This document shows positions 1 to 32,000 of a stretch of 32,000 nucleotides of DNA, piece by piece. The stretch is from Candidatus Saccharimonadota bacterium (GTDB lineage: Archaea; Nanohalarchaeota; Nanosalinia; Nanosalinales; Nanosalinaceae). A program made the position numbers and the translations under genes. The stretch's first letter is position 1. The number at the start of each line of letters is the position of its first letter. The stretch is from the NCBI RefSeq assembly GCF_047555085.1, contig NZ_CP180230.1:960001-992000 (forward strand). The letters run 5' to 3'. The notes under the pieces were generated by a model that did no database searches, was not told where the DNA came from, and saw nothing but the letters and a program-made list of their open reading frames with translations.

Positions 1-84
1 AGGCCTTTTCCCAGTGTTTTCTTTTTCATTTGTAAGAGTTGTCTACAGGACGATAACTGTTTAACGTGTGCTGCACGCCACATA

Positions 85-94
85 TTTTTATATA
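85..94 (+). promoter_or_regulatory. TATA-like box (TTTTTATATA) upstream of the histone gene
   Basis: AT-rich TTTTTATATA lies 53 nt upstream of ATG 147 in otherwise mixed sequence. The position fits an archaeal TATA box plus a short SD-bearing leader. Confidence 0.4.
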
Positions 95-129
95 GGAGTA
101 GAACGTAAATTATCAGTACAAGCCTTAAA

Positions 130-137
130 GGAGGTGA
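130..137 (+). promoter_or_regulatory. Shine-Dalgarno-like GGAGGTGA
   Basis: GGAGGTGA lies 9 nt upstream of ATG 147 and is complementary to the conserved 16S rRNA 3' end. Confidence 0.55.
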
Positions 138-146
138 CACTATACA

Positions 147-344
147 ATGGCAGAACTACCACTAGCACCTGTAAAGAGAATTATCAAGCAGGCCGGCGCT
201 TCAAGAGTTTCAGAGGACGCAGTAGAAGAACTAAGAGATGAACTAGAAGCACACGCAGAGGATCGTGCAAGAGAAGCAAAGCAGTACGCTGAGCACGCCG
301 GCAGAAAGACAGTACAGGCAGCAGACGTTAAGACTTCAAGATAA
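147..344 (+). CDS. archaeal histone (HMf-type histone fold), 65 aa
   Basis: The translation MAELPLAPVKRIIKQAGASRVSEDAVEEL...EHAGRKTVQAADV follows the archaeal histone pattern (P-x-AP-x-x-RIIK, RVS-x-DA, HAGRKTV). The size is typical and an SD lies upstream. Confidence 0.9.
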   Translation: MAELPLAPVKRIIKQAGASRVSEDAVEELRDELEAHAEDRAREAKQYAEHAGRKTVQAADVKTSR

Positions 345-356
345 AGTTTTTTCTTG
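345..356 (+). terminator. oligo-T tract after the histone stop
   Basis: A T6 run (347..352) follows TAA 342..344. Archaeal terminators are typically oligo-T tracts. Confidence 0.3.
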
Positions 357-416
357 AAGAGGCCTGTACGTTTCATACTTCCTTTTTTTATTTCTCACCG
401 ATCAGATTGTTCTACA

Positions 417-1160
417 GTGAAACTGGAAAACTCATTTATCCTGTTCCCTGGCATTGGCCAGAAGACCGAGAAAAAACTCTGGAAAGACAATATACGGCAC
501 TGGGACCATCTTGAAGACTCTTCTAAGCACAATAAAGTTCAGGAACACATGGAGAAGGCCCGCAAAAATTTGAAAGTGAATAACTCAATTTACTTCGACG
601 ACAAACTCCCAAACAAAAGCCTGTGGAGAGCCTACAAAAATTTTGAGAAAGATGTCACGTTCTTCGATATCGAGACAACAGGCCTGAAGCCGGAAAGGAA
701 CAAGACCACGACAGTAAGTTTCTACCGTAACGGCGAATCAAAGACATTAATCAGAGGCCAGAATCTGACTCGTGAAAAACTTGAAAACGAGATTTTCGAG
801 TCATCTATGCTTGTCTCATTTAACGGGAAGCGTTTCGATGCTCCTTTCCTGGAGAAAAACTTTGACTTGAATATCGAGACGCCGCACATCGATTTGATGT
901 ATCCGTGTAAACGACTTGGATACAGTGGAGGCCTGAAGAAGATCGAGAAAGACTTGAAGATTCAGCGAGAACTGGAGGATATCGATGGAAGGGAGGCGAT
1001 CAAGCTGTGGAAGAAGTACGAGAACAACGGTGACGAAGAGGCCTTGAACAAGCTTGTCAGGTACAATCAGTACGACGCCGAGAATCTTCAGGACTTGCTT
1101 GAGATCGTCCGTGAAAAATTGATCGAGAAAGTGGCTGACAGGCCTGAAAGATTCGAGTAG
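417..1160 (+). CDS. RNase H-like / DEDD 3'-5' exonuclease domain protein (YprB-like) with N-terminal helix-hairpin-helix
   Basis: Motifs seen are FFDIETTGL (Exo I), SFNGKRFDAPFL (Exo II) and YNQYDAENL (Exo III-like), plus an N-terminal GIGQKTEKKLW HhH. The track ORF starts at TTG 354. I prefer the in-frame GTG 417 because the preceding 21 codons are hydrophobic/basic and atypical. Confidence 0.75.
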   Translation: MKLENSFILFPGIGQKTEKKLWKDNIRHWDHLEDSSKHNKVQEHMEKARKNLKVNNSIYFDDKLPNKSLWRAYKNFEKDVTFFDIETTGLKPERNKTTTVSFYRNGESKTLIRGQNLTREKLENEIFESSMLVSFNGKRFDAPFLEKNFDLNIETPHIDLMYPCKRLGYSGGLKKIEKDLKIQRELEDIDGREAIKLWKKYENNGDEEALNKLVRYNQYDAENLQDLLEIVREKLIEKVADRPERFE

Positions 1161-1254
1161 AGGCCTGCAAAGGTTTTCCGGATACTTTTTCCTTTTCCGC
1201 TGTGCATGTTTGGAGGGAAAACTTAAAAGGGTCGACTTCTAATTAGAGGTTGAA

Positions 1255-1712
1255 GAAAATGGCCTTGGTTAATACTATTTCACCCGCTGGAAACATGTGG
1301 ATGGATCTGGTGAGGTGCACCCATACCGAAAACAAGGCCAAGGCTTTCTCCATTATTAATTATCTGGCAGAGTAAAGTGGGATGAAGTCTTGGCCGACAT
1401 TGACTGGCCAAGTACCGACCGCGAATACTCAAAAAACCAAATTCTTGACAGCCTCTCGTTCTACCTCTATGGAACATGGAATGAGGGCTTGGGCAGTGTG
1501 CTGCTTGCAAGGTGGTGCACTGTCCTTGGCACCTATCTAGTCTATCTGTAAAAGATACGATACGTACAACGATCAGAGGTGCAATACACACAATGGATGC
1601 GAACACACGCCACTTCGAAACCGAGCTTCAGGCTCAGCACGAAGAGACCACTCGACAGACTACCGATGTCTCACCTGAAGCAAACGTTGTCCCGGCAACA
1701 GCACTTTAAACC
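1255..1712 (+). ncRNA. candidate structured RNA, identity unresolved (RNase P RNA or SRP RNA are guesses only)
   Basis: The stretch is about 450 nt, visibly more GC-rich than other spacers, with no acidic ORF. Perfect helices are GGCCUUG 1261-1267 / CAAGGCC 1334-1340, CUUGGCC 1389-1395 / GGCCAAG 1406-1412, and GCUUCAGG 1624-1631 / CCUGAAGC 1674-1681 enclosing GAGAC/GUCUC. The + strand has no T-run of 5 or more, while the - strand has T6. A TATA-like AAACTTAAAAG sits at about 1219-1231. Boundaries and strand are tentative. Confidence 0.3.
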
Positions 1713-1750
1713 AGAAAAACAAGAATAAAGAAGATTACAGGCCTCCAGAA

Positions 1751-2230
1751 TCAGTCCTGACTCTGGTATGCCGCCGACTCGAAGGCAGCCCAGCCGTTGG
1801 CCATAGAATCAAGCATCGAGGTGAAAGACTTCGCTGGCTTGATGACTTTTCTGCGGCCCTGAGAGCCTTCTCTCGAATCACGGTACTCCAGATACTCGTA
1901 CTGAATTGCCCCTAAACGCCGGAGCTTAGGCAGAATATTGTTTTTCAGATTGGAGAGGCCTTTCTCGTGTCCCCATTCATCGAAGTTATTCAGTTTCTCG
2001 GAATCGATTTCTCCCTCAGTTTTCAGCTCACGCAGGAAAATTTTCGCGTACTTGTTCCTCTTAGGCGACTGCTCGTGAGGGAAGAAAAGATCAACAATCT
2101 TCTCCCAGTTCCAGGCCCTGTCACTCAGCCTGTACTTCTGACGATCCTCAGGTATCGCTATAGAGTTTTTAGTAACAATTGTGGAGGACTTGCGGGCCTC
2201 CTCATCGACAAACGGATGATCATCTCCCAT
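1751..2230 (-). CDS. hypothetical protein, 159 aa
   Basis: An ATG-initiated ORF with charged composition typical of this window. A TATA-like box lies 25-32 nt upstream of the ATG. I recognise no family. Confidence 0.6.
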   Translation of the reverse strand: MGDDHPFVDEEARKSSTIVTKNSIAIPEDRQKYRLSDRAWNWEKIVDLFFPHEQSPKRNKYAKIFLRELKTEGEIDSEKLNNFDEWGHEKGLSNLKNNILPKLRRLGAIQYEYLEYRDSREGSQGRRKVIKPAKSFTSMLDSMANGWAAFESAAYQSQD

Positions 2231-2254
2231 AAAAACAGATTAAAACAAAGAAGG

Positions 2255-2262
2255 TATAATAA
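2255..2262 (-). promoter_or_regulatory. TATA-like TTATTATA followed by CCTTCTTT, leaderless-type spacing to ATG 2230
   Basis: The minus strand reads ATTTTATTATACCTTCTTTGTTTTAATCTGTTTTT-ATG. The same ATACCTTCTTT core recurs at 24555 and 24647. Confidence 0.3.
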
Positions 2263-2270
2263 AATTTGCT

Positions 2271-2432
2271 TCAGGAAAAAATGCTTGCTATAGAGCTTAA
2301 AACCGACGAAACTCCTGAAAAAGCGTATCCTACAAAAATCCATCCCAGTACAAAAATCATAAACGCCATGTAGTTTCCTCCTGCTCCTGTAGAAGCTATA
2401 GACATGAAAGGAGTTGTAAGAGAAATATCCAT
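2271..2432 (-). CDS. possible small membrane protein, 53 aa
   Basis: MDISLTTPFMSIASTGAGGNYMAFMIFVLGWIFVGYAFSGVSSVLSSIASIFS has one clear hydrophobic helix, and a GGGAGG lies about 14 nt upstream of the ATG. It is short with no homology evidence. Confidence 0.25.
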   Translation of the reverse strand: MDISLTTPFMSIASTGAGGNYMAFMIFVLGWIFVGYAFSGVSSVLSSIASIFS

Positions 2433-2584
2433 AGGTACAATTGAGGCCTCCCTTCTTTTAAACACGTATAGTTTTACCTCAAAGTACTCAAGTAATTTAG
2501 AGGCCTGAAAAAGTTACAGACTCTGTTGATCCCGGGAATGAGGCCTCTGTGAAGTATTTCAAATTTTTCTTCCCATCTTCAGGT

Positions 2585-3103
2585 ATGAGCTATGAAGATC
2601 TCTCACGCGAAGAACTTGTAGAGGCCCTGAACGAGATGGAGAAAAAATTTGACGAGGAGAGATGTGAGAGGGAAAAATTCGAGGAACTGGCCAAAAAGAC
2701 AAAGGCCGACTTCGAGAACTACAGGAAGAAACAGGACGAAAGAAAGGAAAGATGGCAGAAAGAGGCCAAACAAGAATTGGCGGAAGATCTGATCGAGGTC
2801 ATGGACAATCTTGAAAGAGCTTTGATGGCGGCAGACGAGGAGACAGCTGTCGTCCAGGGCGTGGAGATGGTGAACGAACAATTGTACAGCAAACTGAACA
2901 GTGAAGGCCTAGAGGTCATCGAGACAGGGGAAAAATTCGATCCAGAAGTCCATAAAGCCGTTGATACCAGAGAGCACGAGGAACACGAGCCGAAGACGAT
3001 ACTTGAACAGAAGAGGAAAGGCTACCGTTTCGATGGAAAAGTTCTGAGGGCTGCAGAAGTAGTTGTATCCGAGAGGCCTAGAGAATCCGAAGATGAATCC
3101 TGA
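2585..3103 (+). CDS. grpE: GrpE nucleotide exchange factor
   Basis: It has a coiled-coil N-terminus, then FENYRKK...DLIEVMDNLERAL...FDPEVHKAV...KGYRFDGKVLRAAEVVVS, the typical GrpE pattern, and sits upstream of dnaK. I chose ATG 2585 over the track's GTG 2549. Confidence 0.9.
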   Translation: MSYEDLSREELVEALNEMEKKFDEERCEREKFEELAKKTKADFENYRKKQDERKERWQKEAKQELAEDLIEVMDNLERALMAADEETAVVQGVEMVNEQLYSKLNSEGLEVIETGEKFDPEVHKAVDTREHEEHEPKTILEQKRKGYRFDGKVLRAAEVVVSERPRESEDES

Positions 3104-3356
3104 GTATATACATTCCAGACTGGAGGAGAAAGCAGAGGCCTTTGAAGGAGAGGAACTCAGAAGCCAGGTTGAGTCAGTTCTTGATGAGGAAGATGTGAGC
3201 TACAGAAGAACCAGCGTTGGAGGCCTTGAACAGCCGAGACACAAAGAATATCTTTACGAGCTAGGCGGTGATGAAGAAAGTTTTGAGCTACAGCTGATAA
3301 CTTATGACGGCCGTCCTGGTAGAGACGATGGCTCAGTTGAAATAAGGGGAAAGTAG
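3093..3356 (+). CDS. small acidic hypothetical protein, 87 aa
   Basis: ATG 3093 overlaps the grpE stop (ATGAATCCTGA), suggesting translational coupling. The composition is acidic and I recognise no family. Confidence 0.5.
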   Translation: MNPEYIHSRLEEKAEAFEGEELRSQVESVLDEEDVSYRRTSVGGLEQPRHKEYLYELGGDEESFELQLITYDGRPGRDDGSVEIRGK

Positions 3357-3402
3357 AGTGCAGGAAATTTGATTTTTTAACTCGGATGAGTAACTTGATG
3401 TT

Positions 3403-4320
3403 GTGAGGAAGAGAGCTGAGAACGATCCTCTGGAGATCGATCCTGGATGGGAGGATCTTCTGGAGGGCCTGGAGAGCAGAAATTCTTTGACGTGTGCCCA
3501 GTTGATAGTCTACGGAGTTGATACGAATTATCCTCTCGGGCCTGGTACTATCGTCAGGAAGGCCTTCAAGTCGGATGGGAAGCTTCCTGTGGAACACAGT
3601 CTGGAAAAGATCTTCGAGGAGATGAGTTCAGAGTTCGGAAACAAAGTCACTCAGCGTGTGGAAAAAATACTTGAGAAAAATCTTGATCTGAACTCGCTGA
3701 AAGTCCTGAAGTTTGACATGGAAGTCCTGAACGAGCTGCGTTACGGAACTGTAGACGGCGTATCGGGGAAATGGAAGCGGATGACTTCCGGAGGCACCTG
3801 GACGATATACACAGATCGTCAGGACTCGAAAGTTCTGAAGGCCTCTCATACTGCAGAAAATTCCTGGGAGACTGCTATACTTGCTTTGACTCATGAAGAA
3901 GTTGCTGAGAGGATCGAGCAGCTTCCTGAAAAGTATAGACTGGGAGCTCCGAAAAATCGCAGCGTGGCAGTCGCTGAAGTCGATGGGGAAAAATTCGCCG
4001 TAACAACTATGGAATACGAGAAAAACTACGTTGAGCCCGGAAGTAACAGGGAAGGGCTCGAAGAGGCCTGTAAAGTTCTGAAGCGGATGTTTGAATCCGG
4101 AGAGCTTCCGGCACACGAGTTTGATTACGATAGAGAAGGCCTGAAAAGGAGGAATATGGCATATAGAGATGGAAAGTTTATCGCACTGGATCTGTGCGAT
4201 AAATCTGTTCTCGGTAATGAAGAGTTCCTGCGTGAAAACGGCATCATAGAAAAAGCACAGGAACTCGGATTCTCGAATGGCAGCGGTTTCCTAGGAGGCC
4301 TCTTCGGAAAGTTTCGATAG
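3403..4320 (+). CDS. hypothetical protein, 305 aa
   Basis: A long GTG-initiated ORF between grpE and dnaK with the window's typical charged composition. I recognise no motif. Confidence 0.65.
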   Translation: MRKRAENDPLEIDPGWEDLLEGLESRNSLTCAQLIVYGVDTNYPLGPGTIVRKAFKSDGKLPVEHSLEKIFEEMSSEFGNKVTQRVEKILEKNLDLNSLKVLKFDMEVLNELRYGTVDGVSGKWKRMTSGGTWTIYTDRQDSKVLKASHTAENSWETAILALTHEEVAERIEQLPEKYRLGAPKNRSVAVAEVDGEKFAVTTMEYEKNYVEPGSNREGLEEACKVLKRMFESGELPAHEFDYDREGLKRRNMAYRDGKFIALDLCDKSVLGNEEFLRENGIIEKAQELGFSNGSGFLGGLFGKFR

Positions 4321-4344
4321 TTTCTGAAGTTAGTTTCACATTGC

Positions 4345-4359
4345 TTTAAAATTTTTATT
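4345..4359 (+). promoter_or_regulatory. TATA-like TTTAAAATTTTTATT upstream of dnaK
   Basis: An AT-rich box lies 38-52 nt upstream of ATG 4397, with AGGTG at 4382-4386 as an SD-like element. Confidence 0.35.
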
Positions 4360-4396
4360 CACGTAAACAAAAACATAATCTAGGTGTAACTGAAAA

Positions 4397-6316
4397 ATGA
4401 GCAAGATCATCGGAATCGACTTGGGAACAACAAGAAGCGCAATGGCAACCATCGAAGATGGAGAACCAAAAATAATCGAAAACAAGGAAGGAGAACGTGT
4501 AACCCCTTCCGTAGTAGGTTTTGACGACGGTGAAAGGCTTGTCGGAAAGCCTGCGAAAAACCAGCTACTTACAAACGAGGAAAACACTGTAAAGTCGATA
4601 AAGAGACACATGGGAGAGGACTACGAAGTCAATCTTGACGGAGAGGATTACACTCCACAGGAAATTTCTTCCATGATTCTGCAGAAGCTGAAAAACGATG
4701 CTGAAGACAAGCTTGGAGATGATGTTGAGAAAGCTGTGATTACTGTTCCAGCGCATTTCGATGATACTCAGAGACAGGCCACAAAAGATGCTGCGGAGAT
4801 CGCAGGACTTGAAGCTGAAAGAATTCTGAACGAGCCGACTGCAGCAGCTCTTGCATACGGATTAGATGATGACAGTGAGAAAACTGTACTTGTATACGAC
4901 TTCGGAGGAGGAACCTTCGACGTCACCGTCCTCGAGATGGGAGACGGGATCTATGAAGTCCAGAGTACAGAAGGAGACAACGATCTCGGAGGAGACGATT
5001 TTGACGAGAAGATTGTAGAGTACCTTCTCGAAGAGTTCGAGGACGAAAACGGAGTCGACCTCCGTGAAAGCGACGAAGCCATGCAGCGTATCCGTGAGAA
5101 CGCTGAGGAGGCGAAGAAAGAGCTTTCATCGAGAGAATCCACCAAGATCAACATCCCATTTATCTACCAGGAGAACGGCGAGACATACAACCTGGATCAG
5201 GAGTTAACCAGATCCAAGTTTGAGGATCTTGTAGAAGAGTTGATCCAGAGGACGACCGATCCGACAAAGAAGGCTATGAACGACGCCGGTGTCGACTCCG
5301 GAGACCTTGATGAAGTCATCCTTGTAGGAGGTACGACACGAGTCCCTGCTGTCAGAGAACATGTGCAAGCTATCACAGGACTCCAGCCGGATAAAAGTGT
5401 AAGTCCGGATGAAGCAGTTGCCCTGGGCGCATCAATCCAGGCAGGAAGCATGGAAGGTGAAATGGATGATATCCTGCTACTTGACGTAGCACCTCTCAGC
5501 CTGGGAGTAGAAGTCAAGGGAGGCCTCACAGAGACCCTAATTGAAGAAAACACGACAATCCCTGCAGAGGAATCGAAAACTTTCACTACAGCCCAGGACA
5601 ACCAGTCTGTTGTGACTGTACATGTAGTCCAGGGAGAACGTGAGATGGCATCAGATAACAAGTCTCTGGGACAGTTCAATCTTGAAGGCCTGCCTCCAGC
5701 ACCTGCCGGACAGCCACAGATCGAAGTAACTTTCGAGATCGATTCCGATGGAATCCTACAGGTATCCGCAGAGGAAAAACAGTCTGGGGAAGAGGCCTCT
5801 ATCACTATCGAGGACCAGGCACGTCTCGACGACGAAGAAATCGAAGAGATGAAGGAAGAAGCAGAGAAACACGCCGAGGAAGACAAGAAACGTAGAGAGT
5901 TTGTCGAGGCGAAGAACAAGGCCGATCAGATCATCTCTCAGGGCCGCGATCAGCTTGAAGAACACGGCGACAAGGTCGATGAAAGTCTTGTTGAAGGGAT
6001 CGAGATGCAGCTGGATGAGCTGGAAGATTTCCGTAAAGATGTAGAGATGGAGGATAAGGAAGAGCTTGAAGAGAAAGTTGCTGAAGTTGAGGAAAAGCTT
6101 CAGGAGATAGGTCAGGAAATCTACGGCGACCAGGAAGGCCCGGGAGGAATGGGTGGTATGGGTGCCGAAGGATTCGATCCATCCAACATGAGCGAGGAAG
6201 ACCTGAAACAGGCCGCACAGAACATGAACATGGGAGGCGGAAACTCAGGCGACGACGTTGTCGATGCAGACTTCGAGGAAGTCGACACAGACAAAGACGA
6301 GGAGAAAGAGGAGTAA
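4397..6316 (+). CDS. dnaK: Hsp70 chaperone DnaK
   Basis: Signatures seen are [38 protein letters not shown] and [12 protein letters not shown], plus a C-terminal [11 protein letters not shown] tail as in bacterial DnaK. Confidence 0.97.
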
Positions 6317-6447
6317 TGATCCTCTCCTCCCCTCAAAATTCCGAAAGCCGTCGAAGTGCGGCTTCATATGATGAAACTCTCTAGGTGAGTTTCTGTGCGA
6401 AAATCTAAGATTTTCAGCACTCTCAGAAAACACACAGGTGTTTTCTA

Positions 6448-7524
6448 ATGAGTAAAGAATACTACGAACTTCTGGGAGTCAGTGAAGATGCAAGCCAAGA
6501 CGAAATCAAGAAGGCCTACAGGAAGAAGGCGAAGAAGTACCATCCGGATTCTAACAAGGATACTGCCGATGAGGAGAAGTTCAAGAAGATAAACAAGGCC
6601 TATGATGTTCTCTCCGATGAGGATAAACGGAAGAAATACGATAGATTTGGAAAACAGGGCGTACAAGGAAGTTCATCCAGAGGCCAGAGACGTGCCGCCA
6701 ACAATTTCCAGGACATTTTCGAGCAGATCTTTGGCGGAGGCGGAAGAAGAGGAAGAAGTAGAGAGGCCCAGGGAGAAAATTTGAAGGTTCAGACGACTGT
6801 TAGTCTTGAAGAGGCCTATAATGGCGTTGAGAAAACTTTCAAGGTGTCCAGAAAATCTGAATGTGAGGCCTGTAGCGGAAGCGGTGCGGAGAATGGTAAT
6901 ACTTCTACTTGTTCTAACTGCAATGGTAGAGGGAAAGTTGAACAGGTCCAGAGGACGCCTCTTGGCAGAGCACGGCAGGTCGTGGAGTGTCCGGAATGCA
7001 GCGGTACAGGAGATATTCCAGAAGAGGCCTGTACTGAGTGCAGTGGTTCAGGGATTACTGAGAAAGAGGAGACTATCACTGTAGATATTCCAGAAGGTGT
7101 GAAAGATGGTCAGCGGCTTAGAGTCCGTGGAAAAGGCCATACTGCACGGAACGGTAATTCAGGTGATCTATATGTTTTTGTGAGTGTAGAGCCTCACGAT
7201 TCTCTGGAGCGGCGTGACTCCGATCTCTACACTACTGTGAAGATTGGTGTTGGGGATGCTGCTCTTGGTACAAAAATTACTGTACCTCATCCGGACTCTG
7301 AGATTGAGGTAGATGTGCCTTCCGGTACGCAGCCGGGCCAGGTGATGCGTGTCTCCGGCAAGGGTATGCCGAGCGGCTGGGGTTCAGGAGATCTGTATGT
7401 TAAAGTGGATGTTGATATCCCTAGTGATCTTAGTGTGGAGCAGAGAGAAGTTATGGAGCAGCTCAGGGAGACTGAGAGTAGTGAGAAGAACTTCTTTGAA
7501 ACAGTTAAGGACTTCATATCCTGA
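6448..7524 (+). CDS. dnaJ: Hsp40 co-chaperone DnaJ (type I)
   Basis: It has a J domain with YHPD, a G-rich linker and four CxxCxGxG repeats ([32 protein letters not shown]). Confidence 0.95.
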
Positions 7525-7526
7525 CT

Positions 7527-7538
7527 TAATTTTTTATT
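7527..7538 (+). promoter_or_regulatory. T/A-rich element: dnaJ terminator and/or TATA box for the PKD gene
   Basis: TAATTTTTTATT lies just after the dnaJ stop and 23-34 nt upstream of GTG 7561. Confidence 0.3.
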
Positions 7539-7560
7539 CCAGATTGCTCAACCGGTTTAT

Positions 7561-10386
7561 GTGAAGAAACATCTCCTGACCTTGCTCCTCTTAGTAGGTT
7601 TGACAGGTTCTGCCGCAGGATTGGGAAAGGTAGACTGTGGAAACGGCGATTCCAGCATAAGTTTCAGCAACATCCCTGACAATATACTTGTTGATGAGTA
7701 CGGAGGAGACCTCAACACAGGCGAAGACATCTACATCAAGCCATTCGACATCAACAATAGACACACCAACGTATACATCGATATACATCTTTTGAAGGAT
7801 AAACATGATGTTTGTACAAGCGAAGAAGTTCCTTTCTGGGGCAATGACAAGGAAAACGGTGTCGTTGACCCTCATAAATTCTATGAGATAGACAGGAATG
7901 ATCTCTGGCCTTCTTCAGCATATATAGAGGATTACCAGGGAGAGCCTTGGAAGTCAGATAAAGGTGAGGCTCCTGTTCCGGGAACATACAAGGTAGTCGC
8001 CAAGTACACAAAAAATCCTTCTCCGATAGACACTATAGACAAGTGGAAGACAGCTTACCTCGGGAAAGTTGAAGTTAAAAGCGAAGGCGCCAGTGAAGTT
8101 GAGACAGGATATCATTACTGCGGGCGGGGCAATCCAAGAGACTATGATGAAGTGCAGATATTTGATGAACAGAGGCCTCTGTTGACAGATCTTGATGGAA
8201 ATCAGCTGAATGTTGGAGACTACGTAAGAGTAAACGGATACAAGATTCAGGGAGCTATGGGGAAGACCTACATGTCTCTACTACCTATAGATAACCACCC
8301 ATGTGACTTCGGAGGCTTCGAACTGATAGATTATTACATAGACGGCCAGGGAGGCACCGTTGACTGGACCGAGGGCTGGGAGGCAGACGTAGATTCCGAC
8401 ACAAAGGCCTCCCAGGCAGGAGAATTCCGTGTAGTATTACGTTACAGTGCAGGAAACGTCGATCCTGGCGAAGTCCTTGGTACATGGAAGACGTGGTACC
8501 TGGGAGATGTAGAGGTGAAGCCGGACAACGAACCACCTAAAGCTGATTTTGAGACCAACAAGGAATACGCCGGCGTTAACGTACCCATTACTTTTGACTC
8601 AAAACCATCAAGCGACGATAAAGGCATTGAAAAATACAGATGGGATCTTGATGGAGATGGCAGCTACGATGAAGGAAACAGGGAAAAAATTGAGACAGAA
8701 TTCCAGACTGCCGGAGTCAAGACAGTAGGCCTGAAAGTCACAGACACCAATGGAGCTACAGACACTGTTAAGAAAAATATAGAGATATTTGAACTTCCTG
8801 AAGGAGAAGTGCAGGCCTCTGAAGAAATCATATCTCTTGGAAATGAAGTTAACTTCCAGTACAATGTTGGAGAAGGACAGTACAATCTGAATGTAAAAAT
8901 TGGCGGAGAAACTGTAAAGAACAAATACATAGAGACATCTGGAGAAGAGAGCGGATATATCTCATATCTTCCGGAAGAATCAGGAAGTATCGAGGCAGAA
9001 TTAGTGGTAAAACCAGAATGGTGGAATCTCCTCGAAAGCGAAGAAACTATCGACACAGCATCGACAAGTATTGAAGAGGCCTTTAACGAAGTTTCGATAA
9101 ATACAGAGCAGGGAAATGGCTACTACAGCTTCCAAACTGATGCGGACTCCAGAAACACGATTACAAGCATACAATGGGACTTGAATAACGATGGAAGTTA
9201 CGAAAAAGAGGGCAGAAGCATCCAGAATAGTTTCCTGACTCCTGGAAGCAAAGAGATAAGGCTGAAAGTTACAGATAATCTTGGAAACACAAAAACAGTG
9301 TCTGAAAATATAGAAATACGTGAAAACGGCGTACTATCAATCATAGAGAGATGTAGCATTGATAAGGACGACGAAAAAGTTGAACTGGAGGCCGATATAG
9401 CAGATTCCAGTGATATAGAGGCCTCAGTGAATATTTCCTGGCTTATTGACGATGAACAGGCCTCAAGGAAACTCAGCGAACTTGGCAAGTATCTAGAGGG
9501 GTCTACCAGTGTAGAAGATCTTGAGGCAGGTGATCACGAAGTTAGCGCAGTTGCAGAGCTGGATGGTCGTATCCTGGATACTCAAAGTTGTGGAGTATTC
9601 AATATAGAGCCTCTTCCTGAGGTAAATCCTTCTATAGAGCTTTATCCCTCTGATCCTGAAGTTCAGGAAACTGTAGATTTTGTGGCAACGCCCGATACAG
9701 AGTTTAGCTATGAATGGGATCTTAACGGAGATGGAGAGTATGGTAGAAATGGTAGAGAGGTAATAGAGCAGTACGAGGTTCCTGGAGAAAAATCTGTACG
9801 TGTCAGAGTTATTACAGAGGGAACTGTTATTGGAGAGGCCTCCAGAAGTTTCACAGTTCAGCAGCCAGAGGTTTCTTCAAGTCTTGATGTTGCGAAAGAT
9901 GAAGTAGCGCAAGGTGAGATGGTTCAGATAAGTTACAGTGTTGGAGAAGGGATTGTTGAGAACGGATTCAGGATTGTTATTGAGGATCCTTCAGGTGAAA
10001 AAATTAGAGATAGTTCAATGAATACTGCAAGCGGCACAGTTTCGTTCACACCAGAAAGTTCCTCGCCTACAGGAGAATACGAGGTAAGACTGGTCGCCGA
10101 GGAAGGATTCCTTGATGCGATACTGACCTCGATCTTCGGTCCCGAAGACGTCGAAAGTTTTGAAGTACTTGATGCCTCTGAAGAGTTGGACGTATGGAGA
10201 TCCTACTGTCAAGATAACGGATTTGAACAAAGTTCTGCCTCCGGAAGAGTCTCCTGTATACAGGATCAAATAGGCCCTAAATGTTTCAGGGAAGATCCTG
10301 GAGAAGAATGTATCGAAATAGCCGACAGCGTCTGCAAATACTACAGAGGAACAGAATTTAACGCAGAAGAAGGGAGGTGCAACTGA
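7561..10386 (+). CDS. secreted PKD-repeat surface protein with Cys-rich C-terminus, 941 aa
   Basis: It has a signal peptide MKKHLLTLLLLVGLTGSAAG and two N-terminal repeats ending WKT(A/W)YLG(K/D)VEVK. There are three PKD domains (WDLDGDGSYDEG...LKVTDTNG, WDLNNDGSYEKEG...LKVTDNLG, WDLNGDGEYGRNG) and six Cys in the last 60 aa. Confidence 0.85.
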   Translation: MKKHLLTLLLLVGLTGSAAGLGKVDCGNGDSSISFSNIPDNILVDEYGGDLNTGEDIYIKPFDINNRHTNVYIDIHLLKDKHDVCTSEEVPFWGNDKENGVVDPHKFYEIDRNDLWPSSAYIEDYQGEPWKSDKGEAPVPGTYKVVAKYTKNPSPIDTIDKWKTAYLGKVEVKSEGASEVETGYHYCGRGNPRDYDEVQIFDEQRPLLTDLDGNQLNVGDYVRVNGYKIQGAMGKTYMSLLPIDNHPCDFGGFELIDYYIDGQGGTVDWTEGWEADVDSDTKASQAGEFRVVLRYSAGNVDPGEVLGTWKTWYLGDVEVKPDNEPPKADFETNKEYAGVNVPITFDSKPSSDDKGIEKYRWDLDGDGSYDEGNREKIETEFQTAGVKTVGLKVTDTNGATDTVKKNIEIFELPEGEVQASEEIISLGNEVNFQYNVGEGQYNLNVKIGGETVKNKYIETSGEESGYISYLPEESGSIEAELVVKPEWWNLLESEETIDTASTSIEEAFNEVSINTEQGNGYYSFQTDADSRNTITSIQWDLNNDGSYEKEGRSIQNSFLTPGSKEIRLKVTDNLGNTKTVSENIEIRENGVLSIIERCSIDKDDEKVELEADIADSSDIEASVNISWLIDDEQASRKLSELGKYLEGSTSVEDLEAGDHEVSAVAELDGRILDTQSCGVFNIEPLPEVNPSIELYPSDPEVQETVDFVATPDTEFSYEWDLNGDGEYGRNGREVIEQYEVPGEKSVRVRVITEGTVIGEASRSFTVQQPEVSSSLDVAKDEVAQGEMVQISYSVGEGIVENGFRIVIEDPSGEKIRDSSMNTASGTVSFTPESSSPTGEYEVRLVAEEGFLDAILTSIFGPEDVESFEVLDASEELDVWRSYCQDNGFEQSSASGRVSCIQDQIGPKCFREDPGEECIEIADSVCKYYRGTEFNAEEGRCN
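8536..8795 (+). other. PKD domain 1
   Basis: PITFDSKPSSDDKGIEKYRWDLDGDGSYDEG...GVKTVGLKVTDTNGATDTVKKNIEI. Confidence 0.7.
9090..9320 (+). other. PKD domain 2
   Basis: YSFQTDADSRNTITSIQWDLNNDGSYEKEG...GSKEIRLKVTDNLGNTKTVSENIEI. Confidence 0.7.
9630..9860 (+). other. PKD domain 3
   Basis: VDFVATPDTEFSYEWDLNGDGEYGRNG...GEKSVRVRVITEG. Confidence 0.65.
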
Positions 10387-10661
10387 TGGAAAAAACTCTT
10401 GTACTTGTCATAGCTTCAGCAGTAATAACTATGACAGCTTTAATCATTATACCAAGCTTTACAGAGACTCTTGAAAATACAGGAGAGACAAAAGACCAGT
10501 TACAGAAAAATACTGCATGTGAAGTACAGACAAGAGAGGCTCAAAGATCTGATAACCCCTCAATGGTTGAAGATCGCTGTCTAGATTACATCGACGATGC
10601 AGGATTTAAAGCAGAAGCAGAAAGCGCCGAAGTTTCCTGCATACTTTCAGGAAACTGCTGA
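10386..10661 (+). CDS. small N-terminally anchored or secreted Cys-containing protein, 91 aa
   Basis: ATG 10386 overlaps the TGA of the PKD gene (TGATG). It has a hydrophobic N-terminus MEKTLVLVIASAVITMTALIIIPSF followed by an acidic domain with 4 Cys. Confidence 0.5.
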   Translation: MEKTLVLVIASAVITMTALIIIPSFTETLENTGETKDQLQKNTACEVQTREAQRSDNPSMVEDRCLDYIDDAGFKAEAESAEVSCILSGNC

Positions 10662-11402
10662 TCATACCAGCACTAACTGTCTCAGATAAGGAATAGCGTA
10701 CATTACAGCCACTCCTAGCGAAAACATAGCTAGATGCAGGCCTATTCCTTCATCCTCTTTGAAACGTGGAAGAAGATCCGCCCCAGCTATATAGACAAAA
10801 TTGCCGATTACCAGAGGAAGTAAGAACGTATTTATTCCTGCTACTGCTGTTGAAAGGCCTAGTACCAGTCCAGCACCCATAAACATGAATACACTTATTC
10901 CTATGTTGAACAGTACTGCTTTATTTCTGGAAAAACCGCTATGAACAAGTACTCCAAAGTCTCCGGCCTCTTTTGGAACTTTGTGAGCTATAACTGCGAT
11001 TGTTGCTGCAAGGCCTGCCGGAACTCCTGCCAGGAAGCTAGATGCAACAAGTATACCATCCAGAATGTTATGAACTGCGTCTCCAGCCACCAGTACGTAT
11101 GAAAAGGCCTCTATGTGGTGATCTTGATTGTGGCAGTGCCAGTGGACAGCTCTTTCAAGTATTAGAGATCCTGCCATCCCCAGTAGTACGATGAGGCCTG
11201 TCTGTCTGGTGTATCCGATATTGTTGGCAAGTTTGAACACCAGGTGTATGAATACGCCCCCAAATATTGTTCCTGCGGATAGGGAGATAAGATAAGGTGT
11301 TAATTTGTGCATTCTTTCTTCGCTGAGGCCTAGAAACAGTGCTCCGAGGCCGGAAAGCACAGATGTGAGGATCAAGCTGCCCAAAAGTAGTCCGGATTCC
11401 AT
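10662..11402 (-). CDS. ZIP-family divalent metal transporter
   Basis: A multi-TM protein with HWHCHNQDHH and the ZIP signature HKVPKEAGDFGVLVHSG. I prefer ATG 11402 (MESGLLL...) over the track's TTG 11411. Confidence 0.85.
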   Translation of the reverse strand: MESGLLLGSLILTSVLSGLGALFLGLSEERMHKLTPYLISLSAGTIFGGVFIHLVFKLANNIGYTRQTGLIVLLGMAGSLILERAVHWHCHNQDHHIEAFSYVLVAGDAVHNILDGILVASSFLAGVPAGLAATIAVIAHKVPKEAGDFGVLVHSGFSRNKAVLFNIGISVFMFMGAGLVLGLSTAVAGINTFLLPLVIGNFVYIAGADLLPRFKEDEGIGLHLAMFSLGVAVMYAIPYLRQLVLV

Positions 11403-11458
11403 AACTAACAAGTTTTTATTAAGTTTTTAAACTATGCTATTAATCTGTAGTTATGGAA
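11397..11458. promoter_or_regulatory. divergent control region between the ZIP transporter and the NikR-like regulator
   Basis: An 11-bp perfect inverted repeat TAGTTATGGAA (11397-11407 reverse, 11448-11458 forward) includes both ATG codons. Two direct AAGTTTTTA TATA-like boxes lie at 11410-11418 and 11421-11429. Confidence 0.4.
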
Positions 11459-11839
11459 ATAATAAGTCTTTCAGTAGATGACGAGACCCTGAAAAAAATA
11501 GAGGAAATACAGAGTTCATCTAATTTTAATGGACGTAGTGAGCTTTTCCGGAAGGCTATAGAGGGCCTGCATCAGGAGATGAATGAACGGAAGAAACTGG
11601 AAGGAAATCTTAACGCCGTTATAATAACACGGCACCCGCACAAAAACGAGAACAACATCTCCGAGATATCCCACAGCTTTGACAACATAATCACGACCCA
11701 GTTACACAGCAAGCTTGACAACGACAAATGTCTCGAGGTCTTCCATACGGACGGATCTGCCGAGGAAGTTATAGAGTTCTACAACGCTCTTGAAGGAAGC
11801 AAGCACACCGAGTCAGTGAACATACTTCCACAGAACTAA
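11453..11839 (+). CDS. nikR: NikR-family ribbon-helix-helix metal-responsive regulator
   Basis: It has an N-terminal RHH (ISLSVDDETLKKIEEI...GRSELFRKAIEGL) and a C-terminal ACT-like domain with HPH and LHSKLDNDKCLEV (compare E. coli LHVHINHDDCLE). The 128-aa size is typical and it is divergent from a metal transporter. Confidence 0.7.
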   Translation: MEIISLSVDDETLKKIEEIQSSSNFNGRSELFRKAIEGLHQEMNERKKLEGNLNAVIITRHPHKNENNISEISHSFDNIITTQLHSKLDNDKCLEVFHTDGSAEEVIEFYNALEGSKHTESVNILPQN

Positions 11840-11866
11840 TAATCTTCTCGCCAAAAAGTTGCACAG

Positions 11867-12556
11867 ATGGACCACGACAGGATAAAAGAGTCAATAAACA
11901 TCAGAAACTTACTTATCCTCGCAACTCTAGCCGCAGGCCTCTACGGAATCACAGTATTCACAGTAGGCCAGCTTGACATACTTTTTGATCCAGAGAAACT
12001 GGCACAGATACTTGGGCCTCTAGGCCCTCCGGGAATAATAGCAGGCCAGATAGCGCAGGTGCTTCTTGCACCTATCCCTCCAGTCACAGCTGTTGTAAGC
12101 GGCCTGCTGTATGGGCCATGGCTTGGAGCATTTTACAGCATCATAGGAGCCTCTACAGGAAGTGTAATAGCTGTTTTTCTTTCAAGGAAGTACGGGAGGC
12201 CTGTTGTAGAAAAGTTCGTCAGCGATCAGGCGATGGAAAAGTTCGATGAATATACCCAGAAAACTGGATACCTGCCGTTTATTATCCTTTTTGTACTTCC
12301 AGGGTTTCCTGATGACGCTCTGTGCTTCATAGCAGGACTTACGAATCTTGACTGGAAAATACTTGCCTTTATAGGATCTGTAGGCCGGCTCCCCGGAATC
12401 CTTATGCTTACTACTACAGGCCACTCCGTAGCAGAGGCCAATCTGGTTCTTTTCGCAGTAGTATCTTCTGCTGTAGTATCTATAAGCTTATTCTCTGTCA
12501 GGTATAGAAGAGAGATAGAATCCTGGATTGATGGAAGGATCGGCTGGACAGGATAA
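11867..12556 (+). CDS. TVP38/TMEM64 (DedA-related) family membrane protein
   Basis: A multi-TM protein with the PGFPDDALCFIAGLT motif typical of the family. Confidence 0.8.
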   Translation: MDHDRIKESINIRNLLILATLAAGLYGITVFTVGQLDILFDPEKLAQILGPLGPPGIIAGQIAQVLLAPIPPVTAVVSGLLYGPWLGAFYSIIGASTGSVIAVFLSRKYGRPVVEKFVSDQAMEKFDEYTQKTGYLPFIILFVLPGFPDDALCFIAGLTNLDWKILAFIGSVGRLPGILMLTTTGHSVAEANLVLFAVVSSAVVSISLFSVRYRREIESWIDGRIGWTG

Positions 12557-12587
12557 ACTTGTAAAGAAACAGTGGGAAAAATAATGC

Positions 12588-12965
12588 ATGAAGCTTGCTC
12601 ACACGATGCTCAGAGTCTCAGATCCTGAAAAAGTGATAGATTTCTACAAAGAGGCCTTTGAAATGGAGCTGAAAAGGGAAAAGGAGATGGAAACATTCAC
12701 ACTGTATTTCCTCGGACATCCCGGACAGACAGCGGAGATAGAACTGACATACAACCATGGAGAAGACGATAGATACGAGAAAGGAGCAGGATTTGGACAC
12801 ATAGCTATTCATACGCCAGAAGACATGAGTCTTGAAGAGGCCTATGAAAAAGCTGTAGAAGCCGGAGGAGAGGATTATCGTCCGCCGGAAGAATGTCCGG
12901 GAGACTATGCTTTCGTGAAGGATCCTGAAGGATACGAAGTTGAGATCCTGGCAAGATCAGATTAA
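12588..12965 (+). CDS. gloA: glyoxalase I / VOC-family lactoylglutathione lyase
   Basis: LAHTMLRVSD...FY...ELTYNHG...GFGHIAI...AFVKDPEGYEVEIL places the H/E/H/E metal ligands as in GloA. Confidence 0.8.
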   Translation: MKLAHTMLRVSDPEKVIDFYKEAFEMELKREKEMETFTLYFLGHPGQTAEIELTYNHGEDDRYEKGAGFGHIAIHTPEDMSLEEAYEKAVEAGGEDYRPPEECPGDYAFVKDPEGYEVEILARSD

Positions 12966-12977
12966 GCACTGGAAAGC

Positions 12978-12999
12978 GGTGGAGAATACGGTTTCCACC
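12978..12999 (+). terminator. hairpin downstream of gloA
   Basis: GGTGGA (12978-12983) pairs with TCCACC (12994-12999) around a 10-nt loop. The stem is weak and no strong T-run follows. Confidence 0.2.
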
Positions 13000-13033
13000 C
13001 AACATACTTCAAATAGGAGAACAGAATAATTAC

Positions 13034-13135
13034 GTGGGCAAGAGAATGAAGAACAAGAAACTCGGAGCTTTTCTGATAGGCCTGTTTGTCACATCCCTAA
13101 TGGTGTTCACAGGCACAAGCGCAAGCCTTCAGGCC
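13034..13135 (+). other. Sec-type signal peptide of the giant protein
   Basis: MGKRMKNKKLGAFLIGLFVTSLMVFTGTSASLQA|SD has a basic n-region, a hydrophobic core and an A-x-A-like site. Confidence 0.7.
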
Positions 13136-16100
13136 TCAGATATCTGCGACGCCGAGTCCGGAGACACATGCACCATCTCAAGTTCTTATGCTCTGAACGG
13201 AGATACTCTGAATTATTCAGGAACAGTGAACTTTGAGTCAGGTGCCAGCTTGACAGGTGGAGGAGATATCTACGCCGATGAATTTACAGGCCTTAACAAT
13301 CTGGATCTGGAAAACGGTGACACCGGAAATTTTTACCTATGTGAAAGGACGGGCGGTGTCACATGCAGGCCCGAATCAGATTCAGGCGTCTCACTGGACA
13401 CAAGTTACGAACTTGACTCAAGTAGATTCCTTTTCAGACAGATCAACGACAACTGGAGTTCTGGATACGTGAACTGGACGGATGATTTATCCCGTACTTC
13501 TGATCTCAACAGCAGCTTCAGCGACATGGAAGTAAATTATACTGTTTCCGGACTGACAGAGAATCTTGATTTCAAAATTTTCCAGGAAGGATCCCAGCTT
13601 ACAACTCAGGACTCTGGAATAAATTTCTCACATATAATAAATAGAAGTTTCACTGATGGGACAAGTAGTGGACTGACTACCGGAAACAGTCTGCGTCTAA
13701 AGGCTTCTTCTACTAGTGTGGCAGATATTGCGAGTAATCATAACGGGGACGAAACCAGTAGCCCAAATAATTACCCTTTCCGAAACAGATTCTCCCCAAC
13801 AAACACCGCTTACATCAATGGAGTTTGGTTGGCATCCGGGTACGAGACTGATATGAGTTACAATATTACAAATATTGACACAGGTAGAAAAGTCGTATCT
13901 GGAACGCACTTCCATAGTGGTGGTTTCCCAACTACAGATCAGATAAGCTATGACTTCCAGTTGTCCGAGTTTGAGACAGTGAAACTTAACTCCAGTGACA
14001 CATACGAGGTTGCATGGAGTGCTGATGATAGTCAGGGCTACTATGGAGGCAGCATACCATATACAGATTCAGGTATAGAATGGACATATTCTAATAGAGA
14101 AGCACAAGACGGGAACGCATGGAACGTAGGAGTAAATATTATAGATGGTTATCAAAGTTCAGGAGCTTACACTTCTCAGCCTCTAGATGCTGGCGAAAAG
14201 ATAGACTGGAATAGTTCCTATGTAGATATCTCTGAACCTGAATCAACCAGTATAAACACCTCATTTGCAGAAAATACGAGCAATAGCGGCACCTGGACAT
14301 ACTATGATTCAATAAAAAATGTGCCAGACTCACGCTACATAAAATACAAAATAGAGATGAGTACAGAGGATAGTTCGATAACACCAGTAGTAGATTCTAT
14401 CGATATATCCTTTAATCCTAACGGTCAGGATGGGGTTATTGAAGTTTCCCAGAACATAACTGGAGAGAACAAATTCGAAGTACTGGAGACTACTCCCCCA
14501 TCATATACTTCTCAGACACAGGGGAAAAATATTGTAGGAGCGCAAAACTACAATACTCTATCCTCTACGATTCAGGATTCAGGATCAGGCCTCAGGAAGG
14601 CAGTTCTTGCCACGAATGAAACCGGCTCTATGGAGAACAAGACGTCTTACACACAGAATTTTAACGGAGAGTTTTCGGAACAGACCGCAAGCTTTGACTG
14701 GAAAAACAGTTCTTTCCAGGGAGATTTCGCAGAGATTGAATGGCAGATCTGGTTCAGTGATATCGCAGGGAACTGGCAGAAAACCAGTGTGAAACAGTTT
14801 AAGGTAGATGGTATACCGCCGGAGATCTCAAATCTTGACTATCAGAATACTGTGGACGTGGATGAGGGATCCACCCAGATAACTTTTGATGTCACCGAAT
14901 CTGAGACAGATCTGAACTCAGTCATCATAAGAGAAAATTCTACAGGAGGCCTTGAAAATACAACATTGACTAGTCCTTACAGCTATACTCTCTCGACGAA
15001 TACTCCTTCGGAAGTAGATTTCACTGTATTCGCTGAGGATACAAAGGAAAACGTTGAACAGTCTTCAGGCACTGTAAGCTTCCAGAACATCAGTATAACC
15101 AAGTCATTGAACGCATCTGTAGTTAATTCCAGTGAGGCCTTTGAGATATCAGGATCTGCAGTGTTGAGGCCTTACGGGACGGCTTTAACTTCTGATCTGG
15201 ATTTATGGGCAGATATCGAGGGATGGACGAATCTTGGATCTATATCGCCTGTTGATGGAGCTTTTTCAAGAGTTGAAACTATCAAAAAACCAGGAACGCA
15301 TGAAATAAAATTAAATACAACACAGAACGGAATATACGGAGTTAGTGAAGGATCTATAGATGTTCTTCTGGATATAAACACTGTTTCAACAGTTTTTGAC
15401 TCTACAGGAAACTCTCATGTGGATATCGATACTTCAAACAAGAATCTGAATCTTTCAGCGAATATTTCAAGGCCTGTAGATGGCAGCGTTCAGACAGTGA
15501 TAGCAAATGTTTCGATGCCTGATGGAACATACAGAGAATTTGAACTCGGGACGAACGAGGGACATACATGGTACAGAGAAATCGATACAGATCAGGAGTT
15601 TGGAAGTCTGCAGGGCGAGTACAGTGTAACTTTCAGTGCTGAGACGACTGAAGGCCTTGGAAGTAATCTCCCTGCGAAAAGTTTCTATATTGAAAATATT
15701 ACTGTTGATTCAGAGCTCAGTGACAGCGTTGTCAGTATCGGGGAGGATTCTGAGATATCTGGAAATGTTATTTTGAGGCCTTACGGCGAAAGACTCGATG
15801 GTGGATCTGTAGAGGCCTCTAAAGGTTCTTTCTCCAGCGATTTCCCTGTGAACGGTACAGGGTACTACTCTGGTAGCGTGTTCTTTGATGAGCCAGGTAA
15901 CAAGACTGTTAATCTACAGTACGTGGATGAGAATGGTATTAAAGGCGTTAATTCTACGGAGATATCTGTTCTTAATCTTTCTGCCAGAATTACTGATGTC
16001 AGCACTGATAACGGCAATCTAAAGGTTTTCAGAGATTCTGATTCCGAGCCCGATGTAAGTTTCACAGATAACGTATCAGCTGACACGGAAAATCCTATGC

Positions 16101-19100
16101 CTGTTAGAGAAGTTGATCTAATCTATGATAGGCCTGAAGGCTGGCAGGGAACTTACAGTAGCTCTGTTGGGAATCTTTCCCCAGGAGAGTATGGCTCTGT
16201 GAATCCTGTTTTTGATATCGAGGCCGGTGCAGAGCTTGGCGTTAAGAATATCAGTATTTCGACTTCAACACAGGAAGACATCCAGGACACCGATAATGTC
16301 TCTGTAGAGGTCTGGACCCGTTCGGAGTCAGAGTATGTCAATCTTGATTATAATTCTTTGAACTCTATCAACAGGAATCTGGAGCTATACAGCATCTATG
16401 CAAACGTTACTGACACTGTAAACGGCGAACCGCTTGAAAACATCGATGTGCAGCTGATAAGTCAGGACGAGAGTATAGACCTCACCGAGACCTCTAATTC
16501 GACGGGCGGCGTAAACTTCACTCTTGATCTGTCTCAGCTGAGCACCGGAGAGTACGGAGTATCGATGCGTACATTTACCAACGAACAGGAGTTCGTTGAG
16601 ACATCTGAGACAGTCAGCTCCAACCTTGTTGACATAGCGATCCAGGGAGTGATGCAGAAAGGAACGCAGAACAGTATAGACCCTGTATACAGAAGCAATG
16701 ACTCAGTACAGCCTACAACAGGGATCTCAGGCATCATAGAAGACAGCACCGGCAACCCTCTTGAAGGCGCCACCGTAACAGGAGAGATAAATGGAGAAGG
16801 CCTCGGAGAAAAACAGACTGACAGCAACGGATACTACGGCTTCTCTTACAATCCTCCGGATAATATTCAGCCAGGAAATTATGCTGCAGAACTTGAGGCC
16901 TCCAAGACAGACTTCAAAACCTTTAATTTCAACAGGACTGTGGAAGTACGTGGCGCTCTTAACCTGAACAATAATCTGGAGAAAAATGTCCTAGGGAGAG
17001 GCCTCTCACACAACGTAGTTGCCAGTGTAACTAACGAGTACGGTGAAAATGTTCCCGGAAATGTTTCATGGTTCCTGAACTCCACAAAGGTGGGATCCGG
17101 GAAGAATACGGAGATCGACATACCTGAAAGCTTTGACAGAGGATTCTATACTCTGGAGGCATCTACGGACAGGGATTTCTTCGATGATGACTCAGATTCT
17201 GTAGACGTGAACGTGTACGGACAGGCCTCTGTAGAGATGACTCCTGAAGACTTCACAATAAGATCAGGGAACACAGTCACCTTTGAGGCCTCTGTAACGG
17301 ACGATAACAGTTCACAGAGCATATCTGATTATCCTGTAACTTTTGAAGTGAATGGACAGACATATGAGAGAACTACGAACAATTCAGGGATTGCAACATT
17401 TGATTGGACGAGTACAACAGGAGAATACGATGTAGAGGCCTCGATAAATGATAATGCTTCTCTGAACTACAATGCCACTGATTCGAACGACGTGACAGAG
17501 GTTTTCGTCGGCGATAAACTTTACCTGGATACTTTCAGGTTTTCTGAAAACGTGATCAATCGGTTCCCTGAGACTCCAGACCAGACCAGAATAAGACTGA
17601 ATCTTACACGCACCTCCAATACTATAGAAAGAGTGCCTGTAAGCAATGAAGAAGTCTCGTTCACAGTGAACGGATCTGAGACAGTGTCATGTACAACAGG
17701 TGAGGATGGAACATGCGGCGGATCACTTTGGTACAATCCTACAGATGCAGTTACTCCAGGGAATCTTACAGTACAGGCCTCTACAGATAGATCGAACTGG
17801 ATCGACGTCAGTGATTCAAGGAAGCTTGCGGTCAGAGGCCTGATGATTACATCGCTTGAATCGCCGGCTGATGGAACAAATCTTGCGCGTGGAGACTCAG
17901 TCCAGCTTGAAGCAGTTACAGATACTTTCAGTGGAGGGATTGTTGAAAGAGATATGACATGGACTCTTGACGGCACAGAGATTGCCAGCGGATACACCAC
18001 GTCCTGGGACATACCTGTAACACAGGACACCGGCGTTAAAACACTTACAGCTACTGGAGACGGCGAATTCTTCGATTCCAGCAGCGACAGCATCGATATC
18101 ACTATTCTTGGACAGGCCTCAGTAAATCTCCTGGAGCCGGACAACAGTAGTACTATAGGATACAGTCAGAACAGAAACGTCCGATGTGAAGTTGTAAGCG
18201 GACTGGACAGCCGCATACAGGGCTATCCTGTGGAATTTGTCGAGAACAGTTCAGGAGTCATGGAGACGTTCGCACAGTCAGTTACAGAGAACACCGGATC
18301 AGGCCTTGTAGCTGAGGCCTCATGGAGTCCTCCAGAAAAGATAACGAGTGTCGAGATGGGCTGTAGGATTGATACCAACGAGACGCTTGGATATCTGAAG
18401 GATCAAGGCCTTTCCACAAGAATCTATGAGACAGAAGACGATAGTCCGCCAGAGATAAGCAATCTTCAGGTTCCTGATCGTGTTGATCCCGGAGAAGTCG
18501 CTGATATAGAGTTCAATGCTTCGGATGAGATCGGTATCGACAGGATTGATGTTCAGGTACTTGATCCTGTGTTCAACGAGCTTGGAAGCGATGATATAAA
18601 CATAGTTAATACAACGGGTACGGGCTACCGTGTAGAGGTGCAGACACAGAGTTCTACTCAGGGAACTTATCGTGTGGATCTTGAGATATTTGATCCTTCA
18701 GGTAACTCCAAAGAGTTGCGGAGGACTTTCGACGCCCAGCCTGGAGGAAATCTGAATATAGATAACAAAAACATAGATGCAGGAGAGATAACATTCACCG
18801 AAGGCCTTACCGAAGAAGTAGGTGTAAGCTTCCAGAAAGAGGAGAACGATGGAGCAAATCTGAAGATAAATGTAAGCTCCAGTGTACTAGATTTCAATAC
18901 TTCTGAGTATGTCTGTGGCGATATCAATCCTGGAAATTACTGTAACAGAACATTTGAGGTAACTGTTCCTCCAGGCACCAGTCCTACCGGAAGCTCTCCT
19001 ATCTATGCATCTTTCAGAGCAGTCTGGGATAAAACTGATGGAACAGATGAGACAGCGAGTATTGGAGATTTCACAGAAGTTAACGTCGCAAGGAATCCGC

Positions 19101-22100
19101 AGTTCAGCGAGGAAACAGGAGAAAAAATAATTACAGGCCTCAGTGACAGCAGTACCGCAATAAATACCAGCGACATAAACAATGCATTCAGAGCAAATTC
19201 CTCCGGGAACGTGCCGGTACAGGACTACGAAGTGATCTATCACGAAGAAAATCTGCCGGAAGAATGGCTGACGGTATACAACGGTGAGAGATCATCAATA
19301 GATCCCGGCCAGGTTGTAGATACGGATGTAGGAATAAACATCACAGACGGTACAGGTCCCGGAAACTACACAGGCCTCTTCGAGTTCCGCAGCTCAAATT
19401 ACGGTAATATTACACGTGTTATAGCGATAAATCTGGATGCGAGGCCTGAATTTGAGGCTCCGGAAAAGATTTCAGCGTCGGCAGTTAGAGGTTCTTCGGG
19501 AAGTCTTGGAAGCCTGAAGTTGAATTCTACAGGAAACGTTGATCTATCACTGGAGGCGGCTGCTACCAACAATGCAGGAGTTAACAGCACGTGTGCGAAA
19601 AATATCGGGCCTGCTACGACACCAGTAACTCTGGAGAAACAGAGCAGTAAAGTCATAGATATCCAGTATAACTTTTCAGACGTTACTCTGAACTCGAATT
19701 CCTGTACACCGAAGATAGAGTTCACACCAGAAAAACCGGAGTATGATACAAGCCAGATAACAGAGTTCAGCATAAGTCTGCTTGACTTCACTCTTGATGC
19801 CTCTGCAGACGAAGTCTCTGCTATGCCAGGAGATGAAGCAGGCCTGAACTTTACAGCAAATATTGGAGATAGTCCGAGAACAACAAATCTCGATTACACT
19901 GTTTTCGTTGGCGGGAAAGAGGCCTCTATAACTGACAGCTCGATTACAGGGGATGGCTTCAGTCTGAATTATACTGTTCCTGATGTTGAGGATGCCAGGA
20001 GCCATGATGTCAGGCTGGAGGTCTACGACGAGGAGAACGGAGTTTCCCAGTCCCAGGTTTTCCGGGATTATGTCTCTGTTCCTGATGTGACTCCTCCGGA
20101 TTTCGGAGAAGTAGATATAGACGGCGTTAATCCTGGAGAGGATCAGGATATCCGTGTTCCTGTAATAGACAACAGTATCGACGGCGTACAGAGCATCTCC
20201 ATGACTTTGAATGGCGAAAACTTTTCAGAAAGTTACAGTCTCGTGGAGGACGGTCCTGAATGGATCACAACAGTAGAGAATATCTCTGAAGGAATTTATA
20301 CCGCCAACTTCACGGCCGTAGATCCTTCAGGCCTTGAATCGACAGCCAGTGATCGTTTCAGAGTATCCGAGAGCGCAAGCTTTAACGGAAGCTTCACAAG
20401 TTCCGCCGGCGATGTGAACAGTGATGCGACTATTACTCTTAGCGATAGCAGCACCGGCAGGACAGTGTCCAGTAAAGTCGGTGAAGACGGCAGCTACAGC
20501 CTGGATATCAAGACAGGTACCTATGACCTCAACGTGGCTTTCGAGGGCCAGAAGATAACAATGAACAATACGTTGATCAACAGTTCGAACATGTCTTTCA
20601 GGGCAGAGAAACTTTCAGAGGCCCAGACTTCAGGCCTTACTCCTTCATCGCAGACTTCCAGCAGGATTACAGGTATAGGAGTCGATACCAGCTTGGAGCC
20701 GGAGTCAAGTGAGATAACATTCAATTATTCAGGCCTTGATCTTCCTGATGGATACCAGATATCAGAGCTGAAAGTCGCAAGATGTGGAGAGTACGATTAC
20801 AGTAATCTTCGATGTAACACTGACAGCTTTGAAGTGCTAGATCTTGAGCCTCTTGATGTGAACAAGGCCCGTGAAACGATAACAGTTGATACAGACGGAT
20901 TCTCCTCATACACACTTTTCGCTCCTTCCGAAGACACAGGACAGGATCAGAACAACAATCAGGAGCAGGATAGCGGCGGGGGAGGCGGAGGCGGCGGAAG
21001 CTTCCCTGAAGATGCTCTCAACGATATAAATGACTCTGTTTCAGAGACTAAGGAGAAAGTCGAGAATCTTTCAGGCCGGCTGAACGATACTACCGAGACA
21101 CCAGGAGCAGAGCTCGGAAGCAGTTCGATAAATGCGGAGTTGAGGCCTGGAGAATCGATGACTGTTTCTCTTTCCGTTGCCAATACGGCAAATGATTCAC
21201 AGACTTTCATCTTTGATACCAATGATGTTGTCAGAGATTACATTGATGTAACGGATAGTGTAACTCTTGCTCCAGGAGAATCCCGTGATGTAATACTGAA
21301 TATTTCATCCCCTGCTGATGAACTGGCAGGCAGCTACTCGGGAACCCTGAGTGTTGAAAGCGATGAGATTAATACAGAGATACCTGTAAACGTCCAGATT
21401 CTGCCTCCGCAGAACAAATTGCTGGATATGTCTCTTGACCCAGTATTCAGTACAGTGAGGCCTGGAGAGGCCTTGCAGATAGAGACAACTTTCAGTAATC
21501 AGGGATACGCCCGGAATGTTGATGTTACTGCTAAGATTGATGTGATTGATCCTGATACGAACGCCAGTATAGCCAGTATTTCGGAGACTGTGGCCGTTGG
21601 AACTACATTGAACCGTGTGTTCGAAATCGATATTCCACGGGATACAGAGCTGAAAAGCTATGCGATCAGAGGATCTGCACGTTACACCAATCTTGATGTT
21701 GCACGAGTTGCTACAGCAGCTTCTTCGATAGAGATCGATATGCCTTTCTGGAGTCGTACTTTCTTCGGATTCACCTACCAGAATATAGGCCTTGGATTCC
21801 TCTTGCTCTTGCTTGTCTCCAGTACAGGCCTCGGACTGTATCATTACAAGAGAAAGAAGGAGCTTCAGAAGAAGCGTTACATGGAGAATATTGATCTTGA
21901 TACCATACCTACCGGTGGAAACAATCAGGCCTACCTAGGGCAGCTTGCTGAGGTCGGTACCAGGACCTTCCTGAACCTTGATGATCTTACTACGCACGCT
22001 CTGATAGCAGGTGCAACCGGTTCAGGGAAGACCGTTACCGGACAGGTAATGGTGGAGGAGGCCTTGGAGAACGGAGCAAATGTTATTGTCCTGGATCCTA

Positions 22101-22954
22101 CGGCTCAGTGGACAGGATATCTGCGTGAGAACCAGGATGAGAACATGTTCGAGCTGTACGACAAGTTCGGTCTCAGCCGTTCCGATGCAAGAGGATTCGA
22201 TGGAAACATCAGAGCTGTAGAACCGGGGGAAGAGATCGATATCACACCTTACCTGGAGCAGGATGAGGACGGACAGATCATAGTCTTCTCCCTGCACAAG
22301 CTTGACTCAAAGAATATCGACGAGTTCGCAAACAAGACTATCCAGCAGATTTTCGATGCCAACCTGCCTGAGAGAAACGGCCTTGAGACAGTAATCGTAT
22401 ACGACGAGGTACACCGACTTCTGGAGAAGTTCGGTGGAAACGGCGAAGGAATCAAACAGCTTGAAAGAGGAGCCAGAGAGTTCCGTAAATGGGGAGTCGG
22501 AATGGTCCTATTGAGCCAGGTAATCTCCGACTTCTCCGGAGAGATCCGTGCAAACATCGGTACGACAGTACAGATGCGTACACAGTACGACGACGATCTT
22601 GAAAGAATAAAGAACAAGTTCGGCATCGATACAGTCAAATCCATTGCAAAGGCTGAAGTCGGAAGCGGAATGCTTCAGAGCTCGGACTACAACCATGGAA
22701 GGCCTTACTTCATCGATTTCAGGCCTCTGCTCCACAGCCCACACAGATTGAGTGACGAGGAGCTGGACAAGTACGAACAGTACAACAAACGTATCGACAG
22801 CATCGAGGAGAAAGTCAACGAGCTGGAGGATCAGGGAGAGGAAGTATACGAGTACCGCAGCGAGCTCAAGTTGACGAAGAGAAACTTGAAGAAGGGAAGT
22901 TTCTCACTTGTCGATACCTACATCGATGAGCTGGAAGAAAAGCTTGATATGTAA
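13034..22954 (+). CDS. giant (3306 aa) surface protein fused through one TM helix to a cytoplasmic FtsK/HerA-superfamily ATPase
   Basis: An uninterrupted 9.9-kb ORF with consistent acidic, S/T/N-rich composition. It has a signal peptide and many Ig-like, CARDB-like and CarboxypepD_reg-like repeats. A single TM helix is followed by KRKKELQKKR, then Walker A AGATGSGKT, Walker B VIVYDEVH and GAREFRKWGVGMVLLSQ. The start is GTG 13034 or ATG 13046. Confidence 0.92.
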   Translation: MGKRMKNKKLGAFLIGLFVTSLMVFTGTSASLQASDICDAESGDTCTISSSYALNGDTLNYSGTVNFESGASLTGGGDIYADEFTGLNNLDLENGDTGNFYLCERTGGVTCRPESDSGVSLDTSYELDSSRFLFRQINDNWSSGYVNWTDDLSRTSDLNSSFSDMEVNYTVSGLTENLDFKIFQEGSQLTTQDSGINFSHIINRSFTDGTSSGLTTGNSLRLKASSTSVADIASNHNGDETSSPNNYPFRNRFSPTNTAYINGVWLASGYETDMSYNITNIDTGRKVVSGTHFHSGGFPTTDQISYDFQLSEFETVKLNSSDTYEVAWSADDSQGYYGGSIPYTDSGIEWTYSNREAQDGNAWNVGVNIIDGYQSSGAYTSQPLDAGEKIDWNSSYVDISEPESTSINTSFAENTSNSGTWTYYDSIKNVPDSRYIKYKIEMSTEDSSITPVVDSIDISFNPNGQDGVIEVSQNITGENKFEVLETTPPSYTSQTQGKNIVGAQNYNTLSSTIQDSGSGLRKAVLATNETGSMENKTSYTQNFNGEFSEQTASFDWKNSSFQGDFAEIEWQIWFSDIAGNWQKTSVKQFKVDGIPPEISNLDYQNTVDVDEGSTQITFDVTESETDLNSVIIRENSTGGLENTTLTSPYSYTLSTNTPSEVDFTVFAEDTKENVEQSSGTVSFQNISITKSLNASVVNSSEAFEISGSAVLRPYGTALTSDLDLWADIEGWTNLGSISPVDGAFSRVETIKKPGTHEIKLNTTQNGIYGVSEGSIDVLLDINTVSTVFDSTGNSHVDIDTSNKNLNLSANISRPVDGSVQTVIANVSMPDGTYREFELGTNEGHTWYREIDTDQEFGSLQGEYSVTFSAETTEGLGSNLPAKSFYIENITVDSELSDSVVSIGEDSEISGNVILRPYGERLDGGSVEASKGSFSSDFPVNGTGYYSGSVFFDEPGNKTVNLQYVDENGIKGVNSTEISVLNLSARITDVSTDNGNLKVFRDSDSEPDVSFTDNVSADTENPMPVREVDLIYDRPEGWQGTYSSSVGNLSPGEYGSVNPVFDIEAGAELGVKNISISTSTQEDIQDTDNVSVEVWTRSESEYVNLDYNSLNSINRNLELYSIYANVTDTVNGEPLENIDVQLISQDESIDLTETSNSTGGVNFTLDLSQLSTGEYGVSMRTFTNEQEFVETSETVSSNLVDIAIQGVMQKGTQNSIDPVYRSNDSVQPTTGISGIIEDSTGNPLEGATVTGEINGEGLGEKQTDSNGYYGFSYNPPDNIQPGNYAAELEASKTDFKTFNFNRTVEVRGALNLNNNLEKNVLGRGLSHNVVASVTNEYGENVPGNVSWFLNSTKVGSGKNTEIDIPESFDRGFYTLEASTDRDFFDDDSDSVDVNVYGQASVEMTPEDFTIRSGNTVTFEASVTDDNSSQSISDYPVTFEVNGQTYERTTNNSGIATFDWTSTTGEYDVEASINDNASLNYNATDSNDVTEVFVGDKLYLDTFRFSENVINRFPETPDQTRIRLNLTRTSNTIERVPVSNEEVSFTVNGSETVSCTTGEDGTCGGSLWYNPTDAVTPGNLTVQASTDRSNWIDVSDSRKLAVRGLMITSLESPADGTNLARGDSVQLEAVTDTFSGGIVERDMTWTLDGTEIASGYTTSWDIPVTQDTGVKTLTATGDGEFFDSSSDSIDITILGQASVNLLEPDNSSTIGYSQNRNVRCEVVSGLDSRIQGYPVEFVENSSGVMETFAQSVTENTGSGLVAEASWSPPEKITSVEMGCRIDTNETLGYLKDQGLSTRIYETEDDSPPEISNLQVPDRVDPGEVADIEFNASDEIGIDRIDVQVLDPVFNELGSDDINIVNTTGTGYRVEVQTQSSTQGTYRVDLEIFDPSGNSKELRRTFDAQPGGNLNIDNKNIDAGEITFTEGLTEEVGVSFQKEENDGANLKINVSSSVLDFNTSEYVCGDINPGNYCNRTFEVTVPPGTSPTGSSPIYASFRAVWDKTDGTDETASIGDFTEVNVARNPQFSEETGEKIITGLSDSSTAINTSDINNAFRANSSGNVPVQDYEVIYHEENLPEEWLTVYNGERSSIDPGQVVDTDVGINITDGTGPGNYTGLFEFRSSNYGNITRVIAINLDARPEFEAPEKISASAVRGSSGSLGSLKLNSTGNVDLSLEAAATNNAGVNSTCAKNIGPATTPVTLEKQSSKVIDIQYNFSDVTLNSNSCTPKIEFTPEKPEYDTSQITEFSISLLDFTLDASADEVSAMPGDEAGLNFTANIGDSPRTTNLDYTVFVGGKEASITDSSITGDGFSLNYTVPDVEDARSHDVRLEVYDEENGVSQSQVFRDYVSVPDVTPPDFGEVDIDGVNPGEDQDIRVPVIDNSIDGVQSISMTLNGENFSESYSLVEDGPEWITTVENISEGIYTANFTAVDPSGLESTASDRFRVSESASFNGSFTSSAGDVNSDATITLSDSSTGRTVSSKVGEDGSYSLDIKTGTYDLNVAFEGQKITMNNTLINSSNMSFRAEKLSEAQTSGLTPSSQTSSRITGIGVDTSLEPESSEITFNYSGLDLPDGYQISELKVARCGEYDYSNLRCNTDSFEVLDLEPLDVNKARETITVDTDGFSSYTLFAPSEDTGQDQNNNQEQDSGGGGGGGGSFPEDALNDINDSVSETKEKVENLSGRLNDTTETPGAELGSSSINAELRPGESMTVSLSVANTANDSQTFIFDTNDVVRDYIDVTDSVTLAPGESRDVILNISSPADELAGSYSGTLSVESDEINTEIPVNVQILPPQNKLLDMSLDPVFSTVRPGEALQIETTFSNQGYARNVDVTAKIDVIDPDTNASIASISETVAVGTTLNRVFEIDIPRDTELKSYAIRGSARYTNLDVARVATAASSIEIDMPFWSRTFFGFTYQNIGLGFLLLLLVSSTGLGLYHYKRKKELQKKRYMENIDLDTIPTGGNNQAYLGQLAEVGTRTFLNLDDLTTHALIAGATGSGKTVTGQVMVEEALENGANVIVLDPTAQWTGYLRENQDENMFELYDKFGLSRSDARGFDGNIRAVEPGEEIDITPYLEQDEDGQIIVFSLHKLDSKNIDEFANKTIQQIFDANLPERNGLETVIVYDEVHRLLEKFGGNGEGIKQLERGAREFRKWGVGMVLLSQVISDFSGEIRANIGTTVQMRTQYDDDLERIKNKFGIDTVKSIAKAEVGSGMLQSSDYNHGRPYFIDFRPLLHSPHRLSDEELDKYEQYNKRIDSIEEKVNELEDQGEEVYEYRSELKLTKRNLKKGSFSLVDTYIDELEEKLDM
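20975..20998 (+). other. Gly8 hinge or linker in the giant protein
   Basis: Eight consecutive GGN codons (QDS-GGGGGGGG-SFPED) are preceded by the low-complexity QDQNNNQEQD. Confidence 0.8.
21785..21841 (+). other. single transmembrane helix of the giant protein
   Basis: IGLGFLLLLLVSSTGLGLY is followed by HYKRKKELQKKR. By the positive-inside rule the C-terminal domain is cytoplasmic. Confidence 0.8.
21880..22740 (+). other. FtsK/HerA-superfamily (DUF87/HerA-like) P-loop ATPase domain
   Basis: HALIAGATGSGKTVTGQ...NVIVLDPTAQWTGY (Walker A at 22010-22033), ETVIVYDEVHRLL (Walker B at 22391-22414) and GAREFRKWGVGMVLLSQVISDF (22469-22519) resemble the HerA/DUF87 arrangement. Confidence 0.75.
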
Positions 22955-22974
22955 GGAAGAATAACAGTTTTTCT

Positions 22975-24114
22975 ATGGGAGTACTGGGCCTATTTTCAAA
23001 CAGCAGTAACGAAGAAACAGTTTCTGATGCAGTATCTGAGGCCCAGGATCAGGTAGAGGACCTGGACGACGGAAAAGAGGAATGGGATCCCAACGAGAAC
23101 GAGCAGGAGGAAGACCTGAAAGGAGACTCCGAACTTGTCGCAGAGCTGCAAAAGGCAAAAGCCCAGATCGAAGGGATCAAACAACAGCAGGAAAGACTTT
23201 CTTCCAAAAATGATCACCTTGAGGAAAACATCGGAGGAATCCGTGAAAACATCAAGGAGATACAGAGTCAGGCCCAGGAATCCATCTCGAAGGCGGAAAA
23301 GGCCTCGGACATGGTGGAGGAACTGGAGCCCGAAGAAATCGAGAAAAAACTCTCAAAGCAACACTCCGAACACGAAGAGCTTCGAAGCAAGATAGAGGAG
23401 GAACGAGAGAAAAGAAGTGAACTAAGAAATCAGATCAGAGAGTTACGTGGAAAGATCGATGAGATCGGCTCGATTGAAAGCCTCAAGGAGATGAAAGACG
23501 ACGTCGAGTCGAAACTTGAAACAATAAGCAAACTCGAGGACAAGACCGAAGTACAGGAAAACAAAGTAGAGGATATCTTCCAGGAACTCCAGTCAAAGGC
23601 CTCAAAGATAGAGAAAATGGAGGACAAACAGGGAGAACTGGATAACAGATTCACAGATGTAAGGAAACGTTTCGATGATCTCCAGATCAAGTATGAAGGC
23701 CTTCCCTCGGAGGACGATTTCAACGATACTGTCGAGGAACTGGAAGATGAGATAGACGAGATAAATGAAGTTGTCGCAGCAGTAGAAAATGCATTCGATG
23801 AGATCGAAAAGTTACAGGAAAAGTCTATAGTCACAGAAGATGATCTGGATGAAAAGGCAGATCTCAATACTGTCAAAAACATCGAGGAGAATCTTCAGAA
23901 CGATATAGAAAACTCGAGGCCTGAAGTCTCACACAGTGACATTGAGGACATACAACAGGAGCTGAATCAAGTTCAGAACAGAATCAATCAACTGGAACAG
24001 TCAGACACCCAGGATACCCATGGGGAAGTGACCCGGAAAGAGTTCGATAAACTGCGCGAAGACGTAACCTATCTATCAGAAGCAGTTGTCAAACTCACAA
24101 AGAACAACAATTAA
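22975..24114 (+). CDS. acidic coiled-coil protein, 379 aa
   Basis: The ATG lies 20 nt after the giant gene's stop. The protein is almost entirely E/K/Q/L/I-rich heptad-like sequence (e.g. ELRSKIEEEREKRSELRNQIRELRGKIDEIG). I see no enzymatic motif. Confidence 0.8.
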   Translation: MGVLGLFSNSSNEETVSDAVSEAQDQVEDLDDGKEEWDPNENEQEEDLKGDSELVAELQKAKAQIEGIKQQQERLSSKNDHLEENIGGIRENIKEIQSQAQESISKAEKASDMVEELEPEEIEKKLSKQHSEHEELRSKIEEEREKRSELRNQIRELRGKIDEIGSIESLKEMKDDVESKLETISKLEDKTEVQENKVEDIFQELQSKASKIEKMEDKQGELDNRFTDVRKRFDDLQIKYEGLPSEDDFNDTVEELEDEIDEINEVVAAVENAFDEIEKLQEKSIVTEDDLDEKADLNTVKNIEENLQNDIENSRPEVSHSDIEDIQQELNQVQNRINQLEQSDTQDTHGEVTRKEFDKLREDVTYLSEAVVKLTKNNN

Positions 24115-24321
24115 TTTCTACAGCATCTCGCACAAAGAACCATTTTTCTCCACCCAACTACATACTACTCACATAGCTTCTCATGAGCACTCCACAGACA
24201 CCAGACTGTGCAAAAAAATCGAACACTACATACATCAAGAGAGTTCACAAAAATCAAACATACCTTTCTTTTTAAAATATACCGACACCACTAAACAAGA
24301 ATAAAAATTACGGCACCCTAC

Positions 24322-24335
24322 GTCATGAGTGTTCA
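24322..24335 (+). repeat. 14-bp direct repeat GTCATGAGTGTTCA, copy 1
   Basis: A perfect copy lies 343 bp away at 24665-24678. Both are preceded by CTA-N. Confidence 0.7.
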
Positions 24336-24554
24336 AGTAGAACAAACACCCACAGAAATTAGAGAGGGCTTCTAGAGGACATTTACAGGCATCTCAGATT
24401 CAACGAGTCAATAGTTCCTGGAAAAAGAGAAGATAAAGGAAAAACAGGCCTGTGCACAGAGCCTGTATGCTGACAAAATCGAGACACAAAGGCCTTAACA
24501 AACCTTCTTTAATGAGAATCGGATCTTCTTGCCTGGAAAGAAACTATCAAAATT

Positions 24555-24568
24555 ATACCTTCTTTATT
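24555..24568 (+). repeat. ATACCTTCTTTATT promoter-like motif, copy 1
   Basis: It repeats perfectly at 24647-24660. Related copies lie at 24501-24513 (AACCTTCTTTAAT), 24260-24278 (ATACCTTTCTTTTTAAAAT) and 2247-2257 on the minus strand, upstream of CDS 1751..2230. Confidence 0.6.
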
Positions 24569-24646
24569 GTATGGCAGATCTGTCTGGCATACCCTTGCCC
24601 AAGCGTCAAGAATATATCAAGAAACACGCACTCCGCAGAAGATAAC

Positions 24647-24660
24647 ATACCTTCTTTATT
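24647..24660 (+). repeat. ATACCTTCTTTATT promoter-like motif, copy 2
   Basis: A perfect 14-mer repeat of 24555-24568, immediately followed by CTAG and GTCATGAGTGTTCA. Confidence 0.6.
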
Positions 24661-24664
24661 CTAG

Positions 24665-24678
24665 GTCATGAGTGTTCA
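24665..24678 (+). repeat. 14-bp direct repeat GTCATGAGTGTTCA, copy 2
   Basis: A perfect copy of 24322-24335 that also forms half of the hairpin at the 3' end of the tRNA-binding protein gene. Confidence 0.7.
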
Positions 24679-24696
24679 GACTATTCGCACACTCAT
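24668..24696 (-). terminator. hairpin abutting the stop codon of the CsaA-like gene
   Basis: ATGAGTGT (24668-24675) pairs with ACACTCAT (24689-24696), a perfect 8-bp stem with a 13-nt loop starting 1 nt after the minus-strand stop (24697-24699). Confidence 0.35.
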
Positions 24697-25017
24697 TCAG
24701 TAGAGACTTCCGCCATTGGGAACATCTTTCTCCGGAGCCACCAGGACAGGATTCCCGTCCTTTCCAGGAACTCCTACTGTAAGCACTTCTGATTTGAACC
24801 CTGCAATACGTACTTCGCCTAAATCCGTTACACAGAGTACCTCCAGGCCTTCTACCTCATCTGTAGTATGATTGTATCCTAGCTGTGCCGCACTCTGGAC
24901 CTCTCTGTCACCCAGATCTATCCAGAGTTTCATCATTTCAGGCTTGTTCGATTCCTCGAATTTTTCCGCCTTCAGGACCTCTCCGACGACTATATCGTTT
25001 TCAAGAGGATTTTCCAT
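24697..25017 (-). CDS. csaA: tRNA-binding domain protein (CsaA/Trbp111-like OB fold)
   Basis: VVGEVLKAEKFEESNKPEMMKLWIDLGDREVQSAAQ...EVRIAGFKSEVLTVGV...VLVAPEKDVPNG matches the CsaA/EMAP-type tRNA-binding pattern at 106 aa. Confidence 0.8.
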   Translation of the reverse strand: MENPLENDIVVGEVLKAEKFEESNKPEMMKLWIDLGDREVQSAAQLGYNHTTDEVEGLEVLCVTDLGEVRIAGFKSEVLTVGVPGKDGNPVLVAPEKDVPNGGSLY

Positions 25018-25240
25018 AGAAGGCCCTTAACTCTCTTTATTTTTATTTCACAGGTCCCAAACACGCTGTTCGCTGAGAAAGAACACTCACAGACGCACAA
25101 TTTTACTCAAAAATAACAACAAAAGCTTTTAAATATAACTGTATGTTCAATAAAAATTAACAATCATGGATTTCTGTGCGTGAGTTTCAGCTCATGTAGA
25201 GAGGCCTTGAAGACATAAATGTCGAGGCGAAAGCCTGTTT

Positions 25241-26320
25241 ATGGAGTTCAGAGAACGGATCAGGCAGTGCAGGGCGAAAATGAGGGAAAGAGATATCGAT
25301 CTGCTGATTGTATCTCCAGGCCATGAGATGCTTTATCTTTCAGGCTACAGAGGAGATGTGAGGAGAAAGCCTTCTCTGCTGGTGATACCCCTGGATGATG
25401 AGGCCTTTTTCCTGGTTCCTGAGATAAACAGTGAGGATGTGAGGGAAGTATCCGGTATAGAACGAGTTGTTGGATACAGTGAGAGGCCTTATGAGTTGCT
25501 GCGTTCGCATGTAAGTGAGGTAGAGTCTGTAGGTGTGAACGATAGTATGCCTGCAGTATTTGAGTATCCTCTGCGTGAGACTTTGGACGCTGAGTTCCAT
25601 CTTGCAGGAGTTTTGATAGATGAGATGCGTGAGATAAAAGATGAAAAGGAGTTAGAGAATCTTGAGGCCTCAGCGCAGATAGCCGATAGAATAGTTGAGG
25701 ATATACGTGAGAATAAAGAGGAGTTTACAGGGCGGAAAGAATCCTATCTTGAAAAATTTATACAGGATAAACTGAGGGAGTACGGTTGTGAGGACGAGGC
25801 CTTTCCCACGATGGTTGCATCAGGTAAAAACTCCGGCAAACCCCACCATACTCCGGGAGAAAAAGTGATTAAACCGGGTGAGCCATTGATGCTTGATTTT
25901 GGAGGAGTGTTCAACGGATACGTCGGAGATCAGACAAGGACTCTGGTACTGGAAGGCCAGCCACAGGAGAAATTCCAGAGAGTACATTCAGTTGTACTTG
26001 AGGCCCAGAAAAAGGCAATTGAGAAAGTGAGGCCTGGCGTTAGTATAGGTGAGATCGATTCTGCGGCCAGGGAAGTGCTTGAAAGAGAGGGCCTGGAAAA
26101 GTTTTTCCCGCATAAAATAGGGCACGGTGTAGGCCTCGAGATACATGAGGATCCTGTTTTGAGGCCTGAAAGCAGTGAAAAAGTGAGAGAGGGAATGGTA
26201 TTCAGTATAGAGCCAGGTGTATACATAGAAGGTGAGTTCGGTGTGAGGATTGAAGACGTTGTTGTAGTGGAAAGCGATGGTGCAAGACGTCTGAATACTA
26301 CTTCACGGGACTGGAGCTAG
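25241..26320 (+). CDS. M24-family Xaa-Pro aminopeptidase/dipeptidase
   Basis: It has a creatinase-like N-domain and a pita-bread C-domain with MLDFGGVFNGYVGDQTRT, HKIGHGVGLEIHEDP, FSIEPGVY and VRIEDVVVV (the five metal ligands). Confidence 0.9.
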   Translation: MEFRERIRQCRAKMRERDIDLLIVSPGHEMLYLSGYRGDVRRKPSLLVIPLDDEAFFLVPEINSEDVREVSGIERVVGYSERPYELLRSHVSEVESVGVNDSMPAVFEYPLRETLDAEFHLAGVLIDEMREIKDEKELENLEASAQIADRIVEDIRENKEEFTGRKESYLEKFIQDKLREYGCEDEAFPTMVASGKNSGKPHHTPGEKVIKPGEPLMLDFGGVFNGYVGDQTRTLVLEGQPQEKFQRVHSVVLEAQKKAIEKVRPGVSIGEIDSAAREVLEREGLEKFFPHKIGHGVGLEIHEDPVLRPESSEKVREGMVFSIEPGVYIEGEFGVRIEDVVVVESDGARRLNTTSRDWS

Positions 26321-26601
26321 TTCTCTTCCTGTTTTTCCAGTTCTGTGAGGAGTTCGCTGCATCTTCTTGCGACTTCTGTGCCTTCATCTGTTAACTCAAG
26401 GCGTTTCTTCCTGCCGTCTTTATGAGATTCTACGAGGCCGTATTCCTCCAGTCTGTGGATTATCCTTACTGTATGAGAATAAGTAGCGTCGACTTCTCCG
26501 GAGATCTTTGAGGGATAGTTCTCGGAGAACTGGTTGTTTAGCTTTACAAGTATCCTTGCCGGTTTCACGTTTACAAAGAATCTCTCCAGATCCTCCCCCA
26601 T
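26317..26601 (-). CDS. small winged-helix transcriptional regulator, 94 aa
   Basis: YPSKISGEVDATYSHTVRIIHRLEEYGLVESHKDGRKKRLELTDEG is a typical MarR/ArsR-like recognition helix plus wing. Confidence 0.7.
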   Translation of the reverse strand: MGEDLERFFVNVKPARILVKLNNQFSENYPSKISGEVDATYSHTVRIIHRLEEYGLVESHKDGRKKRLELTDEGTEVARRCSELLTELEKQEEN

Positions 26602-26687
26602 TCTATAGCCCCGTAATAATTTTGTATTCTAGTACTTAAGAAATGCAGTGATGTATAGGTAGGTGCAGTCCTCTAGAGGTCGTTTTG

Positions 26688-26697
26688 TTTATAAAAT
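26688..26697 (+). promoter_or_regulatory. TATA box TTTATAAAAT upstream of the second histone
   Basis: It ends 30 nt before ATG 26728, which suggests a leaderless or very short leader. Confidence 0.45.
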
Positions 26698-26727
26698 TAC
26701 CCGGGGAACTGGTTGATGTGAACTACA

Positions 26728-26925
26728 ATGGAATTCTCTATTAGCAAGATGAAGGAAATGATCAAGAGTCAGGGCGACAAAAGAGTATCAGAGGACAGTG
26801 CAGAAAAGCTAGGGAACGTGCTTGAAACCTTTGCAGGCGATGTCGCTGAAGAAGCAGTAGCAGTTGCAAAGGAGAACGGAAGAAAGACAGTTAGAGCAGA
26901 AGACATTAAAGAAGCTCTAAGATAG
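26728..26925 (+). CDS. archaeal histone (HMf-type), second paralog, 65 aa
   Basis: MEFSISKMKEMIKSQGDKRVSEDSAEKL...KENGRKTVRAEDIKEAL has the same length and conserved RVSED / GRKTV / ED(I/V)K positions as the histone at 147..344. Confidence 0.85.
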   Translation: MEFSISKMKEMIKSQGDKRVSEDSAEKLGNVLETFAGDVAEEAVAVAKENGRKTVRAEDIKEALR

Positions 26926-27020
26926 TTTCATAGGCCTCTCAAAAGGCCTTTCTACATATCTTCTAAATTCTGTATTTTTTAGTCATCAAGGATTTAAGCT
27001 TTAGAACTGAAGTGCTTAAT

Positions 27021-28022
27021 ATGGGTTTTGACGAAGTTCTGGAAAAGATAACTGAAGAGACAGAGTTGTCTGAAGACGAAGTAAAAGAAGAAGTAGATGA
27101 AAAAATGGACGAGTTCGAAGGCCTTGTATCAGAAGAAGGTGCAATCCATCTTGTAGCCAAAGAATACGGTGTTGAAGTTCAGGGAGCTACAGAGAACGAT
27201 CTTAAAATTGATAACGTAGTTCCAGAGATGCGCAAGGTAAATATCAAGGCCCGTGTACTGAATATAAGCGATTTGAATACTTTTGAACGGGATGACGAGG
27301 AAGAAGACGGTCGTGTACAGAATCTTCTTCTTGGAGACGATACAGGAACGATCAGAGTAACTCTCTGGGACGAACAGACAGAGATAGCGGATCAGATAGA
27401 AGAAGGAGATCCTATCGAGATCTCAGGTGCATACACTGTAGAAGACGATCAGGGAAGAGCAGAGATCCGTCTTGGAGATTCCTCGACTGTCAAGATGGCG
27501 GACGAGGACGATGTTCCGGAAGTAGAGGCACCGGAAGGAGCCACGACGACAAAGGCCTCTATCAGAGAGGTCAGTGGAGAAGGAAACAGTTACAGCGTCA
27601 AAGGCCTCCTAGTGGCTATGTACGCAAGCAATCCTTTCTACAGAGTCGATCCTGAGACAGGTGATACAGCCCGTGAAGACGATGACGGAAATCTTGTAAC
27701 TGATGATGGAAAGGAGGTCGAAGATCCTGATCACAGGCTAGCCATCACAGGAGTTATAGACGATGGCACTGGAGCTGTAAGAGCTGTTTTCTTCGGTGAT
27801 CAGGCCCGTAAGGTGCTTGATATCGACGAGGAGACTGAAAGAGAGGGCGATCAGGAGGCTGTTGAAGAGGCAGCTGAAGAAGCTCTCGGCAAGGAGATAA
27901 GTATTGAAGGACGTACACGTTACAACGACTACTTTGATCAGACAGAGATTACTGTTAACAGCGTTGACGCAGTTGATCCTGAGAACGAAATCGAAGAACT
28001 ACTTGACTTAATGGAGGCCTAA
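27021..28022 (+). CDS. RPA-like ssDNA-binding protein with two OB folds
   Basis: It has an N-terminal helical domain ([37 protein letters not shown]). Two OB-fold segments follow ([11 protein letters not shown]...[18 protein letters not shown] and [11 protein letters not shown]...[21 protein letters not shown]), and the gene sits next to radA. I prefer ATG 27021 to GTG 27012. Confidence 0.75.
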
Positions 28023-28029
28023 GAATAAC

Positions 28030-28989
28030 ATGACAGACAATGACAACGATGTAGAACTTGAAGACATCAAAGGTGTAGGTGCCAAGACAGCAGAAAAGCT
28101 GAGAGAATCAGGTTACGAGGAACTGATGTCAATAGCCACTATGAGCTCGGGGCAACTGGGCGAAGTGGCAGACCTCGGTGATAAAAAGGCACAGGGCATC
28201 ATCACAGAAGCAAGGAAGGAGCTCGACATCGGATTTGACAGCGCCAAGGACCGCTACGACGACCGCCAGGAGATGAAGAGAATTACAACAGGATGTGACG
28301 CATTCGATGATATCCTCGGTGGCGGAGTGGAGACACAGGCCATCACAGAAGTCTATGGAGAGTACGGATCCGCAAAGACACAGCTTGCACACCAGCTTTC
28401 ATGCAACGTACAGCTTCCGGAAGAGGAAGGAGGCCTCGGGAAAGGCGTAGTATACATCGACACAGAGGACACTTTCATCCCTGACAGGATCGAACAGATG
28501 GCAGAAGCTAATGGACAGGACGTCGAAGAAGTTCTTGACAATATTCACGTTGCAAGGGCCTTTAACTCGGATCACCAGATGCTTCTGACGGATCAGGCTC
28601 AGGAAATCTGTCAGAACAACGACATCGGATTGATTGTAGTCGATTCACTGACTGCACAGTTCCGTTCTGACTATGTTGGGCGTGGAGAGCTTGCTCCTCG
28701 ACAGCAGAAGCTGAACAAGCACATGACAACACTGCTGAGACTGGCGAACGCACACAACATCGCAGTGCTTGTAACAAATCAGGTCATGTCCAATCCGGAT
28801 CAGATGTTTGGAGATCCAACGAAAGCTATCGGAGGCCACATCGTGGCACACAACTCCGCAGTCAGACTCTACCTGAGAAAGTCCAAGAAGGACAAGAGGA
28901 TCGCACGGCTTGTCGACTCTCCTTACATGCCTGAAGGAGAGGCCGTCTTCAAGGTAGCCGACAGAGGAATCGTACCTGAAGATTTCTAA
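28030..28989 (+). CDS. radA: RadA recombinase
   Basis: It has an N-terminal HhH ([18 protein letters not shown]), Walker [19 protein letters not shown], Walker [13 protein letters not shown] and NQV...GGHIVAH, at the typical 319 aa. Confidence 0.93.
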
Positions 28990-29002
28990 CCACATATCCA
29001 AT

Positions 29003-29016
29003 CTTTTCCTTTTTCT
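29003..29016 (+). terminator. T-rich tract after radA
   Basis: CTTTTCCTTTTTCT lies in the 34-nt spacer between the convergent stops. Confidence 0.3.
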
Positions 29017-29023
29017 ATACACG

Positions 29024-29689
29024 TTACAGAGAAAGCAGATTCAGTTCATGATCGATAACTTCCTCTGCCTCTCGAATATCTTCAACAGATCTGAATTCTT
29101 TATCGGCACGAGACATAGTTGAACCTATATAGAAAACTTTTCCATCAGCTCCGAAGTAAACTTCATCCTCAGCATCTCTACCTGTGATAACATGCATTTC
29201 AAGACTCGACCTGTGGACCACATCTTCATCTAGATCATACTTTACCTTTAGGCCTCTACTATCAACTTTCTCCTCCACCAAATCCTGGAACTCTCCTACA
29301 GGCCCCATGTACTCGATGTATGAAGTCTCATACGTTTCTTCACTAGAATCTTCCTCAAGCGTTCTCTCTGCAATATTCTCAAATTTTTCTCTAGAGGTCT
29401 CATTTATCAACTTGTTTTTCCTGCGTGATTCACGGGCCAGCTCGTGCATATTGCCGATACTTGACTCCGAGTAGTCGATAACTTCCTGAACTTTCTCATC
29501 TTTGAGGCCTGTATCAGCAGATATCTCCTCAACAGAGCTCCCTCCCTCATAAAAAGCGGAGAAAACAGTATCAGCAGATACCGTGGCAAGAATATCCGAA
29601 GTAGTCTCATTTTCGTCCTTCAAAACAAGGTCGTCTCCAAGCCCTCTCTTGATGTGTTTCCACCCCTTGACAGGCCTCAATTCATCCAT
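29024..29689 (-). CDS. acidic hypothetical protein with HTH-like segment, 221 aa
   Basis: VFSAFYEGGSSVEEISADTGLKDEKVQEVIDY resembles a sigma-r4/LuxR-type HTH. It is a distant paralog of 30533..31210. Confidence 0.6.
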   Translation of the reverse strand: MDELRPVKGWKHIKRGLGDDLVLKDENETTSDILATVSADTVFSAFYEGGSSVEEISADTGLKDEKVQEVIDYSESSIGNMHELARESRRKNKLINETSREKFENIAERTLEEDSSEETYETSYIEYMGPVGEFQDLVEEKVDSRGLKVKYDLDEDVVHRSSLEMHVITGRDAEDEVYFGADGKVFYIGSTMSRADKEFRSVEDIREAEEVIDHELNLLSL

Positions 29690-29793
29690 GGAAAATCATT
29701 GTAGATAAAGACTGAAGTAAGATGCGAAAAATCTCCTTGCAATTTTCACCACTTTTCAGTAGAAATATTAAGACTTGTCCCCTTTAACTCTCT

Positions 29794-30531
29794 ATGGCTC
29801 CTCCAAGACAGGAAGTTATCGCAGAACTTGAAGGCTTCTCAACAGGATACAGTGAACGTCTGGATACTTCAGCTAATGACATGGCCTCGGGCATAGCAGC
29901 AGTAGCAGTGTATCTGGAAGGCGGAGGAAGAAAAAATATTGCAGAGGCCTACAGGATCGGAAGCCTGATAGGACTGAATACACGGATAGTCGATGACATA
30001 CTGGATGGAGAGGAAGTTGACGCAGTAACCGATAAACAGGCCTTTCTGAACAATTACATCGACAGTATACACGGAAAAGACGTTTCTCCAGAGGAGAATG
30101 AATCAGAAAATATCGCCTATGAAGCCGGCAGATTACTTGGAAGAGAACTTGATACCGAGATAGTAAGTGGTTACATGCAGGACTTCGTGGATATCGCAGT
30201 CGAAGAGGACAAATCCAGTAAAGAAGGATACAAAAGCTACAGCAGAGGTATAAGCGCCTCAATAGGAGAATTAGTGGGAATGGCACTGACAGATCTTGAT
30301 GACTTCGAGGCCGATGCAGACATACTCAACTTTGCGTACGACTTCGCATACCTTGGACAGGTAGCAGATGATAAACTGGACGCCGATACAGGCCTTGGAG
30401 ACGATATAGATGAGTTCTACAGAGAAGCACAGGAAAGAATTTCAAGACATGGAGCCACCGGAAAGTTCATGGAGAAGGCCTCAAAAGTTTATCCACAGCT
30501 ATACCGAGGCATGAAGGCCCTGAGAAAGTAG
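29794..30531 (+). CDS. helical DDxxD...DDxxD protein, possibly class I isoprenoid synthase-like, 245 aa
   Basis: RIVDDILDGE (residues about 67-71) and LGQVADDKLDA (about 193-197) are spaced about 126 aa apart, like the FARM and SARM of trans-prenyltransferases. The typical RRG after the first motif is missing and the proteome is Asp-rich, so chance is possible. Confidence 0.35.
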   Translation: MAPPRQEVIAELEGFSTGYSERLDTSANDMASGIAAVAVYLEGGGRKNIAEAYRIGSLIGLNTRIVDDILDGEEVDAVTDKQAFLNNYIDSIHGKDVSPEENESENIAYEAGRLLGRELDTEIVSGYMQDFVDIAVEEDKSSKEGYKSYSRGISASIGELVGMALTDLDDFEADADILNFAYDFAYLGQVADDKLDADTGLGDDIDEFYREAQERISRHGATGKFMEKASKVYPQLYRGMKALRK

Positions 30532-30532
30532 T

Positions 30533-31210
30533 CTACTGTATGCCGAAAACAGCGTTCCTGTACATCTCACCTGCTCTATTATTAAACTCTTCTGCATCTA
30601 CCTGTAGAACTTTCCCTCTCTCATCGTCGACAGAGTAAGAGACAAATCCCATATCAGGGCCTATATCTTCGCTCCAGCCGAGATAGACTCCTAATTCGCT
30701 GCCTTTCATCTCCCATTCTATATGGATTTCCTCAATATTTTCTGCAACATAGCTTTCAGGCCTGTAAACAATATCTTCGGGAGTAATCGCATCTTTCTCT
30801 GCCAGTTCATCCAGAGTTTTTTCCACGAAATCCGGCGCATCTATATCCCGATCATTCTGCTCCAGTTCTTCAGGATCCAAGAGATTGTCCTCGTAAACTC
30901 TGGACGCCTCCTCGAAGTCTTCTCCGTTTCTTACAGATTCTGCCACATTGGAAATTCTTTCATCAACGGAGAAATTTTGCACACGATCCGCTAAATCTCT
31001 GTATACATCGCCGTTCTCATGCAGATAATTCATCGTTCTGTGGACATCAGAGGCCTCTACTCCAAGAGTTTCAGCGACATCCTCCGAGTCCAGGCCTCTA
31101 ACTTCATAATGCTCAAACACCTGGATCAACGGCAGAAAATTTTCTTCATCAATCTGCAGAAAAACATCTCCATCCTCCTCAACTATCGCGTCAAACTTTT
31201 CCCCGCTCAT
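30533..31210 (-). CDS. acidic hypothetical protein with HTH-like segment, 225 aa
   Basis: VFEHYEVRGLDSEDVAETLGVEASDVHRTMNYL aligns position by position with the HTH-like segment of 29024..29689. Confidence 0.6.
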   Translation of the reverse strand: MSGEKFDAIVEEDGDVFLQIDEENFLPLIQVFEHYEVRGLDSEDVAETLGVEASDVHRTMNYLHENGDVYRDLADRVQNFSVDERISNVAESVRNGEDFEEASRVYEDNLLDPEELEQNDRDIDAPDFVEKTLDELAEKDAITPEDIVYRPESYVAENIEEIHIEWEMKGSELGVYLGWSEDIGPDMGFVSYSVDDERGKVLQVDAEEFNNRAGEMYRNAVFGIQ

Positions 31211-31327
31211 CTAACTCGAACTTGAGATCCTAAAGTTAAAAATTTGGAGAGAACAGGCCTCTGAATAGAAAAATAGATGTAGAACGTGCGTATATGGAAA
31301 ATTAAATGAGAAGGATATGAGAATTTT

Positions 31328-31585
31328 TTACAGGCCTTCGGATACAATCACAAAGTCTCCGATGGACTTGACTGCGGAGAAAGGTACGATCGTACGGCCC
31401 TGAGAGTCTTCCTGCAGGTGCTCCTCGTTTAGATGGTCTGTGGTCTGGCTTACCAGGATGTTCATCAGTTCGCCAGTATCTGCGACGAATGATACGTCTT
31501 CAACATTTCCGTACTTCTTTCCGTGTTCTTCTGATACGATTGTCTTTCCGATTATTTCAGTTCCTCTCGGGTGATCTTCAGCCAT
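31328..31585 (-). CDS. PRC-barrel domain protein
   Basis: IIGKTIVSEEHGKKYGNVEDVSFVADTGELMNILV...IVPFSAVKSIGDFVIV is the typical small archaeal PRC-barrel pattern. Confidence 0.8.
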   Translation of the reverse strand: MAEDHPRGTEIIGKTIVSEEHGKKYGNVEDVSFVADTGELMNILVSQTTDHLNEEHLQEDSQGRTIVPFSAVKSIGDFVIVSEGL

Positions 31586-31636
31586 TTTTTGTGCACCTGT
31601 ATTTACTTATTGATGGATGCAACATTAAAAACTTGT

Positions 31637-32000
31637 ATGGCGCGAGTCTTCTCCGCGGTCGATATAGAAGATGAAGACGTTCTCGATCAACTGGAAAAAA
31701 CACAGGAGAGGCTGAATCTTGGATTCAACACGGTGCCACGCGAAAAAATGCATATCACTCTGGAGTTCTTCGAAGATGTGAACGAAAAACAGATAGACAA
31801 GATAAAGCGATCGATCAGGAACATCCAGATAGACTCTTTTCAGGCCTCTATCAACGGAGTTGGCGCTTTTCCTTCAGAGGATTACATGCGAGTTGTATGG
31901 GCGGGCCTCAAAGCTCCAGAGATTTTCCGGCTGAAGAAACAGGTTTCAACACACGGCGTCACAAGCCAGGATCAGAACAGCTTCACGCCACACATAACGC
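31637..32000 (+). CDS. thpR: RNA 2',3'-cyclic phosphodiesterase (ThpR/LigT, 2H family), 5' part; runs off the window
   Basis: My own translation from ATG 31637 is MARVFSAVDIEDE...REKMHITLEFFEDV...INGVGAFPSEDYMRVVWAGL...FTPHIT. Both H-x-T-x motifs of the 2H phosphoesterases are present, and there is no stop before the window ends. Confidence 0.8.
   Translation, partial: MARVFSAVDIEDEDVLDQLEKTQERLNLGFNTVPREKMHITLEFFEDVNEKQIDKIKRSIRNIQIDSFQASINGVGAFPSEDYMRVVWAGLKAPEIFRLKKQVSTHGVTSQDQNSFTPHIT

Follow-up and report, generated by a model that had tools for sequence, protein, structure and literature searches.

The cyanobacterial word HIP1 (GCGATCGC) and the alternate HIPs are short GC-rich palindromes in at least 15-fold excess (PMC4390886, PMC5861425), and for HIP1 cognate methylases are known, along with site conservation, a spacing that is not random and an effect on transformation that depends on methylation (PMC4390886, PMC5861425, bioRxiv 10.64898/2026.06.24.733823). 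The recognition sites of restriction-modification (R-M) systems are normally avoided, and their over-representation is rare and about 1.4-1.5-fold (PMC4687349). R-M systems specific for AGGCCT are known, and 1674 AGGCCT sites are present in the genome of Alcanivorax borkumensis SK2 (PMC12128166).

Here we consider a 32-kb stretch of DNA (the window) from the chromosome of a nanohaloarchaeon, a member of the DPANN archaea. We counted exactly 124 copies of AGGCCT in it, that is, 3.88 per kb or one per 260 bp (Table 1), in agreement with the approximate number and the positions listed in an earlier note on this DNA; the G+C content is 45.5%, slightly higher than the 43-45% given there. The genome of Alcanivorax is about 3.1 Mb long, which gives approximately 0.5 AGGCCT per kb. 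No earlier report of an AGGCCT excess was found in the searchable literature.

Table 1. Coordinates of the AGGCCT sites and of related features of the window
Feature	Position	Strand	Remarks
Giant ORF, 3306 aa	13034..22954	+	42 AGGCCT, 4.2/kb, all three frames
DnaK gene	4397..6316	+	3 AGGCCT, 1.6/kb, second-lowest among site-bearing genes
RadA gene	28030-28989		1 AGGCCT, 1.0/kb
Sole RadA AGGCCT	28431..28436	+	Conserved x-Gly-Leu position
Two intergenic AGGCCT, 12 bp apart	26932..26949	.	Upstream of RPA gene; among 16 noncoding sites
GAGAGGCCTCTC	16996..17007	.	Longest palindromic extension of AGGCCT
AGGCCT, first part	1, 360, 680, 929, 1039, 1140, 1161, 1739, 1956, 2444, 2501, 2541, 2905, 3074, 3136, 3221, 3560, 3839, 4064, 4137, 4296, 5521, 5686, 5793, 6512, 6596, 6812, 6866, 7025, 8173, 8405, 8727, 8813, 9077, 9419, 9458, 9836		
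AGGCCT, second part	10738, 10855, 11011, 11105, 11194, 11326, 11935, 12197, 12652, 12838, 13078, 13131, 13288, 14587, 14947, 15135, 15167, 15470, 15652, 15776, 15813, 16130, 16798, 16896, 16999, 17223, 17286, 17436, 17775, 17836, 18114, 18301, 18315, 18406, 18802, 19135, 19372, 19442, 19840, 19920		
AGGCCT, third part	20329, 20632, 20731, 21143, 21458, 21468, 21787, 21826, 21927, 22059, 22700, 22721, 23300, 23597, 23697, 23917, 24446, 24490, 24845, 25202, 25401, 25484, 25665, 25797, 26030, 26131, 26162, 26932, 26944, 27119, 27553, 27602, 28015, 28431, 29250, 29505, 29672, 29945		
AGGCCT, last part	30038, 30390, 30476, 30758, 31051, 31092, 31255, 31332, 31842		

The expected number of copies is 6.1, 6.4, 21.6 and 53.8 at orders 0, 1, 2 and 3, respectively, and dinucleotide shuffles (n = 100) yielded 6.43±2.45 copies with a maximum of 13, so that the roughly 20-fold excess claimed earlier is borne out. 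For the 108 copies observed within genes, synonymous-codon shuffles gave 16.2±3.7 (maximum 31) and whole-codon permutation 7.4±2.7; hence codon-preserving shuffles, proposed in the earlier note as a refuting test, do not reproduce the count. Among the 203 GGCC tetramers of the window, 124 (61%, close to the two thirds estimated before) are in the A-GGCC-T context, the remaining 15 NGGCCN contexts having 0-18 copies apiece.

The excess could be a by-product of composition or of codon and amino-acid usage; alternatively, it could come from a dispersed repeat element or from errors of assembly or sequencing. Indeed, the window starts on an AGGCCT site, and the order-4 Markov expectation (116.7) approaches the observed count, but the latter value is circular and hence uninformative, because the pentamers of the window are themselves dominated by AGGCCT. 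The dinucleotide, codon-permutation and synonymous-codon shuffles all fall short by 7- to 20-fold; noncoding DNA is equally enriched; no longer repeat unit and no conservation past the hexamer were seen around the sites; the same signature recurs in MAGs and metagenome assemblies that different projects obtained independently, and the sites are not at contig ends. These observations refute such origins, to which we assign a negligible probability.

The word is used in every reading frame (AGG-CCT, 20; xxA-GGC-CTx, 44; xAG-GCC-Txx, 44), and its density is the same in noncoding (3.85 per kb) and coding (3.88 per kb) DNA. In our gene model, noncoding DNA comprises 16 sites in 4.15 kb with GC of 40.6%, versus 0.6-0.8 expected; the earlier figures (13 sites in 2.9 kb of spacers) differ, but the equality of densities inferred from them stands. 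The codon choice at particular dipeptides, which had been suggested as a check, follows the same pattern: AGGCCT is present at 20 of 23 permissive Arg-Pro positions, 44 of 66 x-Gly-Leu positions and 43 of 49 [K/Q/E]-Ala-[T-start] positions, versus about 14 sites expected in the three classes together. Overall, approximately 78% of protein-permitted positions carry the word, where about 10% would be expected, and the strength of the bias (ln odds) is 3.4 in coding and 3.1 in noncoding DNA. When the sense strand sets the orientation, the flanks are reverse-complement symmetric, with a preference for G at -1 and C at +1. These observations support the cause at the DNA level that had been proposed, rather than a peptide or codon one, and they point to a force whose target is the double strand and the hexamer in its entirety, and not codons, peptides or RNA.

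Two other features pointed out in the earlier note found no support. The extended palindromes are located as described (AGAGGCCTCT at 5791, 8171, 15811, 16997, 19918 and 31049, and a 12-mer at 16996), but 32 palindromic extensions to 8 bp were observed versus 37.6 expected from the flank marginals, and since the -1 G / +1 C preferences alone predict at least as many, they are by-products. Nor do the AGGCCT sites concentrate at the ends of genes (all P>0.17).

The comparison with relatives covered 75 Nanohaloarchaeal RadA loci and 58 other archaeal loci. Within the former, the trait has a bimodal distribution and is scattered in patches over the tree; in the latter, the trait is absent, with saturation of permissive positions at most about 10% in the tested archaea. 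Saturation is 60-84% in the window and, among others, in loci L003, L004, L013, L016, L216, L221, L226 and L236, and 0-18% in most Nanohaloarchaeal relatives, some close ones being wholly devoid of the trait. The "on" state appears in at least three separate places of the Nanohaloarchaeal tree, and on/off flips occur between species with RadA proteins 94-96% identical. Thus, the state is bimodal and labile, a genome being either on or off. After a switch-off the word is lost along all mutational paths, and sites of L013 are seen decaying in L006. No strong alternate palindrome was seen in "off" genomes, ACCGGT reaching only 5-8-fold in loci L002, L020 and L214, two of which (L020 and L214) are 98.7% identical.

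Individual sites turn over rapidly. Of 8 window sites, only 1 is shared with L222, and per-nucleotide divergence within sites is only slightly lower than in their surroundings, mostly not significantly. The RadA position 28431 carries AGGCCT in "on" genomes (the window, L003, L004, L013, L205) and also in L005, and CGGCCT, CGGACT or AGGTCT in relatives. Given the small difference in divergence, the sharing of sites among "on" genomes could be due to conserved amino-acid contexts that became saturated in parallel, and not to conservation of individual sites. The proteins have changed as well: the number of permissive contexts per 1000 codons is 14.9 in "on" genomes as against 10.3 in their "off" relatives, and an "off" clade at a greater distance has 8.4, so that "on" proteins are shifted towards 45% more AGGCCT-permitting positions than those of the "off" relatives.

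The sites are spaced more evenly than at random (index of dispersion 0.38 per 1-kb bin, P<0.0005), with under-dispersion seen at the 1-2 kb scale. Permissive positions are used in 35% of cases when another AGGCCT lies 6-20 bp away and in 62% at 20-40 bp, versus 73-84% in bins at 40 bp or more (Fisher P=4e-5). Thus, the benefit of a site is density-dependent: a neighbor within 40 bp lowers the use, and the sites are evenly spread. If an abundant chromosomal protein (nucleoid-associated, acting in replication or priming, condensin-loading or similar) read AGGCCT as a dimer, selection would maintain one site per few hundred base pairs. The even spacing, a suppression below about 40 bp of the kind that a bound protein's footprint or diminishing returns would produce, symmetric flanks on duplex DNA and equal densities in coding and noncoding DNA all agree with such an array of binding sites, and a nucleoid-structure function has been proposed for HIP1 (PMC5861425). 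On the other hand, an essential function should not repeatedly switch off at the above RadA identities without a replacement word, the individual sites turn over fast, and no candidate protein was found; we consider such an array rather improbable.

Another possibility is a purely mutational one, in which an m5C methyltransferase would mark AGGCCT or GGCC, and Vsr- or Mig-type repair of T:G to C:G would build the word. Such a repair drive has precedents in E. coli, where CCWGG is in excess alongside Dcm/Vsr, and in archaea, where the GGCC methylase M.MthTI is paired with the T/G glycosylase Mig.Mth. Nanohaloarchaea do have Dcm-like methyltransferases, one of them without an assigned motif (PMC11001535), and a repair-based model was once proposed for HIP1 (PMC4390886). 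In a hexamer mutation model with independent sites and HKY-type rates, a Vsr-type bias has a ceiling of 3.7-fold (one cytosine) or 8-fold (both cytosines) and pushes neighbor words to about zero, whereas a bias on all paths yields 20-fold AGGCCT with neighbors at 1.0. In pooled "on" DNA (105 kb), exact AGGCCT is 13-fold over-represented, its one-off variants are at about 0.5-2.5-fold, as in "off" DNA, and GGCC lacking the A...T context is not enriched. The near-total loss of AGGTCT/AGACCT and AGGCTT/AAGCCT that repair requires is not observed (1.0 and 0.88, respectively), against an excess of 13-20-fold. Moreover, interference and even spacing are unexpected from independent repair events, and orthologous positions in relatives differ by all types of change, not transitions alone. 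Thus, the strong mutational bias offered as an option in the earlier note is rejected in its known Vsr form, and the repair drive as a whole seems very unlikely. Under the model, the pattern is matched only if the bias extends to each of the 18 mutational paths that lead to or from AGGCCT, which amounts to a fixation bias with a scaled strength of about 3-3.5.

The density in the giant ORF is typical; hence the force on this long, fast-evolving surface-protein gene is the same as elsewhere. In the strongly conserved DnaK and RadA there are few permissive positions, so that amino-acid constraint overrides the motif pressure. Such a distribution could also arise without methylation, if a machinery for DNA import or for transfer between cells preferred fragments with AGGCCT and homologous recombination spread the word through the population by molecular drive, as for the uptake sequences of Pasteurellaceae (USS) and Neisseriaceae (DUS); the trait would then go off when the receptor specificity changed or was lost. 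In line with this, every mutational path is subject to the bias and neighbor words are not depleted, the trait is lineage-specific, and the window codes for a giant surface protein with a VirB4/HerA/TrwB-like ATPase. The inflation of encoded peptide contexts is comparable to the approximately 2-fold tripeptide inflation reported for USS; among the genes with sites, density is about lowest in DnaK and RadA, the most conserved two of those analysed, as with USS (PMC2817400); nearby sites give diminishing returns, and the spacing is even, as is also reported for USS (PMC1939737); and a recent study links HIP1 to T4SS and to transformation (bioRxiv 10.64898/2026.06.24.733823). On the other side, the word is a sharp 6-bp palindrome whose one-off variants lack the graded excess of USS and DUS (PMC1939737), "off" lineages show no replacement word, and lineage-specific ORFs of the window have normal densities, while a build-up of the USS type needs long residence in the genome. 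Uptake drive is accordingly an unlikely source. We know of no natural transformation in Nanohaloarchaea, which also counts against it.

The reading that we prefer, at about even odds, is that the window comes from an "AGGCCT-on" lineage, in which a fixation bias on the duplex hexamer depends on a sequence-specific protein prone to gain and loss. The palindrome would be held at about four copies per kb by a force on the duplex hexamer, this force being selection or biased transmission in a density-dependent form. The putative determinant would be a dispensable, horizontally mobile, dimeric DNA protein with a specificity as sharp as that of a type-II enzyme, the likeliest candidate being a DNA methyltransferase of the StuI type, specific for AGGCCT, or else an R-M-derived recognition module. 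A marked AGGCCT may then identify DNA as "self" when DNA is recombined or acquired or when the chromosome is handled, as is now proposed for cyanobacterial HIP1. The 778 kb of Nanohaloarchaeal DNA examined, all from one chromosomal neighborhood, yielded no candidate determinant, whether methyltransferase, nuclease or other. The only published nanohaloarchaeal SMRT methylome, that of SVXNc, which may be "on" or "off", has m4C at GDGcHC only; BNXNv, which belongs to the same genus as the "on" strain M3_22, is reported to have a type III Mod/Res system and no other. These points count against this reading, as do the lack of a strong alternate palindrome in "off" genomes, the small difference in divergence between sites and surroundings, and the assumptions of the mutation model. 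The interpretation given in the earlier note is, as a whole, partly supported.

Among known systems, Chi sites (RecBCD) are similar in that a short, over-represented word tells a DNA-processing machine which DNA is "self". Chi, however, is an oriented 8-mer found about once per 4.5 kb and skewed with replication direction, whereas AGGCCT is palindromic and far denser; to our knowledge, no analogous archaeal nuclease reads AGGCCT. Dcm/Vsr (CCWGG) and M.MthTI (GGCC)/Mig.Mth of Methanothermobacter, the latter an archaeal precedent for the GGCC core, likewise feature a methylated palindrome raised by context-specific T:G repair, but such repair predicts a modest excess and depleted deamination products, a footprint that was tested for AGGCCT and is absent. 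The StuI-type R-M system of A. borkumensis SK2 has the identical word, methylated on both strands at AgGCcT (PMC12128166), and the sharp six-position specificity resembles a type II enzyme; the approximately 20-fold excess is the opposite of an R-M signature. USS and DUS share thousands of copies per genome, build-up at weakly constrained positions, inflated encoded peptides, even spacing and a drive that concerns the motif as a whole and not a single mutational path (PMC2817400, PMC1939737), but they are 9-12 nt long, non-palindromic and show a graded mismatch excess. HIP1 also occurs in all reading frames and intergenic regions with non-random spacing, is present or absent by lineage, is not accounted for by peptide or RNA function, and has one-off variants concentrated at outer positions. 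It differs in being an octamer at about 1 per kb and in having a cognate methyltransferase central to the concept, which for AGGCCT is a candidate only; HIP1 further has a 10-90 kb periodicity, a scale too long for a 32-kb window to show. AGGCCT, in turn, uses about 78% of synonymous opportunities, belongs to a tiny salt-loving archaeal ectosymbiont of the DPANN and flips within genus-level divergence, and "off" Nanohaloarchaea have no strong alternate word, unlike cyanobacteria lacking HIP1. Thus, with its AGGCCT excess this archaeon has a counterpart to the HIP1 of cyanobacteria, itself unexplained, and to the DNA-uptake sequences of bacteria.

The window (32,000 bp, G+C 45.5%) contains 124 copies of AGGCCT, one per 258 bp, far ahead of every other hexamer. 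Base composition predicts 6.1 copies (order 0) and dinucleotide shuffles yield 6.4 ± 2.5 with a maximum of 13 (order 1), hence the approximately 20-fold excess claimed in the earlier note is confirmed by exact counting. The expectation rises to 21.6 copies under the order 2 Markov model, 53.8 under order 3 and 116.7 under order 4; the order 4, or maximal-order, model was rejected as a null, being circular, since the pentamers AGGCC and GGCCT almost all come from AGGCCT itself. In genes we observed 108 sites, compared with 7.4 ± 2.7 upon permutation of whole codons and 16.2 ± 3.7 (maximum 31) in per-gene synonymous-codon shuffles, the test by which the earlier note proposed to refute its own claim; the excess stands. 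As that note also maintained, the word occurs in every reading frame (AGG-CCT, n = 20; xxA-GGC-CTx, n = 44; xAG-GCC-Txx, n = 44) and between genes, where its density equals that in coding DNA (3.85/kb and 3.88/kb, respectively; 16 noncoding sites vs ~0.7 expected from the noncoding composition). About two thirds of the GGCC tetramers, 124 of 203 (61%), are indeed flanked by A and T, and the remaining 15 NGGCCN flank combinations have 0–18 copies apiece. Thus, the excess of AGGCCT is real and extreme, and it withstands every control.

Some other palindromes of the window also deviate from expectation. GATATC (31 vs 9.2) and TCCGGA (23 vs 7.0) are approximately 3.3-fold in excess, far weaker than AGGCCT; this may be driven by codon pairs, and GATATC is raised in several further Nanohaloarchaeal loci as well (L008, L022). 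Avoided words are CTAG (38 vs 129 expected), CGCG (10 vs 43), GCGC (23 vs 45) and CTTAAG (1 vs 9.5), while GGGCCC, TCGCGA, AGCGCT, GCATGC, ACGCGT, GCGCGC and CGCGCG have zero copies. In Haloferax, the genus to which the hosts of the cultured nanohaloarchaea belong, CTAG is a methylated motif (PMC11001535).

Two suggestions about the placement and size of the unit did not hold. Sites had been thought to gather at gene ends, and we observed no concentration at starts or stops (all P > 0.17). Longer palindromes had been thought to be meaningful; those listed in the earlier note are present and correctly located, but the 8-bp extensions number 32, compared with 37.6 predicted by the flank marginals, that is, by the preference for G at −1 and that for C at +1, taken separately. 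A palindrome of 8–12 bp was hence rejected as the true unit, and the unit is the hexamer. With sites oriented by the sense strand, the flank preferences are weak and reverse-complement symmetric (−1: G50 C27 A23 T8; +1: C41 G27 T30 A10), which is the prediction of a recognition site in duplex DNA and not of an RNA signal. No longer repeat was found around the sites, the repeat families having in common just the hexamer and a short codon-level context. A dispersed repeat element (REP, MITE or CRISPR-like) and an RNA family were rejected, as no sequence or structure is kept outside the hexamer and the window has no Rfam matches; it also has no tRNAs. Altogether, codon usage, peptide motifs, repeat elements and artefacts were rejected as causes of the excess.

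The strength of the force is best seen at permissive positions, where the protein sequence allows AGGCCT to be encoded by synonymous choice; we call the share of such positions carrying the word saturation. In the window, AGGCCT occupies 20 of the 23 Arg-Pro positions, 44 of the 66 x-Gly-Leu positions and 43 of the 49 positions where Lys, Gln or Glu is followed by Ala and a codon starting with T; over all permissive contexts, 107 of 138 (78%) are used vs ~14 expected from codon usage. The odds ratio of ~31 in coding DNA (ln 3.4) agrees with the excess in noncoding DNA (ln 3.1), therefore one DNA-level force acts in both compartments. The fewest sites are found in strongly conserved genes (DnaK, 1.6/kb; RadA, 1.0/kb; mean, 3.9/kb), and therefore amino-acid constraint outweighs this pressure. 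The force has shifted protein sequences too: permissive contexts amount to 14.9 per 1000 codons in loci rich in AGGCCT ("on"; consistent over 11 loci), compared with 10.3 in "off" relatives, which lack the excess, of the same clade and 8.4 in a distant "off" clade. The Arg-Pro dipeptide itself occurs 23 times in the window vs 13.2 expected.

The comparison with relatives that the earlier note advised was run on RadA-neighbourhood loci (denoted L with a number): 22 Nanohaloarchaeal and 58 other archaeal ones from reference genomes, and 52 further Nanohaloarchaeal loci from metagenomes, retrieved via the RadA peptide NPDQMFGDP, used as a clade-specific probe. Among the Nanohaloarchaea saturation is bimodal, and the "on" state is patchy on the tree. 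The "on" class (the window, 79%; L003, L004, L013, L016, L210, L212, L216, L217, L221, L224, L226, L231 and L236, among others) spans 54–100%, the top values stemming from loci with at most 13 permissive positions. L006, L211, L222, L223 and L244 are intermediate (29–55%), most other Nanohaloarchaeal loci remain at the background of 0–18%, and in the 58 loci of other archaea saturation does not exceed chance.

On the RadA tree, the first group is a sizeable clade that is mostly "on" with decayed members (L005 with 0.5 sites/kb beside L236 with 4.5/kb; L006 and L211 with ~1.2/kb). The second is a pair formed by the window and L222, nested among the "off" loci L001, L002, L203, L215, L235, L238 and L245. 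The third group, a pair made up of L223 and L016, the latter from the complete genome of strain M3_22 (CP046106.1), lies in a distant clade. In addition, L248, left off the tree as its RadA is partial, is "off" (saturation 5%) although the available 160-aa segment is 95% identical to that of the window. As RadA proteins of on/off sisters are 94–96% identical, with third-position identity of 0.55–0.66, the state switches within roughly genus-level divergence, by at least three gains or by many losses.

Traces of such loss are seen in L006, whose sites are mostly a subset of those of L013 (4 of 6); at the remaining L013 sites it has assorted variants that differ from the word at one or two positions, often by GC-to-AT changes, compatible with loss along all mutational paths. 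"On/on" pairs share sites well above the hexamer background: 12 of 18 vs ~14%, and 12 of 12 at 95% nucleotide identity, with per-nucleotide divergence within sites mostly not significantly lower. This sharing could be explained by parallel saturation of conserved amino-acid contexts.

A search of "off" genomes for a replacement word (palindromic 6- and 8-mers; any 6- to 8-mer) yielded nothing comparable to AGGCCT, and among palindromic 6- and 8-mers present at least 8 times, none but AGGCCT rises above ~8x (O/E 8.1) in any Nanohaloarchaeal locus. ACCGGT (or AACCGGT) is 5–10x in excess with 8–11 copies in the "off" loci L002 (8.7 kb), L020 and L214 (~15 kb each, 98.7% identical to each other); its density there is just ~0.6–0.9 per kb, with O/E of 5–8x for ACCGGT. 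Either a weak alternate iterated palindrome or an effect of codon pairs could account for this. Scanning the viral collection for three clustered AGGCCT returned mostly tandem arrays, dispersed modest enrichment being observed only in the IMG/VR contigs L157 (10.8 kb, GC 52.5%) and L085 (6.7 kb), with 2.0 sites/kb, O/E of ~5–8 and saturation of 31–38%. These contigs could be replicons of "on" cells.

The window happens to start with AGGCCT (positions 1–6), which has a chance of ~0.4% given how dense the sites are. In other "on" assemblies the contig ends, checked as a hint of modified DNA, do not coincide with the word, so that this is probably a coincidence.

A Dcm/Vsr-like system would drain the transition neighbours of its word. 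We pooled 105 kb of "on" DNA (the window, L003, L004, L013, L016 and L006) and 151 kb of "off" Nanohaloarchaeal DNA; in the former, which samples 9–32 kb per genome and not whole genomes, AGGCCT occurs 325 times vs 24.4 expected (13x). The transition neighbours AGACCT/AGGTCT (O/E 1.0) and AAGCCT/AGGCTT (O/E 0.88) are not depleted, the outer-position variants are at 1.5–2.5x, slightly above "off" DNA, and GGCC without the A...T flanks shows no enrichment. Overall, one-off variants range within 0.5–2.5x, as in "off" genomes, vs 13x for the exact word. In a 4096-state hexamer mutation model comparing single-path and all-path bias, T:G-to-C:G paths alone reach a ceiling of 3.7-fold (one cytosine) or 8-fold (both), with the neighbour words wiped out, whereas biasing every one of the 18 paths that lead into or out of the word yields 20-fold with unchanged neighbours, which is the observed pattern. 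Short-patch repair of the Vsr/Dcm type was hence rejected, as the transition neighbours are undepleted and the ceiling of 3.7–8x is below the observed excess. The mutational bias offered as one explanation in the earlier note thus fails in its Vsr-type form, whereas the DNA-level cause stands, given the presence of the word in all frames and in noncoding DNA. Since the all-path model matches the data, the fixation bias acts on the whole word, by selection or biased transmission, and is not a known repair bias.

One variant behaves differently: the transversion neighbour AGGGCT/AGCCCT is the sole one clearly depleted in "on" DNA (O/E 0.53 vs 1.12 in "off"), which none of the mechanisms considered predicts.

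The spacing of sites points the same way as the all-path model, since independent mutational events would not interfere. In the window AGGCCT is more even than random (index of dispersion 0.38 in 1-kb bins, P < 0.0005; 0.27 in 2-kb bins), and the same trend is seen in most "on" loci, L004 being an exception. The permissive positions are themselves even (dispersion index 0.52 in the window vs 0.84–2.0 in "off" genomes), and those in use are more even than an equal-sized random subset (P = 0.048, window). Over 11 "on" loci, usage of a permissive position depends on the distance to another site: 35% at 6–20 bp, 62% at 20–40 bp and 73–84% in the bins that start at 40 bp or further away (Fisher P = 4e-5, no overlapping positions counted). 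Such spacing and interference would arise from a benefit that depends on density, or from the footprint of a protein. Thus, AGGCCT is subject to a fixation bias that acts at the DNA level and on the whole motif, depends on density and is toggled among Nanohaloarchaeal lineages.

The genes of the window include the archaeal RadA, NikR and an RPA-like protein with a DUF2240 domain. By RadA, the closest relatives are Nanohaloarchaeota, with up to 90% identity in reference genomes and, in hypersaline metagenomes, up to 96.5% over the full length and 99% over a 169-aa fragment. Exact copies of the RadA, DnaK and glyoxalase proteins encoded here are absent from the contig collection. The main other features are listed in the table. 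The giant ORF looks like the SPEARE-type giant surface proteins of cultured nanohaloarchaea (PMC10266531). Four ORFs of 221–305 aa have no family match, and the 22 Nanohaloarchaeal loci from reference genomes contain little or nothing similar to them; the density of AGGCCT in them is normal (4.4–5.5/kb).

Features of the window and their coordinates
Feature	Coordinates	Strand	Remarks
Bacterial-type GrpE-DnaK-DnaJ operon	2549-7524	+	in a DPANN archaeon
ORF between grpE and dnaK	3063-3356		no detectable homology
ORF between grpE and dnaK	3403-4320		no detectable homology; one of the four ORFs without family match
Giant ORF, 3306 aa	13034-22954	+	Ig-like domains CarboxypepD_reg, MG2, NPCBM_assoc; C-terminal DUF87/HerA/TrwB (VirB4/TraG-like) ATPase
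Coiled-coil SMC/Rad50-like ORF, 379 aa	22975-24114		next after the giant ORF
ORF without family match	29024-29689		weak partial match in L002
ORF without family match	29794-30531		weak partial match in L009
ORF without family match	30533-31210		faint winged-helix signal

None of the window genes encodes a methyltransferase or nuclease. The search for a methyltransferase suggested in the earlier note was extended to 778 kb of Nanohaloarchaeal DNA, covering one chromosomal neighbourhood, that around RadA, and neither motif patterns nor tblastn with M.HaeIII revealed a signature there. Against a database of 5.8 billion proteins, M.HaeIII, a generic m5C methyltransferase, retrieved as its best 120 matches only close homologues (at least 73% identity), the named ones all being bacterial. 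Elsewhere, restriction-modification (R-M) systems specific for AGGCCT are known, and AGGCCT is methylated on both strands in Alcanivorax, whose genome has 1674 copies of it (PMC12128166). The sole nanohaloarchaeal SMRT methylome, that of SVXNc, has only m4C at GDGcHC; its authors reported two Dcm-like methyltransferases and one detected motif, and the run covered m6A and m4C only, so that m5C would go unreported (PMC10266531, PMC11001535). Strain M3_22, "on" in our data, is placed in the same genus as a cultured strain, Ca. Nanohalovita haloferacivicina BNXNv, for which a type III Mod/Res system has been reported.

Judging by the sharp specificity at six positions and the palindromic symmetry, the reader of AGGCCT would be a dimeric recognition module resembling type II enzymes, and the patchy phylogeny suggests that its gene may be dispensable and mobile. 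The word may serve as a self signal marked by methylation, as a signal for uptake or transfer, or as an array of sites for a chromosomal protein. One specific scenario, which we consider rather improbable, is that a mobile AGGCCT-specific module (a methyltransferase or a binding protein) lets the DNA-processing or import machinery of the ectosymbiont, which lives off the nucleic acids of its host, spare or preferentially recombine its own chromosome while host DNA is consumed, AGGCCT being a genome-wide "self" mark. Under this scenario, a density-dependent benefit would saturate the genome with the word, and the excess would vanish once the module is lost.

The searchable literature yielded no previous description of abundant AGGCCT in Nanohaloarchaeota, in DPANN or in archaea at large. 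Hyper-abundant short palindromes are known in cyanobacteria (HIP1), their function having been debated for three decades, and uptake sequences (USS/DUS) are known from two bacterial families. AGGCCT is an independent archaeal case, with another word, higher density, near-complete saturation and a measurable imprint on proteins. The natural on/off contrasts among close relatives mean that a gene tracking the state can be sought by comparative genomics; together with the cultured relative, they make the phenomenon unusually testable by simple experiments. Were the "self"-mark reading true, AGGCCT would be the first HIP of archaea and, since M3_22 is congeneric with a cultured species, would offer a tractable way into the function of HIPs, a question 30 years old. 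In practice, for Nanohaloarchaeota AGGCCT skews the statistics of codon pairs and dipeptides as well as binning by k-mers and methods that rely on restriction, and the ceiling on single-path repair drives combined with neighbour-site interference is an argument usable for any over-represented word.

By definition, a HIP has a cognate methyltransferase and a USS is preferentially taken up. HIP1 is 15- to 300-fold in excess within and between genes, with conserved sites and non-random spacing, and has cognate methylases and a recent tie to methylation-dependent transformation and T4SS genes (PMC4390886, PMC5861425, bioRxiv 10.64898/2026.06.24.733823). Similarly, AGGCCT is in large excess (124 vs 6.4 in the window, HIP-like palindromes being at least ~15-fold over-represented; 325 vs 24.4 in the pooled "on" loci), is frame-independent and also intergenic, being neither a peptide nor an RNA motif, is lineage-specific and is non-randomly spread, although the 10–90 kb periodicity of HIP1 exceeds the reach of a 32-kb window. 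It differs in being an archaeal hexamer, ~4x denser and near saturation, and in that "off" Nanohaloarchaeal lineages have no alternate word, whereas cyanobacteria without HIP1 have alternate HIPs. Uptake sequences have even spacing, lie preferentially in genes of low conservation and inflate the tripeptides that they encode (PMC2817400, PMC1939737). AGGCCT likewise inflates permissive contexts, is sparse in conserved genes and is evenly spaced; unlike USS/DUS it is palindromic, and it is sharply specific, whereas USS have graded mismatched forms. From a type II R-M site, under-represented in its host, AGGCCT differs by its 20x excess; R-M recognition sites are usually avoided, with rare excesses of ~1.4–1.5x (PMC4687349). 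While we do not count it as an established member of either class, AGGCCT appears, on this comparison, to work like HIP1 and the uptake sequences.

Follow-up and report, generated by a model that had tools for sequence, protein, structure and literature searches.

An open reading frame of 3,306 codons, found in a 32,000-nucleotide stretch of DNA (the window), joins a giant extracellular array to a cytoplasmic ATPase. Is such a polypeptide unique, to which class does its motor belong, and what might the two halves do together? The original prediction regarded the gene as a chimera and knew of no characterized fusion of this kind. Neither view holds, since the same design was published in 2019 as that of the SPEARE proteins by Hamm et al. 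(PMC6642349) and was described once more by Reva et al. in 2023 (PMC10266531), the proteins reported there are homologues of the window protein, and long ectodomain-ATPase fusions are the norm among hundreds of representatives. The guess that the source was a small-genome, host-associated nanohaloarchaeon fits a DNA identity of 74% to a Nanohalarchaeota MAG. What is added here to the known family is the HerA assignment, a conserved partner gene, a single-gene clade and a gradient of conservation from tip to motor.

The giant gene

The giant SPEARE-type gene occupies 13034-22954 of the + strand, on which all features described below also lie. Its frame is uninterrupted and runs, as predicted, from a signal sequence through the ectodomain and the transmembrane (TM) helix to the ATPase. 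Every motif originally quoted is found at its position, and Pfam and hydropathy agree with the proposed modules (Ig-like, CarboxypepD_reg, CARDB-like, TM and P-loop). The ATG at 13046 is the likelier start on alignment grounds, because residue 1 of the relative P0131 aligns with residue 5 of the window protein. From there P0131 (3,328 aa) is colinear with the window protein through to the C-terminal end, as are P0132 (3,314 aa), L008 and L010. Since full-length colinear relatives exist, the window gene is not an assembly chimera; independent assemblies agree that the frame continues across the junction between ectodomain, TM helix and ATPase.

The ectodomain

A Kyte-Doolittle scan of the whole protein finds only two hydrophobic regions, the signal-like N-terminus and residues 2909-2938. 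The former, a signal peptide or N-terminal hydrophobic segment assigned by hydropathy (MKNKKLGAFLIGLFVTSLMVFTGTSASLQA, 13046-13138), has a hydrophobic counterpart at the start of 79 of the 141 relatives in a library of 50% representatives. It is followed by a variable ectodomain of divergent beta-sandwich modules (13139-20974, residues 36-2647), in which Pfam identifies CarboxypepD_reg (the best match at 16724-16972), NPCBM_assoc, Big_1 (about 17228-17473), Big_3_5, Big_7 and MG2-like families. Over the whole protein, CarboxypepD_reg is matched three to four times and NPCBM_assoc/NEW3 three times, and CARDB/Ig_VWA7 is matched as well. The N-terminal 600 or so residues match no Pfam family, and self-BLASTP finds no recently duplicated repeats in the protein. 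The whole ectodomain (about 2,880 residues) carries 80 N-x-S/T sequons and the cytoplasmic part one. Judged from its sequence, the ectodomain is predicted to be an exported, glycoprotein-like array of divergent Ig-like modules with a Sec-type signal.

Segments of the variable ectodomain are 31-57% identical to those of orthologues, and identity rises from 35-41% at the tip to 92% in the motor. At their boundary, the variable array is joined to the conserved core by a flexible Gly8 linker (20975-20998); the short relative L012 (857 aa) aligns from residue 2659 of the window protein, right past this linker.

The conserved core and its topology

In the conserved core, a pair of CARDB/NEW3 Ig domains is followed by a single TM helix, a HerA-clade ATPase and a tail of three helices. 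The juxtamembrane pair, identified by Pfam as CARDB/Ig_VWA7 and NPCBM_assoc/NEW3 (21134-21688), is 61-69% identical to that of orthologues and is also present in the short versions P0094, P0110 and P0014, which have about 625 residues. The single TM helix (21785-21841, with the core GFLLLLLVSSTGLGLY at 21794-21841) is seen both in the hydropathy scan and in the AlphaFold model of the C-terminal piece, where it spans piece residues 16-47, and directly past it lies a basic stop-transfer cluster, KRKKELQKKR (21848-21877). Of the 122 relatives matching a Walker A pattern, 116 have a TM-like segment no more than 130 residues upstream of Walker A. The distribution of sequons (80 versus 1) and the position of the basic cluster on the inner flank of the helix support, indirectly, the predicted topology, in which the ectodomain would lie outside the cell and the ATPase in the cytoplasm.

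The ATPase

Motifs, Pfam, PDB profiles and an AlphaFold 2 model searched with Foldseek all assign the cytoplasmic P-loop domain (21911-22753) to the HerA clade. It contains Walker A (AGATGSGKT, 22007-22033, residues 2992-3000), a DPTAQW motif (NVIVLDPTAQWTGY, 22079-22120), Walker B (VIVYDEVH, 22391-22414) and a REFRKWG...SQ motif (GAREFRKWGVGMVLLSQ, 22469-22519). Residues of Walker A, Walker B, REFRK and SQ stay unchanged over 37 homologues, and the enzyme is predicted to be catalytically complete. In Pfam, the C-terminal piece matches the DUF87/HerA central domain (1.6e-12) and HerA_C (1.2e-9). HerA proteins are matched in the PDB profile search at 1.8e-13 to 3.5e-9 and also come first in PDB phmmer. 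The model of the piece has a pLDDT of 93.4, and its top Foldseek matches are HerA (4d2i, 6e-13) and HerA-NurA (9x1m, 2e-11), ahead of TcpA (8.6e-9) and FtsK (about 1e-8). Over profile and fold searches together, HerA is first at 1e-13 to 6e-13, with FtsK and coupling proteins at about 1e-8. VirB4 is absent from the Foldseek top 50 and from PDB profile matches at E<=0.01, and phmmer finds it (4ag5) at 0.0077. The top NCBIfam match is CedD (1.7e-11), a partial match of 43.5 bits against a cut-off of 600. These concordant results bear out the original placement among HerA/DUF87-like members of the FtsK-HerA superfamily; by profile and model, the motor appears to be HerA-like and not a restriction enzyme, with a VirB4 identity not demonstrable.

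The best profile and fold matches, Sulfolobus HerA (4D2I), HerA-NurA (9X1M) and the Sir2-HerA and DUF4297-HerA defence proteins, share with the window ATPase the DPxxxW/Y motif after strand 2, the hhhhDE-x-H form of Walker B, a REGRK-like arginine-finger motif and the terminal SQ, although identity in structural alignments with HerA is only 13-18%. The HAS-barrel N-domain of HerA is missing, as Walker A follows the TM helix after only about 55 residues. Unlike HerA, the window protein is anchored in the membrane and extends outside the cell, and no NurA, Sir2 or nuclease accompanies it; the neighbourhood of the giant gene encodes no NurA-like nuclease. The protein ends in a tail of three helices (22754-22951; helices 342-367, 373-388 and 391-406 of the modelled piece), which have pLDDT values of 94-97 and are 79-83% identical to those of orthologues.

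FtsK/SpoIIIE and the coupling proteins of type IV secretion systems (T4SS) move DNA or protein across or along membranes, and the Ced DNA-import ATPases CedB and CedD belong to the same FtsK-HerA superfamily. The window protein follows the general plan of FtsK/SpoIIIE and the coupling proteins TrwB, TcpA and IcmO/DotL, which combine an N-terminal membrane anchor with a cytosolic ring ATPase. However, the window ATPase scores far under the family cut-offs of the FtsK, coupling and Ced motors, none of which carries a giant ectodomain, and it has one TM helix rather than the two to five of FtsK and coupling proteins and neither the FtsK gamma domain nor an all-alpha domain.

The downstream partner

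Twenty nucleotides downstream of the giant gene, a second gene (22975-24114) encodes an acidic, all-helical cytoplasmic protein of 379 residues, which is 72% identical to its counterpart in L008 and 41-47% identical to those in L010, L011, L012 and L001. An HMM built from six nanohaloarchaeal partners and searched against 1,468 ORFs of 86 loci finds exactly one ORF in each of 61 loci, nearly always on the same strand and just downstream of the ATPase gene, and BLAST clustering recovers the identical 61 loci. Partners among the relatives range from 280 to 740 residues, with an invariant Gly87 and Pro119 in the conserved core. Searches of the window partner against Pfam, NCBIfam and PDB return only coiled-coil noise. 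This acidic coiled-coil protein is a conserved partner of the giant gene.

Relationship to known giant proteins

By identity and architecture, the window protein very probably belongs to the SPEARE or 'giant membrane-anchored extracellular protein' family, the latter name being that of Reva et al. (PMC10266531). SPEARE proteins include NAR1_1133 of Ca. Nanohaloarchaeum antarcticus (5,998 aa) and a protein of Ca. Nanopetramus SG9 (8,553 aa) (PMC6642349). They come from the same phylum as the window protein and resemble it in the great length of the ORF, in the adhesion-type domains that make up most of it outside the cytoplasm, and in a single TM helix close to the C-terminus with a conserved cytoplasmic domain after it. 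In tblastn against the SG9 locus, residues 2142-3306 of the window protein match the C-terminus of the giant protein, and residues 2706-3306 also match the adjacent 625-residue paralogue. The window protein is shorter, has no adjacent short paralogue and, by Pfam, contains none of the laminin-G, serine-protease or toxin-like domains of SPEARE proteins. The giant proteins SVXNc_0300 (9,409 aa) and BNXNv_0298 (8,880 aa) run in the same order from a Sec signal through an Ig-like array and a TM helix to the cytosolic ATPase and a coiled coil at the end (PMC10266531), but they carry WD40/PQQ propellers at the tip, and their loci place a second ATPase gene of about 628 codons between the giant and coiled-coil genes; the window has neither. 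With the Nanohalovita locus L004 among those examined, the C-terminal piece is 41-44% identical to the ATPase regions encoded by both the giant and the short genes of SG9 and Nanohalovita, and the C-terminal domain is common to the window, SG9, Nha. antarcticus and SVXNc proteins.

At species level, at least 591 genomes of DPANN and Altiarchaeota carry the TM-ATPase core, with ectodomains of 0 to more than 5,500 residues. At 80 genome loci, the shortest stop-to-stop ORF has 403 residues and the longest more than 4,057, and representative proteins reach 6,253. Minimal members of 402-416 residues consist of TM helix, ATPase and tail alone. Short and long forms are intermixed in the ATPase tree, where the window gene sits in a nanohaloarchaeal single-gene clade, without a tandem short paralogue, that is sister to the SG9-type clade. 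Another giant archaeal surface protein is halomucin of Haloquadratum walsbyi (mentioned in PMC6642349). Proteins of this type are likewise acidic, glycoprotein-like, extracellular and several thousand residues long, and occur in hypersaline archaea. To our knowledge, none of them ends in a TM helix and a cytoplasmic ATPase.

Function and alternative explanations

The likely explanation overall is a SPEARE-family fibre with a HerA-clade motor at the host contact. By analogy with HerA-FtsK enzymes, the ATPase would form a hexameric ring below the membrane, anchored by six TM helices, so that up to six ectodomains could be bundled into one long fibre. The fast-evolving distal part of the fibre would bind the haloarchaeal host envelope, and ATP hydrolysis at the contact site would move a polymer, with the coiled-coil partner acting as an adaptor, stator or substrate. 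DNA is the first guess for this polymer, because the nearest structural relatives are dsDNA translocases, and protein the second. We infer a function of host adhesion coupled to macromolecule translocation; contact-dependent attachment or transfer was also the original proposal and may be found as speculation in print. That the motor serves macromolecule transfer at the host contact has about an even chance, and DNA specifically as the transferred polymer is a tentative choice.

Under an improbable alternative, the ATPase would be of the VirB4/TraG type, as it is labelled by Reva et al., and the giant protein a type IV secretion-like 'straw' conducting effectors into the host (PMC10266531). 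VirB4, TraG and HerA are indeed members of one superfamily, the domain gives weak, partial matches to TraC-F-type (3e-7), VirB4_plasma, TraD, TrwB_AAD_bind and T4SS-DNA_transf, and the TcpA match and the N-terminal TM helix before a cytosolic ATPase resemble coupling proteins. However, all T4SS ATPases rank below HerA in sequence profile and fold alike, P0110 and P0094 give no match at E<=1 to PF03135, the VirB4 N-domain that had been claimed for the short paralogue, pilin, VirB3, VirB6 and VirB8-like genes are absent from the window and none recurs in the 86 loci, and an array of Ig domains makes a fibre with no obvious tube. Export of the downstream protein, as EssC/EccC export WXG100 substrates in type VII systems, is a distant prospect. 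The partner directly adjoins the ATPase gene in the 61 loci, keeps a KYEGLPS turn among close homologues and matches WXG100 weakly at residues 204-276 (21.7 bits, and 27.5 in L008, for a cut-off of 27.3), but SMC, Rad50 and MCP match equally well or better, as expected of coiled-coil noise. Partners have 280-740 residues against about 100, a low-confidence partner model gives no EsxA-like match, and the ATPase differs from EssC in having a single P-loop domain and lacking an FHA domain.

It is also unlikely that nothing is translocated and that the motor is an inside-out regulatory or clustering ATPase of an adhesin, which would oligomerize fibres or remodel the partner and so set adhesion strength, positioning or release. 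No channel component is conserved across the 86 loci, the ATPase has a pair of Ig domains and a coiled-coil protein of the cytoplasm as its universal companions, and the conserved helical tail could dock that partner. Against this, the members P0020 and P0023 lack any ectodomain, and the HerA-FtsK enzymes characterized so far are polymer translocases. A cytoplasmic restriction endonuclease that would break down host DNA after its import, the reading of Hamm et al. in 2019 (PMC6642349), is very improbable. Its basis is a Pfam ResIII match (1.5e-8 to 5e-10), which spans the Walker A to Walker B core alone and is a profile of the helicase/P-loop subunit, not the nuclease; no nuclease domain is detected, and the better DUF87/HerA score and the HerA fold effectively refute this reading, which was independently rejected by Reva et al. 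(PMC10266531). The chance that an assembly error or frameshift fused two separate genes, one for an adhesin and one for an ATPase, is negligible. In the metagenomic relative L001 the frame is broken within the ATPase, whose Walker A region is absent, and in some genomes a separate short ATPase gene adjoins the giant gene. Yet the junction is continuous and colinear in P0131, P0132, L008, L010, L011, L013 and dozens of other lineages, in line with the fusion originally described, and the giant genes of SG9 and Nanohalovita, which add a short copy, themselves end in TM helix and ATPase.

The fibre with a HerA-clade motor, as the preferred explanation, has difficulties of its own. It is unlikely that six single TM helices could enclose a pore wide enough to pass dsDNA, and no conserved polytopic membrane protein lies beside the module among the 86 loci. 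Since minimal members exist, the motor works without an adhesin and adhesion is an add-on; what the core does may have nothing to do with host contact. In proteomics of Ca. Nha. antarcticus, the extracellular and cytoplasmic parts occur in different size fractions (PMC6642349), so the two halves may be separated after synthesis.

The giant gene and its topology

The giant gene lies at positions 13034-22954 of the forward strand and, as the original prediction held, forms a single uninterrupted ORF of 3,306 codons. All of the motifs quoted in that prediction are found by motif search where they were placed, on the forward strand, in the order Walker A (AGATGSGKT, 22007-22033), NVIVLDPTAQWTGY (22079-22120), Walker B (VIVYDEVH, 22391-22414) and GAREFRKWGVGMVLLSQ (22469-22519). 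The core of the transmembrane (TM) helix is encoded at 21794-21841 of the same strand and is followed by KRKKELQKKR at 21848-21877. In a hydropathy scan, the protein has only two hydrophobic regions, a signal-like segment at the N-terminus and residues 2909-2938. There are 80 N-x-S/T sequons in the ectodomain versus one in the C-terminal 361 residues, and a basic cluster comes directly after the TM helix. Because of this sequon asymmetry and, by the positive-inside rule, of the basic cluster, the sequence points to a topology with the N-terminus outside and the C-terminus inside.

The listed start codon is a GTG at 13034. The colinear orthologue P0131 starts where ATG 13046 falls, and since its alignment begins at residue 5 of the window protein, this ATG is favoured as the probable start of the giant gene; an AGGAG is located at 13016-13020. 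The G+C content is even throughout the region. The neighbours are archaeal housekeeping and other genes (grpE-dnaK-dnaJ and genes for a PKD surface protein, ZIP, NikR, a glyoxalase, an M24 peptidase, RPA and RadA), whose predicted products identify an archaeal chromosome. The gene and its flanks are about 74% identical in DNA to the 'Candidatus Nanohalarchaeota' MAG NHA29, which assigns the window to Nanohaloarchaeota. The exact protein is absent from the searched collections, where the best match reaches 88-92% identity over the ATPase region.

Relationship to the SPEARE family

The name 'SPEARE' was coined by Hamm et al. 2019 for very long nanohaloarchaeal proteins that are mainly extracytoplasmic, with a TM domain toward the C-terminus and a cytoplasmic region that is the most conserved part (PMC6642349). 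This cytoplasmic region, which has homologues in Woesearchaeota, Aenigmarchaeota, Micrarchaeota and Altiarchaeales, was interpreted as a type III restriction enzyme; expression of the protein was demonstrated, its ecto and cytoplasmic halves were in different proteomic size fractions, and four SPEARE genes make up 4% of the SG9 genome (PMC6642349). Reva et al. 2023 described the giants SVXNc_0300 (9,409 aa) and BNXNv_0298 (8,880 aa), in both of which a Sec signal and an Ig-like array precede a TM helix, a cytosolic ATPase called 'VirB4/TraG-like' and, at the end, a coiled coil (PMC10266531). They rejected the endonuclease reading, proposed a T4SS-like effector 'straw' and noted a second, short ATPase gene downstream of the giant gene; for this short paralogue the VirB4-specific N-domain PF03135 has been reported (PMC10266531). 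SPEARE serves as a symbiosis marker in further papers. The claim in the original prediction that no such fusion is known is not supported: the architecture is already in both studies, and the window protein is a homologue.

By tblastn, residues 2142-3306 of the window protein align with the C-terminus of the SG9 8,553-aa protein (E about 1e-100 against the SG9 locus) and residues 2706-3306 with the 625-aa SG9 paralogue that adjoins the giant gene. The Nanohalovita locus gives a similar alignment to its giant C-terminus and short paralogue. The ATPase piece is 41-44% identical to the SG9 and Nanohalovita copies, the two sets covered by the comparison. The window protein has the length, signal peptide, Ig-like ectodomain, C-proximal TM helix and conserved cytoplasmic domain of SPEARE proteins, and the terminal coiled coil corresponds to three C-terminal helices at residues 3241-3305 (pLDDT 94-97, AF2). 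Hamm et al. 2019 also list at least one laminin-G domain and a serine-protease domain (PMC6642349). Neither has a Pfam match at E<=0.05-0.1 in the whole window protein or its 300-aa tiles; since these domains are disputed by Reva et al. 2023 (PMC10266531), this feature was taken as non-defining. Judged by homology, the window protein joins the SPEARE/giant membrane-anchored family as a new and comparatively compact member. In SG9 and Nanohalovita, SPEARE loci have a giant and a short ATPase gene, whereas the window locus has a single ATPase gene: no second, short one is present downstream of the giant gene, and the next gene is the partner described below.

The legend of Fig. 7 in PMC6642349 gives AQV86_02330 as a 3,315-aa SPEARE protein. 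In the protein collection, this tag belongs to a 625-aa short ATPase (P0094) directly downstream of the 8,553-aa gene; tags or sizes appear to have been mixed up in the legend.

The ATPase domain

Profiles, PDB searches and structure prediction agree with the predicted placement of the ATPase as HerA/DUF87-like within the FtsK-HerA superfamily. In the C-terminal 407 residues, Pfam finds DUF87/HerA central (1.6e-12), HerA_C (1.2e-9) and ResIII (5e-10, covering the P-loop core only), while the TrwB, FtsK and T4SS profiles score more weakly. The best NCBIfam match is CedD, at 43.5 bits versus a cut-off of 600. HerA helicases and defence-system HerAs come first in PDB searches by phmmer and with a 37-sequence profile (1.8e-13 to 3.5e-9), and IcmO/DotL follows at 1.6e-4. 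VirB4 gives a weak phmmer match (4ag5, 0.0077), is absent from the PDB profile matches at E<=0.01 and is not among the best 50 Foldseek PDB matches.

The single-chain AlphaFold model, built on a 37-sequence alignment, has a pLDDT of 93.4 and a pTM of 0.87. In Foldseek against the PDB, it finds Sulfolobus HerA 4D2I first (6e-13), then HerA-NurA, Sir2-HerA, DUF4297-HerA and TdpAB; the best 38 matches are all HerA or HerA-like (TdpA) chains, and the coupling protein TcpA and FtsK appear at about 1e-8. AGATGSGKT, VIVYDEVH and REFRKWGVGMVLLSQ, which can be aligned with the HerA motif REGRKFGVGL..SQ, are invariant across the 37 homologues. For the FtsK-HerA superfamily and its HerA clade, Iyer et al. 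2004 reportedly list both Walker motifs (Walker B as hhhhDE), an arginine-finger motif and, at the end of the sensor strand, a polar Q; all of them are found in the window ATPase. By every test run, on the sequence and on the predicted structure, the motor is HerA-like. Canonical HerA has an N-terminal HAS-barrel and NurA or another nuclease as its partner, but neither is found for the window ATPase. Only about 55 residues, modelled with two short strands, separate the TM helix from Walker A, so that a HAS-barrel is judged to be absent, and there is no NurA gene within the window.

The ectodomain and the conserved core

Pfam modules in the ectodomain are CarboxypepD_reg, Big_1, Big_3_5, Big_7, NPCBM_assoc/NEW3 and CARDB/Ig_VWA7. 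Together with the ORF, the TM helix and the HerA fold, these modules support the structural side of the original prediction. The first ~600 residues have no Pfam match, either in the whole protein or in 300-aa tiles. Self-BLASTP finds no internal repeats: the array is made of old, divergent modules and holds no recent tandem duplications.

The ~625-aa versions display the core of the family: a signal peptide, two CARDB/NEW3 Ig domains, the TM helix, the ATPase and a helical tail. In the window protein, a Gly8 run encoded at 20975-20998 joins the variable array to this core, lies precisely where the two meet and is followed by a short predicted helix; the alignment of the short relative L012 begins just past it. 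The Gly8 linker may serve as a hinge or as a site of processing, which bears on the proteomic split of the two halves in PMC6642349. The Micrarchaeota giant L043 has a Pro/Gly-rich linker and a helix at the equivalent position.

Identity to the two closest orthologues climbs from 35-41% at the tip through 61-69% in the juxtamembrane Ig pair to 92% in the ATPase, and is 79-83% in the C-terminal tail. Such a gradient would be expected of a host-facing, diversifying exterior mounted on a conserved engine.

Distribution and modularity

Colinear orthologues in independent assemblies carry the ectodomain and the ATPase in one polypeptide, as had been predicted. P0131 (3,328 aa) is colinear from residue 5 of the window protein to its end at 52% identity and P0132 (3,314 aa) is colinear at 46%, while the L010 locus aligns over residues 93-3306 and L008 over residues 1062-3306, stopping at its contig edge. 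As far as sequences can tell, the fusion is real and the norm in the family.

A pattern scan for TM-ATPase loci, with one genome per species, gives at least 591 loci, which among the matches listed are spread over Nanohalo-, Woese-, Pace-, Micr-, Aenigmat- and Nanoarchaeia, Diapherotrites and Altiarchaeota. The ATPase-bearing ORFs in 80 retrieved loci range from 403 to more than 4,057 aa, many being truncated by the 10-kb flank. An exhaustive HMMER search of 1.84 billion representatives finds 348 proteins at E<=1e-30. The 141 newly listed ones have a median of 1,447 aa and a maximum of 6,253 aa; 56, 37 and 17 of them reach or exceed 2,000, 3,000 and 4,000 aa, respectively. A TM-like segment lies within 130 residues upstream of Walker A in 116 of the 122 proteins that match the Walker A pattern. 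In a neighbour-joining tree built on the ATPase domain, long forms branch among short ones, which means that ectodomain length changes often, and minimal members have no ectodomain at all.

Tandem long and short ATPase genes occur in SG9, Nanohalovita and some Woesearchaeota. By tblastn there are two ATPase copies per locus in SG9 and Nanohalovita and one in L008-L013; the latter form a sister nanohaloarchaeal clade that includes the window and in which the partner comes right after a single ATPase gene. In SG9 (L003 1-9878) and Nanohalovita (L004 1-9887), the giant and the ~625-aa gene both end in TM helix and ATPase, and the two ATPase domains are mutually nearest within each organism in the neighbour-joining tree, which points to a recent duplication or to gene conversion; the rings may even be mixed.

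In the orthologue on L001, a ProkHueca metagenome contig, the loss of about 40 codons at 9938-10011, Walker A among them, comes with a changed reading frame, and the gene is called in two pieces, a 3,949-aa protein and a 258-aa fragment (P0007). Either the change is natural, giving a motor-dead variant or a pseudogene, or it stems from an assembly error. Woesearchaeota-type loci (L005 2627-13542, L033, L070 and L072) have a conserved secreted protein of ~1,000 aa with the ATPase genes (20 loci); RHH-like small proteins recur in 13 loci and signal-peptide proteins of ~105 aa in 12. All three look like additions that the module gained in particular lineages.

The partner gene

The partner gene (22975-24114, forward strand) starts 20 nt downstream of the giant gene and encodes an acidic, all-helical coiled-coil protein of 379 aa, with no signal peptide and no TM helix. 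Its identity is 72% to the L008 copy and 41-47% to those of four further nanohaloarchaeal loci. An HMM built from six nanohaloarchaeal sequences was run on 1,468 ORFs in 86 loci and matches exactly one ORF per locus in 61 of them, on the same strand just 3′ of the ATPase gene in all but three. BLAST clustering yields a family with the same 61 loci, which are spread across DPANN phyla, and none of the other gene families comes close to it in spread. The family signature is …ERF.R.SE.IGELR…KA.DLVE.VQPEKLM…, with G87 and P119 invariant, and many members start with a short MG[VIL][LF] or MxFFKKK motif. Word-indexed homologue searches find one match with the partner alone and nine with a profile; low-complexity words probably swamp candidate selection in these searches, and the locus-based HMM searches succeeded where they found almost nothing.

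No known family is found for the partner in Pfam, NCBIfam, a PDB profile search or Foldseek, and its AF2 model is poor (pLDDT 61.6). The gene is not mentioned in the SPEARE papers PMC6642349 and PMC10266531, and neither it nor the HerA assignment was found in the incompletely covered literature on DPANN DUF87/HerA. N-termini such as MGVLGLF, MGLFGKK and MLFFKKK prompted an ESCRT-III/PspA/Vipp1 reading, with a PspA_IM30 match (E 0.34) that spans the whole profile. This reading was rejected: the PDB profile search gives generic coiled coils without PspA, Vipp1, CHMP or Snf7, NCBIfam gives SMC/Rad50 noise and Foldseek gives nothing below E=3.

Functional implications

Nanohaloarchaeota and other DPANN archaea do not make many of their building blocks themselves and live attached to host cells. 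SPEARE-type proteins, whose genes take up several per cent of some tiny genomes, are leading candidates for host attachment and for extraction of host material; the family is biologically important, with functions that are predicted ones. A working model can be built on the observed anatomy, topology indicators, catalytic completeness, HerA fold, conserved partner and conservation gradient. The ATPases would assemble into a ring beneath the membrane, the ectodomains would be bundled into a host-binding fibre, and ATP would power the transport of a polymer where the two cells touch. By analogy, DNA is weakly favoured as this polymer, because the nearest characterised relatives are dsDNA translocases and DPANN symbionts are typically without nucleotide synthesis.

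Several points weigh against such a translocase: a DNA-sized pore is unlikely to form from six single TM helices, there is no conserved channel protein nearby, minimal members are without an ectodomain, and proteomics (PMC6642349) suggests that the two halves may separate after synthesis. Less probably, the protein could be an adhesion regulator. The T4SS-like effector straw builds on the VirB4/TraG-like reading, but the window protein is closer to HerA than to a VirB4/T4SS ATPase, PF03135 is not detected at E<=1 in its C-terminus or in the short versions P0110 and P0094, and the T4SS membrane components do not co-occur, with no T4SS genes in the window and none recurrent in the examined loci. 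T7SS-like export of the partner as a WXG100-type substrate is improbable: EssC/EccC is a multi-domain FtsK-like ATPase with FHA domains, whereas the window protein has a single ATPase domain, and WXG100 substrates have about 100 aa, whereas the partner has 379 aa and only borderline WXG100 scores. A restriction enzyme is very unlikely, as the ResIII match covers the P-loop core only, and so is an assembly artefact, given the colinear orthologues.

Four points refine the working model: the motor is of HerA type, neither a restriction enzyme nor demonstrably VirB4; two juxtamembrane Ig domains and a dedicated partner gene (61/86 loci) accompany it; the ectodomain is a variable-length, fast-evolving module; and the family extends across most DPANN phyla and Altiarchaeota. 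The two-gene core comprises a HerA-clade ATPase that crosses the membrane once and carries two Ig domains outside, and a downstream coiled-coil gene. It is conceivable, though on balance doubtful, that this core is the engine of a DPANN-wide contact-dependent transfer of DNA or protein, evolutionarily distinct from T4SS, Ced/Ted and T7SS, with the giant ectodomains as interchangeable host-recognition add-ons and the partner as adaptor or substrate, and that it provides genome-reduced archaeal symbionts with a general route for macromolecule uptake from hosts. The window holds no new principle but a compact single-gene example (3.3 kaa versus 6-9 kaa); what remains of value is the reassignment to HerA, the conservation of the partner gene and the spread of the family across DPANN. 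The cytoplasmic domain and the partner define a minimal construct for biochemistry.

Flanking regions

Upstream of the giant gene, positions 7561-10386 encode a separate surface protein of 941 aa that has a signal peptide, PKD domains and a C-terminus rich in Cys and is probably another envelope or adhesion protein. The window has no Rfam match at gathering thresholds and no tRNA genes, and the 24.1-24.7 kb gap has no Rfam match at E<=1. Within this ORF-free gap (24115-24696), a stretch of ~111 bp at 24550-24660 is 77% conserved with L008 8297-8407, while the remainder is unalignable. It includes a direct repeat of 20 nt with imperfect copies at 24552-24573 and 24644-24664, and may represent a pair of promoters or a small RNA.
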